Shown: positions 1 to 64,000 of the stretch, in pieces | Position numbering within the stretch: the stretch's first letter is position 1 | How the letters are laid out: each line of letters begins with the position of its first letter | Source of the DNA: Candidatus Levyibacteriota bacterium | GTDB taxonomy: Bacteria; Patescibacteriota; Microgenomatia; Levybacterales; UBA12049 | Length of the DNA stretch: 64,000 bases | Reading direction: 5' to 3' | Assembly: GCA_963716145.1 (NCBI GenBank) | Contig: OY970292.1 | Coordinates: 76,104 to 140,103 of the forward strand | Position numbers and translations under genes: made by a program | The notes under the pieces: model-generated | What the model saw: the letters and a program-made list of their open reading frames with translations, nothing else | Told to the model about the DNA's origin: nothing | The model's database searches: none

Positions 1-446
1 TTATTGGAGTACTTCTTTTTTATAATTTTTTGTATTTTATGCATCAATACCAGATTCATGCTAAGCTCCACCAAACTTGGTATAGAAACAATGGTTTTAG
101 CTTACTGATGACAGACCTGGAAAAAACATACGACAAGTATGATCGAATCATTTTAACAAAATCAACGGGAGGGATTTATCCTCTTGTTCTTTTTTACAGC
201 AAATTTGATCCGAAAGTTTATCAGGAGTCAGGATCAACAAGGAATTATGACTATACAGGATTTGGTAAATTCTTTTTTTCCCCGAAAGATTGTCCTTCGA
301 TAAACAAAGATAGAAGATTTCCGGCTGGTAAAAAGATTTATGTTGACAAGGGAGATTGTCCTGATAATCTGAAGATTCCAGAAAAAAATCAAGTATATAT
401 CTTAAGAGAAGATGGGACAAAGGGCTTCAGAATTGTGTATGAATAA
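1..446 (+). CDS. Hypothetical protein, probably the C-terminal fragment of a gene truncated by the window start (reading frame open back to position 3)
   Basis: ORF track 30..446 begins at a TTG; the frame has no stop upstream to the window edge; C-terminal tail has no recognisable motif. Confidence 0.3.
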   Translation, partial: IGVLLFYNFLYFMHQYQIHAKLHQTWYRNNGFSLLMTDLEKTYDKYDRIILTKSTGGIYPLVLFYSKFDPKVYQESGSTRNYDYTGFGKFFFSPKDCPSINKDRRFPAGKKIYVDKGDCPDNLKIPEKNQVYILREDGTKGFRIVYE

Positions 447-481
447 TTTGGTTAAGTACTGTCTTTCTACAATTTATTCTT

Positions 482-2041
482 ATGAAAAAGTTTAAAAAAG
501 CAATTCTTAATAACCATCTGTCTATTGCATTAATTATTATATTATTAATCCCTTCAATCCTTCCGCTTTTTCATAAAGGATTTTTTGTAACAGATGATGG
601 TGAATGGGCGATTATTCGTTTTTCCGCATTCTACGCAGCTCTACGTGATGGACAATTTCCAGTCAGATTTCTTGATAGGTTAAATTTTGGCTATGGTTAT
701 CCGGTCGCAAATTTCTTATACCCCGGCTTTATGTATCTTGGAGTCATACCTTATATTTTAAAAATAGGTCTTGTTTCAACTATTAAAATAATTCTCTCTA
801 TGTCTCTGGTGGGATCTGCGCTTTTTACTTACTTTTGGCTTAAGAAATTTTTTGATAAGACATCATCCCTAGTGGGTGCCCTTTTTTATGCATATGCCCC
901 ATACCATCTGTATGATTTATATGTACGAGGCTCAATTGGGGAGATGCTTGCTCTTATGACCTTACCTTTTATTCTTTGGCAAGTGGAGAGAAAAAGTATT
1001 TTTTGGATATCAACCGGAATAATGCTGCTCATTATTTCGCATAACACTCTCGCCGTTCTATTTTTGGCCTTAATTCTTGGTTATATGACGCTTATCTCAT
1101 TTGTCGCTAAAAAGAAGAGTAATTTTTATTTTTATTTAAAAAGTTTATTTATCGGAGTTGGTTTGGCTGCATTTTTTTGGATGCCTATACTATTTGAATT
1201 AAATTACACTGTTTTTTCATCAACAAAAGTTTCAGATTGGAGTAACTACTTTGCGCCAATTGATCTAATTGGTTACATAACCTACCTAGTTTTATTTTTT
1301 ACAGCATTTTTATTTATCAGCAAAAGAGAATTAGTCAAAAAACATCGTAGGACGGTATTCTTATTTATAGTGGGGATTATTTCCATTTTTCTCTCAAGTT
1401 CAGTTAGCTATTCTTTTTGGAAAGTAATGCCTGCCGGCTTTATCCAATTTCCATTCCGCTTTCTATCAGTTAGCTTATTGTCTGCTGCCTTTCTTGCTGC
1501 ATTCGTCGTATCCCAGCTTAAAAGTGCATACAGAACAATATTTGTTTTCCTTTGTGCAATTTTATTATTCACATCTGCATATAAGAGTATTGTGACAATT
1601 AAATTTTTTGACAAAGGCGATGATTTCTATTCAACCAATGAAGCAACTACTACAGTGAAGGATGAATATATGCCGGTTTGGGTGAAAGAAAAGTCTCAGA
1701 AAAGAGCGGATGTAAAAGTGGAAAATCTAAATAGAAAAGGAAGAATTGAAAATGTTTTTTACAACAATAAAAAAGTTACCTTTACAATAGATTTGCAGGA
1801 GAACTCAGTTATTCAAGTTAATACGATTTATTGGCCAGGATGGAACGCTTTTGTTGATGAAAAATCCATTCCAATTTCATATAATAACCCAAAGGGCTTG
1901 ATGAGAATAAATGTTCCATCAGGTAAACATTTAGTCAAATTGAACTTTGGAGAAACGCCGTTGCGTTTATTTAGCGATTTAATTTCTTTGGCAAGTCTGG
2001 GTATTCTTTTAGTTATTTCTTTAAAAAGAAATCATGAATAG
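482..2041 (+). CDS. Polytopic membrane protein, putative GT-C-type glycosyltransferase (YfhO-like C-terminal WPGW...VD...G.H.V motif); tandem paralog of the next gene
   Basis: 519 aa, many predicted TM helices; N-terminal H.GFF..DD..W motif and C-terminal YWPGWNAFVDE...SGKHLVKLNF resemble the YfhO-family periplasmic end; 8-nt overlap with the next ORF. Confidence 0.5.
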   Translation: MKKFKKAILNNHLSIALIIILLIPSILPLFHKGFFVTDDGEWAIIRFSAFYAALRDGQFPVRFLDRLNFGYGYPVANFLYPGFMYLGVIPYILKIGLVSTIKIILSMSLVGSALFTYFWLKKFFDKTSSLVGALFYAYAPYHLYDLYVRGSIGEMLALMTLPFILWQVERKSIFWISTGIMLLIISHNTLAVLFLALILGYMTLISFVAKKKSNFYFYLKSLFIGVGLAAFFWMPILFELNYTVFSSTKVSDWSNYFAPIDLIGYITYLVLFFTAFLFISKRELVKKHRRTVFLFIVGIISIFLSSSVSYSFWKVMPAGFIQFPFRFLSVSLLSAAFLAAFVVSQLKSAYRTIFVFLCAILLFTSAYKSIVTIKFFDKGDDFYSTNEATTTVKDEYMPVWVKEKSQKRADVKVENLNRKGRIENVFYNNKKVTFTIDLQENSVIQVNTIYWPGWNAFVDEKSIPISYNNPKGLMRINVPSGKHLVKLNFGETPLRLFSDLISLASLGILLVISLKRNHE

Positions 2042-3779
2042 ATTTAAAAAATTTTTACCTTTAATCGTAATTTTAGTACTTTCTTTTTGGGCTTTGAAGC
2101 CCTTATTTAATCCAGGTTTTTTTCCTATCCATGACGATGAGCAGGTAGGTAGATTGTACGATATGCATATTGATGTACGCTCAGGGCATTTGCCTCCCAG
2201 GCTTTCGCAAAATCTGGGCTTCGGATATGATTACCCCCTTTTCAATTTCTATCCATCTTTTATTTACTATGTTGCCGAAATATATCATCTAATTGGCTTT
2301 TCTTATATTGTGTCGATAAAGTTAATGATCGCAAGCGGATTTATTCTTGCGGCATTTGCTATGTATGCCCTCTCAAAAGAATATTTTGGAAAGCTAGCAG
2401 GTATAGTTTCCTCACTTGCTTATACATACGCCTCTTATCACAGCATTGATGTTTATGTGCGTGGAGCATTACCCGAGTTTTGGTCATTTGTTTTTTTACC
2501 GGCAATATTCTGGAGTTTTACAAAGTTGGCTAAAAAACCCGGAGGTTTTTTTACACTACTTTCAGGAATATTTTTGGCATTCTTTGTGTTGACGCATAAT
2601 CTAATTGCCATGATGAGTGCCCCCTTTATTTTGTCGTTTCTTATTTATCTTTATTTTGTTACAAAAGATAAAAATAAATTTGTTTTAACAACAACTTTTT
2701 CAGGAATAATCGGCGTTTGCTTATCAGCGTATTTTTGGCTGCCTGCCATTCTTGAAAAAAAATTCACAATGGTGAGCGTATTAACAACTGAGTTAGCAAG
2801 TTACGCGATACATTTCGTCTTCCCGAGTCAGTTTTGGTATTCCCCATGGGGATATGGGGGATCAACCGCTGGGACAGGAGATGGTCTCTCATTTCAAATT
2901 GGTAAAATATACCTTCTTTGCTTAGTTACAGTTTTTGCATATTCTCTCCTGTTGTTAAAAAAGCAAAGAAAGACGGCAATGCTTTTGTTTTTGCTTCTTG
3001 GTCTTTTTATTCTTTCTCTTTTCATGCAAACAGCACATTCTAAGTTTATTTGGGACGGTCTGCAATCTAGTATGGCCTATATCCAGTTCCCATGGAGGTT
3101 TTTGGTGTTTAGTTTTTTTCTTGCTTCTTTTGCTCTTGGAGCACTTTTTACAACTCCGTTTCCGCTTTATAAAAATAAAAATTTTAACTATTTACAATAT
3201 GTTCTAGCAGCAATGATTGTTTTCGTCATTATTTATAAAGCTGTTGCGATTTTCAATCCGTTAACATATCTCGTCAATGCAAAAGACCAAGATTACGTAA
3301 GTCAAGATGTTATGCGTTGGAAAACAAGCAATATGGCATTTGAATATGTACCAAAAGGCATAGCGACAAAAAAATCAGCAAGAGGCAATACTATTGTTGA
3401 TATAAAACAATCACAAATAGCAAAACGACCACTATCAGTTATTTCCGGAAATATGCAAATAGATGTAACAAAAGATATTCCGCAAAAAAAATCAGCAACA
3501 GTCACTGTTAAAAAAGGTGGAATATTGCAGATCAATGTTTATGCGTTTCCAGGATGGCAAGTATTAGTAGACAATGAAGAAGTGACATATTCTGCCAATA
3601 ATTCTTTGAGATTACTGAGAATTCCTTTAAATGAGGGGAAGCATGTAATTGTTGCTAAATTTAATGACACGTCTGTGAGAATTTTAGGGAATTTGCTTTC
3701 TGCCATAACAGCGTTAGGAATTTTGTTCTTCGGGACTTACTATGTAGTTTTACCAAGAATGAAGGAAATAAAGAAATAG
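2034..3779 (+). CDS. Polytopic membrane protein, putative GT-C-type glycosyltransferase (paralog of 482..2041)
   Basis: 581 aa; shares GFGYDYP / YVRG / C-terminal FPGWQVLVD...GKHVIVAKF motifs with the preceding gene. Confidence 0.5.
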   Translation: MNRFKKFLPLIVILVLSFWALKPLFNPGFFPIHDDEQVGRLYDMHIDVRSGHLPPRLSQNLGFGYDYPLFNFYPSFIYYVAEIYHLIGFSYIVSIKLMIASGFILAAFAMYALSKEYFGKLAGIVSSLAYTYASYHSIDVYVRGALPEFWSFVFLPAIFWSFTKLAKKPGGFFTLLSGIFLAFFVLTHNLIAMMSAPFILSFLIYLYFVTKDKNKFVLTTTFSGIIGVCLSAYFWLPAILEKKFTMVSVLTTELASYAIHFVFPSQFWYSPWGYGGSTAGTGDGLSFQIGKIYLLCLVTVFAYSLLLLKKQRKTAMLLFLLLGLFILSLFMQTAHSKFIWDGLQSSMAYIQFPWRFLVFSFFLASFALGALFTTPFPLYKNKNFNYLQYVLAAMIVFVIIYKAVAIFNPLTYLVNAKDQDYVSQDVMRWKTSNMAFEYVPKGIATKKSARGNTIVDIKQSQIAKRPLSVISGNMQIDVTKDIPQKKSATVTVKKGGILQINVYAFPGWQVLVDNEEVTYSANNSLRLLRIPLNEGKHVIVAKFNDTSVRILGNLLSAITALGILFFGTYYVVLPRMKEIKK

Positions 3780-3799
3780 ACTACAATAGGATAACTATT

Positions 3800-5266
3800 A
3801 TGTTTAAGAATATAGCTTTTAAAAAGTTAATACAAAGTGAATTGGCGTTTTTCACTTCATTGTATGGGTTGGTTCTAGTTATTTTTTTTGGTGCATTTCA
3901 TATAAATTTTTTTGCTGATGATTATTTTTTTCTTAAAATAAGCAGAGCGAATAATATTTTCGATTTTATTAATTTCTATTCACCTATCAGAGATTATTCG
4001 TATAAGCCTTTAGCTAGTGAAACTTTTTATTATATATTGCATTTATTAAATAATAACGTCTTCTTAGGTCATGCGATTATGTTTGTGACTTATTTTGTTG
4101 GCATTTTTTATCTATACAAAGTAATAAATACTTTGACAAATAATAAAAATTTAGCAAAGCTGACAGTTTTTATGTACGGAATTAGCTTTGTTCATGTATT
4201 TCAACTCTATTGGTTCGGAACATACCAGGAGATTGCCCTTTTTTGTTTTTTAACAATATCTTTATACCATTTTATTAGAAAAAAATATTTTTTAAGTGTC
4301 TTATTTTTTGTTTTTGCTTCTTTATGCAAGGAAACGGCAGCTCTTTATACGCCTTTCTTATTTTTATTCGTGTTCTGTAGAGACAAAGGGAAATTAAAAA
4401 TTAGTAATTATTATCACTTGATAATTTTCGTTTTTCTAACAGTCATATTTTGGCTAGTTTATAAAACAAGCTTAGATCATATAACAAGCCTGGATAATTA
4501 TAAGGTAAGTTGGAATTTAAAACTTCTTATAAATAATTCTATGTGGTATGGTCTTTGGGGAATTGGATTTCCAAATTTCATGTCAGACTATTTTAATAGC
4601 ATTTTCTCAAAACCGTCCCCAGTCTTTTGGGATATCATAAAAAGTCACGATATAAAAATGTACTTTGAGCAATTAATAATATATTTACTTCTATTTATGA
4701 GTTCTTTAACGGGATATATAATTTTCAATAAAAAAGAACATAAAAGATATATTTATTTATTAGCTTTTTCTCTTTTTGGTTTTTTACTATTTCTAGGCCC
4801 AATACTTCTTTTTCCGCACAAATGGATGATCAGGTTAACTATGCCCTTAATTTTTGTTAGCCTTTTTCAGGCCTACTTTATTTTTGATTTAACTCGTAAA
4901 AATTTGCTAACCAAAGCAATAGCAGCAATTCTTATTGCCATGTACTTCAGTTGGAACTTTTATGGTATAAAGACGCATGAATCATCCAGCTTATATCTTT
5001 TGGAAAATAATATTTATGTTAGTGCAGGCAAATACTTCTCAATGCACAAAAATCAAATAACAAACAAAAAATATATTTATTTCAAAGATGATGGTAGAAA
5101 TAAAAATAATATTTTTAATAATTCTCAAAAGCTTAAGCTGAGTTTTCATGATCAGAGTTTTCTTGATCATTTTTTTCCCGGTTATAAGATGACGGCTGTT
5201 TATAATTTTGAATCACCTAAAATACCGGCAAATGCATTCATTGTTGACACTAACTTGCTTTTTTAA
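3800..5266 (+). CDS. Polytopic integral membrane protein, possible GT-C glycosyltransferase
   Basis: 488 aa hydrophobic, >10 predicted TM segments; FFADDYFF acidic motif in first loop; sits directly upstream of a DPM-synthase-like GT2. Confidence 0.4.
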   Translation: MFKNIAFKKLIQSELAFFTSLYGLVLVIFFGAFHINFFADDYFFLKISRANNIFDFINFYSPIRDYSYKPLASETFYYILHLLNNNVFLGHAIMFVTYFVGIFYLYKVINTLTNNKNLAKLTVFMYGISFVHVFQLYWFGTYQEIALFCFLTISLYHFIRKKYFLSVLFFVFASLCKETAALYTPFLFLFVFCRDKGKLKISNYYHLIIFVFLTVIFWLVYKTSLDHITSLDNYKVSWNLKLLINNSMWYGLWGIGFPNFMSDYFNSIFSKPSPVFWDIIKSHDIKMYFEQLIIYLLLFMSSLTGYIIFNKKEHKRYIYLLAFSLFGFLLFLGPILLFPHKWMIRLTMPLIFVSLFQAYFIFDLTRKNLLTKAIAAILIAMYFSWNFYGIKTHESSSLYLLENNIYVSAGKYFSMHKNQITNKKYIYFKDDGRNKNNIFNNSQKLKLSFHDQSFLDHFFPGYKMTAVYNFESPKIPANAFIVDTNLLF

Positions 5267-5291
5267 TTAAAGACAACTGAGTTTTGTTATA

Positions 5292-6020
5292 ATGCATTCT
5301 ATGAATAGTAAAATTTCCGAACTTTCAATATTTTTTCCTTTTTGGAACGAACAGGACAATATAGAGAAAACAGTAAGAGACGCCATACCCATTGCTAAAA
5401 AAATTGCCAGAAAATGGGAAATTATTATGGTGGACGATGGATCATCAGACAAAACTCTTGAAATCGCAGAAAGACTGGCAAAAGAGGATGAACGACTGCG
5501 TATTATCTCTCATCAGCCAAATAGAGGGTATGGCGCAGCACTGACTGCCGGATTAACTAATGCCCGGTACAAGTTAATTGTTTTTACTGATGGTGATGGA
5601 CAATTTGATTTTTCAGAAGTAATAAAACTCTTGGATAAAATTGATTCAGCTGATATGGTAATTGGTTATCGGCAGAAAAGAAGAGATCGCAAATTATTCA
5701 AACGATTACTTTTGATGAATCTTCTTAAGGTAGGGGATTTACTTCTCTTTAGATTTTATTTTCGAGATATTGATTGTGGATTCAAGATGTTCAAGAAAGA
5801 AGCAATAGAAAAGTTAACACCACTTCGTTCTGAAGGTGCGATGATCACAACGGAAATTCTCGCAAAAGCCAGAAAGAAGAAATTAAAGATTAAAGAGGTA
5901 GGTGTTACACATTATCCCCGAAAACTCGGTCACCAAACCGGAGCAGAATTTTCAGTTATTGTCCGAGCAGTTCTTGAAAGCTTAATCCTGTGGTACGATT
6001 TACATTATGGAAGAACTTGA
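5292..6020 (+). CDS. GT2 family polyprenol-phosphate glycosyltransferase (dolichol-P-mannose/glucose synthase-like)
   Basis: MVDDGSSDKT...NRGYGAA...FTDGDGQFD motifs typical of DPM1/GtrB-like GT2. Confidence 0.7.
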   Translation: MHSMNSKISELSIFFPFWNEQDNIEKTVRDAIPIAKKIARKWEIIMVDDGSSDKTLEIAERLAKEDERLRIISHQPNRGYGAALTAGLTNARYKLIVFTDGDGQFDFSEVIKLLDKIDSADMVIGYRQKRRDRKLFKRLLLMNLLKVGDLLLFRFYFRDIDCGFKMFKKEAIEKLTPLRSEGAMITTEILAKARKKKLKIKEVGVTHYPRKLGHQTGAEFSVIVRAVLESLILWYDLHYGRT

Positions 6021-7461
6021 TTTAATTAACCTTGGGAAGCAATCAATTAAGGGTGTTTTGGCATTAATTTCCCAAACTTTTATTGTTCAAATAATTTCAG
6101 CTACTGCGTTGGTTATCGTCTTGACCGTACTAACCCCTGCAGAAGTTGGAATTTTTGTCGCAGTTACAGCAATGCGTAGGATTGTAGATTTTTTTACAGA
6201 TTTTGGAATTGGCGCTGCGTTGGTTCAGAAAAAACAAGAATTAACTCTTGGAGATCTGAGAACCAGCTTTACCATCCAAGCAGGAATTACGCTATTAATC
6301 TTTATTGGGACGTTTTTACTGAGGCATCAGATTTCCGGATATCTCAAATTAAACACTCAGGGAGAGAATTTGCTCCTAGCGCTTGTATTTACTGTTTTTA
6401 TATCATCATTTAAAACAATTCCATCAATTCTTCTTGAGCGAAAAATACAGTTCCAAAAATTGATTATACCTCAGATCGCTGAGGCTCTGGTCTATAATGT
6501 TTTGCTAGTGGTATTAGTGCTTAAAGGGTTTCGGGTTGATAGTTATTCGTACGCATTTCTTGTTTCAGGTATTATTGGTCTGCCTTTTTATTATTATGTT
6601 TCCCCTTGGAAAATCGGACTGGGGATTGATAGAAAAGCCCTTCATAACTTGAAGTTTGGATTACAATTCCAAACAAAAAATATTTTAGCAATCATAAAGG
6701 ATGATCTCTTAACAGTGGTATTGATTAAATTTCTCACATTCAGGGAAATAGGATTTATAGGATTTGGTCAAAGGATCGCATTTTTACCTTATAGATATAT
6801 TGTTGATAGCGTGACCAAAGTTACTTTTTCAACGTATTCAAGAATTCAGGAAGATACAAAGGTCTTGAGAAAAGCAATTGAAAAATCTCTCTTTTTTATA
6901 AGTTCACTTATGTTTCCCATACTACTGGGAATTATACTTACTGTTCCTTACTTTATTCAATATTTTCCCAAATGGCACAATAAGTGGGAGCCTGCAATTA
7001 TCAGTATAATATTTTTTTCTCTTAATGCTGCTTTTGCTTCACTTTCCAATATACTTATTAATGTTTTGGACGCAACCGGTAGAATTAAAAAAACTTTATA
7101 TCTTATGATAATTATGACTATTATTACTTGGGCTCTAACCCCGCTTTTTATATTTAACTTCAAATTCGGTTACAACGGAGTCCCTATTGTGTCCTTTATA
7201 GTAACGCTTACAATTGGCTTTTGTGTTTATATGGTTAAGAAAATTGTGGATTTTGACTTCATAAAAAACATTTATAAGGCCTTAGTCTGCTCACTTATAA
7301 TGGGCATTATTATAATCGGTTATTTACAATTTTTTGTAAAAGATTTGCTTACATTGTTCATAGGAATAGCAGTAGGTGCGATAGTATACGGAGTTTGCTT
7401 TTATTTAATCGCAAAAAAAGAATTAATCGAAGCAAAGAACTTGATATTCAAAAAATATTAA
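6007..7461 (+). CDS. Oligosaccharide/polysaccharide flippase (Wzx-like, MOP superfamily)
   Basis: 484 aa, ~12-14 TM helices, overall architecture and G-rich loops of polysaccharide biosynthesis protein family; embedded among GT genes. Confidence 0.55.
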   Translation: MEELDLINLGKQSIKGVLALISQTFIVQIISATALVIVLTVLTPAEVGIFVAVTAMRRIVDFFTDFGIGAALVQKKQELTLGDLRTSFTIQAGITLLIFIGTFLLRHQISGYLKLNTQGENLLLALVFTVFISSFKTIPSILLERKIQFQKLIIPQIAEALVYNVLLVVLVLKGFRVDSYSYAFLVSGIIGLPFYYYVSPWKIGLGIDRKALHNLKFGLQFQTKNILAIIKDDLLTVVLIKFLTFREIGFIGFGQRIAFLPYRYIVDSVTKVTFSTYSRIQEDTKVLRKAIEKSLFFISSLMFPILLGIILTVPYFIQYFPKWHNKWEPAIISIIFFSLNAAFASLSNILINVLDATGRIKKTLYLMIIMTIITWALTPLFIFNFKFGYNGVPIVSFIVTLTIGFCVYMVKKIVDFDFIKNIYKALVCSLIMGIIIIGYLQFFVKDLLTLFIGIAVGAIVYGVCFYLIAKKELIEAKNLIFKKY

Positions 7462-7473
7462 AAATTTATAAAA

Positions 7474-8373
7474 ATGAAAAAAATTTCTATTGTCACGATC
7501 AATTACAACTCGGAAGAAGCTACGAAAAATTTACTTACTTCATTGAAAAAAATAAAAGTTGCTAATTTTAGTTGGGATGTTGTGGTTGTCGATAACGGTT
7601 CAGAGAAAGTTTTTAAAACAAATGAAAAAGCATTTATAATAAGATCGGATATCAACACTGGTTTTACAGGCGGATGCAATATAGGTATTAAAGAAGGGCT
7701 AGGAAGAGGTGCTGATTATATACTTTTAATCAATAATGATACGACTGTTCAGCCTGATTTAATCAAAGACTTGCAAGCAGCATTAGAAAGCGATCCTACA
7801 ATCGGTGTTACGGTCCCCAAAATTTATTTTTCAAAGGGTCAAGAGTTTCATAAAGCTAAATATAAAAAAGAAGAGTTGGGGAGAGTGCTTTGGTTCGCTG
7901 GAGGATATATTGATTGGAAAAATGCTATAAGTGTACATACAGGAATGGATCAGGTAGACAATGGGCAATATGATGAAATTAAAAAAATAGATTTTGCGAC
8001 CGGCTGCTGCATGTTGATAAAAAGAGAAGTATTAGAAAGGGTTGGTTTTTTTGACAAAAGGTACTTTCTTTATTACGAAGATGCAGATTTGAGCCAAAGA
8101 ATCATAAAAGCGGGATTTGAAATTTTTTATATCCCCAGTGCTATTATATATCATGATAACGCACAGTCTTCAGGAGGATCGGGAAGTGGGCTACATGACT
8201 ATTTTCTCACTCGTAACCAAATGCAGTTTGGTATAACATATGCACCAATTAAGACCAAAATTGCATTGCTCCGGCAAAGTTTGCGATTACTAATAATAGG
8301 AAGAGAATATCAAAAGAAGGGAATTAGAGATTTTTATTTAAGAAGATTCGGAAAAGGGACTTACTTTAAGTAA
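7474..8373 (+). CDS. GT2 family glycosyltransferase
   Basis: N-terminal SIVTINYN...VVVVDNGS and DxD-type region; GT-A fold hallmarks. Confidence 0.7.
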   Translation: MKKISIVTINYNSEEATKNLLTSLKKIKVANFSWDVVVVDNGSEKVFKTNEKAFIIRSDINTGFTGGCNIGIKEGLGRGADYILLINNDTTVQPDLIKDLQAALESDPTIGVTVPKIYFSKGQEFHKAKYKKEELGRVLWFAGGYIDWKNAISVHTGMDQVDNGQYDEIKKIDFATGCCMLIKREVLERVGFFDKRYFLYYEDADLSQRIIKAGFEIFYIPSAIIYHDNAQSSGGSGSGLHDYFLTRNQMQFGITYAPIKTKIALLRQSLRLLIIGREYQKKGIRDFYLRRFGKGTYFK

Positions 8374-8381
8374 CTATTATT

Positions 8382-10358
8382 ATGATTGGTGCATTTTCGA
8401 TTCTGGATATAAAATTTTGGCTATATTTTTTATATTATATTTTTGCGGTATTTGTTTCAGCATATATTCCAGGAAGCCTTCTCCTGCGTACATTAAAGGT
8501 AGATAAGTTTTCGAAAATTATAATATCTTTAGTACTTGGTATCGTTATATGGGGATACCAGGGATATATTTTTGGATATATAGGTTTACGTTTCCTATCG
8601 TATATATATCTTAGCAGTGTATTTATTTTTTGGATACATGGTAAGAGGAAAAATAAGTGGAGTTTCATTCCTACGCTCGGGATAAACAAATCTAATTTGT
8701 TCTCCGCAGCAATTATTTTTGTTGGGACCTTAGTTCAATTATTGACTATCTGGTTTAATGGGGTATATCTGCAAAAAGGGTTATACTTTTGCTGTGGCAT
8801 AGATACCGTATATCATCTTGCTTTGACAGGAGAAGCCGTAAGGCATTTTCCACCTCTAGATCCCGGGTCTGTTAATGCGATCGTAAAAAACTATCACTAT
8901 TTTTCAAACGTTATAATTGCGGAGTGGGTACGCGTATTCAATTTACCATTAACTGCTACATATTTTCAGTATTCAACCGTCCTTTTTTCAATCCTCATGG
9001 GGTTAACGGCAGTAGTTTTTGGACGAGTATATGGAATGAAAAAAAGATATATCAATTGGTTGCTATTTTTTCTTTATTTTAGTGGAAGTGCAACATATAT
9101 TCTTATATTACTTTTTCAGCATAGGATTGATATTGGCGCAACAGTTCTACATGAGGCAACTATTTTATGGTTAAGCCCTCCACGAGTATATGCAATTGTA
9201 GTTTTTTTAACTGGTATGTCGCTAATATATTATTGGATTAAAGGAAAAAATATCCATATTGGTTTAATTGCTGCCATACTATTAGCCTCATTGATAAGTA
9301 TAAAAGTTTATTTCGGTATCTTTATCCTAGCTGGGTATATGTTTCTTAATATCTACTATTTATATAAAAAAGATTTAAAATCCATAATTCCTTCACTTAT
9401 TGCGATTGTTGTAGCACTTTTATTATATCTCCCGGTAAATAGTGGAGCCGGCGGGTTATTTTTTACTGGGTTTTGGAGAGTAGAAAATTTTATCTCTTTT
9501 CCGGCCTTAGGTCTTTCACATATGGAGCTGGCAAGATTGGTATATCTAGAACATCACAATTGGCTACGCGTAGCTCAATATGAAGGGATGTATATAGCTT
9601 TATATTTTTTCGCAGTGTTTGGAACATTGTTATTTTCTTTCTGCCAAACAGGAGAATCAATGAGAAAAATTCCAAAGGAGGCTCACATTTTTCTCATAGG
9701 TGGGATTACGGTGTCTCTCATTGCCGGTTTATTTTTTGTTCAACGTTTTGGAGCGTCTAATAGTTCTCAATTTATCATAACAGTGATAGGCATTCTACCC
9801 ATATATGCTGCTTTAGCCTATGATCATTGGATACAAAAGATAAAAGCAGCTTTTATTAGAAGATTTATCATACTTATTGTTATTTTTGTTACTATACCAC
9901 GTATTGCACATGATGTGAATTCAAGAATTCAGCAGTTTACCCATCTGTCCGGTTATACTTTTTCAAATCAGGAAATTGCTGCTACCTCTTTTTTAAGAGA
10001 AGCTCCTAATGGTATCGTGCTCACCCCTTTGTATAATTGTTTGTACATTCATATGCTCAGTAATAAGTTCGTATATGCTTGCAATGATGCTAATGTTTTA
10101 ACCGATCATTTAGATGCAAATGAGGCTAACAAAAAAATAGCAGATATTAATAAAATATTTACCTACGAACAGCCTTCTTCAGTTAGTGCTGCTTTACTTT
10201 CTAAAAATATCCGATATATTTATATTCGAGGCGGAAGCGATCTTATTAGTACAAATTCTGCTTTTTTTCTTCCCATAATCTACAAAAATAATGAAATAAA
10301 AATAAGAGAGGTTTCAAAAAAGAAAATAAATGAATATAATAAATTACATCTCAATTGA
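8382..10358 (+). CDS. Large polytopic membrane protein (putative GT-C glycosyltransferase or polymerase)
   Basis: 658 aa, ~14 hydrophobic segments with a C-terminal soluble domain; no catalytic motif recognised. Confidence 0.4.
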   Translation: MIGAFSILDIKFWLYFLYYIFAVFVSAYIPGSLLLRTLKVDKFSKIIISLVLGIVIWGYQGYIFGYIGLRFLSYIYLSSVFIFWIHGKRKNKWSFIPTLGINKSNLFSAAIIFVGTLVQLLTIWFNGVYLQKGLYFCCGIDTVYHLALTGEAVRHFPPLDPGSVNAIVKNYHYFSNVIIAEWVRVFNLPLTATYFQYSTVLFSILMGLTAVVFGRVYGMKKRYINWLLFFLYFSGSATYILILLFQHRIDIGATVLHEATILWLSPPRVYAIVVFLTGMSLIYYWIKGKNIHIGLIAAILLASLISIKVYFGIFILAGYMFLNIYYLYKKDLKSIIPSLIAIVVALLLYLPVNSGAGGLFFTGFWRVENFISFPALGLSHMELARLVYLEHHNWLRVAQYEGMYIALYFFAVFGTLLFSFCQTGESMRKIPKEAHIFLIGGITVSLIAGLFFVQRFGASNSSQFIITVIGILPIYAALAYDHWIQKIKAAFIRRFIILIVIFVTIPRIAHDVNSRIQQFTHLSGYTFSNQEIAATSFLREAPNGIVLTPLYNCLYIHMLSNKFVYACNDANVLTDHLDANEANKKIADINKIFTYEQPSSVSAALLSKNIRYIYIRGGSDLISTNSAFFLPIIYKNNEIKIREVSKKKINEYNKLHLN

Positions 10359-10418
10359 CAGAGTAATGGAATCGTAGCTGCCATTTAAATAGATAGATAT
10401 TTATATGATAGTTTCATT

Positions 10419-11168
10419 ATGAATAAAATTTCAGCAATTATACTTACCAAAAATTCAGAAGACTTAATAGCAGATTGCATAGATTCTGTTTCTTTTTGTG
10501 ATGAAATTATCGTAGTGGATGATTCTTCAACTGACAGGACGCCCGATCTGGCGAAGCATCTGGGAGCAAGAGTGTTTAATTATAAATCTAATAGTTTTGC
10601 AGAAAAGCGAAATTTTGGACTGGGAAAAGCAAAATATAAATGGGTTTTGTATATAGATGATGACGAACGGATTTCCGGAGAACTTAAAAAAAATATTATG
10701 GAAGTTGCCGAAAAACAGAAAGATGAATTCGATGCATATAGATTAAAAAGAAAAAATTTTTATTTAGGCAAACACGAATGGCCAAGCATTGAGAAAATGG
10801 AACGGTTATTTAAAAAAAACTCTTTGGAAAAATGGGAGGGTAAGCTTCACGAGACACCCGTTGCAAAGGGTGAAATAGGAGAATTAGAAGGGTTTATAAA
10901 TCACTATACTCATCAGGATTTAACAAAAATGGTTAATAAGACAATTGAGTGGTCGAGGGTTGAAGCAGAGCTTCGTTTTAAGGCAAATCATCCGAAAATG
11001 TCAGAATGGAGATTTTTTAGGGTAATGCTAACAGCATTTTATGATTCATATGTAAAGCAGAAAGGTTACAAAGTCCGAACCGCAGGTTTGGTGGAAAGCT
11101 TGTATCAGTCATTTAGCATATTTATTACCTACGCAAGACTTTGGGAATTACAGAATAAAAAAAAATGA
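10419..11168 (+). CDS. GT2 family glycosyltransferase (WaaE/KdtX-like)
   Basis: AIILTKNSEDLIADCIDSV...IIVVDDSSTDRT motif. Confidence 0.65.
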   Translation: MNKISAIILTKNSEDLIADCIDSVSFCDEIIVVDDSSTDRTPDLAKHLGARVFNYKSNSFAEKRNFGLGKAKYKWVLYIDDDERISGELKKNIMEVAEKQKDEFDAYRLKRKNFYLGKHEWPSIEKMERLFKKNSLEKWEGKLHETPVAKGEIGELEGFINHYTHQDLTKMVNKTIEWSRVEAELRFKANHPKMSEWRFFRVMLTAFYDSYVKQKGYKVRTAGLVESLYQSFSIFITYARLWELQNKKK

Positions 11169-11234
11169 CGGCCCAGCCCCTCTGATTAATAGGTTTATAT
11201 ATGCAAGTAGCACAAAAATTGATAGAATTGATCT

Positions 11235-12305
11235 ATGCGAATAGGAATATACGATCCTTATTTGGACGATCTGGGAGGGGGGGAAAAATACATGATGACT
11301 GTTGCCGCGTATCTTTCTCAGACTCACGAGGTTACAGTATTTTGGGACGATAAAGATGATTTGGGCAAACTCTCTGAGAGATTCTTATTAGATCTAGGTA
11401 AAGTAAAAATAGAAAAAAATATTTTTTCTTCTAAAGTAAGTCTTTTGGAAAGACTATTTAAGACAAGAAATTATGATGCTATTTTTGTATTGACGGATGG
11501 CAGTATTCCTTTTATATTTTCGAAAAAACTCTTCATTCATGTGCAGCAGCCATTATTATCAGCTAGCAACATATCTTGGAAGAATAAATTAAAACTCTCA
11601 AGAGTCACAAGTGTTTTTTATAACTCCAAATTTACCAAATCATTTAACGACAAAATATTTCCCAACACAAAAAATACAGTAATTTATCCGCCTGTTGAAA
11701 TTTTGGCCAAAAATTTAGCAAAAGAAAATATTATCCTTCATGTTGGCAAATTTAGGGTTGCCAATGTAAATAGTGAAGATTACAAAAAGCAGCAGATAAT
11801 GGCTGATGCATTCAAAGCAATGGTTGATAAAGGTCTTAAGAACTGGAAACTTATAATCGCGACGAGTATTAATGATGAAAGTGATCCCCGGTTTAGAAAC
11901 ATGATAGATAGTGGTAAGAATTATCCCATCAAATTTTTGGTGAACAAAAATAATATCGAGTTGTGGGATATATACAGCAAAGCAAAAATTTACTGGCACG
12001 CCTCCGGCTTTGGCGAGGATTTGGAGAACCACCCTGAGTACGCTGAGCATTTTGGAATTTCAACAGTTGAGGCAATGGGAGCAGGCGCTGTTCCCGTAGT
12101 AATAAACGCAGGAGGACAGAAGGAAATAATCACAGACAAGAATGACGGGTTTTTGTGGAATAGTCTTGATGAACTGACGGAAAAAACAAAGTTACTAATA
12201 AATGACAAGGATCTATGGGAAAAAATGTCAGAGGCGGCTAGATCGCGCGCAAAAGACTTTGGTACTGAAAAATTTGGTGGAGCTATTGAGGCAATGTTGA
12301 AATGA
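11235..12305 (+). CDS. GT4 family glycosyltransferase
   Basis: C-terminal EHFGISTVEAMGAGAVPVV...GG..E motif of GT-B/GT4 enzymes. Confidence 0.6.
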   Translation: MRIGIYDPYLDDLGGGEKYMMTVAAYLSQTHEVTVFWDDKDDLGKLSERFLLDLGKVKIEKNIFSSKVSLLERLFKTRNYDAIFVLTDGSIPFIFSKKLFIHVQQPLLSASNISWKNKLKLSRVTSVFYNSKFTKSFNDKIFPNTKNTVIYPPVEILAKNLAKENIILHVGKFRVANVNSEDYKKQQIMADAFKAMVDKGLKNWKLIIATSINDESDPRFRNMIDSGKNYPIKFLVNKNNIELWDIYSKAKIYWHASGFGEDLENHPEYAEHFGISTVEAMGAGAVPVVINAGGQKEIITDKNDGFLWNSLDELTEKTKLLINDKDLWEKMSEAARSRAKDFGTEKFGGAIEAMLK

Positions 12306-14620
12306 AGAAAATCTTACCTATCATTTTTCTTGCAATAATTATAGTTATTTTTTTCTCACTCTTACTTTTTAAGAATCGGCTTCCAATTCCAGCAGACACG
12401 ATTGTCGGCTTGTATCATCCATTCAGAGATTTATACGCGAAAGATTATCCAAATGGAATTGCTTTTAAAAATTTTCTAGTTACTGATCCAGTACGTCAGC
12501 AATATCCATGGAAAAATTTGACGATGAATATCGAAAAACGCTTTGAGTTGCCTCTTTGGAATCCGTATAATTTTGCCGGGACACCTCTTCTGGCCAATTT
12601 TCAATCAGCAGCTTTTTATCCCTTAAATCTTATTTTTTTGGTACTACCTTTCTCTATTGGTTGGAGTGGCTTAGTCTTGCTGCAGCCGTTATTGGCAGGA
12701 GTTTTTCTATATTTATATCTAAATAATCTAAAGATCAGTCGTTATTCTAGCATTTTTGGAGCGGTTAGTTTTGCGTTTTGTGGATTCTCGGTTGCATGGC
12801 TTGAGTGGGGAACCGTATCACACACCGCAATATGGTTACCTTTAGTACTTTTGTCGATAGATAAAATTATGCATAACTCAACTGACTCAAAAATTTCAAA
12901 TTTCAAATTTCAAATTTCAAATAAACAAATAAGTGTTAAGAAAAATTTAGTTTGGGCACTATTATTTTTATTTTCTCTTACCTCATCTTTTTTTGCAGGG
13001 CATTTGCAGATATTCTTTTATTTAATTATTGCATCATTTTCTTACTTCTTATTTCGTTGGTTTCAAGAGGGGAGAAATAAAAAAACTTTAATTATATTCT
13101 TAATTCTCATCTCTTTATTCTTAATACTGACAATTATTCAATGGTTGCCTACTCTACAATTTATTTTTCAAAGTGCGCGCGGAGTAGACCAAAATTGGCA
13201 AAAGGAAGGATGGTTCATTCCTTGGCAGAATCTTGCTCAATTTGTAGCGCCTGATTTTTTTGGTAACCCCACAACGCTTAACTATTGGGGAGTTTGGAAT
13301 TACGCTGAATTCATAGGATATATAGGGATAGTGCCATTAATAATGGCGGCTTGTGCATTTTTTCAAAGACGAGAAAAATTGATTATTTTTTTTGGCTCAA
13401 TCTTTTTTCTATCTCTTTTATTTTCCTTGCCCACTTTTTTTGCAATGATTCCTTTCCAGCTCCAAATCCCATTCATATCAACTGCTCAACCTACCCGACT
13501 TTTATTTTTAACAGACTTTTCGCTTGCAGTTCTGGCAGCCCTGGGAATTGATGCGTTGATGAGTTATAACAAAAGGAGGCAAATAATTTATCCACTATTA
13601 TTGGTTGGTCTTATCCTTGTTGGTTTATGGGTTTTTGTTTTTGCAGGCGCAAATTTATTGCACTCTATATCCTTGGAAAATTTAAATACCGCAAAGCGCA
13701 ATCTTTATTTCCCAACGATTATCTTTGTTGTTACAGCAGTCCTACTTTTTTCCTACGTTTCCTTAAAAAATAAAGCATATAGGTCGCTAATTTTAGTTTT
13801 GCTATTAATATTTACAGTTGGCGATCTTCTTCGGTTTACATATAAATTTACTCCCTTTACTCCTCAAAAATATCTTTATCCTAATACAAAAGCTATCGAT
13901 TTTTTGCAAAAACAAAAAGGACAATTCCGTATCATGACAACGGATGACAGAATTTTGCCCCCAAATTTCTCCATAATGTATCAGTTGCAGACACTTGACG
14001 GCTATGACCCTTTATATCTGTTAAGATACGGAGAATTAGTTACGGCGTCAGAGAGGGGAAGACCGGATATAAAACCTCCATTTGGTTTTAATAGAATAGT
14101 TACTCCACATAATTTTGAATCCAACCTGGTGGATTTGATGAATGTCCGTTTTGTTCTGAGTTTGTCTGAGATAAAATCCCCAAAATTGGAAAAGGTTTTT
14201 GAAGAAGGGCAGACAAAAATTTATAAAAATAATTCCGCTTTTCAAAGAGCTTTTTTGGTAAAAAAGATAATAGCTGTTTCCGGTAAACAAAATGCAATTA
14301 ATACACTATTTAATAGTGAAATTGATTTGAAGCAAACTGCGATAGTTGAAAATTGGAATAATAAAAAAACTGACTTTGCTCAAGGATCAGTAAGTATTGT
14401 AGAATACAAAGAGAATAATATTAGTGTTTTGGTTCAAAGTAGACAAGAAGCATTTTTAGTTCTGGTGGATACTTTCTATCCGACCTGGAGTGCACAAGTT
14501 TGTATGTCCGATGACAGTAGTTGTAAAGAGGCAAAAATTTATCTGACCGACTATAATTTCCGCGGGATAGTAATTCCAAAAGGAGTACACAAGGTAATAT
14601 TTAAGAACTCATTATTATGA
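12302..14620 (+). CDS. YfhO-family polytopic membrane protein (GT-C-type glycosyltransferase); carries an in-frame AAATTTC x4 array
   Basis: 772 aa; C-terminal DTFYPTWSA...GIVIPKGVHKVIFK is the characteristic YfhO end; ATGA overlap with flanking genes. Confidence 0.6.
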   Translation: MKKILPIIFLAIIIVIFFSLLLFKNRLPIPADTIVGLYHPFRDLYAKDYPNGIAFKNFLVTDPVRQQYPWKNLTMNIEKRFELPLWNPYNFAGTPLLANFQSAAFYPLNLIFLVLPFSIGWSGLVLLQPLLAGVFLYLYLNNLKISRYSSIFGAVSFAFCGFSVAWLEWGTVSHTAIWLPLVLLSIDKIMHNSTDSKISNFKFQISNKQISVKKNLVWALLFLFSLTSSFFAGHLQIFFYLIIASFSYFLFRWFQEGRNKKTLIIFLILISLFLILTIIQWLPTLQFIFQSARGVDQNWQKEGWFIPWQNLAQFVAPDFFGNPTTLNYWGVWNYAEFIGYIGIVPLIMAACAFFQRREKLIIFFGSIFFLSLLFSLPTFFAMIPFQLQIPFISTAQPTRLLFLTDFSLAVLAALGIDALMSYNKRRQIIYPLLLVGLILVGLWVFVFAGANLLHSISLENLNTAKRNLYFPTIIFVVTAVLLFSYVSLKNKAYRSLILVLLLIFTVGDLLRFTYKFTPFTPQKYLYPNTKAIDFLQKQKGQFRIMTTDDRILPPNFSIMYQLQTLDGYDPLYLLRYGELVTASERGRPDIKPPFGFNRIVTPHNFESNLVDLMNVRFVLSLSEIKSPKLEKVFEEGQTKIYKNNSAFQRAFLVKKIIAVSGKQNAINTLFNSEIDLKQTAIVENWNNKKTDFAQGSVSIVEYKENNISVLVQSRQEAFLVLVDTFYPTWSAQVCMSDDSSCKEAKIYLTDYNFRGIVIPKGVHKVIFKNSLL
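12889..12922. repeat. Perfect tandem heptanucleotide array (AAATTTC)x4, in frame inside the YfhO-family gene (encodes ...KISNFKFQISNK...)
   Basis: aaatttc at 12891-12897, 12898-12904, 12905-12911, 12912-12918, then partial aaat. Confidence 0.9.
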
Positions 14621-15570
14621 ATCTAAGCATTGTTATACCAAATTATAACGGGGAAAAATTGTTACAAAAAAACTTACCTCTCATTATTGAAGCGGTTAAA
14701 GATTATAAAGAAGGTAAAATTGAAATAATAATTCCGGATGACCCCTCAACCGACAATTCCAGAGAATTTATAAAGGAATTTATCGTGAGTATTAAGCAAA
14801 AAAATATAACAGGATTAACAATCAGTAATGACAAAAAAAACAAAGCTGGCTTTAGTAGAAATGTTAACAGGGGGGTTGGTATCTCAACTGGGGATATTCT
14901 AATCTTACTCAATTCAGACGTTTATCCTCATAAAGATTTTCTTGAACCGCTCCTCAAACACTTTGAAGAAGGAGAAGTTTTTGCTGTTGGATGTTTGGAC
15001 GAAAGTATTGAGAATGGTAGTAAAATTCTTCGCGGCCGGGGATTGGGGAGTTTTAAGCGCGGCTTTTTAGTTCATAGAGCAGGAAGTATTGATAAGGAAA
15101 ACACTTTGTGGGCAAGTGGGGGGAGCGGAGCGTTCAGGAAAAGTATCTGGGAGACTTTAGGTGGATTTGATCCATTGTTTGACCCATTTTATTGGGAAGA
15201 TATTGATCTTTCCTATAGAGCATTAAAGTCAGGATACAAAATCAGGTTTGAGCCAAAGAGTATTGTCATCCATGAGCATGAAAAAGGTACAGTAAAAGAA
15301 ATGTTTGAGGATGATTATGTCAAAAATATTTCTTACAGAAATCAATTTATTTTTACTTGGAAAAATATAACAGATTCTGACCTATTCATATTACACGTTG
15401 TCTGGCTGCCCTACCATCTGTTAAGAGCGCTGATTAGCGGAGATTGGCAATTTTTTAACGGGCTCTTTATGGCATTGGTAAATTTTGGTAGAATACACAA
15501 ATCAAGACAATTGGTTAAAAAATTATTTATCAAAACAGATTATCAAGTATTGAAAGACTACAAAGAATGA
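14617..15570 (+). CDS. GT2 family glycosyltransferase
   Basis: LSIVIPNYNGEKLL...IIIPDDPSTDNS; GT-A hallmarks. Confidence 0.7.
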   Translation: MNLSIVIPNYNGEKLLQKNLPLIIEAVKDYKEGKIEIIIPDDPSTDNSREFIKEFIVSIKQKNITGLTISNDKKNKAGFSRNVNRGVGISTGDILILLNSDVYPHKDFLEPLLKHFEEGEVFAVGCLDESIENGSKILRGRGLGSFKRGFLVHRAGSIDKENTLWASGGSGAFRKSIWETLGGFDPLFDPFYWEDIDLSYRALKSGYKIRFEPKSIVIHEHEKGTVKEMFEDDYVKNISYRNQFIFTWKNITDSDLFILHVVWLPYHLLRALISGDWQFFNGLFMALVNFGRIHKSRQLVKKLFIKTDYQVLKDYKE

Positions 15571-16292
15571 AATTATCCATAATTATTCCTGTTTTTAATG
15601 AGGAAAACACAATTGTTCCTGTTCTTGAAAAAGTGGAAAAGCTTATAATTCCCGGGGTTAGTAAGGAAATAATCGTAGTGGACGATGGATCGACCGATGG
15701 TTCTGCATCGGTAATTTCAAATTTCAAATCTCAAATTTCAAATAATAAAAATTATAAGTTTATTTATCATAAAAAAAATCAAGGAAAAGGAGCTGCTGTT
15801 ATATCCGGTATTAGAAACGCGACCGGGGATTATATTACTATTCAGGATGCGGATCTTGAATATGACCCATCCTACTTCACATCACTTATTGTTCCAATCA
15901 AAAAAGGCCAGGGATTAGTGGTTTACGGTACCCGGCTTAAGAGACTGCCTCATCTTTTTAACGAAGAAAGCCACGGCCTTTTCCTTTTGCATTATTTAGG
16001 GAATAGGTCTTTAAGTTTTATAACCAGTGTTTTGTACGGTCAATGGATAACCGATATGGAAACTTGTTACAAAATCTTTCCACGAGAGGCTGTTAAAGGT
16101 ATGAAGTTAAATGCAAAAGGTTTTGAGTTTGAACCTGAAATTACGGCAAAGCTGCTTAAGAAAAAATTCAAGATTGTCGAACTGCCGATATCTACTGTCC
16201 CTCGGGGTTATAACGAAGGTAAAAAACTACACACAGTTAGAGACGGAGCAAAAGCGCTTTGGTCACTGGTTAAATATCGGTTTGTTGATTAA
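15567..16292 (+). CDS. GT2 polyprenol-phosphate glycosyltransferase (DPM synthase-like); carries an in-frame AAATTTC array
   Basis: LSIIIPVFNEE...VVDDGSTDGS...IQDADLEYDP motifs. Confidence 0.7.
   Translation: MKLSIIIPVFNEENTIVPVLEKVEKLIIPGVSKEIIVVDDGSTDGSASVISNFKSQISNNKNYKFIYHKKNQGKGAAVISGIRNATGDYITIQDADLEYDPSYFTSLIVPIKKGQGLVVYGTRLKRLPHLFNEESHGLFLLHYLGNRSLSFITSVLYGQWITDMETCYKIFPREAVKGMKLNAKGFEFEPEITAKLLKKKFKIVELPISTVPRGYNEGKKLHTVRDGAKALWSLVKYRFVD
15713..15744. repeat. Tandem heptanucleotide array (AATTTCA)x4, one variant unit aatctca, in frame in the DPM-synthase-like GT2
   Basis: units at 15713-15719, 15720-15726, 15727-15733 (variant), 15734-15740; encodes ISNFKSQISNN. Confidence 0.9.
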
Positions 16293-16301
16293 AATAAAAG
16301 A

Positions 16302-17798
16302 ATGAGCATGCATATTTTTGAGAAAATTAAGTTAAATCTTCCGCTTCTTCTTTCTTTGTTTTTTATTTTTATAATTTCCTTATGGTTAAGGTTAGCTTTT
16401 CTGGATACAAATTTATTTTTTGGTCCAGAGCAGGGTAGGGATTTTTTAGTAATTAAAGAACTTGTTTTACAGCATAGATTGACACTAATTGGACCAAAAA
16501 CGGATATAGCCGGCATCTTTCACGGTCCGGTATTTTACTACTTTACAGCTATACCATTTGCAATGAGTCAAGGCGACCCTCTTTTTTCGGCAAAGTTTTT
16601 AATTGTAGTTAATTGTATAACAGTATTTTTTATCTATCTTTTGGGTGCACGTCTTCACAACCGTTCCACCGGTCTTGTAGCAGCAATTTTATTTGCTTTC
16701 TCTTTCAACGCAATTGTTTACGCGCGTTGGCTTTCAAATCCTCCATTATCTATTCCGTTGGTCACAATGGCAATGTTTTTCTTAATAGATTTTCTTAAAG
16801 GAAATAAAAAAAGCTTATTGGGCTATTCAATTTGCTTGGGCTTGCTTGGTCAAGTGGAATTCTTAAATATTTTATTTTTTGTAGCTATTACATTATGTGT
16901 TATTTTTGTATTTTTTAAACGTTTTAGAAAAACATCAGCTGTTTTTTTACTCATCAATTTTCTTATTGTTTCACTTTTGTGCGTTGGTTCATATATCTTA
17001 TTTGATATAAGGCATCAGTTCCTTATTACGAATAATATATTAAATCTTCTCAGGGGACAAACAGGGTTTCATATTTCTTTATTGTCTGCATTGCAAAAAA
17101 GTAGTTTAGAGTTTTTTAATTCATTTACGGTAACTGTTTTGCCTTTTAGAGGACCTTGGAGTTTTTTGCTTTTATTTTTTGCTGCGGGACTACTTCTTAT
17201 TCGCGCCAAAAAGCAGAAAGAGTATGTTCTAGTAATATTATGGTTATTTATTCCGGTGTTTTTACTTATCATTCTGCGCCATGATGTTCTAGAGCAATTT
17301 TTTGTCGCACTTATCCCTGCTTTTATTCTTGTCACGGCATTGGCGATTGAATCAGTATTGAAAAAAGCTCCACCGCTTGGAATCATTATCGTCATTCTAG
17401 TGATCAGTATGCAGCTAATTGCTTGGAAAAATACAATTCCGCAAAACAAAAATATTTTTTTTCAGACACCACAACCGGATCTTCGCTACTCCGATGTATT
17501 GAAAACAATAGATCGAATCTACCAAGAATCAGGTCAAAAATCATTTGCTGTTCAGGCATATACCATTCCCTATTGGAATCAACAGGCTTGGGAATATCTA
17601 TTCTGGAGTTATGGTGCGAAAAAATACGCAAGATTACCTATCAGTCAAAAAGACACTAAAAAATTGTTTGTTATCATTCAAGATGATTCAGATTCCAAGT
17701 ATCAACAAGATTGGCTTAAAAACACTGTAAGTAAATGGGGATCAGTGACGCAGACTTTTCGTTACGGCGTCTTGACTACGCGGGAATTGCAATTATAG
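16302..17798 (+). CDS. Polytopic membrane protein, putative GT-C glycosyltransferase (paralog family with 22010.. and 23566..)
   Basis: 498 aa; shared RD...LTLIGP....G.F.GP.FY motif with two downstream paralogs. Confidence 0.4.
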   Translation: MSMHIFEKIKLNLPLLLSLFFIFIISLWLRLAFLDTNLFFGPEQGRDFLVIKELVLQHRLTLIGPKTDIAGIFHGPVFYYFTAIPFAMSQGDPLFSAKFLIVVNCITVFFIYLLGARLHNRSTGLVAAILFAFSFNAIVYARWLSNPPLSIPLVTMAMFFLIDFLKGNKKSLLGYSICLGLLGQVEFLNILFFVAITLCVIFVFFKRFRKTSAVFLLINFLIVSLLCVGSYILFDIRHQFLITNNILNLLRGQTGFHISLLSALQKSSLEFFNSFTVTVLPFRGPWSFLLLFFAAGLLLIRAKKQKEYVLVILWLFIPVFLLIILRHDVLEQFFVALIPAFILVTALAIESVLKKAPPLGIIIVILVISMQLIAWKNTIPQNKNIFFQTPQPDLRYSDVLKTIDRIYQESGQKSFAVQAYTIPYWNQQAWEYLFWSYGAKKYARLPISQKDTKKLFVIIQDDSDSKYQQDWLKNTVSKWGSVTQTFRYGVLTTRELQL

Positions 17799-17816
17799 TG
17801 TTGAAGTTGGATAAAA

Positions 17817-19502
17817 ATGAAAAAGCTTTTTAATACAAAGATTATATTAGCTATTGTAGTTCTAATTGCGGCATTTTTACGCTTTTATCAACTTGGAGTA
17901 AATCCGCCCTCATTAACCTGGGATGAGGTGGCATGGGGATACAATGCCTATTCGATAGGGGTTGACGGACGTGATGAATTCGGAAGATTGCTGCCATATG
18001 ACTATCTTGAATCCTTCGGAGATTTTAAACCTCCAATGTATGCATATTTAAGCGTGATTCCCGTTAAGATTTTTGGTCTTAATGAATTTGCAACCCGCTT
18101 TGCCTCAGCGTTTTTTGGAACCTTAACGGTATTAATTACTTATTTTTTGGTGAAAGCTTTGTTCTCATTAAATCCGAAACAAACTCAAAATTCAAAAAAT
18201 TCATTGGGAATTGGGAATTGGGAATTGGGAATCCCAATAGTAGCAACAATATTCTTGGCAATCTCACCGTGGCACATTATGCTCTCCAGAGCTGCTTTTG
18301 AAGCAAATGTCGCAACCTTCTTTTTAGTTTTCGGAGTTACAAGTTTTCTTTATTGGATAAAGGAAAAAAATACATTTCTCATATTCTCAGTACTGTCGTT
18401 TGCTTTCTCACTTTATACATTTAATTCTGCCCGCGTAGTAGCTCCGCTTTTGGTTAGTATGTTGGTTGCGGGATTTTGGAAAACATTGTGGCAAAGGAAA
18501 AATGCTGTTATCGTAGCAGGGATTATCGGATTTTTGCTTGTTGCACCCCTTGTCCCCTTCTTGCTATCTCCACAGGCAGGATTGAGATATAAAGAGGTAA
18601 ATATTTTTTCTGATCCGCAAATTGTAGAAAAGGCTAATCAGCAAATCACCAATGATAATAACGTCTGGTGGTCAAAGATTATCCATAATCGGCGCGTAGG
18701 ATATGGATTATCTTATTTGCAACATTATTTAGATAACTTTTCCCCTGACTTTCTGTTTATAAAGGGGGACGGAAATCCCAAATTTTCCACGCAAGAAGTC
18801 GGACAAATGTATATTTGGTCATTACCATTTTTTATCTTAGGCGTACTTTTTCTATTTAAAAAGAGAGAAGGATATTGGTGGATAGTTCCTGCTTGGTTAT
18901 TGCTCGGTATTGTTCCCGCGGCAGTAGCGCGTGAGACTCCTCATGCTTTAAGGACTGAGGGGACATTGCCTACATTTCAAATACTTGAGGCTTATGGTTT
19001 TATAGGAACTCTCTTCTTTCTTAAGGAGCATTTCAGAAGGAAGATTCTTACTTTCACCTGCGCAATCTTCGGGATAATATATATGTTGAATTTTGTTTAT
19101 TTTCTTCATGGTTATTATGTTCATTATGCATGGAAATGGTCAGGTGAATGGCAGTATGGTTATAAAGATTCGATCACTTTTGTTAAAGATAATGAACAGC
19201 AATTTGATAAAATTTTCGTAACAGACTCTCTAGGAAGACCGTATGTTTATTACCTATTTTATCTACATATTTCTCCTGAAACTTTCAGAAATAATGTAAA
19301 AGTAGAACGTGATGCATTCGGATTTGTAAAAGTAAAAGAAGTTGGAAAATTTTCTTTTGAGAGTAATATTAGCGGAAGCAAGCTTAAAGGTGAGAAAGTT
19401 TTATATATTAGTGATATGAAAAATATTCCTCAAAAGGCAAAAGTTCTAAAAACGTTTTATCTCAAAAACGGAAGCCCAATATTAATTGCATACAGTATGT
19501 AA
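17817..19502 (+). CDS. PMT/ArnT-like GT-C glycosyltransferase (GT39/GT83-like); carries an in-frame TTGGGAA x4 array
   Basis: 561 aa; N-terminal loop WDEVAWGYNAYS with DE motif, ~12 TM helices, large C-terminal domain. Confidence 0.5.
   Translation: MKKLFNTKIILAIVVLIAAFLRFYQLGVNPPSLTWDEVAWGYNAYSIGVDGRDEFGRLLPYDYLESFGDFKPPMYAYLSVIPVKIFGLNEFATRFASAFFGTLTVLITYFLVKALFSLNPKQTQNSKNSLGIGNWELGIPIVATIFLAISPWHIMLSRAAFEANVATFFLVFGVTSFLYWIKEKNTFLIFSVLSFAFSLYTFNSARVVAPLLVSMLVAGFWKTLWQRKNAVIVAGIIGFLLVAPLVPFLLSPQAGLRYKEVNIFSDPQIVEKANQQITNDNNVWWSKIIHNRRVGYGLSYLQHYLDNFSPDFLFIKGDGNPKFSTQEVGQMYIWSLPFFILGVLFLFKKREGYWWIVPAWLLLGIVPAAVARETPHALRTEGTLPTFQILEAYGFIGTLFFLKEHFRRKILTFTCAIFGIIYMLNFVYFLHGYYVHYAWKWSGEWQYGYKDSITFVKDNEQQFDKIFVTDSLGRPYVYYLFYLHISPETFRNNVKVERDAFGFVKVKEVGKFSFESNISGSKLKGEKVLYISDMKNIPQKAKVLKTFYLKNGSPILIAYSM
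18204..18245. repeat. Perfect tandem heptanucleotide array (TTGGGAA)x4 ending in the palindrome ATTGGGAATCCCAAT, in frame in the PMT-like gene
   Basis: units 18204-18210, 18211-18217, 18218-18224, 18225-18231; encodes LGIGNWELGI. Confidence 0.9.
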
Positions 19503-19503
19503 C

Positions 19504-21141
19504 ATGAAAAAAAAGGTCGGAATATTATTACTTGCTATTTTAGCTTTAGCGTTTATATTAAGATTTTGGGATTTAGGCAAAGTTCCAATATCGCCAGATT
19601 GGGATGAGGCAGCACTTGGTTATAATGCATATTCGATTATTCAAACAGGAAGAGATGAATATGGTAAATTTTTCCCGGTTATTTTTAGATCCTTTGATGA
19701 TTATAAACCTGGGCTATATACATACCTCGTAATACCATCGGTGTATATATTTGGCCTAAATACCTTCGCTGTACGTTTACCTTCGGCAGTATTAGGCGTA
19801 TTTGCTGTTTTGGCAACGTTTTATCTAGTACGTGAATTATTTAAGCGTGATGAATACGCGCTAATTGCAGCTTTGCTATTGGCAATTTCCCCTTGGCATC
19901 TCCAATTTTCCAGGGTTGGTTTTGAGGCCAATATAGGGGACGCATTGAATATCTTTGCAGCGTTATTTTTTATTAAAGGATTAAAAAAGCCTTGGTTTTT
20001 GACACTGTGTACTCTTTGCGCGGCTCTTTCTTTACATGCTTATCAATCTGAAAAAGTTTTCACTCCGCTTTTTATGCTTTTGTTAATCGCGGTATACTTT
20101 AAGGATTTAATTAAAATAGACAGGAAGAAGTTTATCGCCGCGATTCTTGTAGGCATGGTTGTGACATTACCGTTGATAAATGCGATTATTTCGGATAAAA
20201 ATGTTTTACTCAGAGCAAAAGGTACAAGCATTTTTCAAGATCAAGACTGGTTACTCAAAGATCAGATAGCTACCTTGCAGCATTCGGTTACTCAAGGAGA
20301 TAAGCTAGGCTTACTGCTTGATAATAGGAGGGTTTTATATCTAAAAACAGTTATAGCTGGATATTTAGTGCATTTTAATCCGAATTGGTTGTTAATAAAA
20401 AATGATATCGGCCGGCATCACGCTCCTGACATGGGATTAATATATATATGGGAATTCCCTCTTATTTTGATAGGTATTTACTCTCTGCTTTTTCATAAAT
20501 TTGATAAAAAAACAAAACTATTTATTTTCGGATGGTTTTTGCTTGTTCCGGTACCTGCATCTATTACAACTGAACTTCCTCATCCAGTGAGAACTTTAAA
20601 TTTCCTACCAACATGGCAAGTATTTACCATGCTTGGTCTTGTGACCGCGTACGGTCTTTGGAAGAATATAAAAAATAACGTATTCAGAATTATCCTAGCT
20701 GTATCTTTTCTGGGGGCTGTATTTCTTAACTTTTTTTATTATCTTAATCAGTATTTTGTTCAACAAAATTATTATTATGCGAGTGATTGGCAATATGGTT
20801 ATGAGTCAGCAATTAAGACTATACAGGAAGAAAAAAAGAATTATAAAAAAGTGATTGTTTCGGATCATGCACCCATGGATAAATCATATATATTTTTCTT
20901 GTTTTATCTTAAATATCCACCTGCAATTTATCAATTAGTGGGTGCGAAAAGTTCAGGTAATTTTGCTGCCCATCACGAATTTGATAAATACGAATTCCGA
21001 CTGATAAATTGGGATAACGAAAAAAAAAGCCCGGACATACTCTACATTGGAACACCAAAAGATTTTCCTGAGAAAGTAAAAGTTAAAAAAACTATCCCAT
21101 ATCCTGATGGAAAGCCCGCGATTAAAATAGTAGAAGGATAA
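19504..21141 (+). CDS. PMT/ArnT-like GT-C glycosyltransferase (tandem paralog of 17817..19502)
   Basis: WDEAALGYNAYS motif; ATG at 19504 immediately follows upstream stop (ORF track starts at 19486). Confidence 0.5.
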   Translation: MKKKVGILLLAILALAFILRFWDLGKVPISPDWDEAALGYNAYSIIQTGRDEYGKFFPVIFRSFDDYKPGLYTYLVIPSVYIFGLNTFAVRLPSAVLGVFAVLATFYLVRELFKRDEYALIAALLLAISPWHLQFSRVGFEANIGDALNIFAALFFIKGLKKPWFLTLCTLCAALSLHAYQSEKVFTPLFMLLLIAVYFKDLIKIDRKKFIAAILVGMVVTLPLINAIISDKNVLLRAKGTSIFQDQDWLLKDQIATLQHSVTQGDKLGLLLDNRRVLYLKTVIAGYLVHFNPNWLLIKNDIGRHHAPDMGLIYIWEFPLILIGIYSLLFHKFDKKTKLFIFGWFLLVPVPASITTELPHPVRTLNFLPTWQVFTMLGLVTAYGLWKNIKNNVFRIILAVSFLGAVFLNFFYYLNQYFVQQNYYYASDWQYGYESAIKTIQEEKKNYKKVIVSDHAPMDKSYIFFLFYLKYPPAIYQLVGAKSSGNFAAHHEFDKYEFRLINWDNEKKSPDILYIGTPKDFPEKVKVKKTIPYPDGKPAIKIVEG

Positions 21142-21146
21142 TAATT

Positions 21147-22013
21147 ATGAAAAAGCTGACAGTTGCTTTGGCGACATACAATGAGGAAAGTAATTTATCC
21201 GAGTGTCTTGAGTCTGTAAAAGACTTGGCTAATGAAATCGTTATCGTAGATGGTTCATCAACAGACAGGACTATAGAGATTGCCAGGAAGTTTGATTCAA
21301 AAATAGTTATTACAAACAATCCGCCAATTTTTCATATCAATAAGCAAAAAGCATTGGATTTAGCAACTAATGAGTGGATACTCCAGCTCGATGCCGATGA
21401 GCGCGTAAGTCCGAAATTGGCTCAGGAAATAAAAAAAGTTATTGATATGTCCGATGAGGAATTAAAAGATTATCAGCAAAATCTTCCAAGCAAAAAATTA
21501 TTTCTCAGGCACCAGAAGTTACTTGAAGAAAGAGATGGGAGAATTGGGGCATCAGACGGTCCGTATGTCGCATTTTTTATTCCTCGTCTGAATTACTTTC
21601 TGGGAAGATATTTAAGACATGGCGGCGTTTATCCTGATGGAGTGATAAGGCTTGTAAAAAGGGGATTTGCTCATTTTCCAAGTATTGATGTGCACGAGCA
21701 AATGGCGGTAGATGGACGCGTGGGATGGATTAATAATCCTCTTAATCATAAAGATTCTCCGACATTTGGGCGGTATTTGCAGCGCAATAGCCGATATATT
21801 GATTTAATCACAAAAAAGCTGGAGAAAGAGAATGCCAAAAAAGATATAAAAACCTCGGCTAGTTATCTTGTATTCAAACCACTCTCCTGGTTTTTCATTA
21901 CACAAGTGCGGCATAAAGGTGTTCTGGACGGATATCAAGGGGTAATTTTTTCATTCTTTTCAGCATTGCGATTTCCCAGAGCATACTTAAGATATATAAG
22001 AAAGTCAGAATGA
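21147..22013 (+). CDS. GT2 family glycosyltransferase
   Basis: LTVALATYNEESNL...IVIVDGSSTDRT. Confidence 0.65.
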   Translation: MKKLTVALATYNEESNLSECLESVKDLANEIVIVDGSSTDRTIEIARKFDSKIVITNNPPIFHINKQKALDLATNEWILQLDADERVSPKLAQEIKKVIDMSDEELKDYQQNLPSKKLFLRHQKLLEERDGRIGASDGPYVAFFIPRLNYFLGRYLRHGGVYPDGVIRLVKRGFAHFPSIDVHEQMAVDGRVGWINNPLNHKDSPTFGRYLQRNSRYIDLITKKLEKENAKKDIKTSASYLVFKPLSWFFITQVRHKGVLDGYQGVIFSFFSALRFPRAYLRYIRKSE

Positions 22014-23569
22014 AGAAGATAAGCAAAATGCACCACAAGATCAAAATTTTTCTTGAGAAACCAATTGCAATTTTTATCGCAACAGCAATGCTTTCCTTAG
22101 TGCCCACAATAGCCATCTTCTATAAGATAGCGACAGGAGATATCTCTTTTTGGTATGATCCCGCACGGGATTTGCTTTCATCTTTGGTAAATTTGCAAAA
22201 GCTCACCTTGATTGGTCCACCCTCAGGTATACCAGGAGTATTCTATGGTCCTTATTGGATTTGGCTTTTGAGTTTTGGGCAAATTTTTTCGCAAGACCCC
22301 CGAGTGATCACTTTTATTGTATTAACAATTCCCTATTTAATTATTTTCCCTTTTATTCTTACGCGTTTTTCTAAAATAATAAGCTGGCACACACTTGCTA
22401 TATTGTGGATCTTCTTTTTATTGACGTCTCAAAAGTATTTTACCGATCTTTGGAATCCTCATCCGGCTCTTCTTTTCATTCTGCTTAGCGTTTACTTGCT
22501 TTTTATCAAAACAAACGAGAGGTCTTTCAAAAATTTTCTAATCACTTTTTTTGCAGGAGCTGCAGCGGGTCTTGTTATGAACTTTCAACTATCTTTTGGA
22601 ATAGGAATGCTGTGCGGATTGAGTCTTTATTTAGTGGGAGAAAGTATAGTGTATTTTGTTACCGCCAAAAATAAGTTGGCGGTAATACTACAAGGAATAA
22701 GTACGATTGCCTGTTTTGTTCTTGGATGTTTAATATCTTTTACTCCTTTTTTAGTTTTTGAAGTCCGGCATCAATTTTTACAAACAAAAACACTTATCAA
22801 TGCATTTACTCATTTTGGTGCCGTTGTTGGGCTTACAGGCTTAACAAAACCTCAAGTACTACAAGTTTTTTTCAGCCAAATTAGCGAGATTTTACTGATG
22901 CCAATTGTTCCCGCCATGATATTTTTTATCATGATAATTCTCTTTTACGCCTATTCTTACCGAAAGAGAAGTGATCAGGCAAAAATTAAGGAAATAAAGT
23001 TGATAGCTATATTGGTCGCGATTACATCTGGGATTATGTATCTTTATCTTACTGCAAAAAATCCTATATGGGATTATCATTTTATCGGTTTTGAGCCACT
23101 CATTTTATTATTTCTGGGAATTTTTATTGATAAAACCAAAGTTCTAAAAATTATTATGACAGTATGGATTATAGTGTTAGTAGCTAACTATACTTTTGTT
23201 TTTATTAAAGGATTTGGACATGACCCAAAGCATATAGAAGGTAATCTAGCGGCAGAAGAAGTAGTAGTAAAAAGAATTCAACAAGTAAGTAATAATAAAG
23301 AGTACGCAGTTTTTGCATATAGCCCATCCATTTATATATATGAGTATTCTTATCTTTTTAAGTGGCTATATAAGAAGGATGTTTCATTTGATCCTGGCCA
23401 AGTTAAATCGGGTTCGTCTCTGGTGTATGTAATTATTCCTAACTCAGAAAAAAATATGTATAATAGCTATATTGAGTATAGAACACCGAGTAAGCAATAT
23501 AAAACAGCAAAAAGTTGGAAAATGAGTGATGGCACAATTATTGTCCAGCGTGTAAAAATAACCAAATGA
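22010..23569 (+). CDS. Polytopic membrane protein, putative GT-C glycosyltransferase (paralog of 16302..17798)
   Basis: 519 aa; LTLIGPPSGIPGVFYGPYWIW motif shared with paralogs. Confidence 0.4.
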   Translation: MKKISKMHHKIKIFLEKPIAIFIATAMLSLVPTIAIFYKIATGDISFWYDPARDLLSSLVNLQKLTLIGPPSGIPGVFYGPYWIWLLSFGQIFSQDPRVITFIVLTIPYLIIFPFILTRFSKIISWHTLAILWIFFLLTSQKYFTDLWNPHPALLFILLSVYLLFIKTNERSFKNFLITFFAGAAAGLVMNFQLSFGIGMLCGLSLYLVGESIVYFVTAKNKLAVILQGISTIACFVLGCLISFTPFLVFEVRHQFLQTKTLINAFTHFGAVVGLTGLTKPQVLQVFFSQISEILLMPIVPAMIFFIMIILFYAYSYRKRSDQAKIKEIKLIAILVAITSGIMYLYLTAKNPIWDYHFIGFEPLILLFLGIFIDKTKVLKIIMTVWIIVLVANYTFVFIKGFGHDPKHIEGNLAAEEVVVKRIQQVSNNKEYAVFAYSPSIYIYEYSYLFKWLYKKDVSFDPGQVKSGSSLVYVIIPNSEKNMYNSYIEYRTPSKQYKTAKSWKMSDGTIIVQRVKITK

Positions 23570-25188
23570 AACAGAAAAAAATTGATAAATTAAAATTCAA
23601 AGAAAATAGCAAAACTAAAGACAAACGCGAAAGTTTTTTACAAAAAGTTTTTAGACAGAAATTCCTCATAGCCATTCTATTAATTCTTTTCCTAGCCACC
23701 TTTCTCCGATTTTATAATTTTCAGGAGCGGTGGGGCATAGGGGATGACAGCACTCGTGATATTGCTATAGCTAGAGAAGCAATAGATCGTCATGAGCTAC
23801 CCATGATTGGTTCATTTAGTTCTGCGGGTCCTTTTGCCTTTGGGCCACTTTTCTATTGGGTTCTTATGGCAAGTTACGTCATATTTCCTTTTTGGTTTAC
23901 AGCACCAATAATATTGACTGTTTTGACTAGTATCGCAACAGTTGGAGTATTGATAGTCTGCGGTTATTTAATTGGTGGTAAAAGATTGGCAATACTTATG
24001 GGTGTACTTGCCACAACTGCTCCTCAGTTGGTTGCCCGTTCTATCGCTATTGGTCAGCATTCATATGTCGCTATTTCAACTGCTTGCCTCTTTCTGTTTT
24101 TTATTCTCTACTGGAAAAGGAAAAATTCAATATACGCTTTTCTGATGGGATTGGCACTTGGGTCAGCATTAAGTTTCCATTATCAGACAATTAATCTTTT
24201 AATTTTCTTTGCGGCAGTTTTCTTTATTCCAAAGGTAAGTCTGGTAAAAAGAATTGCTGGCCTTATCAGTATGGGCGCTGGCTTTCTTATCCCTTCACTC
24301 CCTCTTATCATTTGGGATAGCCAACAGCAGTGGGCGAATTTGCGAAACATTCTGGATTATTTATTGGTAGCACAATATCGTTTATATGTTCCCAACAGTT
24401 GGAAACTTTTCCTTTTCAAGTATCTTCCCTCATACTGGTCGTTTGTTGTCGGCGGTTACGCCACAAGCGCTTTATTTCTTATGATAGTGACGTTTATTGT
24501 GGTTGGTGTATCTGCTATCAAGAGAAAAATTTCAGGTATTATGCTGGCGTTTGGTATAATTTTTGCTATTTTGTTAATGGTTAATAAATTTTATAAAGGG
24601 GAGCGTTCAGAAGGCTATCTTATCTATCTATCACCGTTTATTATTCTTTTTACGGCATGGAGTATAGATATGCTACTTCAGGCAACAGGTAAAAAAATTT
24701 ATGTAAGACTAGGACAGCTTACCGGTGTAATTGTTCTTCTAATTATACTTATAGGAAATTTTTTGCAGATAAAACACTATGAAGAAAGTAAAAATATAAA
24801 ACATGAACTTGATACAACAATAAGCTTTCTTATCAAGAAATATCCGGACACAAAATTTGTTATATATGATTATCGAAATAGAGCAGGAGCAGTAAGTCAG
24901 CCTTTGGGTCTTTTTTTGAAATTGCAAGACAAGACAGATCCTAAGGGGATGCCAATAGGATTTAGCTGTGGAGGTGCGGATTGTCCGCAGAAGCTTCCTG
25001 TAATAGCTGCGCTTGCCAGTCGGCCTATTGTAGATATGCGTAGCGTTGTGGATCGTGATAAAAAGTCAGGTAATTGGGTGAAAGTAAATCAGGAAAATAT
25101 GTATGATGATCTGATTGGTTGGTCAAAAAAACATGAGTTAAAAGCTACATTTTCTCCCCAGGATTATATTTTACAGAAATTTAAGTAA
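23566..25188 (+). CDS. Polytopic membrane protein, putative GT-C glycosyltransferase (paralog)
   Basis: 540 aa; GDDSTRD...MIGSFSSAGPFAFGPLFYW motif shared with 16302/22010. Confidence 0.4.
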   Translation: MKQKKIDKLKFKENSKTKDKRESFLQKVFRQKFLIAILLILFLATFLRFYNFQERWGIGDDSTRDIAIAREAIDRHELPMIGSFSSAGPFAFGPLFYWVLMASYVIFPFWFTAPIILTVLTSIATVGVLIVCGYLIGGKRLAILMGVLATTAPQLVARSIAIGQHSYVAISTACLFLFFILYWKRKNSIYAFLMGLALGSALSFHYQTINLLIFFAAVFFIPKVSLVKRIAGLISMGAGFLIPSLPLIIWDSQQQWANLRNILDYLLVAQYRLYVPNSWKLFLFKYLPSYWSFVVGGYATSALFLMIVTFIVVGVSAIKRKISGIMLAFGIIFAILLMVNKFYKGERSEGYLIYLSPFIILFTAWSIDMLLQATGKKIYVRLGQLTGVIVLLIILIGNFLQIKHYEESKNIKHELDTTISFLIKKYPDTKFVIYDYRNRAGAVSQPLGLFLKLQDKTDPKGMPIGFSCGGADCPQKLPVIAALASRPIVDMRSVVDRDKKSGNWVKVNQENMYDDLIGWSKKHELKATFSPQDYILQKFK

Positions 25189-25254
25189 TTATCCGTATCA
25201 CAATCAATTCCGTATTTAGTTACAATGCTGAGGATATTTTGCTAGAATAAAGCT

Positions 25255-25800
25255 ATGAGAATCGGAATCGACATATCGCAAACAGCTTATGAGAACACAG
25301 GAGTTGCCAACTATACAAAAAGTTGGGTTGAGGGTTTGTTGAGAGTTGATCAAGAAAATGAGTATATTCTTTTTTTCTCATCTCTGAGAAAAAAAATTCC
25401 CTCATTTGCCAAAGATTTATCAAGGCAGAAAAACTCAAAAGTCAAAATAAAAACATTTAAATATCCCCCGACTCTTCTCGACATGTTCTGGAATAGGCTA
25501 CATATTATGCCAATTGAGGATTTGATAGGACAGGTTGATGTTTTCATCTCGTCCGATTGGACTCAGCCGCCGACAAAACGGGCAAAAAAGGTGACAATAC
25601 TTTATGACCTGATCGTTTATAGATATCCTGAAGAAACAGATATTAAAATTGTTCACACGCAAAGAAGAAGATTGAATTGGGTTAAAAAAGAATGTGATGT
25701 TATTTTTTGTATCTCTGAATCAACAAAACAAGATGCAAGGGACATACTGGCGATTGAAGAGAACCGTTTAAAAGTTGTTTATCCCGGAATTCAGCTATGA
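25255..25800 (+). pseudogene. Truncated GT4 glycosyltransferase, N-terminal Rossmann half only (possible duplication remnant)
   Basis: 181 aa resembling the N-terminal half of neighbouring GT4s (MRIGID...NEYILF) and ending at the mid-protein YPGI linker; the next gene is a complete GT4. Confidence 0.4.
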
Positions 25801-26945
25801 TTATTGGAATTGATGGTAATGAAGCAAACGTTAAAAAACGTGTAGGTATCAGTGAGTACGCGTTTGAGTTGTTGCGACAATTTTCAAAAATTAATTTTCA
25901 AAACTCAAAGTTCACAATTTATTTGAAGGATGATCCAGTCAGCGATATGCCCGCTGAAAGTGAGGGTTGGAAGTACAGAATTATTAAACCAGGCAAATTG
26001 TGGACTCAGTGGAGATTACCACTTGATTTGTATTTAAGAAAGAGCAGGCCTGATGTATTTTTCTCTCCCTCTCATTATGCTCCGCGTTTTTCTCCCGTCC
26101 CGACAGTTATTTCAATTATGGATTTATCCTATCTTTATTTTCCTGAAATGTTTAATAGGGCTGATTTATTACAACTTCGTAATTGGACAGCCTATTCAGT
26201 AAAAAATGCCAAAAAGATCCTGACAATCAGTAAATCGAGCAAAAATGATATAATTAATTCATACAAAGTACCTGCGGAGAGAATAATTGTAACTTATCCG
26301 GGCATAAAACAATCGGCGTCTCTCTCACAGCACATTTATGTTATGAATCAATTAAAAGCAAGATACAAAATTTCAGATAACTATATTTTATTTGTTGGGA
26401 CACTTCAGCCGAGGAAAAATATTGAAAGGTTGATTGAGGCATTTGCCCTGATGCTGAAAAATGCGGATCTAAACGCTGAAAAACGCCAAAATTTGCAATT
26501 GGTTATTGTAGGGAAGAAAGGATGGTTATATGAAAAAATTCTGGCAGCACCCAAAAAATTTGAAATAGAAGATAAGGTAAAATTTTTAGAAAACGTAAAC
26601 GACGACGAGCTTGCAATTTTTTATAAACATGCATTATGCTTTGTTTTGCCAAGCCTATATGAGGGGTTTGGGTTGCCTGTTCTAGAGGCAATGCAGGCAG
26701 GATGCCCGGTTATAACAAGTGATGTTTCAAGCCTCCCTGAAGCAGGAGGAGATGCATGTATTTATATAGATCCCGAAGACGCGGGCGACATTGCGGACAA
26801 AATATGGAAACTCATCACAACTGAGAAACTAAGACACGAATTGATAGAAAAAGGGAAAAAGCAGGTTAAGAAATTTAGCTGGGAAAAAACTGCTAGAGAA
26901 ACCTTATCTGTTTTGGAAGAAATTGCCCAAAATAAAAATATATGA
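25797..26945 (+). CDS. GT4 family glycosyltransferase
   Basis: PSLYEGFGLPVLEAMQAGCPVITSDVSSLPEAGGDA C-terminal motif. Confidence 0.7.
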   Translation: MIIGIDGNEANVKKRVGISEYAFELLRQFSKINFQNSKFTIYLKDDPVSDMPAESEGWKYRIIKPGKLWTQWRLPLDLYLRKSRPDVFFSPSHYAPRFSPVPTVISIMDLSYLYFPEMFNRADLLQLRNWTAYSVKNAKKILTISKSSKNDIINSYKVPAERIIVTYPGIKQSASLSQHIYVMNQLKARYKISDNYILFVGTLQPRKNIERLIEAFALMLKNADLNAEKRQNLQLVIVGKKGWLYEKILAAPKKFEIEDKVKFLENVNDDELAIFYKHALCFVLPSLYEGFGLPVLEAMQAGCPVITSDVSSLPEAGGDACIYIDPEDAGDIADKIWKLITTEKLRHELIEKGKKQVKKFSWEKTARETLSVLEEIAQNKNI

Positions 26946-27535
26946 GAGATAAAAGCGGTAAAGAATTATCAGCATCTGAAGTCTTATTTAAAGGTACGAG
27001 CCGGGTAAGTACTGTTCTTTTGGAATTTGAAGTCTTTTTGCTTCATATTATCGGCTTTGTTCCGTTTCACACTGTCAGAAGGTTTTTTTACAGAATTGCA
27101 GGAATGAAAATCGGTTCAGGTTCGGCAATTCACATGGGTGCGCGTTTTTATAATCCGGCAAATATTTCGATTGGAAAAGATTCAATAATTGGTGAGGGAG
27201 TTATTTTGGATGGAAGAAACACATTAACAATTGGCAATCATGTAGATTTAGCTACGGATGTTATGGTTTATAATGCCTGGCATGATGTCGAAGATCCTAA
27301 TTTCAGTGCACTAAATGAACCAGTAGAAATTAACGACTATGTCTTTATTGGACCAAGAGCGATTGTATTACCGGGAGTAAAAATAGGAAAGGGTGCAGTT
27401 GTAGCTGCAGGATCTGTTGTAACAAAAGATGTGAGTCAATACGAAATCGTAGGGGGAGTTCCTGCAAAACTAATTAAAGAAAGAGGTTTAAAGGAGTTGA
27501 GCTATAAGCTAGGTAGGGCTGCGTGGTTTAGGTAA
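26942..27535 (+). CDS. Hexapeptide-repeat (LbH) sugar O-acetyltransferase
   Basis: Tandem [LIV]GxxxxI hexapeptide repeats: IGKDSIIGEGVILDG...IGPRAIVLPGVKIGKGAVVAAGSVV. Confidence 0.65.
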   Translation: MRDKSGKELSASEVLFKGTSRVSTVLLEFEVFLLHIIGFVPFHTVRRFFYRIAGMKIGSGSAIHMGARFYNPANISIGKDSIIGEGVILDGRNTLTIGNHVDLATDVMVYNAWHDVEDPNFSALNEPVEINDYVFIGPRAIVLPGVKIGKGAVVAAGSVVTKDVSQYEIVGGVPAKLIKERGLKELSYKLGRAAWFR

Positions 27536-27553
27536 ATTGATCCCGCAATTAAT

Positions 27554-28432
27554 ATGCAATTGTCTATTATCTTACTTAATTACAACAAGTCACATCTAAC
27601 CATAAATTGTTTAGAGTCGCTATACAACCAATATTGGAATGAATTTGAAAATGATATATTTGAAACAATAGTAGTTGATAACGCATCGGAAAAAAAAGAA
27701 TTACAGGTGCTTTTAGAAAAAATTAAAATGAATAAATATAAAAGTCTAAAACTTATTAAGAACAATGAAAATCTCGGGTTTAGTAAGGGCTGCAATCTGG
27801 GCGCAGAGAAAGCAATAGGAAAATATTTATTTTTTTTAAACAACGATACAATAGTTAGGGATAAAGGAATAGTCGGAATGATAGAATGTATGGAAAAAGA
27901 TACAGATGTATCAATTCTTGGCGGACAATTAAGAAATGTTGATGGAGAAAAGCAAGCATCAACGGGCAAATTTTACACGCTATTTAATACATTCTTGCTT
28001 TTAATAGGGATGCAGAAAATTGGGATTTTGGATAAAAGCCCCAAAAAAATTGCAGAAGTGGATTGGGTAAAGGGAGCACTCCTTATGGTAAGAAAAGATT
28101 TGTTTGGAAAGCTTTTAGGGTTTGATGAGAAAATTTTTATGTACATTGAGGATATGGAATTTTGCTACAGGGCTAAAAAACTTGGTTTTAAAACATATTT
28201 TTATCCTGATATTGCAGTCATGCATCAGGATCAGGGTAGCTCAAACCGTACTTTTGCGATTGTTCAAATTTACAAAGGACTTTTGTATTTTTACAAAAAG
28301 CACAGGAGCTATCCGGAATACATGATGGTTAAGTTAATGCTTTACACAAAAGCAGGTTTTGCTATTATAATAGGGTCTCTAACGGGAGATAAATACCTTA
28401 CATCAACTTTCAGAAAGGCAATTCAATTTTAA
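27554..28432 (+). CDS. GT2 family glycosyltransferase
   Basis: LSIILLNYNKSHLT...VVDNAS and GT-A core. Confidence 0.7.
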   Translation: MQLSIILLNYNKSHLTINCLESLYNQYWNEFENDIFETIVVDNASEKKELQVLLEKIKMNKYKSLKLIKNNENLGFSKGCNLGAEKAIGKYLFFLNNDTIVRDKGIVGMIECMEKDTDVSILGGQLRNVDGEKQASTGKFYTLFNTFLLLIGMQKIGILDKSPKKIAEVDWVKGALLMVRKDLFGKLLGFDEKIFMYIEDMEFCYRAKKLGFKTYFYPDIAVMHQDQGSSNRTFAIVQIYKGLLYFYKKHRSYPEYMMVKLMLYTKAGFAIIIGSLTGDKYLTSTFRKAIQF

Positions 28433-28433
28433 T

Positions 28434-31400
28434 ATGAAGTTAGTCAAATGGTTAGGTCAAAATATTTTTCTTGTTTTTACATTATTTCTTCTCGCTTTCA
28501 TTCCCCTTTTCCCAAAAATTCCTTTACTTGGCGTAACTCATGTTAATGTTTACATTAGAGCTGAGGATTTTATAATTTTATTTTTCGTTTTGTTTTATTT
28601 GTTTCAGGTTGTACGGCGTAAACAAACTATAAGAACCCCGCTTACTATCGCAATTTTGGCCTTCTGGACTGCCGGATTTATATCCACACTTTTAGGAGTG
28701 CTTTTTATTTTTCCGTATCTTAAAGACCCCAACATTACGGGAGATCCGAGGATATATGCACGAAACGCTTTTCTTTTTTATGGAAGACACATTGAGTACA
28801 TGTCTTTGTTTTTTATCGCTTACGCAGGAATTAAAAATAAGAAAAGTATAAAATTTATAGCACCTGTAATTATTGGCGTATTTTTGGTTGCAGTATTGTA
28901 TGGTTATGGGCAGCGTTTTATACCTCAAAAATTTCCGGCATTTTCAACTATGAATGAGGAATTTGCCAAAGGAATTCCTCTTGTTCTTGACGCTGCAGGA
29001 AGGCTTCAGTCAACTTTTGCCGGACACTACGATTTTTCTGCTTACCTTGTGATGATGATTCCATTGGTTGGAAGCCTGATATTTGGTTATAAAAAATGGT
29101 TTGTCCGCCTAGGCCTCGTAACAATTGATTTACTCGCATTTGTTGCTCTTCTTATGACTCAGTCCAGAACATCCTTTTTGATGTATCTTTTGGCAGTTAT
29201 TTTTATGCTAATTCTTCAGAAGCAAAAGAAATGGATTATTCCAGTAATCATTGTCAGCTTCGTTCTTCTTAGAACATTTACGGGTCTTTACGCGCGGTAT
29301 TCAGCAACTTTTTCATCTGTGAACCGTATAGTTGACGCAAGAACGGGAAAGGTTGTGGGTTATGGTGATAGCGTAAACGGAAAGTTTGTTATCAATAATA
29401 TTCAACCCAGCGGTCACGATCTGTATGCCGGATCACTTTCAACAAGCGGTAAGAAAATCGGTAGTACAAAAGATATAACCATCAAGACCCAAAAGGGAAA
29501 CGCAAAGAACATTGATGTGCAAAATCTACAAGGAGATTTTATCATCCAAAAAGCAAGCGCGCTGGATGCGTCAATTACCACACGTCTTCAGGCGGAATGG
29601 CCCAACGCCATCAAGGCTTTCCAAAGAAATATCTTGTTTGGCAGCGGGTATTCATCAATCACTTTGGCTACGGACGGAAACTATTTTAGGTTCTTAGGGG
29701 AAACAGGGCTTTTAGGTTTTGGGATATTTGGTTTAATTTTTCTAATCTACGCAATTTATGCAGCAAAAATTATTCCATCGGTTGAAGATTCATTATCGCG
29801 AAGCCTTGTGATAGGAGTATCGGCCGGGATATTTGGTTTGGGGCTTAACGCAACACTTATTGATGTTTTTGAGGCTTCAAAAATTGCCTATGTACTTTGG
29901 TTACTTGTCGGGATATCAGTCGGGATTTTGGACCAGTATCGCAAAAAATCAATAAATATTCTTGAGGAGATAAAAAGTGCATTAACTTCAGTGCCGGCGA
30001 TAATAATTTATCTGATTTCAGCATCTCTTATTTTCTTCTGGAGAATGTTAAATAATTTTTTTGTGGCGGACGATTTTACATGGCTACGTTGGGTGGACTG
30101 TAGTTCTCTGATAGAAAAAGGAGTTACTAATTGCTCTTCTAAAATAAATGTATTAGCCAATTTCTTTACCAACTCAGGTGATTTTTTCTACCGACCCGGT
30201 ATGAAAGCCTATTTCTATTTTCTCTATAACAGCCAATTCGGGGGTACGAGTCCGGTTATTTATCATCTTTTTTCTCTAGGTCTGCATACAGCTTGTTCTA
30301 TGCTTGTTTTTTTAATCTCCAGAAGATTGTTAAAAGATAAGCTTTTTGCATTCTTGGCTGCACTCGTTTTCCTACTTCTCACATCTCACTCGGAAACAGT
30401 GTATTGGATTTCAGCAGTAGGTCATTTATTTGCATCATTTTTCACGCTCCTTGCAGTGTGGTTTTATATGAAATGGGTAGCGAGCAGAAAAATCTTTTAT
30501 CTTATTCTTTCAATAATCTTTACTTTTTTTGCTCCTTTATTTCACGAGTATGGCGTAATAGCACCTGTGCTGGTAGTGTTATATGGGATAATTTCCTCAA
30601 AGTACGTTGAGAAAAAAGAGAAATCTGGTCTTAAACATTACATTTTTTATGCTCTGCCCATTTTAGTTTATTTTTTCTTAAAAATTACTTCTCACAGTTT
30701 TTGGTCGGCAGGTGATTACCGTTATAATCTTTTCAAATTACCCTTCAACATCTTCGGAAATTTGGTTGGTTTTGCAGGTTTTGTGTTTACAGGCAACCCA
30801 TTTATCGCTTGGTACCAGATTATAAGGGACAATGCCAAAAATAATTTATTTATTGCTGCTATCTGCATGGCAGTTGTTGTTGCGCTCGCAGTATTTACAT
30901 ACAAGAAAATAAATAAAGGATTTAAAAAATCTGATAAAGAGATAATACTAATTAGTATTGTTCTTTTTGTCACTCCGCTTTTGCCCTTTCTTCCGCTTGG
31001 AAATATAGCTCCTAGATACGCGTATCTCGCGTCATTTGGAGCAATATTATTCATGATCTTCATATTGCAGAAAATATATTATTATTTATACTCCTCCAAT
31101 AAATATTTCGCCTGGCTTGCGATTCTATTAATACCAGCTATTTTTATTGTGATTCAGGTGTCCCAGCTGCAAAAAGAAAACAAGGATTGGCAGTATGCAG
31201 GCGCAATAACTAATAGCTTTATGCAATATATGGATAATGGTTACGATTACTTAAGATTGGGAGAAATTAAAAAGCCTGTATTTTATTTTGTGAATGTACC
31301 GCAGCGTTATAAATCAGCTTGGGTTTTTCCTGTTGGGATTAACGACGCTATGTGGTTCCGCTATAAAGACAGTGATTATATTACCTATACACCACAATCG

Positions 31401-31493
31401 CTTGATGAAGCACGTTTATTAGCCTCGGGTCACCGTAATGCTCGAATATTTATTTTTGACGAAGTTGGGAATATCCGCATAATCAAGAAATGA
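28434..31493 (+). CDS. Large membrane protein with N-terminal O-antigen ligase/polymerase-like (Wzy_C) domain fused to a second polytopic domain
   Basis: 1019 aa; LMTQSRTSFLMYLLAV segment typical of the Wzy_C/O-antigen ligase family, then a soluble loop, then ~12 further TM helices. Confidence 0.45.
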   Translation: MKLVKWLGQNIFLVFTLFLLAFIPLFPKIPLLGVTHVNVYIRAEDFIILFFVLFYLFQVVRRKQTIRTPLTIAILAFWTAGFISTLLGVLFIFPYLKDPNITGDPRIYARNAFLFYGRHIEYMSLFFIAYAGIKNKKSIKFIAPVIIGVFLVAVLYGYGQRFIPQKFPAFSTMNEEFAKGIPLVLDAAGRLQSTFAGHYDFSAYLVMMIPLVGSLIFGYKKWFVRLGLVTIDLLAFVALLMTQSRTSFLMYLLAVIFMLILQKQKKWIIPVIIVSFVLLRTFTGLYARYSATFSSVNRIVDARTGKVVGYGDSVNGKFVINNIQPSGHDLYAGSLSTSGKKIGSTKDITIKTQKGNAKNIDVQNLQGDFIIQKASALDASITTRLQAEWPNAIKAFQRNILFGSGYSSITLATDGNYFRFLGETGLLGFGIFGLIFLIYAIYAAKIIPSVEDSLSRSLVIGVSAGIFGLGLNATLIDVFEASKIAYVLWLLVGISVGILDQYRKKSINILEEIKSALTSVPAIIIYLISASLIFFWRMLNNFFVADDFTWLRWVDCSSLIEKGVTNCSSKINVLANFFTNSGDFFYRPGMKAYFYFLYNSQFGGTSPVIYHLFSLGLHTACSMLVFLISRRLLKDKLFAFLAALVFLLLTSHSETVYWISAVGHLFASFFTLLAVWFYMKWVASRKIFYLILSIIFTFFAPLFHEYGVIAPVLVVLYGIISSKYVEKKEKSGLKHYIFYALPILVYFFLKITSHSFWSAGDYRYNLFKLPFNIFGNLVGFAGFVFTGNPFIAWYQIIRDNAKNNLFIAAICMAVVVALAVFTYKKINKGFKKSDKEIILISIVLFVTPLLPFLPLGNIAPRYAYLASFGAILFMIFILQKIYYYLYSSNKYFAWLAILLIPAIFIVIQVSQLQKENKDWQYAGAITNSFMQYMDNGYDYLRLGEIKKPVFYFVNVPQRYKSAWVFPVGINDAMWFRYKDSDYITYTPQSLDEARLLASGHRNARIFIFDEVGNIRIIKK

Positions 31494-32938
31494 AAAAAAC
31501 CGGAAAATTATACTCCATACTTTTAGCGGTGATTCTCTTGGTAGGATTTGCTGTAAGGCTATACCGGTTCAATAATCCAATTGCAGATTGGCACAGTTGG
31601 CGTCAGGCAGACACATCAGCAGTTTCCAGGAATTTTGTTAAAAATAGTTTTGACGTACTTCACCCAAGATTTGATGATCTTTCAAATGTTCCATCAGGGC
31701 TTGATAATCCTCAGGGATACCGGTTTGTAGAATTTCCAATTTATAACATTAAGCAAGCATTTCTTTTCAAAACACTTGGGCTATTTACGCTTGAAGAATG
31801 GGGTAGATTGATAAGTATTTTTGCATACGTTTGTAGCTCTCTTTTTTTATATCTTTTGGTATCCCGTCATAGTAATAAGACTATTGGCTTGTTAAGCGCG
31901 TTTTTTTACACTTTTATCCCCTACAATATTTATTATGGCAGAACAATTTTGCCCGATCCATTGATGGTTACTGCGTCACTTGGGGGAATTTATTTTTTTG
32001 ATTTATGGTTAGAAAATTTCAAATCCAGGAGCAAAAATTATTTATTTTTTATTTTAGCAACCATTTTTACAGCCTGCGCATTATTGGTCAAGCCTTACGC
32101 TTTATTTTTTACGCTGCCGATGATTGTATTGGTTTGGCAAAAGTGGGGAATAGGATTTTTAAAAAAATGGCAGCTGTGGATTTTTGCCATTCTTTCTGTA
32201 CTTCCTCTTATTTGGTGGAGAAATTGGATTACCCAATACCCGGCCGGAATTCCCGCTAACGAATGGCTTCTCAATGGAAACGGGATACGTTTCAGACCGG
32301 CTTTTTTCCGCTGGATTTTTTATGAAAGGATTACAAAGTTAATAAGCGGATACCTGGGAGTAATTATTTTGGCAGTTGGTATTTGGAAAATAAAAAAACA
32401 AAAAGAATGGATGTTTTTTGTTTCATTTTTGTTAAGTTCGTTATTGTACGTAATTGTTTTTGCAACAGGGAATGTGCAGCACGATTATTATCAGATACTT
32501 ATTATGCCAAGCCTGTCGATATTTTTCGCAATAGGAAGTTACTATTTGTACATACTAAATTTAAAAAAGCAACCGGTTGGGAAAATAGTTTTGGCGATAA
32601 GTCTTATAAGTCTTTTCTGGTTTGGGTGGAGTCAGGTAAAGGATTATTTTAATATTAATAATCAGTCAATTATTACGGCAGGTAAGGCAGTTGATAAACT
32701 TACTCCAAAAGATGCAAAGGTTATCGCAAATTATAATGGCGATACCTCATTTCTTTATCAAACTAACAGACAGGGTTGGGCAAGTCTGCAAAATCCACTT
32801 CCTGAAATGGTCCAAAAAGGAGCGGACTATCTGGTTCTTCTTAATCCGACAGAAAAAGATATGGATTTTGGCAAGCCCTACCAAATCGTTACGCGCACTC
32901 GAGAATATATTATTTTTGATTTACACAAAAGCCCATGA
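31490..32938 (+). CDS. ArnT/PMT-like GT-C glycosyltransferase
   Basis: 482 aa polytopic; N-terminal loop DWHSWRQADTSAVSRNF typical of phospholipid-carrier-dependent glycosyltransferases. Confidence 0.45.
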   Translation: MKKTGKLYSILLAVILLVGFAVRLYRFNNPIADWHSWRQADTSAVSRNFVKNSFDVLHPRFDDLSNVPSGLDNPQGYRFVEFPIYNIKQAFLFKTLGLFTLEEWGRLISIFAYVCSSLFLYLLVSRHSNKTIGLLSAFFYTFIPYNIYYGRTILPDPLMVTASLGGIYFFDLWLENFKSRSKNYLFFILATIFTACALLVKPYALFFTLPMIVLVWQKWGIGFLKKWQLWIFAILSVLPLIWWRNWITQYPAGIPANEWLLNGNGIRFRPAFFRWIFYERITKLISGYLGVIILAVGIWKIKKQKEWMFFVSFLLSSLLYVIVFATGNVQHDYYQILIMPSLSIFFAIGSYYLYILNLKKQPVGKIVLAISLISLFWFGWSQVKDYFNINNQSIITAGKAVDKLTPKDAKVIANYNGDTSFLYQTNRQGWASLQNPLPEMVQKGADYLVLLNPTEKDMDFGKPYQIVTRTREYIIFDLHKSP

Positions 32939-33567
32939 AGATTTTGATGGTTAGCTCCTTTCTCCCGTATCCGCTTTTTTCGGGAGGGCAGGTCAGGCTT
33001 TTTAATCTTATTAAGGAATTGTCAGCGCGTCACGAGATAACATTAATTTGTGAGAAACGTGAGAATCAAACCGCTGAGGATGAAAATGAGCTCGGGAAAA
33101 TCTGTAAAAAAATTATAACAGTTAAAAGGAAGAAGCAATGGTCAATGAGAAATATATTGAAAACTGCATTCTCTTCAAATTCATTTTTGGTTACAGGCCA
33201 CACCAACATAGAAATGCAAAATAAAATAAAAGAAGAACTAGAAAGAGAAAAGTACGATTTAATTCATGTGGAAACTTATTATATAATGCAAAATTTACCC
33301 TCTGCATTATCAATTCCTGTAGTTTTGGCGGAACACAACATAGAGTATCAGGTTTACAAGAAGTATGTTGACCAAGGATCGCTATTTTTAAAACCTTTGC
33401 TTTCTTTGGATGTTGCAAAAATACAGAAAGAGGAGGAAAGTTTTTGGAAAAAAGCTGATAAATTAATTGCAGTTTCAGGGGATGATAAAAACGCGATGGA
33501 GAAAAAGGGGCTTATGCCCGTTATTGTTGCGAATGGGGTGGACACTGAGAAATTTAGTTTTAAACTA

Positions 33568-33597
33568 GAATTAAGAATTAAGAAGCAAGAATTAAGG
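33568..33597. repeat. Tandem heptanucleotide array (GAATTAA)x4, one variant gaagcaa, in frame in the frameshifted GT4
   Basis: units 33568-33574, 33575-33581, 33582-33588 (variant), 33589-33595, then gg; encodes LELRIKKQELR. Confidence 0.9.
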
Positions 33598-33680
33598 CGA
33601 ATTTTGTTTATTGGTGATTTTAAGTGGTTGCAAAATAGAGACGCTGTGAAGTTTATAGTTGAGGAGATATGGCCCAAAAT

Positions 33681-33715
33681 AATTTCAAATTTCAAATTTC
33701 AAATTTCAAATTCTC
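33681..33715. repeat. Tandem heptanucleotide array (AATTTCA)x4 plus variant aattctc, in frame in the same GT4
   Basis: units 33681-33687, 33688-33694, 33695-33701, 33702-33708, 33709-33715 (variant); encodes ISNFKFQISNSQ. Confidence 0.9.
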
Positions 33716-34140
33716 AATTAAAATTGTGGATTGTTGGGAGAGAGATTCCGGACTCTATAAAAAACTTAACAAATGATCAAGATATCATTTTTGATGAAGA
33801 AGGATCAGCTAGGCCAACGGAAGAATTATTCCAGGAGGCTGATATTCTTTTTGGCTCCGATCAGAATAGGCGGAGGGACTAGTTATAAAATACTTGAGAG
33901 CATGAGCAGTGGTACGCCCGTCGTAACTACAGAACTTAGCGCAAGTGTAATTGATGCAAAGGATAGCATAAATATTATGGTAGGCAAAAATGCTCAAGAG
34001 CTATCTGAAAAAACATTAAAGCTTCTTTCTGATAAAAGACTTTATCAAGCAGTGGCAAAAAATGGGCGGAGCTTGATTGAAGAAAAATACACATGGAGAA
34101 AAATCGCCAATGAGCTGGATAAAGTTTATAAAAGTCTGAT

Positions 34141-35058
34141 ATGAACAAAGTTGATTTATCAATTGTTATCCTAAATTACAACACCAAGCAGTTGACACTT
34201 GATGCTATTTCATCAATTGAAAAGAACTATCCGGATGAAGTTAAATCTGAGAAATACGAAGTGATAGTTGCGGATAATGCTTCACCGGATGACTCGCATA
34301 AAGCGTTCGAAGAGTATAAAAAGAAAAGTAAAATTAAATCTTTTCACGTCGTTGATAACGGTGGGAATATTGGGTTCTCCAAAGGCAATAATAACGGCTT
34401 AAAATATTCTCAGGGACGGTATGTTTTATTTCTGAATCCCGACACGGTAGTTTATCCCAAAACATTGGACAAAATGGTTGAGTTTATGGATACACATCTT
34501 GGCGCCGGAGCTGCAACCTGCAAAGTCGAGATCCCTGCGGGTGGAATTGATGATGCATCTCATCGGGGATTCCCAACTCCCTGGAACGCCTTAACTCACT
34601 TTTCAGGTTTTGAAAAGTTATTTCCAAAAAGTCGAATATTCGCAGGATATACTCAAGGATTTAAAGATATGAATAGCGTGCATGAGGTTGATGCCATATC
34701 GGGAGCTTTCTTATTTGTTCGGCGGGAAGTTGGGGAGCAGATCGGCTGGTGGGATGAAGAATACTTTTTTTATGGAGAAGATATCCAGTTTTGTTACAAC
34801 ATTAAAAAAGCAGGATATAAAATCTATTATGTGCCAGATGTCAGCATTCTTCACTACGGAGGCGTGTCAAGCGGTATTAAAAAGCAATCCCACCACATAA
34901 CCACAGCAGATAAAGAGCACCGAAAAATTATGCAGAGTCATCGTTTTGCCGCGATGCGGATTTTTTACAAAAAAAATTATCAGAAAAGATACCCCAAGTT
35001 TGTTAGTTGGATTGTAAACAAAGGAATTGACAGCCTACATAAAAAGCATTCGTCTTAG
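34141..35058 (+). CDS. GT2 family glycosyltransferase
   Basis: LSIVILNYNTKQLT...VADNASPDDS. Confidence 0.7.
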   Translation: MNKVDLSIVILNYNTKQLTLDAISSIEKNYPDEVKSEKYEVIVADNASPDDSHKAFEEYKKKSKIKSFHVVDNGGNIGFSKGNNNGLKYSQGRYVLFLNPDTVVYPKTLDKMVEFMDTHLGAGAATCKVEIPAGGIDDASHRGFPTPWNALTHFSGFEKLFPKSRIFAGYTQGFKDMNSVHEVDAISGAFLFVRREVGEQIGWWDEEYFFYGEDIQFCYNIKKAGYKIYYVPDVSILHYGGVSSGIKKQSHHITTADKEHRKIMQSHRFAAMRIFYKKNYQKRYPKFVSWIVNKGIDSLHKKHSS

Positions 35059-35079
35059 CCTCTGTGTTATACTTAAAGC

Positions 35080-36195
35080 ATGAAAATTGGCATTGATGCA
35101 AGGCTTTGGAGCGAAACTGGAGTTGGGAGATATATCCGCAATTTGGTAAAGGAACTTCAAGTATTGGACAAGAAGAATGAGTATGTTTTGTTTGTCAGAA
35201 AGGCAGATTACGATAAGGTTAAATTTCAAATTTCAAATGATAAATTCCATATCAGAATTGCGGATATCCGTTGGCACACAATTGACGAGCAGCTGAAGCT
35301 TCCTCATATACTAGATAAAGAAAATGTGGACTTGGTTCATTTTCCTTATTTTTCTGTTCCTGTGGGTTACAAAAAGCCTTTCGTTATGACAATTCATGAT
35401 TTGATTCTTAATCATTTCCCGACAGGTAAAGCCTCCAAGCTCCCTCTGTATTTATATCAATTAAAGCGTCTTGGCTATGATTATGTAGTAAAAAAAGCAG
35501 TGAAGAGAGCGCAAAAAATTATCGTTCCCCTCAATGCTGTCAGAGATGATTTGGTAGCAACACTTGGAGTCAAAGAAGAAAAAGTTGCTGTAACGTATGA
35601 AGGCTTTGATGAAAAAATAATCAGTAAAGATAAGTCATCGATTGATGATACTAAATATTTTTTGTATGTTGGGAACGCATATCCACACAAGAATATCGAA
35701 AGACTAATAAAAGCCTTTTCCCTTTTTAGAAAAGAACAAAATGCAGAAGTACATTTGCTGTTGGTTGGCAAGGACGACTATTTTTATAAAAAACTTTCAG
35801 AAAAAATAAGGAAAGAAAATTATTCTGGAATTTTGATAAGGAACAATGTAAAAGATTATGAGCTTGCAAATTATTATAATAACGCTATAGCGCTCATTTC
35901 CCCCTCTCTTATGGAAGGATTTGGACTTCCGGTGCTTGAAGCAATGGCATCATCATGTGCCGTACTTGCGTCAGATATTCCCTCACTCAGAGAAGTGTGC
36001 GAAGGTGCGGCGTTATACTTTAATCCGCATTCTATTACAGAGATAAAAGATAAAATGAATCTTATTTTTAATACTGACAAAGAAACTCTAGAAAAATTAA
36101 TAAATAAAGGATTAGATCGTTCTCAGCAATTTTCCTGGAAAAAAATGGCAGAACAAACACTGAAAGTTTATGAAAGTTGCTTTAGTTTACGATAG
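35080..36195 (+). CDS. GT4 family glycosyltransferase; carries short AAATTTC x2 array
   Basis: MKIGIDARLW N-term and SPSLMEGFGLPVLEAMASSCAVLASDIPSLREV C-term. Confidence 0.7.
   Translation: MKIGIDARLWSETGVGRYIRNLVKELQVLDKKNEYVLFVRKADYDKVKFQISNDKFHIRIADIRWHTIDEQLKLPHILDKENVDLVHFPYFSVPVGYKKPFVMTIHDLILNHFPTGKASKLPLYLYQLKRLGYDYVVKKAVKRAQKIIVPLNAVRDDLVATLGVKEEKVAVTYEGFDEKIISKDKSSIDDTKYFLYVGNAYPHKNIERLIKAFSLFRKEQNAEVHLLLVGKDDYFYKKLSEKIRKENYSGILIRNNVKDYELANYYNNAIALISPSLMEGFGLPVLEAMASSCAVLASDIPSLREVCEGAALYFNPHSITEIKDKMNLIFNTDKETLEKLINKGLDRSQQFSWKKMAEQTLKVYESCFSLR
35221..35238. repeat. Short tandem array (AAATTTC)x2 plus partial, in frame in GT4 35080..36195
   Basis: units 35221-35227, 35228-35234, then aaatgat; encodes KFQISND. 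Confidence 0.8.
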
Positions 36196-37258
36196 GATCA
36201 ATAAATGGGGCGGTGCTGAGAGGCTTCTCCTTGCGCTTCATGAATTATTCCCTGAAGCGTCTCTTTATACATCCGTTTATGATAAGGAAAAAGCTCTTTG
36301 GGCAGAAGTTTTTGATATTAGAACTTCTTTTCTGCAAAACATTCCATTTGCCTCAACAAATCATGAACTTCTTGCAGCGTTTATGCCTTTGGCATTTGAA
36401 AGTTTTACTTTTGACGAGTATGATTTGGTGATCTCACTAACTAGTGAGGCAGCAAAAGGAATTATCACAAAACCCGGTACAATACATATTTGTTATTGCC
36501 TAACCCCTACCCGGTATTTGTGGAGCGGTTATGACGAATACTTCAAGAGTGATAGTCTCAAAATTATGTCAAAACCTATTGTTTCAGGTCTTCGCAGGTG
36601 GGATATAGCAGCGAGCAGACGGCCAGATGCCTTTATCGCGATATCCAAGGAAGTTCAAAAAAGAATTAAAAAATATTATGGAAGAGAATCTGATTTGGTT
36701 TATCCGCCAGTGACATTGAGCGCAAGAGCGCAAGAGCGCAAGAGCGCAACGAAGGAAGGAGAATATTTTCTAGTTGTGTCACGTTTGTCAAAGTTTACGG
36801 GATATAAGAGAGTTGACTTGGTTATTGAAGCTGTCAATGAACTTAAAATTCCTTTGAAAATTATTGGGGATGGAAGCTTGAGAAAAGAACTGGAACAAAT
36901 GGCAGGACCGACAATCGAATTTATAGGAAATGTTAATGATGATGAATTGGGTGGATATTACAAAAACTGCAAAGCATTGATCTTTCCGGGGAAAGAGGAC
37001 TTGGGGTTGGTAATGATTGAGGCACAAATGTTTGGAAAACCGGTTATTGCTTACAAGGAAGGTGGAGCTGTAGAATTGGTGATTGAGGCCAAGACGGGAA
37101 TATTTTTCCAGCAGCAAACAAAAAAATCATTAATTGAAGCGCTACAGAAATTTGAAAAAACCAAATTTGATTCAAAAGCCTGCAGAAAAAATGCAGAAAA
37201 ATTTAGCATGGATAAATTTAAGCAAAATTTCTTGTCGGTTGTGAATAAATTGATTTGA
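36170..37258 (+). CDS. GT4 family glycosyltransferase; carries GAGCGCAA x4 array
   Basis: MKVALVYDRINKWGGAERLL N-term, FPGKEDLGLVMIEAQMFGKPVIAYKEGG C-term; 26-nt overlap with upstream gene. Confidence 0.65.
   Translation: MKVALVYDRINKWGGAERLLLALHELFPEASLYTSVYDKEKALWAEVFDIRTSFLQNIPFASTNHELLAAFMPLAFESFTFDEYDLVISLTSEAAKGIITKPGTIHICYCLTPTRYLWSGYDEYFKSDSLKIMSKPIVSGLRRWDIAASRRPDAFIAISKEVQKRIKKYYGRESDLVYPPVTLSARAQERKSATKEGEYFLVVSRLSKFTGYKRVDLVIEAVNELKIPLKIIGDGSLRKELEQMAGPTIEFIGNVNDDELGGYYKNCKALIFPGKEDLGLVMIEAQMFGKPVIAYKEGGAVELVIEAKTGIFFQQQTKKSLIEALQKFEKTKFDSKACRKNAEKFSMDKFKQNFLSVVNKLI
36718..36749. repeat. Perfect tandem octanucleotide array (GAGCGCAA)x4, in frame in GT4 36170..37258
   Basis: units 36718-36725, 36726-36733, 36734-36741, 36742-36749; encodes SARAQERKSAT. 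Confidence 0.9.
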
Positions 37259-37276
37259 TATTATAATGAAGATTGT

Positions 37277-38359
37277 ATGAAAATTGTAGTTTTTGCCGGA
37301 GGAGTCGGTACAAGGCTCTGGCCGCTTTCAAGAAAAAATACTCCCAAGCAGTTTGGAAAAATTATAGGGAATGAGTCTACGCTACAACAAACCGTAAGCC
37401 GGTTAACTGTTGAATTTAAATCAGAAGATATTTATATAGCAACAGGCAAGCAGTATAAGGATGTAGTTATGAAGCAGCTTCCCAATATCCCAAAGGAAAA
37501 TTTTATTTTTGAACCAATGATGCGGGACGTTGGGCCTGCGATTGGCTTGTCGTCCTTTATTCTTGAGAAGAAATTCCCAAATGAACCCATCGCAATTCTT
37601 TGGAGTGACCATATGGTCAAAAACGAAGAAGCGTTCAGGCATGTCCTGCGTCTTGCCGAGAAGAAGATTGTTTCCAAAGAAACTGAATTTGTCTTTATAG
37701 GACAAAAACCCCGTTTTCCCAATCAAAACTGCGGCTGGATCCAGCTCGGTGAAGAAAGTGAAAGCAGTAATGGTGCAAGTGTTTATGAATTTAAAAGACT
37801 TTGTTATCGGCCAAAGCCAGAGGAGGCTGATAAATTTTTTAATGACAAGAACTATGTTTGGAATTTGGGATATTTTGTGACTACACCCAAATATCTTACA
37901 ACACTTTTCAAAAAGTATACTCCTGATATGTCAAAGCTTCTATCAGAAGTTCAAAATGATTACGGATCAGACAAATATGAAAAAACACTTGAAGATATTT
38001 ATCCAAAACTTGAAAAAATCAGTTTTGATGATGCTATTCTGGTCAAACTTTCTCCAAACAACCTTAAAGTTATTGCGACCGATCTTGGCTGGAGCGATGT
38101 GGGGGCATGGGACGCATTGAAGGAGGCCCTGGAAACACATAAAGAGGAAAATGTAACCCGGGGAAATATAGAATTGGAAGATACAAAGGACGTTTTAATG
38201 TTCAATTATGAAGAAAAGCTATGTATCGGTATTGATTTGTCGGAAATGGTTGTAATTAATACAGAGGATGTTTTGCTAGTGTGTCCCAAAGGTTCAATTC
38301 CTAAAATAAAAAAGTTCGTTGAAAATTTAACCGGAACTGACCACGAGCATTTAATATAA
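37277..38359 (+). CDS. Mannose-1-phosphate guanylyltransferase (GDP-mannose pyrophosphorylase)
   Basis: MKIVVFAGGVGTRLWPLSRKNTPKQF nucleotidyl-transferase signature. Confidence 0.6.
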   Translation: MKIVVFAGGVGTRLWPLSRKNTPKQFGKIIGNESTLQQTVSRLTVEFKSEDIYIATGKQYKDVVMKQLPNIPKENFIFEPMMRDVGPAIGLSSFILEKKFPNEPIAILWSDHMVKNEEAFRHVLRLAEKKIVSKETEFVFIGQKPRFPNQNCGWIQLGEESESSNGASVYEFKRLCYRPKPEEADKFFNDKNYVWNLGYFVTTPKYLTTLFKKYTPDMSKLLSEVQNDYGSDKYEKTLEDIYPKLEKISFDDAILVKLSPNNLKVIATDLGWSDVGAWDALKEALETHKEENVTRGNIELEDTKDVLMFNYEEKLCIGIDLSEMVVINTEDVLLVCPKGSIPKIKKFVENLTGTDHEHLI

Positions 38360-38362
38360 ATA

Positions 38363-39031
38363 ATGCCAAACAAAGAGACACAAAAAAATACATGGTACGA
38401 TTTTGCCAAACGAGTATTGGATATTTTTTTTTCTGCAATTATTCTTATGTTCTTCTCCCCAATTATTGTGATTGTTGCCATATTAATTAAAATAGAAACA
38501 CCTGGCCCCATTCTTGCTGATACTCCTGAGAGGGTAGGAAAAGATGGTGAATTGTTTTATCCCTATAAATTCAGATCAATGATTGTTAACGCCTACCAGC
38601 TTTTAAAGACAGACCCTAAGCTCAGGAAGGCCTATGAGGAGCAGCAAAAAGGGGGAAACTATAAAATAAAAAATGATCCAAGGATTACAAAAGTCGGTAA
38701 ATTTATAAGAAAGCATTCGCTTGATGAAATTCCTCAGCTCTTAAATGTGCTTAAGGGTGAAATGAGCCTGGTTGGTCCTCGTCCATACTATCCTGAGGAG
38801 CTTGAGAAGCAGCAGCAAAGATATCCCCAAACCAAGAATTCGGTTAAAGAGGTGTTGTCGGTAAAACCGGGGATTACGGGCCGTTGGCAGGTGTCGGGCA
38901 GAAGCGAAGTGAATTTTGACAAGAGAATCCAAATGGATGCAACTTATGCAAAGCGGCGTTCTGTTTTTTATGATCTCTTGATTATAGCTAAGACCCCATG
39001 GGCGATGATTTCAGGCCGCGGTGCCCTCTAA
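38363..39031 (+). CDS. Initiating sugar phosphotransferase (undecaprenyl-phosphate glycosyl-1-phosphate transferase, small Bac_transf type)
   Basis: KRVLDIFFS...YKFRSM...DEIPQLLNVLKGEMSLVGPRP motifs of the bacterial sugar transferase family. Confidence 0.7.
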   Translation: MPNKETQKNTWYDFAKRVLDIFFSAIILMFFSPIIVIVAILIKIETPGPILADTPERVGKDGELFYPYKFRSMIVNAYQLLKTDPKLRKAYEEQQKGGNYKIKNDPRITKVGKFIRKHSLDEIPQLLNVLKGEMSLVGPRPYYPEELEKQQQRYPQTKNSVKEVLSVKPGITGRWQVSGRSEVNFDKRIQMDATYAKRRSVFYDLLIIAKTPWAMISGRGAL

Positions 39032-39071
39032 GTGCTGTTTTATGAAACATATTTACCTTACCCTTGTCAAG

Positions 39072-39110
39072 TTGACATTTTTGGGCAAATTTTCGTAAGA
39101 TATATAAATG
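39072..39110 (+). promoter_or_regulatory. Candidate sigma70-type promoter TTGACA-18-TAAGAT ending at the ATG of the 39108 ORF (possible leaderless transcript)
   Basis: ttgaca at 39072-39077, taagat at 39096-39101, atg at 39108; motif tttttggg...atatataaatgg shared with the mraZ upstream region. Confidence 0.35.
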
Positions 39111-41132
39111 GGTGGATTTGATAAGATTGAGTTAACGCCAAAAAGTCCACCGCTCGCCTCGCAGCGAAGCGGGCCTGCCTCAAGTGTGAGTCAAGGCGGT
39201 TCTATTAAGAGTGACAAAAAGGAAAAAGGCAACCAGGATTTTGCCAAGGCAGAAACCAACAACTCATTTATGACCAACAGGAAAAAAAGAAAATTCAAGA
39301 TGGGCAAGCGCTATCCGATTGCGCTTTCGATTGTTGCTTTTATTCTTCTATTGATTGGAATTCCAGCCTATGCTACTTACAAATCCGGTCTGAAGACCTA
39401 CCGGGAAGCAAAGCTTGTTTCAGCTGCTATCAAAAACCAAAATGTTGAATTGGCTGGAGCAGAAATTGATAAAACCCAAAAATATCTGGCTGAGACCCAG
39501 AGAAATTTTCATTTTTTAATTCCTCTCAAATTTGTTCCTTTGGTTAACTGGTATTATAATGATGCGGATCACATGCTCAATGCCGGTAAGCACGGACTTG
39601 ACGCCGCAACTATAGCAGTTGATTCAATTAAGCCTTACGCTGACGTTTTGGGGCTTAAAGGGCAGGGTACTGCGACAGGTTCTACGGAAGACAGGATCAA
39701 AACAGCTGTTTTGACAATTGGAAAAATAACCCCTCAAATTGATAAGATTTCGGGAAAACTTGATCTGATAAAAAAAGAGATGGATGAGGTAGATCCAAAG
39801 CATTACCCGACTTTGATTTTCGGAAATAAAGTTCAAACGCAGATTGCAAATGTGCGAACTCTTACCGATGACGGGGCTACATTTGTGAGCGACGCCAAAC
39901 CCTTGGTTAAAGTTCTGCCTTCTCTACTTGGAGAGAACGAAGAAAAGAAATACTTGGTATTATTTCAAAATGACAAGGAACTCCGTCCGACGGGTGGATT
40001 TTTAACGGGTTACGCGATTATAAAAATTGATAAAGGGATAATAAAGCTTGACAAGTCAGAAGATATTTATGTTCTTGATGATTCTATTCCAAATAAGAAA
40101 AGAGCACCAGCCCCAATACTCAAATATTTGCCAAAAGTCTCGGTGCTGAATCTTAGAGACAGTAATCTATCTCCGGATTTTATTGAGTCAATGAAGACAT
40201 TTAAATCTATGTATGATACCTCAACGCAGAAAGTTGAGGTAGACGGAATTGTTGCAATTGATACGAACGTGCTTGTAAACACTATTAAAATACTTGATGA
40301 CAGCGTGACTGCAGGTGGAGTTACCTTTAATACCAAAAACGATCCCCGCTGTGATTGCCCGTCGGTTATTTACGCGCTTGAAGACAATATTTCGCGTCCC
40401 GTTAATTATGTCAAAACTGACAGAAAGGGTTTGCTTGGTGATCTTTTGGGAGCAATCATGAATAAAGCACTTACCTCCAGTCCTAAAATCTATTGGGGGC
40501 CGCTTTTCCAGTCATTTATCCAGGGAACCAACGAGAAGCATATACTGGCTTATCTGTATGATGAGGAGGCGCAAAAAGGGATAGAAGGACTTAACGCTGC
40601 GGGCAAGATCCGGGAATTTGAAGGAGATTATTTGCATATTAATGAGACTAGTTTTTCAGGCGCCAAGGTAAATATATTTATGCAGGAGGAAGTTGAAAAT
40701 AATTACACCGTTAAAGACGGTAATATCACCAAGACAGTGACTATAAAGTACAAAAATCCATTTCCCCCATCTGATTGTAATCTTGAGCGGGGAGGACTCT
40801 GTCTTAACGCTGAATATAGAGATTGGTTCAGGATTTATGTGCCAAAGGGGAGCGAGCTGATCGATAGCAAGGGCTCCCAAGTTAAGCTTACAAGCTCAGA
40901 AGATCTAGGTAAAACTGTGTTTGAAGGATTTTTGACAGTCAGACCAAAAGGTACCAAAACTTTCACAATAACTTACAAGCTGCCTTTTAAACTGAAAAGC
41001 GGCTCCCCTCTTCCTGCTCTTATCCAGAAGCAGCCGGGAACAAACGGTAATATATACACTAACATTGTGAACGGAAAAACAGTTGAAACATTTCCTCTAC
41101 TGACTGATAAAGAGCTCAAGCTTAAGATTTAA
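39108..41132 (+). CDS. Hypothetical membrane-anchored extracytoplasmic protein (central FQNDKELRPTGGF motif, possibly DUF4012-like); alternative starts at 39270/39300
   Basis: 674 aa; basic stretch then a TM helix (IALSIVAFILLLIG) then a large soluble domain; first 55 codons are GC-rich and may be 5' leader rather than coding. Confidence 0.4.
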   Translation: MGGFDKIELTPKSPPLASQRSGPASSVSQGGSIKSDKKEKGNQDFAKAETNNSFMTNRKKRKFKMGKRYPIALSIVAFILLLIGIPAYATYKSGLKTYREAKLVSAAIKNQNVELAGAEIDKTQKYLAETQRNFHFLIPLKFVPLVNWYYNDADHMLNAGKHGLDAATIAVDSIKPYADVLGLKGQGTATGSTEDRIKTAVLTIGKITPQIDKISGKLDLIKKEMDEVDPKHYPTLIFGNKVQTQIANVRTLTDDGATFVSDAKPLVKVLPSLLGENEEKKYLVLFQNDKELRPTGGFLTGYAIIKIDKGIIKLDKSEDIYVLDDSIPNKKRAPAPILKYLPKVSVLNLRDSNLSPDFIESMKTFKSMYDTSTQKVEVDGIVAIDTNVLVNTIKILDDSVTAGGVTFNTKNDPRCDCPSVIYALEDNISRPVNYVKTDRKGLLGDLLGAIMNKALTSSPKIYWGPLFQSFIQGTNEKHILAYLYDEEAQKGIEGLNAAGKIREFEGDYLHINETSFSGAKVNIFMQEEVENNYTVKDGNITKTVTIKYKNPFPPSDCNLERGGLCLNAEYRDWFRIYVPKGSELIDSKGSQVKLTSSEDLGKTVFEGFLTVRPKGTKTFTITYKLPFKLKSGSPLPALIQKQPGTNGNIYTNIVNGKTVETFPLLTDKELKLKI

Positions 41133-41137
41133 ATCTT

Positions 41138-41701
41138 ATGAGGAATTTTAAGACAGAAGGAATTATCATCAAAAGGCGCAATTATAAAGATTCAGACCGC
41201 ACCTTAACTGTTCTGACTAAGACGCATGGAAAGATCTATGTAAGGGCCGCAGGAGTCCGCAAGATCACAAGTCGTCGAGCGGGCCACATAGAGCTTCTCA
41301 ACCACTCTATTCTTACTCTTTATCAAGGTAATGCTTCTCCTGTTCTAACCGAGGCCGCGACCATTAATAATTTCTCAGGGGTTAAAAATGATTTAGCAAA
41401 TATGGGACTTGCCTTCCACCTTTGTGAGTTGGTAGACGGGCTTTGTCCTGAAAATCAGGAAAATATACGCGCTTTCTTTCTTCTGAAAGAGACATTGGAT
41501 AAGTTATGCAGCACAGAAAATAAAAAAACAATTGTCAATGAATTTGAAGTACAGCTTTTAACAATTCTTGGATACTCAATTAAAGCCAATTTTGTAACTG
41601 CCCCGGAACCCGACCAAACAGGACTCGATAGGCAGAGTTTTATAGAAAACATCTTGGAGCGCAAGCTCAAAAGTCGCAACATCTTCGCAAAACTGCAATA
41701 A
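41138..41701 (+). CDS. recO: DNA repair protein RecO
   Basis: N-terminal OB-fold pattern EGIIIKRRNYKDSDRTLTVLTKTHGKIYVRAAG, length 187 aa. Confidence 0.55.
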   Translation: MRNFKTEGIIIKRRNYKDSDRTLTVLTKTHGKIYVRAAGVRKITSRRAGHIELLNHSILTLYQGNASPVLTEAATINNFSGVKNDLANMGLAFHLCELVDGLCPENQENIRAFFLLKETLDKLCSTENKKTIVNEFEVQLLTILGYSIKANFVTAPEPDQTGLDRQSFIENILERKLKSRNIFAKLQ

Positions 41702-41738
41702 ATCACAACGCCTTTCTCCTTTTTGCTATAATACCCAT

Positions 41739-43091
41739 ATGAGTGATAATTTGATGGAGAAGATCGTAGCGCTTTGCAAGAGGCGGGGATTTATTTTTCA
41801 GGGTTCTGAAATTTATGGTGGGTTAGGAGGAACTTGGGATTACGGACCTGCTGGGGCCTCACTTAAGAAGAATATCATAGATTTATGGTGGAAGGAAATG
41901 GTGCAATTTCGCGACGATGTTGTAGGAGTTGATGCCGCAATTATGATGAATCCTAAAGCTTGGGAAGCCTCAGGGCATGTGGAAGCGTTTACAGATCCGC
42001 TGGTCGAATGTAAGGTTTGTCACAAACGTTTTAGGGCTGATAAACCAGAAGAAATAGAAGCTCACACGAATAGTCATTTAAAAGGAAAAGATTATAAAGA
42101 TTTTATAGATTATGACAAAGTTGGACAAGACAAGCGATACACAGAGCCCATGAATTTCAACCTATTGGTAAAGTCCTATTTAGGAGTAGTGGAAGGAAAA
42201 CAATCTGAAATTTACTTGAGAGGCGAAATCACAAATGGTGTGCATGTAAATTTTAAAAATGTCATGGACTCAACTAGGGTTAAAATACCTTTTGGAATCG
42301 CGCAAGTCGGCAAAGCTTTCCGCAACGAAATAACGCCGGGAAATTTTGTATTCCGCTCCCGCGAATTTGAGCAAATGGAAGTGCAATATTATATTAAGCC
42401 TCAGGAAGCAGAAGGAAAGAAATGGTTTGAATATTGGAAGAAAAATAGAATGGAATGGTATTTGTCGCTTGGAATGAAAAAAGAGAATCTTAGATTCAGA
42501 GATCATGAGCCAAAGGAGCGCGCACATTATGCAAAAATGGCAACAGATATTGAGTATAAGTCTCCCTGGGGATGGCAGGAGTTCATGGGGATTCATCACA
42601 GAGGAGATTGGGATTTGTCTCGTCATCAAAAGTATAGCGGTCAGGACTTGAGCGTTCTTGATCAAGAAACCGGTAAAAGATTCATTCCGTGGGATATTGA
42701 AACGTCAGCAGGAGTAACGCGTTCTTTACTATTTATCTTGGTTGACGCATATCGTGAGGAGAGCAATAGGATTTGGTTGCAGTTAAATCCAAAAATTGCT
42801 CCTTACAAAGTTGCTATTTTCCCCCTTCTTGCAAACAAATCTGATTTGGTTGCTAAAGCAAAAGGGATTTTTGATAACCTTAAAGAAGATTTCATGGTTG
42901 CATTTGATGATAGGGGTAACATTGGTAAGCGCTATTTAGCGCAGGATGAGATTGGTACGCCTTGGTGTGTTACAGTCGATTTCCAAACCCTTGAGGATGA
43001 TACAGTAACTATCAGGTATCGGGATACCACCAAGCAGGAGCGAATGGCGATAAAAGATTTGGCAAGTTATTTTCAAAAGAAACTTGCTTGA
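41739..43091 (+). CDS. glyQS: Glycine--tRNA ligase (single-chain alpha2 type)
   Basis: IVALCKRRGFIFQGSEIYGGLGGTWDYGPAG... class II aaRS motifs; 450 aa; TATAAT-like box at 41722-41727. Confidence 0.85.
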   Translation: MSDNLMEKIVALCKRRGFIFQGSEIYGGLGGTWDYGPAGASLKKNIIDLWWKEMVQFRDDVVGVDAAIMMNPKAWEASGHVEAFTDPLVECKVCHKRFRADKPEEIEAHTNSHLKGKDYKDFIDYDKVGQDKRYTEPMNFNLLVKSYLGVVEGKQSEIYLRGEITNGVHVNFKNVMDSTRVKIPFGIAQVGKAFRNEITPGNFVFRSREFEQMEVQYYIKPQEAEGKKWFEYWKKNRMEWYLSLGMKKENLRFRDHEPKERAHYAKMATDIEYKSPWGWQEFMGIHHRGDWDLSRHQKYSGQDLSVLDQETGKRFIPWDIETSAGVTRSLLFILVDAYREESNRIWLQLNPKIAPYKVAIFPLLANKSDLVAKAKGIFDNLKEDFMVAFDDRGNIGKRYLAQDEIGTPWCVTVDFQTLEDDTVTIRYRDTTKQERMAIKDLASYFQKKLA

Positions 43092-43107
43092 CCACGTCAA
43101 ACGCGGC

Positions 43108-43137
43108 TTGACAGCAGGAATTAAATTAAAGTATTAT
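43108..43137 (+). promoter_or_regulatory. Candidate promoter TTGACA-18-TATTAT upstream of 43146 ORF
   Basis: ttgaca 43108-43113, tattat 43132-43137, ATG at 43146. Confidence 0.4.
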
Positions 43138-43145
43138 TTAACAAG

Positions 43146-43646
43146 ATGAATTGGTTCAAAAAAAGAAATAATCAAATTATTGCGGGAGTAGTAATTGTTC
43201 TACTTCTTGTAAGTGGATTTTTAATTTTTGGCGGTAAATCCAAATCAAAAGCTCCAGAAACTATCCAGGATCAGTCAGTTCAAAATATTTCGGCTGAAGA
43301 GCTAGGTCTAACGATAACAGCAAAACCTGACAATAAGGCAGTAAAATTTGCTATCTCAAAAGCATCAAGTATAAAATCTATTGAGTATGAAGTTACGTAC
43401 GAAGCTGATTCCACAGCAGCTGAGCAAAGCGAGGGTGGGGAACCTAGGGTGCAGAGAGGGATCACAGGAGACGCAAAGATAGATTCCGGAAAAGGCAGTT
43501 ATGAATCCGATTGGCTCGATCTGGGAAGTTGTTCAAAAAATGTTTGCCGATACGATTCAGGGGTTGAGTCGGTTAACCTTACTCTAAAAATTGTCAAAAA
43601 TGATGGAAAAATTTATCAAGCGGAAAAATCCCTCGACTTAAAGTAA
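43146..43646 (+). CDS. Hypothetical protein with N-terminal membrane anchor
   Basis: 166 aa; TM helix IIAGVVIVLLLVSGFLIFG followed by soluble domain; no family recognised. Confidence 0.35.
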   Translation: MNWFKKRNNQIIAGVVIVLLLVSGFLIFGGKSKSKAPETIQDQSVQNISAEELGLTITAKPDNKAVKFAISKASSIKSIEYEVTYEADSTAAEQSEGGEPRVQRGITGDAKIDSGKGSYESDWLDLGSCSKNVCRYDSGVESVNLTLKIVKNDGKIYQAEKSLDLK

Positions 43647-43744
43647 ATCTTCATAATAAAACTCTCTTACGCATTTCTTACAATTAGAACGCTACATTTT
43701 GTAGTTACTCTTGCTCCTGTACACTACGACATCCCAAAATCATG

Positions 43745-43821
43745 TTGACAAGGTGAATTTTTGGGTCCAGAATATATAAATAGGTAAAAGTAGGAAAAAG
43801 TAGGTCGTCTGCAAAGCAGAC
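43745..43821 (+). promoter_or_regulatory. mraZ upstream control region: TTGACA box, three TAGG direct repeats at 10-bp phasing (MraZ-box-like) and a 6-bp-stem hairpin
   Basis: ttgaca 43745-43750; aaaTAGG/taaaagTAGG/aaaaagTAGG at 43775-43804; gtctgcaaagcagac inverted repeat 43807-43821; ATG of mraZ at 43865. Confidence 0.45.
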
Positions 43822-43864
43822 TTCATAGTTTAGAAATTAGAAATAAAATTAGAGAGGCAGGAAT

Positions 43865-44302
43865 ATGTTAATTGGACAGTATGAAAGTAAAATTGGTGAA
43901 AAACATCAAGCAGCATTACCTAAAAAATTCAGGGAGATTCTTGGTGACCGATTAATTATTACAAAGGGGTTTGAAAATTGCTTGATTGTAGTGTCAGTCG
44001 ACAATTGGAAAACTCTTCTGGAAGGAACGGAGGGAAAACCGTTTACGAGTAAAGCAACGCGTGAATTGCAAAGGTTTTTATTGGGAAACGCGACAGACAT
44101 AACGCTTGACAGTAAAGGAAGATTTGTAATACCTGAATATTTAAGAGAATTCGCAAGCATAAAAACTGAAGTAGTCATAGCCGGAATTGAGAGATTTATC
44201 GAGATCTGGGACAAAGGTAAATGGGAAGATCAGCAAAAGGAATTGAGTAAAAACATTGAATCAATCGCAGAAAGGCTGTCCGAAGGAAAGAGTGAATCAT
44301 GA
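43865..44302 (+). CDS. mraZ: Transcriptional regulator MraZ
   Basis: MLIGQYESKIGEKHQAALPKKFREIL and second repeat RFVIPEYLREFA typical of duplicated MraZ/SpoVT-AbrB-like halves; first gene of dcw cluster. Confidence 0.8.
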   Translation: MLIGQYESKIGEKHQAALPKKFREILGDRLIITKGFENCLIVVSVDNWKTLLEGTEGKPFTSKATRELQRFLLGNATDITLDSKGRFVIPEYLREFASIKTEVVIAGIERFIEIWDKGKWEDQQKELSKNIESIAERLSEGKSES

Positions 44303-44323
44303 ATAAAGAATTAAGAATTAAGG
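44301..44323. repeat. GAATTAA-type array (gaataaa gaattaa gaattaa gg) starting inside and just after the mraZ stop codon, intergenic mraZ-rsmH
   Basis: mraZ TGA at 44300-44302; units 44301-44307, 44308-44314, 44315-44321. Confidence 0.85.
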
Positions 44324-44371
44324 GAAATTAAACCATAATTCATACTTCATAATTCTTGATTCTAAAAAAAG

Positions 44372-45271
44372 ATGGGTAATACATATCACACGACAGTACT
44401 TTTAGAAGAAACAGTAGATGGTTTAAATGTTAAAGAAGGGAAGAAATATATCGACGCTACATTGGGAGGAGGAGGACACAGTTTTGAGATTTTGAAGCGC
44501 GGAGGGAGAGTATTGGGTTTGGATGCAGATCAAGATGCGCTTGATTTTGTTCAGGAAGAATTAAGAATTAAGAATCAAGAATTAAGGTTTGAAAAGAAAA
44601 ATTTAACCTTAGCAAAGGGAAATTTTAAGGACATTGATAAAATTGCAACAGAATTTGGATTTGAAAAAGTTTTTGGCATTGTTTTTGATCTTGGGGTCTC
44701 GAGCCACCAGCTAGACACTGTGGAAAGAGGGTTTAGTTTTCAAAGCACTGGCCCTTTAGACATGCGGATGGATCGAGATCTTAGCGTCAAAGCTGCGGAT
44801 TTGGTAAATATCCTAACGAAAGGAGAGCTTTATGAGTTATTTAATAAACTGGGTGAGGAGCATTTTGCTCACGCCATATCAGAAAGTATTGTTAGCAGTC
44901 GCCGAGTAAGTCCAATTAAGACGACATCAGAATTGGTAGAAATTGTAAGAAGCGCCGTGCCAAGACTGAAACATAATATTAATCCGGCGACTAAAGTATT
45001 TCAAGCGCTGAGAATTGCGATAAACGATGAGTTTAATAACTTGAAGGAAGCTCTACCAAAAGCACTGGAGTTATTGGATGCACATGGAAGATTAGCCGTA
45101 ATCGCGTTTCATTCACTTGAGGATAGAATAATAAAAAATCAATTTAAAGAATTTGCTGAAATGGGACAGGGAGTCATTATTACAAAAAAACCGATTAGTC
45201 CAAGTTTTGCTGAAATTGAAGGAAACAGGCGCTCAAGAAGCGCAAAATTAAGAATTATTGAAAAGATATAA
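44372..45271 (+). CDS. rsmH: 16S rRNA (cytosine1402-N4)-methyltransferase RsmH; contains in-frame GAATTAA x4 insertion
   Basis: YHTTVLLEETVDGL...DATLGGGGHS...FDLGVSSHQLD...RGFSF signature; follows mraZ. Confidence 0.85.
   Translation: MGNTYHTTVLLEETVDGLNVKEGKKYIDATLGGGGHSFEILKRGGRVLGLDADQDALDFVQEELRIKNQELRFEKKNLTLAKGNFKDIDKIATEFGFEKVFGIVFDLGVSSHQLDTVERGFSFQSTGPLDMRMDRDLSVKAADLVNILTKGELYELFNKLGEEHFAHAISESIVSSRRVSPIKTTSELVEIVRSAVPRLKHNINPATKVFQALRIAINDEFNNLKEALPKALELLDAHGRLAVIAFHSLEDRIIKNQFKEFAEMGQGVIITKKPISPSFAEIEGNRRSRSAKLRIIEKI
44558..44587. repeat. Tandem heptanucleotide array (GAATTAA)x4, one variant gaatcaa, in frame inside rsmH (encodes EELRIKNQELR, apparent ~10-aa loop insertion)
   Basis: units 44558-44564, 44565-44571, 44572-44578 (variant), 44579-44585, then gg. 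Confidence 0.9.
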
Positions 45272-45283
45272 ACTTTTAAAAAT

Positions 45284-45568
45284 ATGAGAAGACCGAGTCA
45301 ATTAATTTTTCTTATTTTTCTGGTTATAGTTGCCTTGGGCATTGTGCGGGTTACTATTGAAAATAGTATTTCAACAACCGGGATTGAATTGGTGAGGCTT
45401 CAAGATAAGTTGTCTGCATATAAAAAAGACAATGAACTGCTTTCGGAAAAATATTTGGAGAACTCATCCCTCCTTAGTATTTCGGCCAAAGCCCGACAAA
45501 AAGGATTCGTGGATTCAAAGAATCAGGTTTATTTATCAGCCCCGTTGCCATTGGCACTCAAGCAATAA
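45284..45568 (+). CDS. ftsL: Small membrane protein, FtsL-like cell division protein
   Basis: 94 aa, single N-terminal TM helix then coiled-coil-like region; positioned between rsmH and ftsI as in dcw clusters. Confidence 0.4.
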   Translation: MRRPSQLIFLIFLVIVALGIVRVTIENSISTTGIELVRLQDKLSAYKKDNELLSEKYLENSSLLSISAKARQKGFVDSKNQVYLSAPLPLALKQ

Positions 45569-45591
45569 GAGCTTTTTGATACAATTAATGT

Positions 45592-47283
45592 ATGAGCTTA
45601 CGTTACAGAATTAGTTTATTGCTTTTTATCATATTTTTTTTCCTAATTACGGCTAGGCTTTTTTATTGGCAAATAGTGCGGGCATCTGAGCTTCAGTTGC
45701 TCGGACAGGCTCAATACGGAAGGCAAATTAACTTACCTGCAACACGCGGGGAAATAAAAACATCCGACAATTTTACAATCGTTGCCAATAAACTCTCTTT
45801 CATTGCTTTTGCCAATCCGAAAGAAATAAAAGATAAGGTAGGTTTGGCTGAAAAATTGGGCTCTCTTCTTGATACTGATCCCGCTTCAATCAGCGCACAG
45901 CTTGCGCTTAACCGTTATTGGGTGCCGCTTAAATCAGATGTTGTAGTTGAAGAAAAGGAGAAAATAGAACCATTAAAATTGCCCGGAGTTGGGTTTCAGG
46001 AGGGAACAACACGCTTTTACCCGGAGGCATCATTGTCAGCAAAGCTTTTGGGTTTCGTGGGCAGAGATGAAAATGGGGGAGATAAGGGGTATTTTGGTCT
46101 GGAGGGATATTATGACAGGCAGTTAAGAGGAAAAGCCGGTCAGGCAGTAGTGATACACGACGCGACAGGCCGCCCAATACTTTCCAAGCTGGATGGAAAT
46201 ACCGGAAAAACTGATGGACGGAGTTTAGTTTTAAATATTGACCGTACGATTCAGTTTATGCTTGACAATACGCTTAAAGATGGAATCGAACAATATGGTG
46301 CCTCAGGCGGTATGGCAGCAGTAATGAATCCCAAAACTGGAGGAATTATTGCAATGTCATCTTTTCCGACTTATGACCCTAGGCATTATGAGGAGTATTC
46401 GGATGATCTTTATAGAAACCCATTCCTCTCCGATACTTATGAGCCCGGATCTACATTTAAGCCTCTTATTATGGCAGCAGCAATTGACGCCAATCTTATA
46501 AAGCCCGAGACAAAGTGTCCTATTTGTGCAGGTCCTGTTTCAATTGGGGGTTATGAGATAGAGACGTGGAATAAGAAATATAATGCCAATGAGTCCATGA
46601 CTGATGTTATTGTGCACTCTGATAATACAGGGATGGTATTTGTGGGAAAATCTTTGGGCTTAGACCGTATGGTCTCATATCTCGAAAAGTTTGGCATAGG
46701 AGATTTGACGGGAATTGATCTTCAGGGAGAGGTGGTTCCCAACGTACGGGAAAAACAGAACTGGTATCCAATTGATCTGGCAACAGCGAGTTTTGGGCAA
46801 GGAATTACAGTAACACCGATTGAGCTTCTCACTGCTTTTTCTTCAATTGCAAACGAGGGAAAAAGAATGGAGCCGCATGTTGTTTCCAAAATTATCACAC
46901 CTGAAGGCGACACTATCCAAATTCCGCCCAAAGTTTTGGGGCAGCCGGTATCAGCGCGGGCTGCTCATGTGATGACTGAAATGATGGTGAATGCAGTTGA
47001 TAATGGTGAGGCAAAATTTGCAAAAGCTTTAACCAAAACTAATGGTTATAGAATTGCCGGTAAAACGGGGACTGCTCAAATTCCGGTTGCCGGGCACTAT
47101 GACCCAACCAAAACAATTGCCTCCTTCATCGGTTTTGCGCCGGCCGATGATCCCAAATTTCTGATGTTGGTTATTATTGATCGGCCAACTAGTTCAATTT
47201 ATGGAGCTGAAACAGCAGCGCCGGTCTTTTTCAAAGTTGCGAAAAATATATTAACTTACTACGGCATCCCGCCGAGTGAGTAA
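45592..47283 (+). CDS. ftsI: Penicillin-binding protein (FtsI/PBP2-type transpeptidase)
   Basis: N-terminal TM, PBP dimerisation region, transpeptidase motifs STFKP (SxxK), SDN-like HSDNTG, KTGTA. Confidence 0.8.
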   Translation: MSLRYRISLLLFIIFFFLITARLFYWQIVRASELQLLGQAQYGRQINLPATRGEIKTSDNFTIVANKLSFIAFANPKEIKDKVGLAEKLGSLLDTDPASISAQLALNRYWVPLKSDVVVEEKEKIEPLKLPGVGFQEGTTRFYPEASLSAKLLGFVGRDENGGDKGYFGLEGYYDRQLRGKAGQAVVIHDATGRPILSKLDGNTGKTDGRSLVLNIDRTIQFMLDNTLKDGIEQYGASGGMAAVMNPKTGGIIAMSSFPTYDPRHYEEYSDDLYRNPFLSDTYEPGSTFKPLIMAAAIDANLIKPETKCPICAGPVSIGGYEIETWNKKYNANESMTDVIVHSDNTGMVFVGKSLGLDRMVSYLEKFGIGDLTGIDLQGEVVPNVREKQNWYPIDLATASFGQGITVTPIELLTAFSSIANEGKRMEPHVVSKIITPEGDTIQIPPKVLGQPVSARAAHVMTEMMVNAVDNGEAKFAKALTKTNGYRIAGKTGTAQIPVAGHYDPTKTIASFIGFAPADDPKFLMLVIIDRPTSSIYGAETAAPVFFKVAKNILTYYGIPPSE

Positions 47284-47300
47284 TTAAATGAATTTAAATA

Positions 47301-48356
47301 TTAGTTATTTCTAAATCTATAGCCTGTCCCTATTACTGTTTCTATAATATCTATCCCGAGCTTACTGCGTATCCGTCCTATGTGAATATCTACGGCTTTT
47401 TCCTTAGCCTCACCAGCCATTACACTGTCTTGTAACTGAGAACGGCTTAATATTAATCCCGGATTATCATGCAGTCTCAAAATAACTGTGTGCTCAGCTA
47501 TTGTAAGATTGCCTTCGTCATTATTTTGTTTAAACAGTAAGCTATAACGGTAAATTTTGGTATTATTTGGTAGTACTATTGCTTCAGCTGCTATATCATC
47601 AACTTCTCCTAATCTGAAACCAAGTCCCAGCTCAGTAATAATGGTTATGGGATTTTCAGGATCCGGTTCAATTTTGTCACGCAGTTCACCTATACGAACG
47701 TCAATAGTATTCATACTTACAGAATCGAAATATTCTGGAGACCAAGCTTTTCTACCAATCTCCTCACGCGATACTACTCTGCCAACATTGTCAGATAATA
47801 CCATTAGTACATCATGCTCTTTTGGAGGAAGGGTAAATTTTTCACCACGAACAAACAATTCGCGGCTATGGCGGAAGAATTTAATTTCACCAGGTAATTT
47901 TACTGCATCTGATTCATCATGTTCACCTAGTCTATATCCTAAGCCTTTTTCCGTAAAAATAATTGTCGGACTTTGCGGATCCGGTTCAATTTTGTCACGC
48001 AGTTTTTTTATAGCCACCCCTAAAGAACTTTTAGACATAAAACCCTCAGGCCAGGCTACTTCAAGCAGCCTGTCTCTGCTTACAGCCCTACCTCTTCTTC
48101 CTAGTAGTTCCCTAAGCAAGCTGATATCTGTTTTTGATAATTTTTTTCTTTCACCATCTACATAAGCTGTTCCTTCAAGGGGAACATAGCTGACTCTATC
48201 TTTTAAAAGTTCAATTCTTGCCGGTTTTCCCTGTTCTGACTGGGGTTCACCCCTTGAAAAATCCACGATTAATAGTGGTTCGCTTCTATGTGTTGACGTA
48301 GGTATAATTCCTGATTCGACATTTGGCGTTACTCTGGTCACTCGTTCAAAATACAT
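47301..48356 (-). CDS. Standalone DNA-binding protein with three tandem OmpR/PhoB-type winged-helix (Trans_reg_C) domains, no receiver domain
   Basis: Three repeats of the pattern ...L...E..LL..L....G..VSR..L....W........L...I..LR.K......P..I.T..G.GYRL (residues ~60-145, ~160-250, ~270-350). Confidence 0.55.
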   Translation of the reverse strand: MYFERVTRVTPNVESGIIPTSTHRSEPLLIVDFSRGEPQSEQGKPARIELLKDRVSYVPLEGTAYVDGERKKLSKTDISLLRELLGRRGRAVSRDRLLEVAWPEGFMSKSSLGVAIKKLRDKIEPDPQSPTIIFTEKGLGYRLGEHDESDAVKLPGEIKFFRHSRELFVRGEKFTLPPKEHDVLMVLSDNVGRVVSREEIGRKAWSPEYFDSVSMNTIDVRIGELRDKIEPDPENPITIITELGLGFRLGEVDDIAAEAIVLPNNTKIYRYSLLFKQNNDEGNLTIAEHTVILRLHDNPGLILSRSQLQDSVMAGEAKEKAVDIHIGRIRSKLGIDIIETVIGTGYRFRNN

Positions 48357-48396
48357 AAGAGGGATTTTATCCTATAACCAATTCTAAATCAATATT

Positions 48397-48723
48397 TTAG
48401 ATGATTTTTGATCCGTTGGGGACTTTGGATTTGGGCTTGAGCGGCTGAAGTTTGTCACCGGTAGCAAGAAGCATTCCTTGTGACTCTTCCCCCATAAGTT
48501 TTCGGGGTTCAAGGTTTATAACAAATATAAATTGTTTATTTATCAAGTCAGCCGGTTTGTGATGTAGCTTAATTCCTGAGAGTATATTGCGCGTTCCTTC
48601 ATCTCCAAAATTTACGGTTAATCTCAATAATTTATCTGATCCTTCTTTTTCTACACATTCCATAACGGTTCCGACACGCAAATCAAGTTTGGCAAAATCA
48701 TCAAATTGTACAATTGGTTTCAT
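48397..48723 (-). CDS. tRNA-binding domain protein (CsaA/Myf-like, EMAP-type OB fold)
   Basis: FAKLDLRVGTV...EKEGSDKLL...VNFGDE...ILSGI...INLEPRKLMGEESQGMLLA motif of the tRNA_bind domain. Confidence 0.6.
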   Translation of the reverse strand: MKPIVQFDDFAKLDLRVGTVMECVEKEGSDKLLRLTVNFGDEGTRNILSGIKLHHKPADLINKQFIFVINLEPRKLMGEESQGMLLATGDKLQPLKPKSKVPNGSKII

Positions 48724-48765
48724 TTAGATATTTTAACACAAAATTTAGAATTATGTCCTTGATTT

Positions 48766-50043
48766 TTGCTATACTATCGGTACAGCAATATGTGGCAAAA
48801 AACAAAAAATCAATATCATCTGGGGCAAGCGCTACTTGCAAATATTATTTACATGTTTCCATCCAGAAAACTTAAAATAATTGGAGTCACGGGAACAGAT
48901 GGAAAAACAACTACTGCAACCCTCATTCATCATATTTTAATAAACTCGGGACATAAAGCTTCTCTTATCACCACGGTCGGCGCCGTAATAAATGATAAAT
49001 TTTCGGATATTGGCTTTCATGTTACAACTCCCGGGCGGTTCGCGCTGCAGTCGTATCTGAAAAGATCAAAAAAACAAGGCTCTGAATATATTGTGCTTGA
49101 ACTGACTTCTCATGCGCTTGATCAATACCGTGCTTTTGGAATCCCAATTGAGGTTGGTGTTCTGACCAATGTCAGTAACGAGCATCTGGATTATCATAAA
49201 ACTTATGAAAAGTATGTGGCTGCGAAATTAAAATTGCTCAAAAAGGCAAAAATTGCAATTGTAAATAAGGACGATAAGTCGTATAAGTTTGCAAAAGTCT
49301 CTTTAAAAAATAAGAGAATAATAACTTATGGAATGAAAAAAGACGCTGATGTTAATCCGCACAATTTTCCATTCAAAACAAAATTAATTGGCAAGTTTAA
49401 TCTCTATAATTCTCTAGCTGCTATTTCAGTGCTTCAGCAAATGCACGTAGCTGAAGAAGATATAAAGAAGGGTATTTTAAGTTTTATGCTACCGGCAGGC
49501 AGACAGGAGATAATTTATGATAAAGAATTTACAGTAATTAATGATTTTGCTCATACGCCAAATTCTTTTTTAAGCGTTCTTCCTGAAATAAAGAAACTCA
49601 CCAAACGCAAGCTAATTCATGTTTTTGGAGCTGCGGGAAAAAGAGATAAATATAAAAGAGCGGAAATGGGTAAAATATCCTCGGACTATGCGGATGTTAT
49701 TATTCTCACAGCTGAAGATCCGAGAAACGAAATAATTGAGGAGATTAACAGGCAGATAATGTCGGGAATTACAGATGCCGAGTTTGGGATCGTAAATTAC
49801 GAAGCACTCAAAAATAGAGAAGTGTATCTGGACACAAAAAACAAATATGTTATCTCAATTCCTGACAGGAGAGACGCGATTAATTTTGCGATTGAAATTG
49901 TCCAAAAGGGTGATTTAGTTTTACTAACCGGCAAGGGTCATGAAAAATCTATAGACTATGGAAAAGGGGAGGAGCCATGGAATGAGAAGGAAACGGCATG
50001 GCAAGCAATTGAAAGGAATAAAGAATCAAGAATCAAGAATTAA
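48766..50043 (+). CDS. murE: Mur ligase family protein, MurE-like (P-loop GVTGTDGKTTT, DNPR-like EDPR motif) lacking the N-terminal UDP-binding domain; probable ATG start at 48790; stop codon lies inside a GAATTAA-type array
   Basis: Central and C-terminal Mur ligase domains present; P-loop only ~40 residues from the N-terminus (about 110 in E. coli MurE); TAEDPRNE motif. Confidence 0.55.
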   Translation: MLYYRYSNMWQKTKNQYHLGQALLANIIYMFPSRKLKIIGVTGTDGKTTTATLIHHILINSGHKASLITTVGAVINDKFSDIGFHVTTPGRFALQSYLKRSKKQGSEYIVLELTSHALDQYRAFGIPIEVGVLTNVSNEHLDYHKTYEKYVAAKLKLLKKAKIAIVNKDDKSYKFAKVSLKNKRIITYGMKKDADVNPHNFPFKTKLIGKFNLYNSLAAISVLQQMHVAEEDIKKGILSFMLPAGRQEIIYDKEFTVINDFAHTPNSFLSVLPEIKKLTKRKLIHVFGAAGKRDKYKRAEMGKISSDYADVIILTAEDPRNEIIEEINRQIMSGITDAEFGIVNYEALKNREVYLDTKNKYVISIPDRRDAINFAIEIVQKGDLVLLTGKGHEKSIDYGKGEEPWNEKETAWQAIERNKESRIKN

Positions 50044-50045
50044 GG
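50016..50045. repeat. GAATTAA-type array (gaataaa gaatcaa gaatcaa gaattaa gg) forming the last codons and TAA stop of the murE-like gene
   Basis: units 50016-50022, 50023-50029, 50030-50036, 50037-50043; stop TAA 50041-50043 is inside the last unit. Confidence 0.9.
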
Positions 50046-50049
50046 AAAC

Positions 50050-50697
50050 ATGAAAATTTATAAATTTAGTAAATTTAAATCAAATAATAAAATAGCTAGT
50101 GGTATTTCGACTAAAGATTTTGGATCAATGAAAAATGAAGATAATTCAATAAACGGGAAAAATCTGGAAATATTTTTGAAATCTTTAGGCTCGGGTGAGA
50201 ATGTAGTCCGCATGAGGCAAATACATAGTGGAAATGTTGAGGTGGTAACAAACAATGTAAAATCTCCAATTGAAAACACAGATGGTTTGATAACGGATAA
50301 AAAAAATGTTTCACTCTGTGTTCTAACTGCTGACTGCCTGCCGATTGTGTTTTATGATATCCAAAAACAAGTCATAGGAATTGCTCATGGAGGAAGAAAA
50401 GGACTACAATCTGGGATCATAGAAAACATTGTAGAAAAATTTAAAAATGATTTTAAAAGCGATTCAGCTGATATTATTGCTGGAGTAGGTCCGGGGATTG
50501 AGAAAAAATGCTACGAAGTTGATGGAGAACTTATAGATATTAGAAAATGGGCCAATGATTTATTACTTAAGGAGGGAATTAAGAGGGAGAATATAGAGAA
50601 TTTAGAAATATGTACAAAATGCGATTCGGAAGAGTTCTATTCCTATCGAGGAGGAGATAGCTATAATCGGTTTGCTACAGTTATAAGTTTGGTATGA
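50050..50697 (+). CDS. pgeF: Peptidoglycan editing factor PgeF/YfiH (DUF152 purine nucleoside phosphorylase/laccase-like)
   Basis: HSGNVEVV...TADCLPIVFYD...AHGGRKGL conserved His/Cys/His residues. Confidence 0.6.
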   Translation: MKIYKFSKFKSNNKIASGISTKDFGSMKNEDNSINGKNLEIFLKSLGSGENVVRMRQIHSGNVEVVTNNVKSPIENTDGLITDKKNVSLCVLTADCLPIVFYDIQKQVIGIAHGGRKGLQSGIIENIVEKFKNDFKSDSADIIAGVGPGIEKKCYEVDGELIDIRKWANDLLLKEGIKRENIENLEICTKCDSEEFYSYRGGDSYNRFATVISLV

Positions 50698-52109
50698 AAA
50701 AATTAAATGTTCATTTTGTCGGAATAAAAGGTGTCGGTATGACTCCTCTTGCGATTATTGCCAAAGAAGCAGGATTCTATGTAACAGGGTCTGATATAGG
50801 GGCTGAGTTTATTACAGATGAGGCTTTAAAAAAAGCGGGAATTAATCCTGTTGTGGGATTTTCAAAAGAAAATATTCAAAATCCAGATTTAGTAATTATA
50901 ACGGGAGCTCATGGAGGATATGATAATGTCGAAGCAAAAGAAGCACTGGAAAAAAAAATAAAAGTTATTACACAAGGCGAAGCGGTCGGTCTATTTATGA
51001 ATGGGGATATTTTTGGAAAACAATTTATTGGAGTATCTGTTGCGGGAACTCATGGAAAAACAACCACAACTGCAATGATTGCGACTATTTTTAAGGAAAA
51101 CCAGCTAGACCCTTCTTTTGTAATAGGAACAGGTGACGTTGGGTCTCTAGAGGCTCCTGGACATTTGGGAACAGGTAAATATTTCATAGCAGAAGCTGAT
51201 GAATACGCGACTGAGCCGAAATATAACAAAAAACCAAAATTGCTTTGGCAGTTTCCAAAAATTGCAATAATTACCAACATAGAATTTGATCATCCTGATA
51301 TATTTGAATCGATTGAGGAAGTAAGGAATACCTTTTTAACTTTTTATAATCAGCTGGCAAAGGATTCTGTATTGGTGGCTTGCGGGGACGATCCTGAAAT
51401 TAAAAGCCTGCTGAGTGAATATGCCGGAGCAAAGATTACATATGGATTTAATCACAGCAGTGATTATGTTCTTGAAAACGTGCGTATTAATGGTGAGCAT
51501 ATGTTTTTTAGAGTCAGCTCAAAAGACATGATTCTTTCGGACTTTATGCTCAAAGTGGTTGGGGAGCATAATGCATTAAACGCTTTGGCAGCAATAGTTG
51601 TGTCATTGGAAGCAGGCTTATCTATAGAGAAAATAAAGCAGGGACTACTTACTTTTACCGGTTCAAAAAGAAGACTTGAATTTATCGGAGATCTCATAAG
51701 TGGTGCAAAAACATATGATGATTATGCTCATCATCCGACAGAAATAAAAAAAACTCTTCAAGCTCTAAGATCACAGTATCCGAAAAAGAAAATCATTGCT
51801 ATTTTCCAGCCTCATACTTATTCCAGAACAAAAAAGTTATTCGATGAATTTATTAAATCATTTAATGCAGTTGATACTGTGGTATTAACAGAAATCTATC
51901 CTTCACTTCGGGAATTGCCAGACTTAAGTGTTTCATCAGAGCTTTTGTCAGAGAGAATGAAAAACCAGCATAAAGATGTGATTTACCAGAAGACAATTGC
52001 GGATGTGGTAAAATACATCAACGAAAAAAGGCTGCGCTCAGATGTCGTGTTAGTCACGATGGGAGCGGGAGATGTGTATAAAATTCATTCAGAATTAAAA
52101 TTTGTGTAA
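50694..52109 (+). CDS. murC: UDP-N-acetylmuramate--L-alanine ligase MurC
   Basis: HFVGIKGVGMTPLA N-term, GTHGKTTTTAMIA P-loop, C-terminal Mur ligase domain. Confidence 0.8.
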   Translation: MKKLNVHFVGIKGVGMTPLAIIAKEAGFYVTGSDIGAEFITDEALKKAGINPVVGFSKENIQNPDLVIITGAHGGYDNVEAKEALEKKIKVITQGEAVGLFMNGDIFGKQFIGVSVAGTHGKTTTTAMIATIFKENQLDPSFVIGTGDVGSLEAPGHLGTGKYFIAEADEYATEPKYNKKPKLLWQFPKIAIITNIEFDHPDIFESIEEVRNTFLTFYNQLAKDSVLVACGDDPEIKSLLSEYAGAKITYGFNHSSDYVLENVRINGEHMFFRVSSKDMILSDFMLKVVGEHNALNALAAIVVSLEAGLSIEKIKQGLLTFTGSKRRLEFIGDLISGAKTYDDYAHHPTEIKKTLQALRSQYPKKKIIAIFQPHTYSRTKKLFDEFIKSFNAVDTVVLTEIYPSLRELPDLSVSSELLSERMKNQHKDVIYQKTIADVVKYINEKRLRSDVVLVTMGAGDVYKIHSELKFV

Positions 52110-52111
52110 AT

Positions 52112-53440
52112 ATGGATAAATTTGTAATAAAAGGGGGGAAAAAATTGGAAGGGCAGGTTACTGTATCGGGTGCAAAAAACGCTGCGTTAAAAGCATTGGT
52201 TGCTGCTTGCTTGACTGATGAAAAAGTAAAAATCCATAATGTTCCCTTGATCTCCGATTTTTTCGTAATGATAGACATAATGAAAGAGCTGGGAGCAAAG
52301 GTAAAGCTTGAGGGGCATACGGTTACGGTAGAAATGAAGAAGTTTTCCGATTTTTCGATTCCACTTGATAAAGCAGTGCTCGCCCGAACTTCATCTATGT
52401 TTATTGCCCCTCTTTTGATACGTCTTCATGAGGCGATTATTCCAAATCCCGGTGGGTGCAGACTGGGAGCAAGACCAATTGATAGAACAATCGATGGAAT
52501 AAAAAAAATGAACGCCAGTATTACATACAACAGTGAGGATGGATATTTTCATGCAAAGACAAAAGGTTTAAAAGCAGTCACATACAATTTCCCCAAAAGT
52601 ACCCACACGGGAACAGAAACTATGATATTGGCAGCCGTATTGGCAGATGGTACAACGGTTTTGAATAATGCTGCTGAAGAACCGGAAATTGACAATATTA
52701 TTGAACTCCTCAACGCGATGGGCGCGCGAGTTTTGCGTACAGCAAAGCGGCAAATCACCATAATCGGAGTTGATAAGCTTCATGGCACTGAGTTCACAAT
52801 AAGTCCCGACAGAATTGAAGTTGCAACTTTTGCGATAGCAGCAATTATAACTGGTGGTGAAATTTTTGTAAAAGACGCGCAGAACGCAAATATTTCTGCA
52901 TTTTTAGAAAAATTAAAAGAAACCGGTGCAGGATACGAAATAAAAGAAAACGGAATTAGATTTTACGCGAGCAAGACTCTTAATGCAGTAGATGTTACAA
53001 CGGGAATTCACCCCGGATTTTTGACTGATTGGCAAGCACCGTGGGGAGTTCTGATGACACAGGCAAAAGGAGAATCCATAATTCATGAGACGGTTTTTGA
53101 AAATAAACTCGGTTATGTTGATGATCTTGAAAGAATGGGAGCTACGGTCAAGCTTTTTAATCCTGCTGTAAAAAATCCTGAGAAAGTTTATAATTTTAAT
53201 CTGGAAGATGATGAGCCCGATAATTTCCATGCGGTTAAAATTACTGGCCCTACAAAGCTTCACAACGCGGTCATGACAACGCTTGATATAAGAGCCGGAG
53301 CTGCAGTTGTCTTAGCTGCTCTGGTCGCAAAAGGAACATCAACTATTTTTGGGATCGAGAAACTAGACCGCGGTTATGAAGATTTTGAAAAAAGGCTAAA
53401 TGCACTTGGCGCGAATATTAAAAGAATATCCGGGGAATAA
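52112..53440 (+). CDS. murA: UDP-N-acetylglucosamine 1-carboxyvinyltransferase MurA
   Basis: MDKFVIKGGKKLEGQVTVSGAKNAALK...; catalytic Cys region NPGGCRLGARPID; 442 aa. Confidence 0.85.
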   Translation: MDKFVIKGGKKLEGQVTVSGAKNAALKALVAACLTDEKVKIHNVPLISDFFVMIDIMKELGAKVKLEGHTVTVEMKKFSDFSIPLDKAVLARTSSMFIAPLLIRLHEAIIPNPGGCRLGARPIDRTIDGIKKMNASITYNSEDGYFHAKTKGLKAVTYNFPKSTHTGTETMILAAVLADGTTVLNNAAEEPEIDNIIELLNAMGARVLRTAKRQITIIGVDKLHGTEFTISPDRIEVATFAIAAIITGGEIFVKDAQNANISAFLEKLKETGAGYEIKENGIRFYASKTLNAVDVTTGIHPGFLTDWQAPWGVLMTQAKGESIIHETVFENKLGYVDDLERMGATVKLFNPAVKNPEKVYNFNLEDDEPDNFHAVKITGPTKLHNAVMTTLDIRAGAAVVLAALVAKGTSTIFGIEKLDRGYEDFEKRLNALGANIKRISGE

Positions 53441-53442
53441 TT

Positions 53443-54195
53443 ATGCAGCAGAACAGTCATCTTGGAGCGATTATTTTAGCAGCAGGCCGGGGGAGTCGCA
53501 TGAACTCCGCTAAAACCAATAAGGTTGCTATGGTATTGGCTGATAAGCCTTTAATTCAACACAGCGTAAATCTTCTTGAAGAAATGAAGATTCAGCAAAT
53601 TATTGTGGTTGTGGGTTTTGCCAAGGATTCGGTTAAGAACGTTTTAAAAAACTCCTCAGTTGTGTTCGCGGAGCAAAAAAAGCAATTGGGTACCGCCGAT
53701 GCGCTTGGGTCTGCTCTAGCCAAACTTAATTCCTACATAACAGATATTTTGGTTATTCAAGGGGATGACTCTCATTTTTATACACAAGAAGTAATTTCCA
53801 AATTGATTGATTTGCATCGTTCTAAAAAAACGAGTATAACCTTTTTGACAATTGAATCAACAAACCAATTTGGCTTGGGGCGAATCGTTAGGGATAAAAA
53901 AGGAAAAGTTACTGCGATAGTTGAAGAAAAAGACGCATCCGAAGCAGTACGGAAAATAAAAGAAGTAAATCCCGCATGTTATATATTTAAAGTCAGTTTT
54001 CTTAAAAAATATTTGTCAAAAATTGAAAAAAGCAAGATTTCCGGTGAATATTATTTAACTAGTCTTATTGATATTGCCATAAAAAATAAAGAGGAAATGT
54101 ATACTTTTAATGCGGGTAAAATGCTTTGGAGAGGTATAAATACAAAAGAAGAATTACAAGAAGCCGAGAAGCTGCACCTCAAGTTAGTTGAATAA
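53443..54195 (+). CDS. Sugar nucleotidyltransferase resembling the GlmU N-terminal uridylyltransferase domain (no acetyltransferase LbH domain)
   Basis: GAIILAAGRGSRMNS...AEQKKQLGTADALGSA parallels GlmU LAAGKGTRM...AEQLGTGHA; 250 aa. Confidence 0.5.
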   Translation: MQQNSHLGAIILAAGRGSRMNSAKTNKVAMVLADKPLIQHSVNLLEEMKIQQIIVVVGFAKDSVKNVLKNSSVVFAEQKKQLGTADALGSALAKLNSYITDILVIQGDDSHFYTQEVISKLIDLHRSKKTSITFLTIESTNQFGLGRIVRDKKGKVTAIVEEKDASEAVRKIKEVNPACYIFKVSFLKKYLSKIEKSKISGEYYLTSLIDIAIKNKEEMYTFNAGKMLWRGINTKEELQEAEKLHLKLVE

Positions 54196-54223
54196 GTATT
54201 CATTCGTGCTATAATAAGTTTTC

Positions 54224-55228
54224 ATGGAGCGTTTATTGGGACTTATTATTTCATCATTTTTTGTAACGGCCATCCTCTTGGTACCTTTTATTGATTTCCT
54301 TTATAGAGTTAAATTGCGCCGGGTTCACCAGGCAACACGGGATATGTTCAACAAAAGGACACCGCTGTTTGATAAATTTAATTCCTGGAAAGTTGGTACT
54401 CCGTTTGGCGGAGGCCTTCTCATAGTTCTTGTTGTGACAGTTTGCACCTTTTGGGCCTATGGAATTTTTAGCACCAAATTTTTGCCATGGGAAATATTTG
54501 TTTTGTTTTTTGGATTTATAAGCTTTGGTCTACTTGGTTTTCTCGATGATTTTAAAAAATTAGTTGGGGGTAAGCAGAATTTATTTGGACTGCGTTTCAG
54601 ACACAAATTTATTATTCAGTGGATTTTGGCGCTGATTATCGCTTTTGTTTTTTATGCGCAGCTTCATTATGATTTTGTGTATATTCACGGTTTTGGCAAA
54701 TTATTTTTGGGAGTTTTTTTTGTTCCTTTTGCCGCTTTTGTAATAGTGTCATTTGTTAACGCATTTAATATAACAGATGGATTGGATGGGCTGGCATCAG
54801 GATTACTTCTTATTTGTTTGGTCGCTTTTTTGGTGATCAATTCGGCAAGTCTTGATGAGTCTCTGGGAATTTTTCTTTCTGTGCTTATTGGGAGTATTAC
54901 TGCCTTTTTGTATTTTAATATTTATAAAGCCAGATTGTGGCTTGGTGATGTAGGGTCTCTCTCTCTGGGAGCGGTACTTGCGATTACAGGACTTTTAACA
55001 GGAAGAGTTTTGGCCCTTATGATAATTGGAGGGATTTTTGTTGCGGAAGTCTCCTTTTCTCTTATTCAGCTTTTGGGAAAGAAGTTTCTCGGGCGAAAGG
55101 TTCTTTCTGCTGCGCCAATGCATCTATTTCTCCAAAATAGAGGATGGGAAGAACCAAAAATTGTTATGAGGCTATGGTTAATCGGATTCATTCTTGCTAT
55201 TTTGGGTATTTTTATTTCCTTCATTTAA
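54224..55228 (+). CDS. mraY: Phospho-N-acetylmuramoyl-pentapeptide transferase MraY
   Basis: NAFNITDGLDGLASG and DVGSLSLGA motifs; ~10 TM helices. Confidence 0.85.
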   Translation: MERLLGLIISSFFVTAILLVPFIDFLYRVKLRRVHQATRDMFNKRTPLFDKFNSWKVGTPFGGGLLIVLVVTVCTFWAYGIFSTKFLPWEIFVLFFGFISFGLLGFLDDFKKLVGGKQNLFGLRFRHKFIIQWILALIIAFVFYAQLHYDFVYIHGFGKLFLGVFFVPFAAFVIVSFVNAFNITDGLDGLASGLLLICLVAFLVINSASLDESLGIFLSVLIGSITAFLYFNIYKARLWLGDVGSLSLGAVLAITGLLTGRVLALMIIGGIFVAEVSFSLIQLLGKKFLGRKVLSAAPMHLFLQNRGWEEPKIVMRLWLIGFILAILGIFISFI

Positions 55229-55232
55229 GTTC

Positions 55233-56321
55233 ATGAAAAGACTTGATCTGCCGCTTCTTGTAATCATAGTTGTTTTAACTCTATTCGGGCTTCTTATGGT
55301 GTATGATGCTTCTTCTATTATCGCGTTTGAAGTTTTTGGCGATAAATATCACTACATCAAAGACCAGCTTGTCTGGGTGCTTCTGGGTTTTACCGCGCTT
55401 TTCATTTTTTATCACTTTGATTACCGGAAATTATATAATCTTGCGCTGCCGCTGCTTCTTGTTGCTTTGACGCTTTTAATTTTGGTATTTATGCCGTCAA
55501 TCGGGTCCTCGGCAAAAGGCGCAGCCCGCTGGATAAATATATTTTCCTTTCGGCTTCAGCCTGCTGAATTTGTAAAGCTTGCCTTGGCAATTTATTTGAG
55601 CGCATGGTTTTCTCATAAAGAAAAAGGTAGATTTCTGGCTTTTTCGCTTTTACTTGGTGCAGTGATGCTTCTCATAATGCTTCAGCCGGATTTGGAAGCC
55701 GCATCAATTATATTGGCAGAGGCGGTTATAATGTATTTTCTTTCAGGCGGAAGTGTATTTTATTTTATAGTGGGCAGTCCGGTTGTCGCGTTAGTAGGGT
55801 TTCTTCTGATAAAACTAGAGCCGTATAGAGCAGCTCGCCTAACGAGTTTTTTAACCCTTAGTCAAGGTGGGGATTTGGGGAAAGCCCTCGCGGGACCGCA
55901 GCTATATCACATAAAGCAAGCCCTAATTGCGATTGGATCTGGGGGGTTATTTGGTCTTGGAATCGGTAATTCTATTCAGAAATACGCATATCTTCCTGAG
56001 AATGTGACTGATTCAATTTTTCCGATTATTGCGGAGGAGTTTGGTTTTATCGGGTCGACGATTTTGATAATGTTATTTGCGGCCTTGGTTTGGCGCGGAT
56101 TCTCAGTAGCCGGAAGAGCTCGGGATAAATTTGGTAAGCTTCTGGCAGGCGGGATAATTTCTTTTGTGGGAATACAAATAATCATTAATCTCGGTGCCAT
56201 GACTGCACTTTTCCCGCTTACTGGCGTTCCTCTTCCCTTTATTTCTTTTGGGGGCTCGGCTTTGGTTGTAGACCTCGCGGCAATGGGAATACTCTTAAAT
56301 ATCTCCAAACAAGCTGACTAA
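55233..56321 (+). CDS. ftsW: Peptidoglycan glycosyltransferase FtsW (SEDS family)
   Basis: SEDS motifs (QPAEFVK, ...GLLMVYDASS...); ATG at 55233 five nt after mraY stop (ORF track starts 55194). Confidence 0.8.
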   Translation: MKRLDLPLLVIIVVLTLFGLLMVYDASSIIAFEVFGDKYHYIKDQLVWVLLGFTALFIFYHFDYRKLYNLALPLLLVALTLLILVFMPSIGSSAKGAARWINIFSFRLQPAEFVKLALAIYLSAWFSHKEKGRFLAFSLLLGAVMLLIMLQPDLEAASIILAEAVIMYFLSGGSVFYFIVGSPVVALVGFLLIKLEPYRAARLTSFLTLSQGGDLGKALAGPQLYHIKQALIAIGSGGLFGLGIGNSIQKYAYLPENVTDSIFPIIAEEFGFIGSTILIMLFAALVWRGFSVAGRARDKFGKLLAGGIISFVGIQIIINLGAMTALFPLTGVPLPFISFGGSALVVDLAAMGILLNISKQAD

Positions 56322-56346
56322 TCCTCAGGTTTGATATACTATAGCT

Positions 56347-57492
56347 ATGAAGCTTTTGATTGTTGCGGGAGGCGGGGGACATTTTGCACCGGCCTTGGCG
56401 GTTATTGAAAAACTCCCAAAAGATGTTGAGGTTTTGGTGGTTGGGCGAAAGTATGTGTTTGAAGGCGATCGATCGCTTTCTCTTGAATACCAAACAGCAA
56501 CAAAGCTCAATATTCCCTTCCAGTCACTTACAACAGGCAGATTGCAGCGGAAATTCACCCGCTATACAATTAATTCCCTTTTAAAAATCCCTATTGGTCT
56601 TTCTCAAGCAACAAATATTCTTGCCAAGTTTAAGCCGGATGTTGTTCTGTCATTTGGTGGGTATGTCTCAGTTCCTATCACTCTGGCCGCATCGATTCTT
56701 CGTATTCCGCTGGTTATTCATGAGCAGACCCTGGAAGCAGGAGTATCAAATAAATTGGTTTCGAAATTCGCGAAAAAGATTTGTATTTCATGGGAAGATT
56801 CAAAAAAGTTTTTTCCGCAGAAAAAAACCGTGCTGACCGGCAATCCTTTGAGAAAGGAATTTGAAATGGGTGACTTGAGAACAGATGAATTTAAAAAATC
56901 TCCATCCCCTGCTATTCGGGTTGAACCAACTATTTATGTTACCGGTGGAAGTTCCGGTTCCCACGCGATAAATGTTTTGATTGAGGGCTGTGTTGAAAAG
57001 CTCTTACAAAAGTACAATGTAATTCACCAAGTAGGGGAGGCAAGTAAATACAAAGACTTCGAAAGGCTTTCTGAATTAAGGGACAGTTTGTCACAAGAGC
57101 TAAAATCCGGATATACTTTGGTGAAATTTATTGAGCCTTCAAAAGTTGCTGATTTTTTAAACGCTTCAGACCTGGTGATTGCTCGGGCTGGAATGAATAC
57201 GGTAACTGAGCTTATCTATTTTGCAAAACCCAGTATTTTGATTCCACTCCCCTACGGACAGCATCAGGAGCAGCTAAAAAACGCTATTTTTATGAAAAAA
57301 CTTGGCTTGGCCCAAATCGCAGAGCAAAATGAGCTTACCCCGGAAAAGCTATCTATATTAATTGATCAGATGTTTGATAACATTGAGAAGTACACAGAAC
57401 ACGCAATTGACGGCAAAAAATTAATAGATAAGAAAGCAGCCGAAAAAATAATTGAGGTAGTAAAAGATGCGGCAGACACAAAGAAAAATTAA
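56347..57492 (+). CDS. murG: UDP-GlcNAc:lipid I GlcNAc transferase MurG
   Basis: LIVAGGGGHFAPALAV N-term glycine loop, GT28 C-terminal domain. Confidence 0.8.
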   Translation: MKLLIVAGGGGHFAPALAVIEKLPKDVEVLVVGRKYVFEGDRSLSLEYQTATKLNIPFQSLTTGRLQRKFTRYTINSLLKIPIGLSQATNILAKFKPDVVLSFGGYVSVPITLAASILRIPLVIHEQTLEAGVSNKLVSKFAKKICISWEDSKKFFPQKKTVLTGNPLRKEFEMGDLRTDEFKKSPSPAIRVEPTIYVTGGSSGSHAINVLIEGCVEKLLQKYNVIHQVGEASKYKDFERLSELRDSLSQELKSGYTLVKFIEPSKVADFLNASDLVIARAGMNTVTELIYFAKPSILIPLPYGQHQEQLKNAIFMKKLGLAQIAEQNELTPEKLSILIDQMFDNIEKYTEHAIDGKKLIDKKAAEKIIEVVKDAADTKKN

Positions 57493-57901
57493 AAGAAATA
57501 AAAAAAAGAAAATACTTAACATTTTCTTGATAACTATTGCTTTAGCGTTATTAGTGGGAGCTTTCGTTTTTGTTTACATTGCGACAGCGAATAGGCCCTT
57601 ATTCATCAGTCCCCTTCCTCCAAACTACAAGATTAACGCAAGTAATGATAAAGGCACCAATACGGACCTTCTTAAAAATAGCTTAAAAGAAAAAAATATA
57701 GAATTTAGCGAAGTTGTGACCAGCAGTAATTATTATACGATCCGTTTGAAGGATAAATCGGAAATAATCTTTTCAAGGGAAAAAGATATAAAAGCACAAA
57801 TAGCCTCTTTACAATTTATACTCGCAAGGCTTACAATGGAAGGTAAGCTGTTCACGCAGCTTGATTTGCGTTATGACAAACCGGTTATCAGACTTAAATA
57901 A
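57467..57901 (+). CDS. Small membrane-anchored protein, possible minimal FtsQ/DivIB-like (POTRA-type) division protein
   Basis: 144 aa; basic N-term, one TM helix, short beta-rich domain; sits in the ftsQ position between murG and ftsA. Confidence 0.3.
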   Translation: MRQTQRKIKRNKKKKILNIFLITIALALLVGAFVFVYIATANRPLFISPLPPNYKINASNDKGTNTDLLKNSLKEKNIEFSEVVTSSNYYTIRLKDKSEIIFSREKDIKAQIASLQFILARLTMEGKLFTQLDLRYDKPVIRLK

Positions 57902-57903
57902 TT

Positions 57904-59205
57904 ATGAGTGATGGAAGAATAATTGTCGGCATAGATGTAGGAACTTACAAAATTGTTACGGTTATTGCCAAAGTCGTCGAAAACACAATAAATGTGTTAG
58001 GCGCTTCAGAAGTTAAATCCCTGGGTATCCGCAAAGGACAAGTTGTGGATATAGAGGAAGCGGTTGGTGCTATTAATACTTCTCTTGAAGCAGCAGAGAG
58101 AATGGCCGGTTATTCAGCCTCACGTGTCCTTGTCTCCTTGGGTGGATCGCAAATTGAGTGCCAGAACTCTAGAGGAGTTGTGGCTGTTTCAACCCCAGAG
58201 GGTGAGATAAGCGCATCAGATCTCGGACGGGTGATTGACGCGGCAAAAGCAGTTTCTATGCCTTCAACCCGTGAAATAATTCATGTGCTTCCTCGCAGCT
58301 TTATAGTTGATGGACAAGAGGGGATCAAAGATCCTATCGGAATGAGCGGAACAAGACTTGAAGTAGATACTCATATCGTCACCGCAAACAGCGTTTCTAT
58401 CAGAAATCTTGAAAAAGCATTTTCAGAAGTTGGGGTGGATATTGATAGTTTTGCTTTTTCAGGCTATGCAAGTTCTCTGGCTGTACTTTCAGACACTGAG
58501 AGGGAGCTGGGAGTTATTTTGGTTGATATAGGAGCCGGTACTACTGATATCTCAATTTATGTTGAGGGAGCAGTTGCCTATTCATCCGTTCTGGCAATTG
58601 GCGCGCGTCATGTAACCAATGATTTGGCTATTGGGTTAAGATTATCAATCGAAAGCGCAGAAAAGATCAAATTGTTCCTTTCTCAAGATCCTTCAAGGCG
58701 TGTATTGAAAGCAGTGGATGAAGAAGGTGAGGAAAAAGAAAAAGAGGGGCGCCCAAGTGATGAAATAGATCTCAGTTCTTTGAATTTGTCAGAAGATATA
58801 AAGAAGGTATCCCAAAAAACATTGGTTGACGGGATAATCAAGCCACGTCTTAACGAGATTTGCGCCATGATTGGTCTTGAAATTAAAAAAAGCGGATTTG
58901 GCGGACAGACTCCGGCCGGAATTGTGCTCACGGGGGGAGGAGCGTTAACTGTAGGGATAAAAGAAGCAGCAAGACGAACTCTTGCGATGCCTGTGCGAAT
59001 TGGGCTTCCGACAAATATCAAAGGAATTACTGATGAAGTCCAGCATCCTGCTTTTTCAACAGCCATCGGGCTTATTGAATACGGTATGAAGAATACATCT
59101 ACGAGAGCAACATCATTCAAATTTTCAATGCCGGGTAACTTGGGCTTCGGAGCATCCAAAATGCTGAAGAAGGTTGTAAATCTGATCAAATCATTTATCC
59201 CCTAA
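57904..59205 (+). CDS. ftsA: Cell division protein FtsA
   Basis: IVGIDVGTYKI actin-fold N-term; DIGAGTTD; C-terminal amphipathic tail; directly upstream of ftsZ region. Confidence 0.85.
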   Translation: MSDGRIIVGIDVGTYKIVTVIAKVVENTINVLGASEVKSLGIRKGQVVDIEEAVGAINTSLEAAERMAGYSASRVLVSLGGSQIECQNSRGVVAVSTPEGEISASDLGRVIDAAKAVSMPSTREIIHVLPRSFIVDGQEGIKDPIGMSGTRLEVDTHIVTANSVSIRNLEKAFSEVGVDIDSFAFSGYASSLAVLSDTERELGVILVDIGAGTTDISIYVEGAVAYSSVLAIGARHVTNDLAIGLRLSIESAEKIKLFLSQDPSRRVLKAVDEEGEEKEKEGRPSDEIDLSSLNLSEDIKKVSQKTLVDGIIKPRLNEICAMIGLEIKKSGFGGQTPAGIVLTGGGALTVGIKEAARRTLAMPVRIGLPTNIKGITDEVQHPAFSTAIGLIEYGMKNTSTRATSFKFSMPGNLGFGASKMLKKVVNLIKSFIP

Positions 59206-59212
59206 TTTTCCT

Positions 59213-60133
59213 CTATTTTAAATAAAACGCAGCAATAAGAGGTATATAGAATAATGCGAAAATAATGCTGAGAAGAACTGCCATGGCAACTTTTTCCGGG
59301 TGGGATTTCAGTATTGTTGCGTAAGAGACCATATTTGCGGCTAGAGGGACTATGCTCATCAGAATTATTACTTTATAAAGTGATGAATCAAAAATTTTGA
59401 TTGTGGATGCATCAAGAAACAGTATTGCAATAGCTACAAGAGGCCAGAGTATAAATTTGGCCAGAAAAGAAACCACTATAAATTTAAAATCAATTTTATA
59501 ATCTCTAACATCAGACAATCCCATGCCAACAAGCATCATCCCTAGAATAGTGTATGCACCGGTGAAATTATTGGCTGCGTCAAAATAAAATTTTCCCAAG
59601 TGAATTGCCAAGAGATTAACAATTACACCCAGAACAAAAGCATGAAGAATTGGAAGCCTCAGCACTTTAATCAAACTTTCTTTAGCAGTGTGATTTCCTT
59701 TGGCACCGATGTAGTATCCTACAGATGTTGCATATAAATTAGTGGCAAGAATTACTCCTGCCACCGGTCCGATTATATTATTTCCAAAAAGAGCTATCGC
59801 AACAGGAAGACCGAAGTATCCGGTATTTCCTGTTCCGGTTAGGAAGGAGAGCATATTGCGGGTTGAATCTTTATAGAAAAAATCTGCAATAATATAAGCA
59901 AGAATAGATATTATTAGGCAAAGCAGAAAAAACAATACCGGAAGTGAGATTGTAGTGATATTGATTTTGGTATTTACTACTCCTGTAAAAACAACGACAG
60001 GAACGATAATATCAATAAGAAGAGTTGCGATTGACTCCTTATCAATTTTTAGAAATCTCCCCCCCACATAGCCTAAAAGAACGAATACATAGAGGGGAAT
60101 TAGTTTTAGCAAGAGCGTAAAAAAGATTTCCAT
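59213..60133 (-). CDS. AEC-family membrane transporter (auxin efflux carrier/malate permease-like)
   Basis: 306 aa, 10 TM, N-terminal LIPLYVFVLLGYVGGRFLKIDKESI...LIDIIVPV pattern of Mem_trans family. Confidence 0.55.
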   Translation of the reverse strand: MEIFFTLLLKLIPLYVFVLLGYVGGRFLKIDKESIATLLIDIIVPVVVFTGVVNTKINITTISLPVLFFLLCLIISILAYIIADFFYKDSTRNMLSFLTGTGNTGYFGLPVAIALFGNNIIGPVAGVILATNLYATSVGYYIGAKGNHTAKESLIKVLRLPILHAFVLGVIVNLLAIHLGKFYFDAANNFTGAYTILGMMLVGMGLSDVRDYKIDFKFIVVSFLAKFILWPLVAIAILFLDASTIKIFDSSLYKVIILMSIVPLAANMVSYATILKSHPEKVAMAVLLSIIFALFYIPLIAAFYLK

Positions 60134-60223
60134 TAGTTATTTGATTATATCATTTAACCCAATTTTCCCGTATTGCATTTATTTTTTACATCTGGTAGGA
60201 TTTGGGAAAGTACTACACTATAT

Positions 60224-61372
60224 ATGCTAATAAGACCTCAATCAACCAATTTTGCCAAAATAAGAGTTGTCGGCGTGGGCGGTGCAGGATGCAACGCAAT
60301 CGGCTCGATGATTGAGCATGGAGGCATCACAGGTGTTGATTTCGTAGCCATCAATACAGACGCGCAGGCTTTACTTCTTAACAAAGCAGATACAAAAGTT
60401 CAGATCGGCGAGAATATCACCAAAGGCTTGGGATCAGGTGGAGATCCTGAGAATGGCAGATTGGCAGCTGAGGAATCGGAAGAAAAGATCAAGCACATGC
60501 TTGAGGGTTCTGACATGGTTTTCCTGACAGCCGGTATGGGTGGAGGCACAGGAACAGGCGCAACTCCGATTGTCGCCAAAATCGCAAAAGACTTGGGTGC
60601 TCTTACAGTAGTGGTAGTCACCAAACCATTTCTTTTTGAAGGCACAAGACGGATGGTGACAGCTGAGGAAGGCCTTGAGAATCTCAAAGATAAGGCAGAT
60701 ACTCTTATAGTTATCCCAAACCAGCGGATTCTTGATGTTGTGGATCGCAAGCTATCACTTCTTGACGCATTCAAAGTAGCTGATTCAGTCCTGACACAAG
60801 GCGTTCAGGGAATTTCTGAGATCATCACCTTGCCAGGTCTTATCAATGTTGATTTTGCGGATGTCAGAACTATCATGTCTGACGCCGGATCATCCCTTAT
60901 GGGTATAGGCTCAGGAGTTGGTGAAAATAGGGCTCAGACAGCAGCAAGAGCGGCAATTTCAAGTCCCCTACTTGAGATCTCAATGGACGGAGCACGCGGC
61001 GTATTGTTTAACATAGTCGGTGGGCAGGATCTGACGATGACTGAGGTTGATGAAGCAGCCAAGATCATCTCCAATGCAGCTGATCCTGATGCCAATATCA
61101 TCTTCGGAGCGACTATTGATGAGGCTATGCATGATCAGATCAGGATCACAGTCGTGGCGACAGGCTTTGATCAGGCCAAACAACGCTTGCAGCAATTTGT
61201 AGTCCAACAGCCTGAACCTGAGGTGGTACAGTCCAACGTAGTTGCAGCCGGAAATCAGCCGGATGGTTCAGAGTCAACTGAGCAGCAGACTGTTGATCAG
61301 CAGCAAGCCAAAAAAGACGAAAACCCCGAAGACGACTGGGACATCCCCGCATTTCTACGGCAGAGGAACTGA
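60224..61372 (+). CDS. ftsZ: Cell division GTPase FtsZ
   Basis: [23 protein letters not shown] tubulin signature, C-terminal DIPAFLRQ peptide; ATG at 60224 preferred over upstream TTG/ATG at 60173. Confidence 0.9.
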
Positions 61373-61430
61373 TCTCTTCTTTAATATAGCAAATATTACA
61401 TGAATTCATTAATAAATACTGTTCACTGAT

Positions 61431-61685
61431 TTATTTTTCTCTTTTTCCCCATTGCCATTTTGGTTTTTCGCCTGTTCTGTAGGCGATGTAAATAAATACA
61501 GCGGTTAATAAAATCATCGGGATAAAATATGAATACATTGTATTTTGAGATGATGGGTTATCATCAATGCCAAAGGCAAGAAATATCACGAGTACGCTGT
61601 ATATAAATGTTACCAGCCATCCTTGCCAAGTAGATGGAGTCCATCCCCATCCATAAATTTTTCTCTTAAACCATATGCTTTTCAT
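61431..61685 (-). CDS. Hypothetical small membrane protein (Trp-rich N-term, two TM helices)
   Basis: 84 aa; ATGA overlap with the upstream tag gene suggests co-translation; no family recognised. Confidence 0.3.
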   Translation of the reverse strand: MKSIWFKRKIYGWGWTPSTWQGWLVTFIYSVLVIFLAFGIDDNPSSQNTMYSYFIPMILLTAVFIYIAYRTGEKPKWQWGKREK

Positions 61686-62257
61686 AGTTCCATTGTATCA
61701 GAATAACGGAAGCAGGTTATTTGGTGGTCGTTGGTGAGGCCAGTTGCCTGCATGAGTGCGTAGCAGATAGTGGAGCCAACGAATTTGAATCCACGTTTCT
61801 TTAATTCTTTACTCATTCTGTCTGAGATTTCAGTTGTCGCGGGGATTTGGTTTATATTTTTCCATTTATTTTTAATGGGTTTATTTCCGACAAAACTCCA
61901 GATAAATTTATCAAAGCTCCCGAATTCTTTTTGGATTTCCAGAAAAGCTATTGCATTACTGACAGCTGAGTTTACTTTGAGTCGATTTCTGATTATTCCC
62001 GGATCATTTAGAAGTTTAGCGATTTTAGCTAATTTGTAGTTAGCAACAGTTTGAGGATCAAAGCCGTCAAAGGCTTTTCTGTAGCTCTCACGTTTGTTCA
62101 GAATGGTAGACCAGTTCAAGCCAGCCTGAGCTCCCTCCAGAATAAGAAATTCAAAAAGTTTGACGTCGTTGTGCTCCGGTACTCCCCATTCTTTATCATG
62201 ATATTCAATCATCAGAGGACTATCCCCGCCCCAAGCACAACGTTTTGACGCGTTCAT
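61682..62257 (-). CDS. tag: DNA-3-methyladenine glycosylase I
   Basis: RCAWGGDSPLMIEYHDKEWGVPEHNDVKLFEFLILEGAQAGLNW...KRGFKFVGSTICYALMQATGLTNDH matches Tag along full length. Confidence 0.8.
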   Translation of the reverse strand: MNASKRCAWGGDSPLMIEYHDKEWGVPEHNDVKLFEFLILEGAQAGLNWSTILNKRESYRKAFDGFDPQTVANYKLAKIAKLLNDPGIIRNRLKVNSAVSNAIAFLEIQKEFGSFDKFIWSFVGNKPIKNKWKNINQIPATTEISDRMSKELKKRGFKFVGSTICYALMQATGLTNDHQITCFRYSDTMEL

Positions 62258-62308
62258 TGTTCAATTATAACAGCTTGCGCAGTCGATTCTGCGTGGTACA
62301 ATATTTAT

Positions 62309-62869
62309 ATGAAACGATTGGCTGTAATTCTGATATTTATCGCATTCTTAATATTTCCCAAGCAGATATTTGCCCATTCTGAAAAAGTGCAGGAGGTCGG
62401 GCATTATAAAGTCGATATTTCACACTCTCCATTGTCTCCATTTGTTGGGGAGAAAGTGACAGTGTCATTCTATATTGAAGATGAAAATGGATCGCCTGCC
62501 GCAGATTTAAAAGGTACGATACTCATCAAAGAAACAAATGTTAATAAATATGTTGGCCAGGACTCTAAGATAGAAAACAAAGTATTACATAAAGAAAATG
62601 CAACAACTGACACAAGCGGCAGTGTCGCGGTAGAATATGAATTTAAAAAAGAAGGTTTATACGATTTTGAATTTGTGTGGGGAAAAGATGCTGAGCGGGA
62701 AAGCGCTGGTGTCGAAATTCAGGCAAGGGAACCAACATCGTTTTTTCTTCCGCAAGAAATTAAAAAAAGGATTTGGTTTTTTGTGGGAATTGCAATTGTC
62801 GGTATAGTGATCGGAGCAATTGGTACTTTTGTTTTATTAGCTACAACTCTACATCCCAAGGGAGATTAA
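62309..62869 (+). CDS. Hypothetical exported protein with signal peptide and C-terminal TM anchor
   Basis: 186 aa; N-terminal signal-like helix ending ...FAHSE, C-terminal IWFFVGIAIVGIVIGAIGTFVLL helix. Confidence 0.35.
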   Translation: MKRLAVILIFIAFLIFPKQIFAHSEKVQEVGHYKVDISHSPLSPFVGEKVTVSFYIEDENGSPAADLKGTILIKETNVNKYVGQDSKIENKVLHKENATTDTSGSVAVEYEFKKEGLYDFEFVWGKDAERESAGVEIQAREPTSFFLPQEIKKRIWFFVGIAIVGIVIGAIGTFVLLATTLHPKGD

Positions 62870-62911
62870 GGTAAAGTTGACGTTGGTATTTTTGTTTGCT
62901 AAAATCCCACC

Positions 62912-63541
62912 ATGGCTGTAGAAGATTTTAAGAGTAGACCGGATCCTGAAGAGCCAGAAGCTGGCAGAAATGGGTCAGAGAAAACACCGATTTCTCCATC
63001 AGTAGTCGGACTTTACATCAGTTTCGGAAAAGATATGCCAATGGTGCGAAGGGAGCATGTTGCTGCTTTTGCACGAATAGGTCTTGAGGATGACCGTTAT
63101 GCTGTTGGGATTGAAAATGGTACATACTCAAATCACAGAATTCCTGAACCATGGCGCAATATTACAATTATTTCCCAAGAAGGAATAGCAGAAGCAAATG
63201 CAGAGCTCATAGCTCAAGGCGGAAAATCCTTTGAAGACTCTGAAGCCCGGAGAAATGTGGTGGTAGCAGGGATTACCCCTGAACAGTTAAACGCTTTGGC
63301 AGAAGGGAATCAGAGTATTTGGCTCGGCCCCGTAGAAATACAAGTAATGAAACTAGCTCCTCCATGTAATGTTCCAACTAAGCAGTATGAAAAGCCCGGC
63401 TTTGGATCCGTTTTTGAGGGTAGAGGAGGAGTAAGGGGAATGATAGTAAATTCAGGTACAATAATTGAGGGTGATGATGTGAGGCTTAGGCCTCCAATAT
63501 CAAAGCCAAAATTGATACAGTACCCTTTTGGTAATGAATAG
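62912..63541 (+). CDS. MOSC-domain protein (YcbX/YiiM-like)
   Basis: GDDRYAVG, RRNVVVAGI, conserved Cys in LAPPCNVPT typical of the MOSC beta-barrel domain. Confidence 0.6.
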   Translation: MAVEDFKSRPDPEEPEAGRNGSEKTPISPSVVGLYISFGKDMPMVRREHVAAFARIGLEDDRYAVGIENGTYSNHRIPEPWRNITIISQEGIAEANAELIAQGGKSFEDSEARRNVVVAGITPEQLNALAEGNQSIWLGPVEIQVMKLAPPCNVPTKQYEKPGFGSVFEGRGGVRGMIVNSGTIIEGDDVRLRPPISKPKLIQYPFGNE

Positions 63542-63559
63542 AAAATTTTGCGTAAAGAT

Positions 63560-64000
63560 TTATTCCGTGCCCTCAGTCCAGGAGGAGAGGTATTTTGACT
63601 GTTCAGAAGTTAATTTGTCTATCTCAATCCCCATTGATTTAAGTTTCAGCGACGCGACATGAACATCAAGATCATGAGGGAGTACATAAACTTTATTTTC
63701 CAGCTTTCCTTTGTGTTCAATAATCCACTCAGCTGCCAGAGCTTGATTGGCAAAACTCATATCCATGACTTCGGCTGGATGCCCTTCTGCTGCTGCCAAA
63801 TTTACAAGTCTTCCCTCCCCTGCCACGTAAATCTTTTTCCCGGACTTTAAAACATACTCATCAAGCTGGTGCCTTATACGTCTTTTGGATTTTTTGGCTC
63901 CTTCAAGGCCTTTCATGTCGATTTCTATGTCAAAATGGCCTGAGTTGGCGACAATCGCGCCATCTTTCATATTTAGCATATGCTCAAGCGAGATAACATG
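63560..64000 (-). CDS. ahcY: Adenosylhomocysteinase, C-terminal part (gene continues beyond window end)
   Basis: [19 protein letters not shown]...[16 protein letters not shown]...[14 protein letters not shown] matches the AhcY C-terminal NAD domain and tail. Confidence 0.75.

What the first reader, a model, noticed from the sequence alone, without database searches (positions are those of the whole stretch)
1..39031. Exceptionally large co-directional glycosylation supercluster (~39 kb, ~30 genes)
The cluster contains about 12 large polytopic GT-C-like membrane proteins, 8 GT2, about 6 GT4, a Wzx-like flippase, an LbH acetyltransferase, ManC and an initiating phosphoglycosyl transferase. All are on one strand and many have 4-nt ATGA start/stop overlaps indicating translational coupling. 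For a small low-GC genome this is a very large investment in extracytoplasmic glycan assembly (surface protein or S-layer glycosylation, or a lipoglycan). The number of GT-C paralogs suggests a branched or heterogeneous glycan built outside the membrane from lipid-linked donors.
Basis: partly seen in the sequence, partly recalled or inferred. Interest (0 to 1): 0.6.

Follow-up and report, generated by a model that had tools for sequence, protein, structure and literature searches.

The report
Giant envelope-glycan gene cluster, CPR bacterium
A tiny (about 1.1 Mb) uncultured Patescibacteria genome devotes about 53 kb, nearly 5% of its DNA, to one same-strand run of about 40 sugar-chain-building genes, made of a widely conserved 13-gene core plus a fast-changing array of membrane enzymes that add sugars outside the cell membrane.

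Summary
All family calls hold: 8 GT2, 6 GT4 plus a stand-alone GT4 N-half, Wzx, LbH acetyltransferase, ManC-like enzyme, Bac_transf priming enzyme and 10 exact ATGA overlaps. All 12 large membrane proteins are GT-C-like. Seven pass Pfam thresholds; one passes through its Wzy_C domain; the rest rest on paralogy, profile-profile comparison or predicted structure.

The run continues 11.7 kb upstream of the window with four more GT-C genes. It ends downstream at a DUF4012 gene. Total: 52.8 kb, about 40 genes, 16 GT-C-fold domains from at least 9 old families, on a 1.14 Mb contig of a Levybacteria-like organism.

It is composite:
- **Core (25255-41132):** 13 genes whose order is kept in seven relatives down to 39% identity. 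At its centre is a 1019-aa fusion of a WaaL/Wzy-like domain to a GT-C domain.
- **Array (upstream):** GT-C, GT2 and Wzx genes that are gained and lost between close relatives.

Likely mechanism: a glycan is built on a lipid carrier inside the cell, then extended and decorated outside by GT-C enzymes using polyprenyl-phosphate sugars. The product and acceptor are unknown. I rate it a new variant of a known kind, of moderate interest.

The parts
1..446 (+). C-terminal 148 codons of a 555-aa PMT-like GT-C gene that starts upstream of the window (L001 8298-9965)
   Evidence: the L001 ORF is 99% identical to the window 30-446 ORF. It is a paralog of 17817 (30%) and 19486 (27%). It has a sub-threshold PMT_2 hit and a DE motif after TM1.
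482..2041 (+). GT-C-fold membrane glycosyltransferase, PTPS_related family (519 aa)
   Evidence: Pfam PF10131, 40.1 bits against a cut-off of 26.4. About 13 TM segments. DD motif after TM1.
2034..3779 (+). GT-C-like membrane protein, paralog of 482 (581 aa)
   Evidence: blastp to 482: 28% identity over 578 aa, E 6e-53. No Pfam hit of its own. HDDE motif after TM1.
3800..5266 (+). GT-C-like membrane protein of the 'DD...FYRP' family; the stand-alone form of the GT-C domain fused in 28434 (488 aa)
   Evidence: No Pfam hit. 508 representative homologs. Invariant D40 D41, Y68 R69 P70, H340. hhalign to the C-half of 28434: 99.8% probability, E 1.7e-29, 425 columns. 6 of 37 family members hit PMT_2.
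5292..6020 (+). Small soluble GT2, polyprenyl-phosphate sugar synthase-like (242 aa)
   Evidence: Pfam GT2, 103 bits. Best solved relatives are ArnC (E 4e-18, residues 8-214), Dol-P-Man synthase and GtrB. NCBIfam similarity to PgfS, AglJ, ArnC and PpgS is all below the curated cut-offs.
6007..7461 (+). Wzx-type flippase (484 aa)
   Evidence: Polysacc_synt_3, 147 bits; Polysacc_synt, 49 bits. About 13-15 TM segments. Only 40% identical to the ortholog in L014, while neighbouring genes are 63-77% identical.
7474..8373 (+). GT2 glycosyltransferase (299 aa)
   Evidence: Pfam GT2, 63 bits. Paralog of 34141, 27554 and 14617.
8382..10358 (+). Uncharacterised GT-C-fold membrane protein with an OST/DPY19-like predicted fold (658 aa)
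   Evidence: No Pfam, NCBIfam or PDB sequence hit. 69 homologs, none with a Pfam domain; the few that carry a name are CPR. AF2 model pLDDT 89.5, pTM 0.92. Foldseek to STT3/AglB/PglB/DPY19: E 5e-8 to 3e-5, TM 0.37-0.48. No WWDYG motif in 32 of 32 members; D141 is nearly invariant.
10419..11168 (+). GT2 glycosyltransferase (249 aa); first gene of the sub-module shared with L008
   Evidence: Pfam GT2, 67 bits. 46% identical ortholog in the same position in L008. Preceded by a 60-nt gap.
11235..12305 (+). GT4 glycosyltransferase (356 aa)
   Evidence: Glycos_transf_1, 65 bits. 52% identical ortholog in L008.
12302..14620 (+). YfhO-family GT-C glycosyltransferase (772 aa)
   Evidence: PF09586, 55.4 bits against a cut-off of 28.5. 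47% identical ortholog in L008.
14617..15570 (+). GT2 glycosyltransferase (317 aa)
   Evidence: Pfam GT2, 87 bits. Orthologs in L008 (49%) and L012 (74%).
15567..16292 (+). Small soluble GT2, polyprenyl-phosphate sugar synthase-like (241 aa)
   Evidence: Pfam GT2, 117 bits. Best solved relative is Dol-P-Man synthase 5MLZ (E 6e-18, residues 1-237), then ArnC and GtrB. AglJ 113 bits, below cut-off. 57% identical ortholog in L008; absent from L012.
16302..17798 (+). PMT_2-family GT-C (498 aa)
   Evidence: PF13231, 34.1 bits against a cut-off of 26.1.
17817..19502 (+). PMT/PMT_2-family GT-C (561 aa)
   Evidence: PF02366, 27.7 bits against 22.7. WDE motif after TM1. 33% identical paralog of 19486.
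19486..21141 (+). PMT/PMT_2-family GT-C (551 aa; TTG start as listed, start uncertain)
   Evidence: PF13231, 39.7 bits; PF02366, 35.8 bits.
21147..22013 (+). GT2 glycosyltransferase (288 aa)
   Evidence: Pfam GT2, 65.5 bits. Paralog of 10419.
22010..23569 (+). GT-C-like membrane protein, distant paralog of 16302 (519 aa)
   Evidence: blastp to 16302: E 6e-11 over 490 aa. No Pfam hit of its own. D..RD motif after TM1.
23566..25188 (+). GT-C-like membrane protein, last gene of the variable array (540 aa)
   Evidence: Sub-threshold PMT_2, E 0.011, profile positions 4-160 of 160. blastp to 16302, E 4e-4. 42% identical homolog in L008.
25255..25800 (+). Stand-alone GT4 N-terminal (acceptor-side) half-domain protein (181 aa); first gene of the conserved core
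   Evidence: Glyco_transf_4, 29.5 bits, with no C-terminal domain. It is a separate 177-188-aa ORF at 52-82% identity in all seven relatives. Preceded by a 66-nt gap.
25797..26945 (+). GT4 glycosyltransferase (382 aa), core
   Evidence: Glycos_transf_1, 141 bits. Conserved in all relatives.
26942..27535 (+). Left-handed beta-helix O-acetyltransferase, WcaF-like (197 aa), core
   Evidence: Hexapep, 50 bits. NCBIfam WcaF family, 106 bits, below cut-off.
27554..28432 (+). GT2 glycosyltransferase (292 aa), core
   Evidence: Pfam GT2, 72 bits. Present in six of the seven relatives; no ortholog found in L003.
28434..31493 (+). 1019-aa fusion: N-terminal Wzy/WaaL-superfamily domain (about 1-500) and C-terminal GT-C glycosyltransferase domain (about 505-1019)
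   Evidence: Wzy_C, 35.3 bits against 31.7. TIGR04370 repeat-unit polymerase, 32 bits, below cut-off. The best 120 homologs are all about 1000-1130 aa. AF2 pLDDT 80, pTM 0.79. Foldseek: WaaL 7TPG, E 2e-4, TMt 0.64; also STT3, AftA, DPY19 and Pmt4. The C-half matches the PMT family by hhalign at 92.8%. Invariant D546 D547 after a TM segment.
31490..32938 (+). PMT/PMT_2-family GT-C (482 aa), core
   Evidence: PF02366, 38.6 bits; PF13231, 35.9 bits. Follows the fusion gene in all seven relatives.
32935..34144 (+). GT4 glycosyltransferase split into 315-aa and 123-aa ORFs by one extra T in a T5 run near 33846-33850
   Evidence: tblastn with the intact 413-aa L002 ortholog: residues 1-313 in frame +1 and 314-409 in frame +2, 62-63% identity on both sides. 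Sequence shown. The gene is intact (393-413 aa) in the relatives.
34141..35058 (+). GT2 glycosyltransferase (305 aa), core
   Evidence: Pfam GT2, 81.5 bits. 34% identical paralog of 27554.
35080..36195 (+). GT4 glycosyltransferase (371 aa), core
   Evidence: Glycos_transf_1, 102 bits.
36170..37258 (+). GT4 glycosyltransferase (362 aa), core
   Evidence: Glycos_transf_1, 95.5 bits.
37277..38359 (+). Mannose-1-phosphate guanylyltransferase-like enzyme (ManC N-part, no PMI cupin; 360 aa), core
   Evidence: NTP_transferase, 88 bits. TIGR01479 GMP_PMI, 222 bits over positions 3-348 of 467, below cut-off.
38363..39031 (+). Small monotopic phosphoglycosyl transferase (priming enzyme; 222 aa), core
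   Evidence: Bac_transf, 208 bits. Matches only the C-terminal catalytic part of WbaP/EPS_sugtrans models. The sequence shows an N-terminal hydrophobic helix with Ser-Pro, and LDEIPQ and PRP motifs.
39108..41132 (+). DUF4012 protein, single N-terminal TM segment (674 aa); last and best-conserved core gene
   Evidence: PF13196, 77 bits. 84% identical in L002, against 42-75% for its neighbours. Follows the PGT in the six relatives whose fetched DNA reaches that far. DUF4012 also sits next to the priming GT in the B. longum EPS locus (PMC5412050) and is a CPR- and Gram-positive-enriched family (PMC6744442).

Best explanation
This is a composite envelope-glycan biosynthesis locus of a Levybacteria-like (Microgenomates, Patescibacteria) bacterium.

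**Core pathway (25255-41132, inferred steps)**
1. The small Bac_transf enzyme primes a polyprenyl phosphate with a hexose-1-phosphate.
2. Four to five GT4 and two GT2 enzymes, with a stand-alone GT4 half-domain as a probable accessory subunit, extend the glycan on the cytoplasmic face.
3. A ManC-like enzyme supplies GDP-mannose, and an LbH enzyme O-acetylates.
4. After flipping, the WaaL/Wzy-like domain of the 1019-aa fusion polymerises or ligates the diphosphate-linked unit.
5. The fused GT-C domain, the adjacent PMT-like GT-C and the DUF4012 protein complete or attach the product.

**Variable array (upstream, inferred)**
- It holds 14 further GT-C-fold enzymes.
- Three small GT2s make polyprenyl-P-monosaccharide donors.
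- The Wzx next to the first of these GT2s probably flips the donors (a GacI/K/L-type arrangement), and possibly the repeat unit as well.
- Each GT-C then adds or extends sugars on the outer face, giving a strain-variable, branched surface glycan.

**Shown:** family and fold assignments, gene order, conservation pattern and boundaries.
**Inferred:** substrates, order of steps, the acceptor, and whether all modules act on one product.
For: **Families:**

**Donor synthases:** the best solved relatives of 5292 and 15567 are ArnC, Dol-P-Man synthase and GtrB, aligned over nearly the full length.

**GT-C status of the Pfam-negative proteins:**. Acidic motifs sit directly after TM1 in 15 of the 16. 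In 8382 the conserved acidic residue is D141, after the fourth helix.

**Fusion protein**
- The N-half resembles WaaL and the C-half resembles STT3, AftA, DPY19 and Pmt4.
- D546 D547 are invariant.
- Hydropathy plus the model places both the 290-419 loop and the DD loop on the same side of the membrane (this is inference).

**Core synteny:** kept in L002-L005, L010, L012 and L013 at 39-76% identity of the central protein.

**Array variability and mosaicism**
- L012 lacks 15567, 16302, 21147, 22010 and 23566.
- L014 lacks the 555-aa GT-C, and its Wzx is only 40% identical.
- L008, an unnamed relative whose 8382 homolog is only 37% identical, shares the block 10419-11235-YfhO-14617-15567 plus PMT genes.

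**Module borders:** the largest intergenic gaps (60-76 nt) fall at 10358/10419, 11168/11235, 25188/25255 and 39031/39108. Three of the four are module borders; 11168/11235 lies inside the shared block.

**Literature precedent:** GT-A + flippase (GtrA- or Wzx-type) + GT-C systems, and loci with conserved and variable parts (PMC8035078, PMC10821137).
Against: - No glycan, acceptor or transcript data exist.
- No GtrA-type flippase, GacJ/WpsB-type activator, Wzz/PCP, ABC exporter or LCP ligase is present in the 64-kb window or the 17 kb upstream.
- The conserved core has no flippase of its own within 10 kb in any of the seven relatives.
- The small GT2s and ManC score below NCBIfam equivalog cut-offs.
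- Polymerase and ligase roles of the Wzy_C domain cannot be told apart.
- The modules have different conservation patterns, so they may serve different products.
- Two genes are frameshifted: the GT4 at 32935-34144 and an upstream PMT_2.
- Promoter and terminator scans were no better than shuffled sequence, so the operon structure is unproven.
Confidence: 0.6

Rival explanations
1. The core is a general protein O-glycosylation system for pilins or S-layer and surface proteins. In this reading the Wzy_C domain of the fusion acts as a PglL/TfpO-type O-oligosaccharyltransferase. The PMT-like GT-Cs O-glycosylate secreted proteins directly from polyprenyl-P-sugars, as in actinobacterial Pmt or the streptococcal Pgf system.
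For: - Wzy_C is the family of PglL-type O-OTases as well as of ligases and polymerases (Pfam hit; established knowledge).
- Nine of the GT-Cs hit PMT/PMT_2 models, five above threshold and four only weakly.
- The 8382 family has an OST/DPY19-like predicted fold.
- Streptococci use a GT2 (PgfS) plus GT-C enzymes for protein O-glycosylation (PMC12041528, listed). 5292 is most similar to PgfS among NCBIfam models, though far below cut-off.
Against: - No candidate acceptor protein is encoded in or beside the locus.
- PMT_2 is also the family of many polysaccharide-modifying GT-Cs such as GacL, GtlB and CsdD.
- 8382 lacks the WWDYG motif.
- The association with DUF4012 and a PGT mirrors an EPS locus.
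- The data do not discriminate further.
Confidence: 0.25
2. The 'supercluster' is several independent glycosylation systems that are merely adjacent. Examples would be a conserved polymer pathway, plus separate GT2/GT-C pairs that decorate different targets such as lipoglycan, wall polymer and proteins. They would be kept together by co-orientation upstream of the dcw cluster, not by a shared product.
For: - The modules have different phyletic patterns. The core is conserved at 39% identity while its upstream neighbours are replaced.
- The block 10419-15567 recurs in L008, where none of the core genes lies within the 22 kb fetched.
- An 8382 homolog stands alone in L006.
- The largest intergenic gaps fall at or near the module borders.
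- A LigT-like gene and a GH53-like gene interrupt the upstream part.
- B. subtilis and Lactococcus carry several independent GT-A/GT-C pairs with different targets.
Against: - In the three closest relatives (L002, L012, L014) the modules stay contiguous and in the same order.
- Overlapping or near-abutting genes run through most of the locus.
- Only three donor-synthase-like GT2s and one Wzx serve 16 GT-C domains, which argues for shared donors and flipping.
Confidence: 0.3
3. The locus is an artefact: a chimeric or mis-assembled contig, or a decaying, non-functional gene array.
For: - Two frameshifted genes.
- GC is lower than in the flanks.
- The MAG origin of the sequence.
Against: - An independent assembly is identical over the 6017 shared bases.
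- The junctions are reproduced in relatives.
- All other ORFs are intact, with conserved catalytic motifs.
- The frameshifted genes keep 62-79% identity on both sides of the shift, so each is a recent lesion or a homopolymer sequencing error.
Confidence: 0.03

Closest known systems
Rhamnose-rich cell-wall polysaccharide loci of streptococci and lactococci (gac/rgp, cwps), with multi-component transmembrane glycosylation
   Same: - One long co-directional locus with a conserved part and a strain-variable part.
- Cytoplasmic GT-A enzymes make C55-P-sugars.
- A Wzx-type flippase (GacK) or a GtrA-type flippase is used.
- PMT_2-type GT-C enzymes add sugars outside the membrane.
- The variable part governs interactions with phages and hosts (PMC8035078, PMC10821137).
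   Different: - No rmlABCD genes, ABC exporter, GacJ/WpsB activator or LCP ligase are present here.
- There are 16 GT-C domains instead of 1-3.
- The priming enzyme is a Bac_transf PGT, not a TagO/GacO-type enzyme.
- The central enzyme is a Wzy_C-GT-C fusion.
Mycobacterial/corynebacterial LM/LAM and arabinogalactan assembly by GT-C enzymes (MptA/B/C, PimE, Emb, Aft) using decaprenyl-P-sugars
   Same: - Many GT-C enzymes build most of a wall glycan outside the membrane from polyprenyl-P-monosaccharides (established knowledge).
- One upstream gene hits the MptA_B family.
- The small soluble GT2s resemble Ppm1/DPM1-type synthases.
   Different: - The genes here are in one locus rather than scattered.
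- No Emb/Aft-type hits above threshold and no DPA pathway.
- The organism has a 1.1 Mb genome.
- A Wzx/Wzy-type component and a PGT are present.
Wzx/Wzy-dependent O-antigen, CPS and EPS loci; specifically the Bifidobacterium longum 105-A EPS locus (priming GT, DUF4012, Wzz)
   Same: PGT, GT4/GT2 set, acetyltransferase, Wzx, a Wzy_C-family protein, and DUF4012 adjacent to the priming transferase.
   Different: - No Wzz or tyrosine kinase.
- Wzy_C is fused to a GT-C domain.
- The Wzx lies 19 kb away in the variable part.
- There are far more GT-C genes.
Oligosaccharyltransferases STT3/AglB/PglB, and DPY19 C-mannosyltransferase (GT-C fold with a C-terminal globular domain)
   Same: - The predicted fold of 8382 matches these best (Foldseek E 5e-8 to 3e-5).
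- Its C-terminal globular domain resembles AglB-S2 (TMt 0.58).
   Different: - No WWDYG motif in any of 32 family members.
- TM scores are only 0.37-0.48.
- No sequence-level similarity.
- It is therefore not an OST family member.
CsbB/YfhO, GtlA/GtlB and Gtr three-component systems
   Same: A GT2 sits immediately beside a YfhO or PMT_2 GT-C (12302-14617-15567), and the donor synthase-like GT2s are present.
   Different: - The GT2s lack the C-terminal TM helices of CsbB/GtrB.
- There is no GtrA/GtcA flippase.
- The units are concatenated many times over.

Membership tests
GT-C superfamily (12 large membrane proteins in the window, 4 upstream) | Significant match to a GT-C family profile, or demonstrable homology or fold similarity to one | tested here: met
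   - Above the Pfam cut-off: 482, 12302, 16302, 17817, 19486, 31490. On the precomputed record: DUF2079 and MptA_B upstream.
- By paralogy: 2034 and 22010, and the upstream 555-aa gene. 23566 is weaker (blastp E 4e-4; PMT_2 E 0.011).
- By profile-profile comparison: 3800 and the C-half of 28434.
- By predicted structure: 8382.
- The upstream split PMT_2 is sub-threshold, but its intact ortholog hits PMT_2.
GT-C superfamily | Polytopic topology with a conserved acidic residue or motif in the first extracytoplasmic loop after TM1 | tested here: met
   - 7-23 hydropathy segments.
- DE, DD or D..RD motifs follow TM1 in 15 of the 16.
- They are invariant in the two families that were aligned (D40 D41, D546 D547).
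- In 8382 the conserved D141 follows the fourth helix.
- Sidedness is inferred, not measured.
Wzx/Wzy-dependent polysaccharide pathway | Initiating polyprenyl-phosphate phosphoglycosyl transferase | tested here: met
   Bac_transf, 208 bits against a cut-off of 27. NCBIfam EPS_sugtrans 260 bits and WbaP 251 bits are below their full-length cut-offs, because only the catalytic domain is present.
Wzx/Wzy-dependent polysaccharide pathway | Wzx flippase | tested here: met
   Polysacc_synt_3, 147 bits, at 6007-7461. However, it lies in the variable array. No flippase is seen within 10 kb of the core in the seven relatives.
Wzx/Wzy-dependent polysaccharide pathway | Wzy polymerase | tested here: inconclusive
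   - Wzy_C, 35.3 bits against 31.7.
- Repeat-unit polymerase TIGR04370, 32 bits against a cut-off of 40.
- The fold is nearest to WaaL ligase.
- Polymerase, ligase and O-OTase roles cannot be separated.
Wzx/Wzy-dependent polysaccharide pathway | Chain-length regulator (Wzz/PCP) and attachment enzyme (WaaL or LCP) | tested here: not met
   None found among the window ORFs scanned or in the 17 kb upstream. DUF4012 is the only candidate auxiliary protein, and its function is unknown.
Three-component / multi-component transmembrane glycosylation (GT-A, flippase, GT-C) | Polyprenyl-phosphate sugar synthase of GT-A fold | tested here: inconclusive
   5292 and 15567 align over nearly their full length to ArnC, Dol-P-Man synthase and GtrB (E 4e-18 to 2e-10), but fall below every NCBIfam equivalog cut-off. 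They also lack TM helices. Activity has not been tested.
Three-component / multi-component transmembrane glycosylation | Small GtrA-type flippase, or a Wzx-type substitute | tested here: inconclusive
   There is no GtrA-like ORF. The 126-aa 4-TM ORF upstream is the N-terminal piece of a split PMT_2. A Wzx overlaps the 3' end of GT2 5292, as in GacI/GacK.
Oligosaccharyltransferase STT3/AglB/PglB (for 8382) | WWDYG motif in the C-terminal domain | tested here: not met
   0 of 32 family members carry WWD[YWF][GN] or WWD.
Oligosaccharyltransferase STT3/AglB/PglB (for 8382) | GT-C fold with a C-terminal globular domain | tested here: met
   Foldseek E 5e-8 to 3e-5 to STT3, AglB and PglB. C-terminal domain against 3VU0, TMt 0.58. 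Model pLDDT 89.5.
O-antigen ligase WaaL / PglL O-oligosaccharyltransferase (for the N-half of 28434) | Wzy_C domain and WaaL-like fold | tested here: met
   Pfam above cut-off. Foldseek to 7TPG: E 2e-4, TMt 0.64.
O-antigen ligase WaaL / PglL O-oligosaccharyltransferase | Catalytic histidine and arginines of the periplasmic loops | not testable with these tools
   - No alignable solved sequence was found.
- Invariant R245, R288, R384 and D414 exist in the family.
- The only invariant His of the N-half is H198.
- From memory, ligases have H-x-H-N where this family has D-N-N. That is a lead, not a test.
Monotopic small PGT (PglC-type) | Single N-terminal re-entrant helix with a Ser/Pro break, and a DE dyad with a PRP motif | tested here: met
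   The sequence shows FFSPIIV in the only hydrophobic segment, LDEIPQ and GPRP. The protein is 222 aa and matches only the C-terminal catalytic part of WbaP models. The motif definitions come from established knowledge.
GDP-mannose pyrophosphorylase (ManC) | Nucleotidyltransferase domain plus ManC beta-helix; equivalog-level score | tested here: inconclusive
   NTP_transferase, 88 bits. ManC_GMP_beta-helix, 26.0 bits against a cut-off of 27. TIGR01479, 222 bits against 373, because the PMI cupin is missing.

The most novel reading that the evidence does not exclude
The 13-gene core makes a lineage-wide, probably indispensable envelope glycopolymer of Microgenomates-type Patescibacteria. It would be a functional stand-in for teichoic acids or lipoglycans. 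The core is built around a 1020-aa Wzy/WaaL-GT-C fusion whose 120 best homologs are all full length, and it is always paired with a PMT-like GT-C, and with a DUF4012 protein in every relative whose sequence reaches that far.

The upstream array would be a second, independently evolved example, after the mycobacterial LAM/arabinogalactan machinery, of a wall polysaccharide built largely outside the membrane by many GT-C enzymes. It includes at least two GT-C families without a Pfam model, one with an OST-like fold. Rapid gain and loss of array genes would set strain-specific surfaces that govern attachment to hosts and phage recognition in these episymbionts.
Probability: 0.25. Interest if true: 0.7.

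Novelty: new variant of a known kind. Interest (0 to 1): 0.45.

Why it matters
Patescibacteria (CPR) are ultra-small, mostly uncultured and thought to live attached to other cells, yet the chemistry of their surface is essentially unknown.

- **Scale of investment:** one locus takes 4.6% of a 1.14 Mb genome and carries 16 GT-C-fold domains. That is roughly the number I recall for the whole 4.4 Mb M. tuberculosis genome. It suggests that an elaborate, extracytoplasmically built glycan is central to their biology.
- **Experimental targets:** splitting the locus into a deeply conserved 13-gene core and a fast-changing array gives concrete targets. These are the Wzy/WaaL-GT-C fusion, DUF4012, the OST-like orphan GT-C family and the three donor synthases. 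They could be pursued by heterologous reconstitution, lectin or antibody probes, and comparative genomics of host or phage specificity.
- **Annotation:** the work assigns two Pfam-negative membrane protein families to the GT-C fold.

Tried and rejected
1. **A GtrA-type flippase upstream.** The 126-aa, 4-TM ORF (L001 6770-7150) looked like one. It is rejected. It and the next 364-aa ORF are the two pieces of one PMT_2 GT-C, which is intact (504 aa) in L014.
2. **8382 as a bacterial N-oligosaccharyltransferase.** The fold is similar, but the WWDYG motif is absent in 32 of 32 members, so it is not filed as an OST.
3. **Recent paralog expansion.** Rejected: the best within-cluster identities are 22-34%.
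4. **Chimeric assembly.** Rejected.
5. **Sequence searches of PDB** with 28434, its profile, its loop region, 8382 and DUF4012 gave nothing usable.
7. **Promoter and terminator scans** gave fewer or equal hits than shuffled sequence, so there is no operon information.
8. **RNA genes.** No tRNA or Rfam family in the window.
9. **Literature.** Five searches for GT-C, glycosylation or O-antigen-ligase systems in CPR/Patescibacteria found no description of such loci. The Lipocone paper mentions Patescibacteria only in other contexts.
10. **Organism name.** An exact cluster look-up gave none. Taxonomy is inferred from the names attached to homologs.

Full report
**1. Observation**

From position 1 to 39031 every ORF of 100 aa or more that tiles the sequence is on the + strand.

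- Eight GT2: 5292, 7474, 10419, 14617, 15567, 21147, 27554, 34141.
- GT4 genes at 11235, 25797, 35080 and 36170. A fifth (32935+33773) is split in two. There is also a 181-aa protein made only of the GT4 N-terminal domain (25255).
- A Wzx flippase (6007; Polysacc_synt_3, 147 bits).
- A hexapeptide-repeat acetyltransferase (26942).
- A ManC-like nucleotidyltransferase (37277).
- A Bac_transf phosphoglycosyl transferase (38363; 208 bits).
- Twelve proteins of 482-1019 aa with 7-23 hydropathy-predicted membrane segments.
- Ten junctions that are exact ATGA overlaps.

**2. Are the large membrane proteins really GT-C?**

Seven pass Pfam gathering thresholds for GT-C families: 482 (PTPS_related), 12302 (YfhO), and 16302, 17817, 19486 and 31490 (PMT/PMT_2). 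28434 passes only through a Wzy_C domain. NCBIfam added nothing. The rest were resolved as follows.

- **2034:** a 28%-identical full-length paralog of 482 (E 6e-53).
- **22010 and 23566:** distant paralogs of 16302 (E 6e-11 and 4e-4). 23566 also has a sub-threshold full-length PMT_2 match.
- **3800:** an exhaustive HMMER search found 508 representative homologs. Their alignment has invariant D40 D41, Y68 R69 P70 and H340. It matches the C-terminal half of 28434 by hhalign at 99.8% probability (E 1.7e-29, 425 columns) and the 17817 PMT family at 93.6%. Six of 37 members hit PMT_2.
- **8382:** it has no hit in Pfam, NCBIfam or PDB sequences. Its 69 homologs have no Pfam domain, and the few that carry a name are CPR. 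An AlphaFold2 model from 32 sequences is confident (pLDDT 89.5, pTM 0.92). Foldseek places it with STT3/AglB/PglB oligosaccharyltransferases and the DPY19 C-mannosyltransferase (E 5e-8 to 3e-5, TM 0.37-0.48). Its C-terminal globular domain resembles that of AglB-S2. None of the 32 members has the WWDYG motif. It is therefore a GT-C-fold protein of an undescribed family, not an OST.

All sixteen proteins carry an acidic motif (DE, DD or D..RD). In fifteen it follows directly after the first membrane helix. In 8382 the conserved D141 follows the fourth helix.

**3. The 1019-aa protein is a fusion**

- Its 120 best homologs are all about 1000-1130 aa and cover 86-100% of the query (nearly all 96% or more). 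Those that carry a name are mostly Patescibacteria or Levybacteria 'O-antigen ligase family' proteins.
- A 30-sequence alignment shows invariant residues throughout, including D546 D547 just after a membrane helix, and F584 F585 Y586 R587 P588.
- The AlphaFold2 model (pLDDT 80, pTM 0.79) matches WaaL O-antigen ligase 7TPG with its N-half (E 2e-4, TMt 0.64). The rest matches STT3, AftA, DPY19 and Pmt4.
- hhalign links the C-half to the PMT family (92.8%) and to the stand-alone 3800 family.
- Hydropathy plus the model places both the 290-419 loop (a beta-rich insert and the conserved GSGYSS...D414 stretch) and the DD loop on the same, presumably outer, face. This placement is inference.

**4. 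True extent**

- An exact-match look-up found an independent Logan assembly (ERR11593400) identical to the window over the 6017 shared bases. It extends upstream.
- Upstream of window position 1, on the same strand, lie: a Glyco_transf_20 protein (745 aa), a GT4, a LigT-like protein, a DUF2079 GT-C, a 376-aa soluble protein with a weak GH53 hit, a 237-aa GT2 related to 5292 and 15567, an MptA_B-family GT-C, a PMT_2 GT-C split by a frameshift (126+364 aa), and the 555-aa GT-C whose C-terminus is window ORF 30-446.
- Further upstream are a histidine kinase and, on the other strand, ion exchangers. That is the boundary.
- Downstream, the DUF4012 gene (39108-41132) belongs to the locus. It follows the PGT in the six relatives whose fetched DNA reaches that far, and it is the best-conserved protein of the region (84% in L002). 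DUF4012 also sits next to the priming transferase in the B. longum EPS locus (PMC5412050) and is noted as a CPR- and Gram-positive-enriched family (PMC6744442).
- After it come recO, an aminoacyl-tRNA synthetase and a complete dcw cluster: mraZ, mraW, PBP, mur ligases, murA, mraY, ftsW, murG, ftsA, ftsZ.
- From the GT20 start to the DUF4012 stop the run is 52,800 bp with about 40 genes. It lies on a contig of 1,142,061 bp, so it occupies 4.6% of that contig.

**5. Organism**

No name could be retrieved for the source. Homologs that carry names are overwhelmingly Candidatus Levybacteria, Daviesbacteria, Curtissbacteria or 'Patescibacteria group'. These belong to the Microgenomates group. Three related MAGs are labelled Limnocylindrales or Gammaproteobacteria yet carry the same locus at 41-70% identity and 33-36% GC. 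I regard those labels as doubtful.

**6. Architecture from comparison with relatives**

*Module C, the core (25255-41132).* It comprises: GT4 half-domain, GT4, LbH, GT2, the fusion, a PMT-like GT-C, GT4, GT2, GT4, GT4, ManC, PGT and DUF4012. This order is kept in seven other loci (L002-L005, L010, L012, L013). Identity of the central protein ranges from 76% down to 39%. The only disturbances are an IS element in L012, three small 23S_rRNA_IVP/bAvd-like genes in L013, and two GT2 positions without a recognisable ortholog in L003.

*Upstream of 25255.* The content differs.
- The close relatives L002, L012 and L014 (70-76%) keep the same general order but gain or lose single genes. L012 lacks 15567, 16302, 21147, 22010 and 23566. 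L014 lacks the 555-aa GT-C and has the PMT_2 intact.
- Some genes are far more diverged than their neighbours. The Wzx is 40% identical against 63-77% for its neighbours. ManC is 55% against 67-82% for the other core genes.
- The more distant relatives L003-L005, L010 and L013 have entirely different upstream genes.
- L008, an unnamed relative whose 8382 homolog is only 37% identical, shares the block 10419-11235-YfhO-14617-15567 (46-57%). That block is followed there by an 8382 homolog and four PMT-like genes.
- An 8382 homolog also occurs alone in L006.

*Other signals.* The largest intergenic gaps (60-76 nt) fall at 10358/10419, 11168/11235, 25188/25255 and 39031/39108; three of these four are module borders. 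GC is lowest in window 1-10358 (0.327) and rises towards the core (0.371) and the flanks (0.38-0.39). Within-cluster paralogs are old, at 22-34% identity. They fall into at least nine sequence families:
1. DUF2079
2. MptA_B
3. the DE-type PMT group
4. PTPS_related
5. the DD-FYRP group
6. the 8382 family
7. YfhO
8. the 16302 group
9. the 31490 type

**7. Mechanism (inferred)**

*Core.*
- The PGT is a 222-aa catalytic-domain-only enzyme with the hallmarks of monotopic PGTs. It should prime a polyprenyl phosphate.
- GT4 and GT2 enzymes would extend the glycan in the cytoplasm. ManC would supply GDP-mannose. The WcaF-like LbH enzyme would O-acetylate.
- After flipping, the WaaL/Wzy-like domain would polymerise or ligate the diphosphate-linked unit. 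The fused GT-C domain and the adjacent PMT-like GT-C would act on the same product outside the membrane.

*Array.*
- 5292 and 15567 align almost end to end with solved polyprenyl-phosphate glycosyltransferases: ArnC, Pyrococcus Dol-P-Man synthase and GtrB (E 4e-18 to 2e-10). They lack the membrane helices of those enzymes. The upstream 237-aa GT2 is related to both by blastp only.
- The order 5292 (GT2), Wzx, GT2, 8382 (GT-C) resembles GacI/GacK/GacL, where a Wzx-type protein flips C55-P-GlcNAc (PMC8035078).
- The order YfhO, GT2, 15567 resembles CsbB/YfhO pairs.
- The combination of a conserved part and a variable part parallels the lactococcal rhamnan and pellicle, where the variable part determines phage recognition (PMC10821137).

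*What is missing.* There is no GtrA-type flippase, no GacJ/WpsB-type activator, no Wzz/PCP, no ABC exporter and no LCP ligase. The acceptor is unknown.

**8. Lesions**

- The GT4 at 32935-34144 is interrupted by one extra T in a T5 run near 33846-33850. Both halves remain 62-63% identical to the intact 413-aa ortholog.
- The upstream PMT_2 is shifted near L001 7095-7108, with 71-79% identity to the intact 504-aa ortholog on both sides.
- Both are either very recent mutations or homopolymer errors.

**9. Comparison with what is known, and novelty**

Every enzyme class is known, and the logic matches two established schemes: Wzx/Wzy pathways and multi-component GT-A/flippase/GT-C glycosylation. 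What differs is the following.
- The concentration of 16 GT-C domains from nine or more families in one locus of a 1.1 Mb genome.
- The conserved Wzy/WaaL-GT-C fusion at the centre of a 13-gene syntenic core.
- The constant pairing with DUF4012.
- A conserved stand-alone GT4 half-domain.
- Two Pfam-negative GT-C families.

Five literature searches found no description of such loci in CPR bacteria. I therefore rate it a new variant of a known kind.

The finding is solid, and it is useful for CPR cell-surface biology. It is descriptive, however, and the product is unknown, so I give it an interest of 0.45.

Noticed in passing
window 47301-48356 (- strand): A 350-aa protein with three tandem OmpR/PhoB-type winged-helix DNA-binding domains (Trans_reg_C x3, 164 bits) and no receiver domain. 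It sits on the opposite strand between the PBP and mur ligase genes of the dcw cluster.
   Followed up: no
window 25255-25800: A stand-alone GT4 N-terminal half-domain protein (181 aa). It is conserved as a separate 177-188-aa ORF directly upstream of a full GT4 in all seven related loci (52-82% identity). It may be an accessory or acceptor-binding subunit; its function is unexplained.
   Followed up: partly
window 33846-33850: A T5 homopolymer carries one extra T that splits an otherwise well-conserved GT4. This is either a sequencing error or a very recent frameshift.
   Followed up: yes
L001 6770-8301 (upstream of the window; frameshift near 7095-7108): A PMT_2 GT-C gene is split into 126-aa and 364-aa ORFs. 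It is intact (504 aa) in the close relative L014.
   Followed up: yes
L011 5198-7435 and 8595-9203 (upstream of the window): A 745-aa Glyco_transf_20 (trehalose-phosphate-synthase-like) protein with a weak dCache_1 hit lies next to a histidine kinase. A LigT-type 2',5' RNA ligase-like gene is embedded between a GT4 and the first GT-C. Whether either belongs to the glycan pathway is unclear.
   Followed up: no
L012 20765-22475: In the closest relative, an IS element (DUF4096 plus DDE_Tnp_1) and two small ORFs are inserted between the PGT and the DUF4012 gene.
   Followed up: no
L013 6946-7323, 14768-15139, 17449-17817: Three small 23S_rRNA_IVP / bAvd-like four-helix-bundle genes are interspersed in the otherwise conserved core module of a distant relative.
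   Followed up: no
L002, L004, L005 (record titles): MAGs labelled Candidatus Limnocylindrales or 'uncultured Gammaproteobacteria' carry the same Patescibacteria-type locus at 41-70% identity and 33-36% GC. The taxonomic labels are probably wrong, or the bins are contaminated.
   Followed up: partly
window 6007-7461 vs L014 7621-9072; window 37277-38359 vs L012 19017-20099: The Wzx (40% identical) and ManC (55%) are much more diverged from their orthologs than the flanking genes (63-82%). This suggests allele replacement within an otherwise collinear locus.
   Followed up: partly
window 48766-54195: The dcw cluster here includes murA, a YfiH/Cu-oxidase_4 gene and a 250-aa nucleotidyltransferase between the mur ligases and mraY.
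   Followed up: no
window 43146-43646: A 166-aa ORF between the aminoacyl-tRNA synthetase and mraZ has no Pfam hit.
   Followed up: no

What the first reader, a model, noticed from the sequence alone, without database searches (positions are those of the whole stretch)
12889..50045. Ten short tandem arrays with 7- or 8-bp units, ~4 copies each, all intragenic ones in frame: candidate contingency loci or micro-insertion system
Directly seen in sequence: ten perfect or near-perfect tandem arrays of four unit types, AAATTTC (4 sites), GAATTAA (4 sites), TTGGGAA (1) and GAGCGCAA (1). Each is about 28-32 bp. Eight lie inside ORFs and all eight preserve the reading frame, adding roughly 10 amino acids such as ISNFKFQISN or ELRIKNQELR. 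Unit lengths of 7 and 8 are not multiples of 3, so gain or loss of a single unit by slipped-strand mispairing would switch the gene off or on. That is the classic signature of phase-variable surface-glycosylation genes; heptanucleotide repeats in glycosyltransferase genes have precedent (e.g. Neisseria pglE, recalled from memory). Six arrays are in glycosyltransferase or GT-C genes. The same units also occur in rsmH, across the murE stop and just downstream of the mraZ stop, which simple local slippage does not explain. That distribution suggests a dispersed, possibly templated, insertion process instead. Ten such arrays in 64 kb is far above chance expectation.
Basis: partly seen in the sequence, partly recalled or inferred. 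Interest (0 to 1): 0.8.

Follow-up and report, generated by a model that had tools for sequence, protein, structure and literature searches.

The report
In-frame heptanucleotide repeat cassettes, Levybacteria
The ten short 7- or 8-base tandem arrays are real, but they are old, stable, in-frame microsatellites that code for small helix or loop segments in a candidate-phyla-radiation (CPR) bacterium and its relatives, and nothing found here suggests they are on/off gene switches.

Summary
The arrays are real. There are 7 heptamer arrays of at least 3.4 copies, against 0.01 expected from shuffles, and an independent short-read assembly reproduces those it covers. The window comes from a 1.14 Mb Patescibacteria (Levybacteria-like) contig.

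The contingency-locus reading is not supported:
- Arrays have only about 4-5 units.
- Copy number did not change between assemblies or between strains 99.35% identical.
- The only frameshift nearby is a T5/T4 homopolymer difference, not an array.
- The same protein sites carry arrays in orthologues at 58-81% identity (rsmH, two GT2s, YfhO, PMT, three GT4s, the murE stop, the mraZ-rsmH spacer).

At those shared sites the unit differs between lineages while the arrays stay near-perfect, often with no change in length. That is concerted turnover.

Every reading frame of a heptamer array gives the same 7-residue peptide. In the GT2 enzyme the array encodes surface helix alpha-2 (AlphaFold model). 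GAATTAA carries TAA in every frame. Intragenic copies have TAA changed to CAA at the in-frame unit, and murE uses that TAA as its stop.

Identical units are shared within genomes more than expected (p=0.006), so copying between arrays is plausible.

Closest known: cyanobacterial STRR and Xanthomonas/Nostoc heptamer repeats. Here the arrays are AT-rich, mostly intragenic, and in CPR.

The parts
12891..12922 (+). AAATTTC x4.6 in a YfhO-family membrane protein (12302-14620); encodes ISNFKFQISN
   Evidence: It is part of a 12-aa insertion relative to the L223 orthologue, which has the seed-like AGAATTTTAAAC at that spot. L225 and L140 carry an AGTATTA array at the same loop.
15713..15743 (+). AAATTTC/AAATCTC x4.4 in a GT2 glycosyltransferase (15567-16292); encodes ISNFKSQISN, which is helix alpha-2
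   Evidence: Of 100 parsed orthologues, 31 have at least 4 lag-7 residue matches at this site, with many different units. In the AlphaFold2 model (pLDDT 87) the helix spans residues 46-57 and covers most of the array peptide, residues 49-59.
18177..18238 (+). PMT-family (GT-C) loop: a decayed AAATACA-type array (18177-18202), then ATTGGGA x4.3 (18203-18232), then one inverted unit CCCAAT
   Evidence: L225 has an intact AAATACA array (INPKQIQNTKYKILNT) at the same loop. Other relatives lack the whole segment.
25881..25915 (+). Decayed heptamer array (nnnTCAA units) in a GT4 gene (25797-26945)
   Evidence: The orthologous site in L303 has the perfect 31-nt AAATTTC cassette at equal length, with no gap in the alignment.
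33567..33596 (+). GAATTAA x4.3, third unit GAAGCAA, in GT4a; encodes ELRIKKQELR
   Evidence: It has the same start phase, end phase (…GAATTAAGG) and codon phase as the rsmH array. The in-frame TAA is replaced by CAA. Orthologue P0251 has EIRIKNQELR at this site and L303 has no array there.
33681..33717 (+). AAATTTC x5.1 (four 7-nt units plus one 8-nt unit, 36 nt in all) in GT4a; encodes ISNFKFQISNSQ
   Evidence: L303 has AAAAATC x4.6 at the same place and the same length. P0277 (60% identity) has ISNFKFQISNFQ. Logan contig L227 starts inside this array.
35221..35255 (+). AAATTTC x2.6 followed by three decayed units, in GT4b (35080-36195)
   Evidence: L303 has AAAGTTC x4.7 at the same site, and both proteins are 371 aa.
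36718..36749 (+). GAGCGCAA x4.0 (octamer) in the interdomain linker of GT4c (36170-37258); encodes LSARAQERKSA
   Evidence: The linker is hypervariable in 120 orthologues, and many carry AAATACA-type heptad peptides (NPKQIQNTKYKIQNT). L303 has two heptamer arrays here.
44294..44362 (+). mraZ-rsmH spacer: GAATTAA x3.4 (starting on the mraZ TGA) plus an inverted copy (ATAATTC units, 44334-44362), which together form an imperfect hairpin
   Evidence: RNA fold -17.3 kcal/mol, z = -2.3. L001 has the same arrangement, with a 20-nt GC palindrome nested in the left array. L004 has an inverted pair of GGGTAAA arrays at this spot.
44556..44586 (+). GAATTAA x4.4, third unit GAATCAA, in rsmH (44372-45271); encodes ELRIKNQELR
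   Evidence: Compared with solved RsmH structures the query is 10 aa (1wg8) or 7 aa (1m6y) longer in this segment. Arrays at the same place: L002 (identical), L005, L001 (AAGTTAA), L004 (AGATTAA), L008 (AGAATTC), L010.
50013..50044 (+). GAATAAA/GAATCAA/GAATTAA x4.1-4.6 spanning the murE stop (a TAA inside the array) and ending 5 nt before the next gene's ATG
   Evidence: L003 (GAATTAA/GAAGTAA units, stop TAG inside the array) and L004 (GAGTTGA units, stop TGA inside the array) carry arrays at the same junction.

Best explanation
The arrays belong to a lineage-wide class of dispersed heptanucleotide microsatellites, of the kind known as STRR in cyanobacteria and as heptameric SSRs in Xanthomonas and Nostoc. 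Here they sit in a compact, AT-rich Levybacteria-like (CPR/Patescibacteria) genome, where most of them have to lie inside genes.

How it works, step by step:
1. Inferred: an array arises from, and is renewed by, misaligned copying in a 7-nt register at AT-rich seeds. This could be replication slippage, copying from another array of the same genome (ectopic conversion or template switching), or both.
2. Shown: 7 and 3 share no factor, so every reading frame of an array encodes the same 7-residue peptide, and three units make one heptad.
3. Shown: arrays survive in ORFs only in the stop-free orientation and at an in-frame length. GAATTAA has TAA in all frames. Its intragenic copies carry TAA changed to CAA at exactly the in-frame unit, and murE uses the in-frame TAA as its stop.
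4. Shown: arrays occupy structurally tolerant places. These are helix alpha-2 of a GT-A fold, the interdomain linker of GT-B enzymes, loops of GT-C membrane proteins, a segment where this RsmH is longer than solved structures, and junctions between co-directional genes.
5. Shown for the pattern, inferred for the process: the sites are old and shared with orthologues at 58-81% identity, but the unit differs between lineages while the arrays stay near-perfect, often at identical length. That is concerted evolution.
6. Shown, on limited data: copy number is stable, so the arrays do not act as on/off switches.

The encoded heptad peptides are most likely tolerated by-products that supply helix or linker material. 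The inverted pair in the mraZ-rsmH spacer may form an RNA or DNA hairpin.
For: - Arrays far exceed chance, and the excess is specific to period 7.
- Density is 38 arrays in 323 kb of Levybacteria loci, against 10 in 717 kb of GT2 loci from other phyla. The thresholds differ slightly: at least 3.0 copies with up to 3 mismatches for the first count, at least 3.4 copies with up to 2 mismatches for the second.
- Copy number peaks at 4-5 units: 24 of 38 arrays.
- Orthologous sites are occupied, with different units: rsmH, GT2, YfhO and PMT loops, the murE stop, the mraZ-rsmH spacer, the GT4c linker, both GT4a sites and GT4b.
- Units change with no change in length: window AAATTTC versus L303 AAAAATC at GT4a site 2; a perfect array in L303 versus a decayed one in the window at the GT4 gene 25797-26945.
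- The array peptide lies in a confident surface helix.
- Stability: Logan versus window; L141 versus L140, 99.35% identical with no change in array length.
- Within-genome sharing of identical units: 7 of 17 identical-unit pairs, permutation p=0.006.
- Heptamer period is favoured in IMG/VR contigs. 24-nt arrays of four different exact AT-rich heptamers hit 18-23 contigs each; a fifth probe, GAATYAA, is degenerate at one position and hit 35. A hexamer array hit 6 and an octamer array hit 4.
- Literature: heptameric SSRs are over-represented in bacteria, prefer four units, form inverted pairs and sit near stop codons in Xanthomonas and Nostoc (PMC4692102).
Against: - No read-level data were available, so low-frequency gain or loss of a unit cannot be excluded.
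- The process that keeps arrays perfect was not observed. Slippage in single units would pass through frameshifted intermediates.
- Insertions relative to array-free orthologues are 36 nt in the two cases measured (YfhO versus L223, and L303:9052 versus the window), not the 21 nt expected from a simple three-unit expansion. The periodic tract at GT4a site 2 is also 36 nt.
- Same-phase, same-frame 31-nt cassettes at unrelated sites, and a composite cassette (AATCCnAAACAAATAC…) shared by PMT and GT4c genes of different genomes, fit copying between loci better than purely local slippage.
- Conservation of the intergenic arrays could reflect a function that was not tested.
- Only about 78 kb of the 1.14 Mb genome could be read.
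Confidence: 0.6

Rival explanations
1. Contingency loci. Slipped-strand gain or loss of one 7- or 8-nt unit switches the glycosyltransferase genes (and rsmH) off and on, producing variation in surface glycans.
For: Unit lengths are not multiples of 3, and seven arrays lie in six glycosylation genes. If slippage is what homogenises the arrays, variants with one unit more or less must arise at some rate.
Against: - Only 4-5 units per array.
- Identical copy number in an independent assembly, and between strains 99.35% identical.
- Protein length at the array site is nearly constant across about 100 orthologues; 238 aa dominates.
- Arrays also occur in rsmH and at the mraZ and murE junctions.
- Arrays lie mid-gene in structural elements, not near the 5' ends.
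- The one frameshift is at a homopolymer and is absent from the short-read assembly.
Confidence: 0.05
2. A dispersed micro-cassette system. Discrete pieces of about 31-36 nt (for example ATTTCAAATTTCAAATTTCAAATTTCAAAT, encoding ISNFKFQISN) are copied from array to array, or into new sites, by a trans-acting or templated process. Candidates are ectopic gene conversion, template switching, or an unknown mobility function. This would continually rewrite fixed protein sites with the genome's current units.
For: - Four AAATTTC and four GAATTAA arrays share start phase, end phase and codon phase.
- Within-genome sharing of identical units, p=0.006.
- L303 has the same 31-nt AAATTTC cassette in another gene, and at GT4a site 2 it carries AAAAATC, the unit of its own neighbouring array at L303:9052.
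- Arrays are replaced at equal length.
- A composite cassette is shared by PMT and GT4c genes of different genomes.
- AAATTTC and GAATTAA are no commoner across IMG/VR than shuffled heptamers, so intrinsic expandability does not explain the sharing.
Against: - No recombinase, reverse transcriptase or transposase was linked to the arrays, although only the ten array-bearing ORFs of the window were scanned against Pfam.
- No target-site duplications.
- Seed-like sequences exist at empty sites.
- Other genomes (L224, L140) show mostly different units at different sites.
- The sharing statistic is driven mainly by the window genome.
- At about 30 nt the arrays are at the lower limit for RecA-mediated conversion (own knowledge).
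Confidence: 0.15
3. Functional nucleic-acid motifs. The arrays would be binding sites for a multimeric DNA- or RNA-binding protein, or building blocks of hairpins that act on transcription, processing or translational coupling. The coding copies would be constrained by both roles.
For: - Arrays persist at intergenic junctions (murE stop, mraZ-rsmH spacer) across 58-76% identical relatives.
- The inverted pair folds better than shuffles (z = -2.3) and is conserved in L001.
- All four GAATTAA arrays end in TTAAGG, a Shine-Dalgarno-like sequence that sits 5 nt before the next ATG at murE.
- Tandem heptads bound cooperatively by a repressor have a precedent in the omega protein of pSM19035 (own knowledge).
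Against: - At least four unit types occur in one 64 kb window, and many more in relatives at the same sites, so there is no single recognisable motif.
- No Rfam family matches.
- The hairpin has no T-run after it.
- Units are not enriched relative to shuffled heptamers in other genomes.
- No candidate binding protein was identified.
Confidence: 0.12
4. Assembly or sequencing artefact.
For: The window carries two homopolymer-length discrepancies against the short-read contigs.
Against: The arrays covered by independent Logan contigs are identical. Logan proteins P0003 and P0005 carry the same peptides for 15713 and 18203. The same kind of array occurs at the same sites in dozens of independent assemblies.
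Confidence: 0.01

Closest known systems
Heptameric SSRs of Xanthomonas and Nostoc (GGGNATC / GGGGAYT; Rehm et al. 2015, PMC4692102) and cyanobacterial STRR heptamers (Calothrix PCC 7601, cited there)
   Same: Tandem 7-nt units dispersed over the genome. A few unit types dominate in each genome. There is a clear preference for about four units. Closely spaced inverted pairs occur. Arrays sit between co-directional genes and near stop codons. Length and sequence vary between related species at the same loci.
   Different: Here the units are AT-rich and cannot form G-quadruplexes, so the four-unit preference needs another explanation in this lineage. 8 of 10 arrays are intragenic and in frame, against 7-11% intragenic in Xanthomonas. 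The host is a CPR bacterium with a genome of about 1.1 Mb, not a large genome.
Excess of long SSRs with 5-11 nt units, heptamers most of all, in prokaryotes (Mrazek et al. 2007, as summarised in PMC4692102)
   Same: The excess is specific to period 7. [quoted passage not shown]
   Different: That class was reported mainly in large genomes, in non-pathogens and at high G+C. This is a small, 35% G+C, reduced genome. The original paper could not be read here.
Phase-variable contingency loci (for example heptanucleotide tracts at Haemophilus hmw1A, PMC8262952; Neisseria pgl genes, from memory)
   Same: SSRs whose unit is not a multiple of three, some of them in glycosyltransferase genes.
   Different: Here the tracts are short, copy number is stable, the arrays are conserved in frame across deep orthologues, and they also occur in housekeeping genes and at gene ends.
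Rickettsia palindromic elements (in-frame selfish insertions in ORFs; own knowledge) and the small dispersed repeats of Nostoc (Elhai et al. 2008, cited in PMC3116915; text not available)
   Same: Very small repeated sequences tolerated in frame inside protein-coding genes at surface positions. In relatives of this genome, GC-rich elements of about 20-30 nt are nested inside the heptamer arrays. I recall, but could not verify, that the Nostoc elements are associated with heptamer repeats.
   Different: The window's arrays are tandem heptamers, not palindromes of 100-150 nt. No mobility evidence such as clean empty sites was obtained for the arrays themselves.

Membership tests
Contingency locus (phase-variable SSR) | SSR in an ORF or promoter whose unit length is not a multiple of 3 | tested here: met
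   Units are 7 or 8 nt, and eight arrays lie in ORFs.
Contingency locus (phase-variable SSR) | Copy-number polymorphism between cells, strains or assemblies | tested here: not met
   Logan and window arrays are identical. L141 and L140 are 99.35% identical with no change in array length. Read-level data were not available.
Contingency locus (phase-variable SSR) | Out-of-frame (OFF) alleles caused by the tract | tested here: not met
   All eight ORFs read through their arrays. The only frameshift (33848) is a T5/T4 homopolymer difference and is absent from the short-read contig.
Contingency locus (phase-variable SSR) | Tract long enough to be hypermutable, and restricted to variable surface functions | tested here: not met
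   Arrays have 2.6-5.1 units. They also occur in rsmH and at the mraZ and murE ends. The mutation rate itself was not measured.
Dispersed heptanucleotide SSRs (STRR / GGGNATC class) | Tandem heptamer units, many dispersed loci, few unit types per genome | tested here: met
   Nine heptamer arrays of three main units in 37 kb. 38 arrays in 323 kb of related loci. The whole 1.14 Mb genome could not be read.
Dispersed heptanucleotide SSRs (STRR / GGGNATC class) | Modal length of about four units | tested here: met
   24 of 38 arrays have 4.0-5.0 copies. The same preference is reported in PMC4692102.
Dispersed heptanucleotide SSRs (STRR / GGGNATC class) | Predominantly intergenic, between co-directional ORFs and near stop codons; inverted pairs | tested here: inconclusive
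   Junction arrays and an inverted pair are present, but 8 of 10 window arrays are intragenic.
Dispersed heptanucleotide SSRs (STRR / GGGNATC class) | G-rich unit able to form a G-quadruplex (Rehm et al. subclass only) | tested here: not met
   The units AAATTTC and GAATTAA have no G-tracts. Only ATTGGGA has a GGG run.
In-frame mobile micro-elements (RPE / SDR-like) | The same discrete sequence at unrelated sites, with empty sites in relatives | tested here: inconclusive
   Same-phase 31-nt cassettes occur at four sites, and in a different gene in L303. However, the 'empty' sites hold decayed arrays or seeds rather than clean junctions.
In-frame mobile micro-elements (RPE / SDR-like) | Palindromic or hairpin-forming element body | tested here: not met
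   The arrays are direct repeats. Only the nested GC-rich inserts in relatives (L001, L139, L140, L225) are hairpin-like, and none was found in the window.

The most novel reading that the evidence does not exclude
Levybacteria may maintain a pool of 31-36 nt heptad-coding cassettes that are copied between fixed 'slots' in many proteins by a templated or conversion process specific to each genome. These arrays may in turn serve as landing pads for a GC-rich micro-element of about 20-30 nt that inserts in any of the three reading frames. Together these would form a previously undescribed system of micro-mobile coding DNA that generates loop and helix diversity in CPR surface-glycosylation enzymes.
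Probability: 0.12. Interest if true: 0.8.

Novelty: new variant of a known kind. Interest (0 to 1): 0.5.

Why it matters
Heptamer repeats are a long-noted but unexplained excess in bacterial genomes. This lineage offers three things.

1. A natural control. The four-unit preference and the inverted pairs persist with AT-rich units that cannot form G-quadruplexes. That argues against G4 formation as the general reason for those features.

2. A system in which the arrays lie in alignable coding sequence. Orthologous sites can therefore be followed across hundreds of genomes, and unit turnover, conversion and decay can be measured directly.

3. A concrete route by which DNA-level repeat dynamics supply ready-made heptad (amphipathic helix) segments to proteins.

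It also warns annotators not to call such arrays phase-variable from unit length alone.

Tried and rejected
- **Universal functional motif.** Rejected. Shuffled-composition heptamer arrays (AATATTC, ATTAATC, AAGATAT) hit as many IMG/VR contigs (22, 23, 18) as AAATTTC (22) and the degenerate probe GAATYAA (35).
- **Array-caused frameshift in GT4a.** Rejected. The cause is a T5/T4 homopolymer difference at 33848.
- **-1 ribosomal frameshift site.** AAATTTC fits the X XXY YYZ pattern, but the other units do not, and every ORF continues in the zero frame. Not pursued.
- **MraZ operator repeats for the weak TTAGAAA array at 43830.** Not tested.
- **Protein-level selection as the source of the periodicity.** Rejected. 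The DNA is periodic at 7 nt, not merely at 21 nt.
- **Metagenome scan with the GT2 protein.** It returned mostly distant homologues at 40-53% identity. These served only as a background density.
- **Search of the window for the GC-rich nested element.** 0 matches.
- **Rfam.** No family matched.
- **Papers.** Elhai 2008 and Mrazek 2007 could not be retrieved. Searches for CPR/Patescibacteria together with SSR or tandem-repeat terms found nothing.
- **A simple '+3 units = +21 nt' rule for insertions.** It does not hold cleanly; the two measured insertions are 36 nt.
- **Lag-7 control segments.** Uninformative, because conserved residues dominate them.

Full report
**Observation.** Tandem Repeats Finder lists all ten arrays at the reported coordinates, and reading the sequence confirms them.
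- AAATTTC occurs at 12891 (x4.6), 15713 (x4.4), 33681 (x5.1) and 35221 (only x2.6).
- GAATTAA occurs at 33567, 44301, 44556 and 50016.
- ATTGGGA occurs at 18203, and the octamer GAGCGCAA x4.0 at 36718.

With my own detector there are 7 heptamer arrays of at least 3.4 copies. The mean is 0.01 in 100 block shuffles and 0.0 in 100 triplet shuffles. Periods 6 and 9, which would be the easiest to tolerate in genes, have none. Pfam places the eight intragenic arrays in a YfhO protein, a GT2, a PMT-type GT-C, three GT4 enzymes (one of which holds two arrays) and RsmH. The other two lie at the mraZ stop and across the murE stop.

**Source and reliability.** RsmH and GT2 relatives are Candidatus Levybacteria/Levyibacteriota and other Patescibacteria. 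The window's proteins map to one 1,142,061-bp contig. Independent short-read Logan contigs of run ERR11593400 are 99.96-99.99% identical over 21.6 kb (33684-55271), and the arrays in that span are unchanged. For the arrays at 15713 and 18203, Logan proteins P0003 and P0005 carry the same array peptides. The arrays at 12891 and 33567 had no independent coverage. One Logan contig begins inside the 33681 array. The only indels are two homopolymer differences. T5 versus T4 at 33848 splits GT4a in the window into 32935-33882 and 33773-34144, while the short-read version is intact.

**Coding logic (read directly from the sequence).** Because 7 and 3 share no factor, all three frames of a heptamer array read the same seven codons in rotation. 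AAATTTC always gives KFQISNF, and three units make one 7-residue repeat. The reverse orientation of AAATTTC has TGA in every frame. GAATTAA has TAA in every frame. In rsmH and GT4a the one in-frame TAA is CAA (units GAATCAA and GAAGCAA). In murE the first in-frame TAA is AAA, and the last one is the gene's stop codon. This is what selection on pre-existing DNA repeats looks like. It is not what selection for a periodic protein looks like, because that would not produce 7-nt periodicity.

**The sites are old.**
- *rsmH.* L002 (identical array), L005, L001 (AAGTTAA), L004 (AGATTAA), L008 (AGAATTC) and L010 all carry an array of 3.4-4.6 copies at exactly the window's position. L003, L007 and L009 have degenerate periodic remnants there.
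- *GT2.* Of 100 parsed orthologues at 63-81% identity, 31 have at least four lag-7 residue matches at the same spot. The peptides include ISNFKFQISN, ISNLKSQISNL, ISNFQFPISNF, IKNLKFKIKN, IQNSEFRIQN and IKDLRLKIKD. DNA from L224, L225, L226 and L140 confirms heptamer arrays with different units.
- *Other sites.* The same holds for a neighbouring GT2 paralogue, the YfhO loop and the PMT loop, the murE stop (L003 and L004, each with its stop codon inside its own array), the mraZ-rsmH spacer, the GT4c interdomain linker, and both GT4a sites and GT4b.

**Units turn over while length stays fixed.** The closest relative with a long contig is L303, at 70-77% nucleotide identity.
- At GT4a site 2 it has AAAAATC x4.6 where the window has AAATTTC x5.1, with no gap in the alignment.
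- At the GT4 gene 25797-26945 it has a perfect 31-nt AAATTTC array where the window has an equal-length decayed one.
- At GT4b it has AAAGTTC x4.7 where the window keeps 2.6 units plus three decayed ones, and both proteins are 371 aa.
- At the GT4c linker it has two heptamer arrays where the window has the octamer.

Arrays are therefore renewed or replaced in place, and they decay in place.

**Against phase variation.** Copy number is 4-5 in 24 of 38 arrays across 323 kb of Levybacteria loci. It did not change between the two assemblies, or between L141 and L140 at 99.35% identity. GT2 length is 238 aa in most orthologues, and the longer ones carry a different nested insert, not extra units. 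The arrays lie in structural elements. The AlphaFold2 model of the GT2 enzyme (pLDDT 87.4) puts residues 46-57 in helix alpha-2, right after the DDGSTD motif, and the array peptide is residues 49-59. Aligned with solved RsmH structures, the query is 10 aa (1wg8) or 7 aa (1m6y) longer in the array segment.

**Is something more than local slippage at work?** Several observations point that way.
- The three long AAATTTC arrays begin AATTTC and end TTTCAAAT in the same codon phase (ISN…ISN). The short 35221 array ends the same way, in the same codon phase.
- All four GAATTAA arrays end GAATTAAGG.
- Across 15 genomes' loci, 7 of 17 pairs with identical units fall within one genome (permutation p=0.006; p=0.001 before L303 and 9.5 kb of upstream sequence from L301 were added).
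- L303 carries the same 31-nt AAATTTC cassette in another gene. At GT4a site 2 it uses the unit of its own neighbouring array at L303:9052.
- A composite sequence, AATCCnAAACAAATAC followed by AAATAC units, occurs in a PMT gene (L225) and in a GT4c gene (L303).
- These two units are not intrinsically favoured. Composition-matched heptamer arrays are equally common in IMG/VR contigs, whereas hexamer and octamer arrays of the same length are four to five times rarer.

Against a dedicated insertion system:
- Empty sites hold seeds or decayed arrays (L223 AGAATTTTAAAC at the YfhO site; window AAATTTCAAAT at the L303:9052 site).
- There are no target-site duplications.
- Other genomes show mostly different units at different sites.

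I therefore favour slippage together with occasional copying between arrays. I treat a dedicated templated mechanism as a minority possibility.

**Intergenic arrays.** The GAATTAA array at the mraZ stop and an inverted copy (44334-44362) fold into an imperfect hairpin (-17.3 kcal/mol, z = -2.3). L001 keeps the same arrangement, and L004 has an inverted pair of GGGTAAA arrays there. No Rfam family matches anywhere in the window.

**Comparison with what is known.** Rehm et al. 2015 (PMC4692102) describe GGGNATC and GGGGAYT heptamers in Xanthomonas and Nostoc. Those arrays are dispersed, range from 2 to 26 units with a clear preference for four, often come as convergent pairs, lie mostly between co-directional ORFs and near stops, and are intragenic in only 7-11% of cases. 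The authors attribute the four-unit preference to G-quadruplex formation. They cite Mrazek 2007 for the general heptamer excess and for a polymerase-slippage hypothesis, and Calothrix for the STRR heptamers. The present arrays share the period, the modal length, the pairs and the junction positions. They differ in being AT-rich, mostly in frame inside genes, and in a CPR genome. I found no paper on this for CPR. I file it as a new variant of a known kind.

**Limits.**
- Only about 78 kb of the genome was readable (window).
- No reads were available.
- The homogenising process is inferred, not observed.
- My recollection that the Nostoc small dispersed repeats sit in heptamer arrays could not be checked.

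Noticed in passing
window 33848 and 38506: There are two homopolymer-length differences between the window and the short-read Logan contig L227: T5 versus T4, and C4 versus C3. The first splits a GT4 gene into ORFs 32935-33882 and 33773-34144. The second changes the Bac_transf ORF, which is 222 aa in the window and 150 aa as called in Logan. These look like residual long-read errors or minor variants.
   Followed up: yes
L139:1177-1211; L140:10161-10184; L225 (PMT gene, 'SDPSASLRAR'); L001:5548-5567: GC-rich inserts of about 20-30 nt are nested inside, or placed next to, heptamer arrays in relatives. L140 ACCCTTCGGCGTGGCTCAGGACAAG and L225 ACCCTTCGGCTTCACTCAGGGCGAG are the same element in different genes and different reading frames. 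Protein alignments show recurrent LRQGFGGQA, FAKASRGE, DPSA.LQDD and SGQARMT inserts in GT2, GT4a and GT4c orthologues. L001 has a perfect 20-nt palindrome, CCTGCCTGCCGGCAGGCAGG. None was found in the window.
   Followed up: partly
L227 position 1 (= window 33684): The Logan contig starts inside the AAATTTC array.
   Followed up: partly
L083 (67% GC, 6.5 kb), L088/L089, L105, L109, L134, L135 (IMG/VR contigs): Contigs of very different GC content hold 5-10 heptamer arrays each, with units such as GGATTTR, AATTGTC, AATTATG and AATTAGA. On the ORF lists of L083 and L088, most arrays fall in the gaps between ORFs. Their hosts were not identified.
   Followed up: partly
L225:17613-17704 and 19279-19346: Two tandem PMT paralogues each carry an AGACTTA array, followed about 40 nt later by an inverted TCTTACG array, at roughly equivalent positions. 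These could form hairpins inside coding sequence.
   Followed up: no
window 50054-50077: A 9-nt repeat (AAATTTAGT-like, x2.8) sits at the very start of the gene after murE and encodes MKIYKFSKFKS. It comes directly after the murE-stop heptamer array.
   Followed up: no
window 39143-39185: An isolated GC-rich stretch, AAGTCCACCGCTCGCCTCGCAGCGAAGCGGGCCTGCCTCAAGT, lies near the 5' end of ORF 39108-41132 in an otherwise 35-40% GC region. It shares short motifs (CTTCGC, GGCGAGC) with the nested element in L139.
   Followed up: no
window 14761-14796: At the position where relatives' GT2 paralogue carries heptamer arrays, the window gene (14617-15570) has a 12-nt repeat instead (GAATTTATnnnn, encoding EFIKEFIVSIK).
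   Followed up: no
L056:113-134, 3927-3953, 13074-13095 (Omnitrophota); L078:7800-7830 (NC10): Other uncultured phyla fetched through rsmH also carry several arrays of one heptamer unit in 20 kb (CGGTTTA in both orientations; CTGTTAC).
   Followed up: no
L301:5500-5526 (about 4.5 kb upstream of the window start): Another heptamer array (TCAAATA/TCAAATT x3.9) fills the junction between a GT2 gene and an MptA_B-family gene. It ends …TTTCAAATG, and that ATG coincides with the called start of the next gene (L301:5525).
   Followed up: partly
L303:16982-17781: The closest relative's contig carries a split IS-type transposase (DUF4096 plus DDE_Tnp_1) between the Bac_transf and RecO genes. The window's ORF list shows no ORF pair of matching sizes (122 and 143 aa) in that interval.
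   Followed up: no

What the first reader, a model, noticed from the sequence alone, without database searches (positions are those of the whole stretch)
12889..35238. AAATTTC heptamer arrays in four different envelope-glycosylation genes
The same AAATTTC/AATTTCA unit is repeated in tandem inside the YfhO-like gene (12891-12918, 4 copies) and the DPM-synthase-like GT2 (15713-15740, 4 copies, one variant aatctca). It also occurs in the frameshifted GT4 (33681-33715, 5 units, one variant) and GT4 35080.. (35221-35234, 2 copies). All are in frame and all encode an (I)SNFKFQISN-like peptide. Identical units in non-homologous genes argue against independent local slippage from unrelated seeds. Each array is currently in the ON (in-frame) state.
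Basis: seen in the sequence. Interest (0 to 1): 0.75.

Follow-up and report, generated by a model that had tools for sequence, protein, structure and literature searches.

The report
In-frame heptamer microsatellites in CPR genes
Four short runs of the 7-base unit AAATTTC really do sit in frame inside four cell-envelope glycosylation genes. They belong to a much wider class of 7-base coding microsatellites that keep being rewritten in place over evolution, and nothing examined shows them acting as on/off gene switches.

Summary
AAATTTC arrays lie at 12891, 15713, 33681 and 35221, in frame, in a YfhO-like gene, a DPM-synthase-like GT2 and two GT4 genes.

The on/off-switch reading is not supported.
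- The shared peptide is arithmetic: 3x7 = 21 nt, so every frame gives cyclic ISNFKFQ.
- The unit is one of few AT-rich heptamers without stops in all three frames.
- Arrays also sit in essential genes: rsmH and murF here; MurD, LeuRS, Pth, Fmt, GatA, MetRS and RlmN elsewhere.
- No frameshifted allele appeared in 48 embedded arrays, 84 YfhO orthologs or 48 GT2 orthologs.
- The GT4 frameshift is a T5 homopolymer, T4 in an independent assembly.

What is unusual:
- In 775 kb of related Microgenomates DNA, perfect arrays of at least 3 copies are almost only period 7 (34, against at most 2 for periods 5, 6 and 8-12). All are coding and none exceeds 5.3 copies.
- At the YfhO and GT2 sites the array holds the same codon position in orthologs of 57-67% identity. 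The unit differs in every copy (AAATTTC, AAATATC, AAAACTC, AATTTCC), which is concerted evolution.
- Arrays appear without length change.

Best reading: heptamer-specific replication misalignment or conversion, filtered by selection. This is a new coding variant of known prokaryotic heptamer repeats. Interest is moderate.

The parts
12891..12922 (+). (AAATTTC) x4.6, perfect. It encodes KISNFKFQISN in the YfhO-like gene.
   Evidence: The same codon position holds heptamer arrays in orthologs. It lies in a low-confidence coil, residues 196-211, between predicted helices 179-194 and 214-231.
12302..14620 (+). YfhO-like membrane protein gene (772 aa), host of array 1.
   Evidence: Pfam PF09586, E = 5e-15. 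2348 homologs at E <= 1e-20; those that carry a name are labelled mostly Patescibacteria or Levybacteria.
15713..15743 (+). (AATTTCA) x4.4 with one AAATCTC unit. It encodes VISNFKSQISNN in the GT2 gene.
   Evidence: Orthologs carry arrays of AAATTTC, AAATCTC, AATTTCC, GAAATTC or AAAATTA at the same place. The segment aligns to the stretch after DDxSxD of DPM synthase 5mlz, with +4 aa.
15567..16292 (+). GT2 gene, DPM-synthase/ArnC-like (241 aa), host of array 2.
   Evidence: PF00535, E = 1e-33. PDB 5mlz, E = 6e-18.
33681..33717 (+). (AATTTCA) x5.1, last unit variant. It encodes IISNFKFQISNSQ in the GT4 gene.
   Evidence: The L007 ortholog has LLRAVEGEV here with no array; the window is +3 aa. 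The Logan contig ends inside it.
32935..34144 (+). GT4 gene, split in the window into 32935-33882 and 33773-34144.
   Evidence: The N-part hits PF13439 and the C-part hits PF13692/PF00534. The gene is intact in the Logan assembly.
33848..33852 (+). T5 homopolymer that causes the GT4 frameshift. It is unrelated to the array and is probably an assembly error.
   Evidence: The Logan contig has T4. The only other indel in 5.5 kb is also a homopolymer (C4 against C3, near 38506).
35221..35238 (+). (AAATTTC) x2.6. It encodes VKFQISN in the second GT4 gene.
   Evidence: The L007 ortholog has IEEKIAKKTN here with no array; the window is -2 aa.
35080..36195 (+). GT4 gene (371 aa), host of array 4.
   Evidence: PF00534 and PF13439.
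25881..25915 (+). Degenerate period-7 stretch (TTTTCAA|AAATTAA|TTTTCAA|AACTCAA|AGTTCAC) in GT4 gene 25797-26945. The L121 ortholog has a perfect (AAATTTC) x4.4 at the same position.
   Evidence: 75% aa identity and no gap at this site.
18203..18232 (+). (ATTGGGA) x4.3, a rotation of GGGAATT, in frame in PMT-like gene 17817-19502.
   Evidence: Identical in the Logan contig.
33567..33596 (+). (AGAATTA) x4.3, imperfect, in the same GT4 gene. Member of the AAGAATT family.
44556..44586 (+). (AAGAATT) x4.4, imperfect, in frame in rsmH/mraW (44372-45271).
50016..50044 (+). (GAATCAA / AAGAATC) x4.1 at the C-terminus of a Mur ligase gene (48766-50043). The array supplies the TAA stop codon.
44301..44322 (+). 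(GAATTAA) x3.1, overlapping the stop codon of mraZ and extending into the spacer before rsmH.
36718..36749 (+). (GAGCGCAA) x4 octamer array, in frame in GT gene 36170-37258. It lies in the loop where the L007 ortholog carries an AAATTTC array.

Best explanation
The four arrays are coding heptanucleotide microsatellites. They belong to a period-7-specific class of short tandem repeats (about 3-5 copies, at most 37 nt). The class is common in this Patescibacteria/Microgenomates lineage and occurs in many other phyla.

Shown:
- They sit in structurally tolerant segments: an inter-helix loop of YfhO, the stretch after the DDxSxD motif of the GT2, and variable linkers of the GT4s.
- They are always in frame.
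- At least two of them (YfhO and GT2) are old. The same codon position holds a heptamer array in orthologs of 57-67% amino-acid identity.
- The unit has changed in all copies at once between lineages. This is concerted evolution.
- Arrays can replace non-repetitive sequence of the same length.

Inferred mechanism:
- Transient out-of-register (7-nt) primer-template misalignment or short-patch conversion during replication or repair repeatedly copies a unit onto its neighbours. This creates and re-homogenises arrays.
- Selection then removes every outcome that changes the frame, introduces a stop or disturbs the fold.

This filter explains three things.
- Why the unit is an A-run/T-run heptamer bridged by C: TAA and TGA are stops.
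- Why only one orientation is seen in ORFs.
- Why the encoded peptide is a heptad (ISNFKFQ) with helix-like spacing of hydrophobic residues.

Each array is a latent frameshift hotspot. I see no evidence that switching is used. The clustering in glycosylation genes mostly reflects what this part of the window encodes.
For: - Period specificity: in 775 kb (window plus 78 ortholog loci), perfect arrays of at least 3 copies number 34 for period 7. Periods 5 and 6 give 2 each, periods 8 and 9 give 1 each, periods 10-12 give 0, and shuffles give 0 for periods 6-12. All 34 lie inside ORFs of at least 238 codons on the coding strand. Copy numbers are 3.0-5.3 and never more.
- Orthologous persistence with unit turnover, YfhO loop: AAATTTC (window, L122, L121, L152, L162), AAATATC (L123, L135, L126), AAAACTC (L160, L125, L131, L180), AAAATTC (L139), AATTTTC (L175, L129).
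- Orthologous persistence with unit turnover, GT2 site: AAATTTC, AAATCTC, AATTTCC, GAAATTC, AAAATTA.
- The array is 29/30 identical between the window and L121 or L122. The adjacent loop DNA is 12-15/27 and 18-23/30 identical.
- Length-neutral origin: L148 and L150 have (ATTTGTT) x5.1 where L143 (87% nt identity) and L198 have non-repeat sequence with no gap. The window has a degenerate stretch where L121 has a perfect array, with no gap. The Pth array peptide aligns gap-free to solved Pth 7y52.
- Always in frame: 48 embedded arrays and 0 true frameshifts. The 6 candidate rows (5 loci) are all gene junctions. All 84 YfhO orthologs give a single intact HSP. The 25 GT2 ortholog hits I inspected are single near-full-length HSPs.
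- Hosts include essential genes.
- Unit constraint: 46 of 146 necklaces with at most 1 G/C are stop-free.
- No special abundance of AAATTTC against matched controls: 30 hits against 29, 24, 64 and 52.
- Heptamer excess in prokaryotes, and a polymerase-slippage explanation for it, are on record (PMC4692102, citing Mrazek 2007).
Against: - The misalignment/conversion mechanism is inferred from patterns, not observed.
- It does not by itself explain why period 7 is so sharply preferred.
- It does not explain why arrays stop at about 5 copies, with a bimodal 3.0-3.6 / 4.3-5.3 distribution.
- It does not explain why one genome reuses the same unit at several unrelated loci (4x AAATTTC and 4x AAGAATT here).
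- Long persistence of perfect, frameshift-prone tracts in coding DNA is what selection for mutability would also produce.
- No read-level data were available, so low-frequency length variants cannot be excluded.
Confidence: 0.6

Rival explanations
1. True contingency loci. Slipped-strand changes of +/-1 heptamer reversibly switch YfhO-like, GT2 and GT4 envelope-glycosylation genes off and on. This would vary the cell surface, for example against phage or during host attachment. Second-order selection for switchability would keep the tracts perfect.
For: - The unit length is not a multiple of 3, and the tracts sit in ORFs of surface-glycan genes.
- Three of the four lie in the first quarter of the ORF.
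- Tracts stay perfect at the same site across deep divergence while their flanks decay, as is seen for conserved phase-variable tracts.
- Concerted evolution shows that slippage-type events do occur.
- In-ORF heptanucleotide tracts with frameshifted alleles are described in Haemophilus influenzae (PMC2651432).
Against: - 0 OFF alleles among 48 embedded arrays and 84 YfhO orthologs; the 25 GT2 ortholog hits inspected (of 48) are also intact.
- Copy number is 2.6-5.3, against 8-14 in the in-ORF H. influenzae tracts and 13-38 in the hmw promoter tracts (PMC2651432).
- Identical arrays occur in essential genes, where OFF is lethal.
- Two assemblies of the population agree at every array they both span but differ at homopolymers.
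- Array length is the same in orthologs rather than differing by 3-unit steps.
- There is no clear excess in the glycosylation block: 6 arrays in about 30 kb against 3 in the remaining 34 kb of the window.
Confidence: 0.15
2. Trans-spread of a genome-specific unit. Arrays at unrelated loci are seeded or overwritten from each other by ectopic short-patch gene conversion, or by an unknown templated 'heptamer-writing' activity. A genome therefore carries families of identical units.
For: - The window has AAATTTC at 4 loci and AAGAATT/AAGAATC at 4 loci.
- L121 has AAATTTC at 2 loci, one of them a site where the window is degenerate.
- L126 has AAATATC twice.
- Arrays appear in place without length change.
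- Total length is similar, about 30-33 nt, for 7-mer and 8-mer arrays.
- Genome-specific heptamer families with no known spreading mechanism are described (TAACTGA, PMC4679880; GGGAATC and GGGGAYT, PMC4692102).
Against: - Outside the window, within-locus unit sharing is about what unit frequencies predict: by my own tally of the list, 2 same-unit pairs of 28 against about 1.4 expected.
- In 119 loci chosen for AAATTTC, only 9 of 120 additional arrays are AAATTTC, and unit diversity per genome is high.
- Units at orthologous sites differ between genomes by single steps, as expected from local turnover.
- No candidate enzyme or template was identified.
Confidence: 0.2
3. A conserved functional peptide motif (an amphipathic heptad helix ISNFKFQ) selected at the protein level. 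The DNA repeat would be incidental.
For: - The heptad I..F..F spacing would suit an amphipathic helix (my reading of the sequence).
- The segment takes the place of a same-length native segment in Pth and of a slightly shorter one (+4 aa) in the GT2.
Against: - Orthologs keep the tandem DNA structure while the peptide changes (ISNIKYQ, NSKLKTQ, ISNFQFP, EIRNSKF).
- Codons are identical repeat to repeat.
- Many orthologs lack the segment altogether.
- The YfhO segment is modelled as low-confidence coil.
Confidence: 0.03
4. An assembly or sequencing artefact.
For: The window does contain probable homopolymer errors.
Against: - The arrays are present in an independent Logan assembly.
- They occur at orthologous sites in dozens of metagenomes from different projects.
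- They occur in isolate and complete genomes.
Confidence: 0.01

Closest known systems
Over-represented heptanucleotide simple sequence repeats of prokaryotes (Mrazek, Guo & Shah 2007, as summarised in PMC4692102)
   Same: Head-to-tail 7-nt units. The excess is specific to period 7 relative to other long units. Polymerase slippage is the proposed origin.
   Different: That work is a genome-statistics observation, with emphasis on intergenic repeats. Four features are not, to my knowledge, described there: arrays that are all coding and in frame, the cap at about 5 copies, conserved positions with unit turnover, and length-neutral origin. I could not read the original paper.
Genome-specific heptamer families: cyanobacterial STRR, TAACTGA repeats of Beggiatoaceae, Cyanobacteria and Bacteroidetes (PMC4679880), GGGAATC in Xanthomonas and GGGGAYT in Nostoc (PMC4692102)
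   Same: One heptamer is reused at many unrelated loci of a genome. Arrays have 2-6 copies. The phylogenetic distribution is wide and patchy. No spreading mechanism is known. Orientation in ORFs is dictated by stop codons. The window's GGGAATT array resembles the Xanthomonas unit.
   Different: Those families are mainly intergenic, often just upstream of start codons, and are discussed as regulatory or G-quadruplex elements. When they fall in ORFs they lie at protein termini. Here the arrays are internal to conserved enzymes and persist at orthologous codons.
SSR-mediated phase variation (contingency loci), including in-ORF heptanucleotide tracts of Haemophilus influenzae such as (AATTTTG)14 in hmw1A and (AACAACC)8-13 in a TonB-dependent receptor gene (PMC2651432; PMC3315296)
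   Same: A tandem unit that is not a multiple of 3, inside ORFs of surface-related genes. In principle +/-1 unit shifts the frame.
   Different: Known tracts are long (8-38 units), differ in length between strains, and are regularly found in the OFF frame. Here tracts have 2.6-5.3 units, constant length and no OFF alleles, and they also sit in essential genes.
Rickettsia palindromic elements, which are selfish repeats inserted in frame into protein-coding genes (Ogata et al. 2000; from my own knowledge, not checked here)
   Same: Repetitive DNA tolerated in frame inside conserved, even essential, proteins, at structurally permissive places.
   Different: RPEs are 100-150-bp palindromic mobile insertions that add residues. 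The arrays here are about 30-nt tandem heptamers that largely replace existing residues. Small GC-rich palindromic inserts that split some arrays in relatives may be closer to RPEs.

Membership tests
SSR phase-variable contingency locus | Tandem repeat whose unit is not a multiple of 3, inside an ORF (or in a promoter) | tested here: met
   7-nt unit, inside four ORFs.
SSR phase-variable contingency locus | Repeat number varies between closely related genomes or within a population | tested here: inconclusive
   Two assemblies of one population are identical at every array they both span. Orthologs keep the same array length. No read-level data and no near-identical second strain were available.
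SSR phase-variable contingency locus | Alleles in the OFF (out-of-frame) state are found among genomes | tested here: not met
   0 OFF among 48 embedded arrays; the 6 candidate rows are gene junctions. All 84 YfhO orthologs are intact, and the 25 GT2 ortholog hits inspected, of 48, are intact.
SSR phase-variable contingency locus | Tract long enough for high slippage rates (described heptamer tracts have 8-38 units) | tested here: not met
   2.6-5.1 units here, and at most 5.3 in 775 kb of relatives. Comparison values come from PMC2651432.
SSR phase-variable contingency locus | Restricted to dispensable surface, restriction-modification or variable genes | tested here: not met
   Arrays of the same class lie in rsmH and murF in the window. 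AAATTTC arrays lie in MurD, LeuRS, Pth, Fmt, GatA, RlmN and MetRS elsewhere.
Prokaryotic heptanucleotide SSR class (STRR-like heptamer families) | Head-to-tail tandem copies of a 7-nt unit | tested here: met
Prokaryotic heptanucleotide SSR class (STRR-like heptamer families) | Excess specific to period 7 over neighbouring periods and over chance | tested here: met
   Window: 15 against 5.5 expected at 2 or more copies, and 3 against 0 at 3 or more. Lineage: 34 for period 7 against at most 2 for periods 5, 6 and 8-12.
Prokaryotic heptanucleotide SSR class (STRR-like heptamer families) | The same unit recurs at many unrelated loci of one genome | tested here: inconclusive
   4x AAATTTC and 4x AAGAATT in 64 kb. 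The rest of the 1.14-Mb genome could not be read. Sharing outside the window is not above expectation.
Prokaryotic heptanucleotide SSR class (STRR-like heptamer families) | Predominantly intergenic location | tested here: not met
   34 of 34 arrays in the lineage sample are inside long ORFs. In other phyla roughly half are genic.
Conserved peptide motif or heptad-repeat domain | Peptide conserved in orthologs with diverged, non-repetitive codons | tested here: not met
   The DNA repeat is conserved while the peptide changes with the unit.
Programmed -1 ribosomal frameshift site | X_XXY_YYZ slippery heptamer (A_AAU_UUC fits) plus a downstream stimulator and a functional alternative-frame product | not tested
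   The slippery pattern is present by inspection in every third unit. No stimulatory structure or alternative-frame ORF was looked for or seen. This is speculation only.

The most novel reading that the evidence does not exclude
A dedicated, period-7-specific, length-capped (about 30-37 nt) 'repeat-writing' process operates in Patescibacteria and many other phyla. It would be some form of templated short-patch conversion rather than stepwise slippage. It overwrites tolerant coding segments in place without changing their length, and it re-writes them with new units over evolutionary time. The result is conserved hypermutable cassettes inside envelope and housekeeping genes. In dispensable surface genes these cassettes may serve as low-rate frameshift switches.
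Probability: 0.2. Interest if true: 0.8.

Novelty: new variant of a known kind. Interest (0 to 1): 0.5.

Why it matters
- The excess of heptamer repeats in bacteria has been noted since 2007 and has no accepted mechanism.
- This lineage offers an unusually clean system for studying it. Arrays are almost exclusively period 7, all are coding, and all are capped at about 5 copies. They sit at orthologous codons where unit switches and birth without indels can be traced.
- That makes the mechanism question directly testable with read-level and comparative data: polymerase misalignment, ectopic conversion, or selection for mutability.
- It warns annotators that a non-triplet SSR in a surface gene is not by itself evidence of phase variation.
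- It shows that short-k assemblies break at these arrays.
- It shows that the apparent GT4 pseudogene is a homopolymer discrepancy.

Tried and rejected
- Rfam and tRNA scans of the window found nothing.
- Frameshift at the array as the cause of the split GT4: rejected. The shift is at a T5 run and is absent from another assembly.
- OFF-state search: 6 'different frame left and right' rows (5 loci) all proved to be gene junctions.
- 90%-identity protein clusters of the host genes contained no length variants.
- Special status of AAATTTC: rejected. It has 30 viral-contig hits, against 29, 24, 64 and 52 for matched controls.
- Hairpin formation as a general driver: AAATTTC folds weakly (-3.5 kcal/mol, z = -1.5) and the sibling unit AAATATC does not fold at all.
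- Mobile-element insertion: no conserved flanks or target duplications around 124 arrays, and arrays replace sequence rather than add it.
- Genome-wide unit homogenisation: suggestive in the window only.
- Literature: no paper on SSRs or phase variation in CPR, and none on AAATTTC arrays in bacteria. Mrazek 2007 is not held.
- One malformed literature query and one script error gave nothing.

Full report
1. OBSERVATION

- The 14-mer AAATTTCAAATTTC with at most 1 mismatch occurs 10 times, only at 12891-12918, 15712-15739, 33680-33707 and 35221-35234. All hits are on the + strand. Shuffles give 0.54 on average.
- TRF gives 4.6, 4.4, 5.1 and 2.6 copies.
- The host genes are a YfhO-family membrane protein, a GT2 homologous to DPM synthase and ArnC, and two GT4/GT1 genes.
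- All four arrays are read in the gene's frame.
- Source: the window is part of a 1,142,061-bp contig. Those homologs of its YfhO-like protein that carry a name are labelled mostly Patescibacteria or Levybacteria.

2. TWO CORRECTIONS

First, the shared peptide is not evidence of anything.
- Three 7-nt units make 21 nt, so each frame of (AAATTTC)n reads the same cyclic heptad K-F-Q-I-S-N-F.
- The complementary strand contains TGA every 21 nt. Only this orientation can exist inside an ORF, and in 119 loci from other genomes no long ORF crosses an array on the opposite strand.

Second, the 'frameshifted GT4' is not shifted at the array.
- The frame continues through the array. It breaks about 135 nt later, in a T5 run at 33848-33852.
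- A Logan (short-read) contig of the same population has T4 there and an intact gene.
- The only other indel in 5.5 kb is also a homopolymer, C4 against C3. The pseudogene is most likely an assembly error.

3. THE ARRAYS ARE REAL

A 20,816-bp Logan contig from run ERR11593400 is 99.985% identical to the window.
- It begins inside the 12891 array and ends inside the 33681 array. This is expected when two 32-nt identical repeats meet a k = 31 graph.
- The next contig starts in the 33681 array.
- The arrays at 15713, 18203, 35221 and 36718 are identical in both assemblies.

4. NOT SPECIFIC TO GLYCOSYLATION GENES OR TO THIS GENOME

- Period-7 repeats are enriched in the window as a whole: 15 against 5.5 expected at 2 or more copies, and 3 against 0 at 3 or more.
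- A second family, AAGAATT/AAGAATC, lies in the GT4 (33567), overlapping the stop codon of mraZ (44301), inside rsmH (44556), and at the end of a Mur ligase gene, where it supplies the stop codon (50016).
- A GGGAATT array lies in a PMT-like gene (18203).
- An octamer array lies in another GT gene (36718).
The phyla include Patescibacteria, Acidobacteriota, Nitrospirota, Planctomycetota, Verrucomicrobiota, Bacteroidota and others.
- About half of those arrays are in frame inside long ORFs. The hosts include MurD, four LeuRS genes, Pth, Fmt, GatA, RlmN and MetRS.
- Those same loci carry 120 further heptamer arrays of many unit types.
- In viral contigs, (AAATTTC)3 is no more common than composition-matched heptamers: 30 hits against 29, 24, 64 and 52.

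5. WHY THIS UNIT

- Of 146 heptamer necklaces with at most one G/C, only 46 are free of stops in all three frames on the strand read.
- For a unit made of an A-run and a T-run, the T-to-A junction must be bridged by C, because TAA and TGA are stops.
- The units actually seen in the lineage are of this type: AAATTTC, AAATATC, AAAATTC, AAAAATC, AATTTTC, AAAACTC, AAATCTC and AATTTCC.

6. THE UNUSUAL PART: ORTHOLOG COMPARISON

YfhO site.
- I collected 119 protein homologs and 83 orthologous DNA loci.
- The array lies in a hypervariable loop between two conserved transmembrane segments. The AlphaFold model shows it as low-confidence coil, residues 196-211.
- At the same codon position, orthologs of 57-66% amino-acid identity carry tandem heptamers:
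  - AAATTTC: window 4.6 copies; L122 4.4; L121 with one substitution; L152; L162.
  - AAATATC: L123 4.9; L135; L126.
  - AAAACTC: L160 4.3; L125; L131; L180.
  - AAAATTC: L139.
  - AATTTTC: L175 4.7; L129.
- The array is 29/30 identical between the window and L121 or L122. The neighbouring loop DNA is 44-77% identical.
- Some orthologs have no array. One lacks exactly seven residues.

GT2 site.
- The stretch after DDGSTDxT holds AAATTTC, AAATCTC x5.3, AATTTCC x4.9, GAAATTC x4.9 or AAAATTA in different lineages.
- Array-less orthologs have 24-31 residues there, against 29-33 with an array.

A unit that differs by one base in every copy between lineages is the signature of concerted evolution. 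The repeat structure is maintained by ongoing DNA-level turnover, not by recent origin and not by selection on the peptide.

7. ARRAYS ARISE WITHOUT INDELS

- L148 and L150 have (ATTTGTT) x5.1 where L143 (87% nt identity) and L198 have non-repetitive sequence of the same length.
- Window gene 25797-26945 has a degenerate period-7 stretch where its 75%-identical ortholog in L121 has a perfect (AAATTTC) x4.4, with no gap.
- The array peptide in a Pth gene aligns gap-free with solved Pth 7y52.
- The GT2 array aligns to the stretch after DDxSxD in DPM synthase, with +4 residues.
- At 33681 and 35221 a syntenic relative (L007, 47-51% identity) has no array, and the length differs by +3 and -2 residues.
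- In the next gene L007 has an AAATTTC array exactly where the window has the octamer array.

8. LINEAGE-WIDE STATISTICS

In 775 kb (window plus 78 non-redundant ortholog loci), perfect arrays of at least 3 copies number as follows.

| Period | 5 | 6 | 7 | 8 | 9 | 10-12 |
|---|---|---|---|---|---|---|
| Arrays | 2 | 2 | 34 | 1 | 1 | 0 |

- Shuffled sequence gives 0 for periods 6-12.
- All 34 period-7 arrays are inside ORFs of at least 238 codons on the coding strand.
- Copy numbers fall at 3.0-3.6 (8 arrays) and 4.3-5.3 (26 arrays), and none is longer.
- AAATTTC arrays from other phyla show the same ceiling, with a few exceptions of 6-8 copies.

9. PHASE VARIATION?

- Among all perfect heptamer arrays of at least 3 copies with at least 100 open codons on both sides, 48 are in one continuous frame.
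- Six rows (five loci) showed different best frames left and right. All are gene junctions.
- All 84 YfhO orthologs give a single intact match. The 25 GT2 ortholog hits I inspected, of 48, are single near-full-length matches.
- Known in-ORF heptamer tracts that phase-vary have 8-14 units and are found frameshifted in some strains; the hmw promoter tracts have 13-38 units (PMC2651432).
- SSR indel variability rises steeply with tract length (PMC3315296).

So classical ON/OFF switching is not supported, although only read-level data can exclude rare variants.

10. INTERPRETATION

Most likely (confidence about 0.6):
- A heptamer-specific replication misalignment or short-patch conversion process creates and re-homogenises arrays.
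- Selection for frame, absence of stops and fold then filters the outcomes.

Alternatives not excluded:
- Genuine contingency behaviour in the dispensable glycosylation genes (about 0.15).
- A trans-acting spread of genome-specific units (about 0.2; not exclusive of the main reading).

Still unexplained:
- The sharp period-7 preference.
- The ceiling at about 5 copies and the bimodal copy-number distribution.
- Unit reuse within a genome.

11. COMPARISON WITH KNOWN SYSTEMS

- The phenomenon belongs with the heptanucleotide SSR excess of prokaryotes and with genome-specific heptamer families: STRR, TAACTGA, GGGAATC and GGGGAYT (PMC4692102, PMC4679880).
- It differs in being internal to conserved coding sequences, positionally conserved with unit turnover, and length-neutral.
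- I found no description of this in Patescibacteria.

Noticed in passing
window 33848-33852 and about 38506: The window differs from the short-read Logan assembly of the same population only by +1 base in two homopolymers: T5 against T4, and C4 against C3. The first creates the apparent GT4 pseudogene. The second lies where the window's ORFs change frame, near the start of ORF 38363-39031. These are probably homopolymer errors of the source assembly.
   Followed up: partly
window 36718-36749; L007 about 300-325: An octamer array (GAGCGCAA) x4 lies in frame in GT gene 36170-37258. It occupies the same surface linker where the syntenic relative L007 has an AAATTTC array. The loop is the same but the repeat differs, and the total length is again about 32 nt.
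   Followed up: partly
window 33567, 44301, 44556, 50016: A second heptamer family, AAGAATT/AAGAATC, contains TAA in tandem, so each in-frame copy run is interrupted by a variant unit. At 50016 the array provides the stop codon of a Mur ligase gene.
   Followed up: partly
window 18203-18232: (ATTGGGA) x4.3 is a rotation of GGGAATT. It is one base from the GGGAATC repeat described in Xanthomonas intergenic regions (PMC4692102). Here it lies in frame in a PMT-like gene.
   Followed up: no
L131 about 2600-2700 and its GT2 gene; L150 GT2 gene; L152 about 5600-5640; L180; L198: Small GC-rich, partly palindromic inserts (for example TCCGTCAGCTGACGGA, and CCCTCGGCTTCGCTCGGGGCGAGC duplicated) sit in frame inside heptamer arrays of relatives and split them. 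Several YfhO orthologs carry loop peptides such as SLRGGTTKQS...LRND that look like translated palindromic elements. This may be a distinct in-frame mini-element that targets the same permissive loops.
   Followed up: partly
L137 4870, L144 5706, L148 and L150 5759, L185 4117, L186 3462: A second recurrent array site in YfhO orthologs, at codon about 246-267. The units are T-rich (ATTTGTT, ATTTACT, TATTTAT). The window has no array there.
   Followed up: no
L128 4104-4172 against L138 5565-5603: Two genomes about 91% identical in DNA differ by a 30-nt in-frame indel exactly in the YfhO loop. L128 carries a 14-nt-periodic repeat there.
   Followed up: partly
L021, L101, L104, L108: Four LeuRS genes from different phyla each carry an in-frame AAATTTC array, at different positions in the protein. 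Two Nitrospirota-type MurD genes (L049, L118) share an array at the same site.
   Followed up: partly
L024, L075 (Kuenenia), L099, L114: Rare AAATTTC arrays of 6-8 copies exceed the usual ceiling of about 5 copies. The Kuenenia arrays are flanked by further arrays of other heptamers (GAGATTC, CTCGAAT).
   Followed up: no
window 8000-38500 and 43800-53500: Long co-directional envelope-glycosylation cluster, followed by a dcw-type cell-wall cluster. The glycosylation cluster holds many GT2, GT4, PMT_2, YfhO, Wzy_C-type and NTP-transferase genes. The dcw cluster runs mraZ, rsmH, PBP, Mur ligases, murA-like. Start and stop codons overlap at many junctions in the glycosylation cluster.
   Followed up: partly
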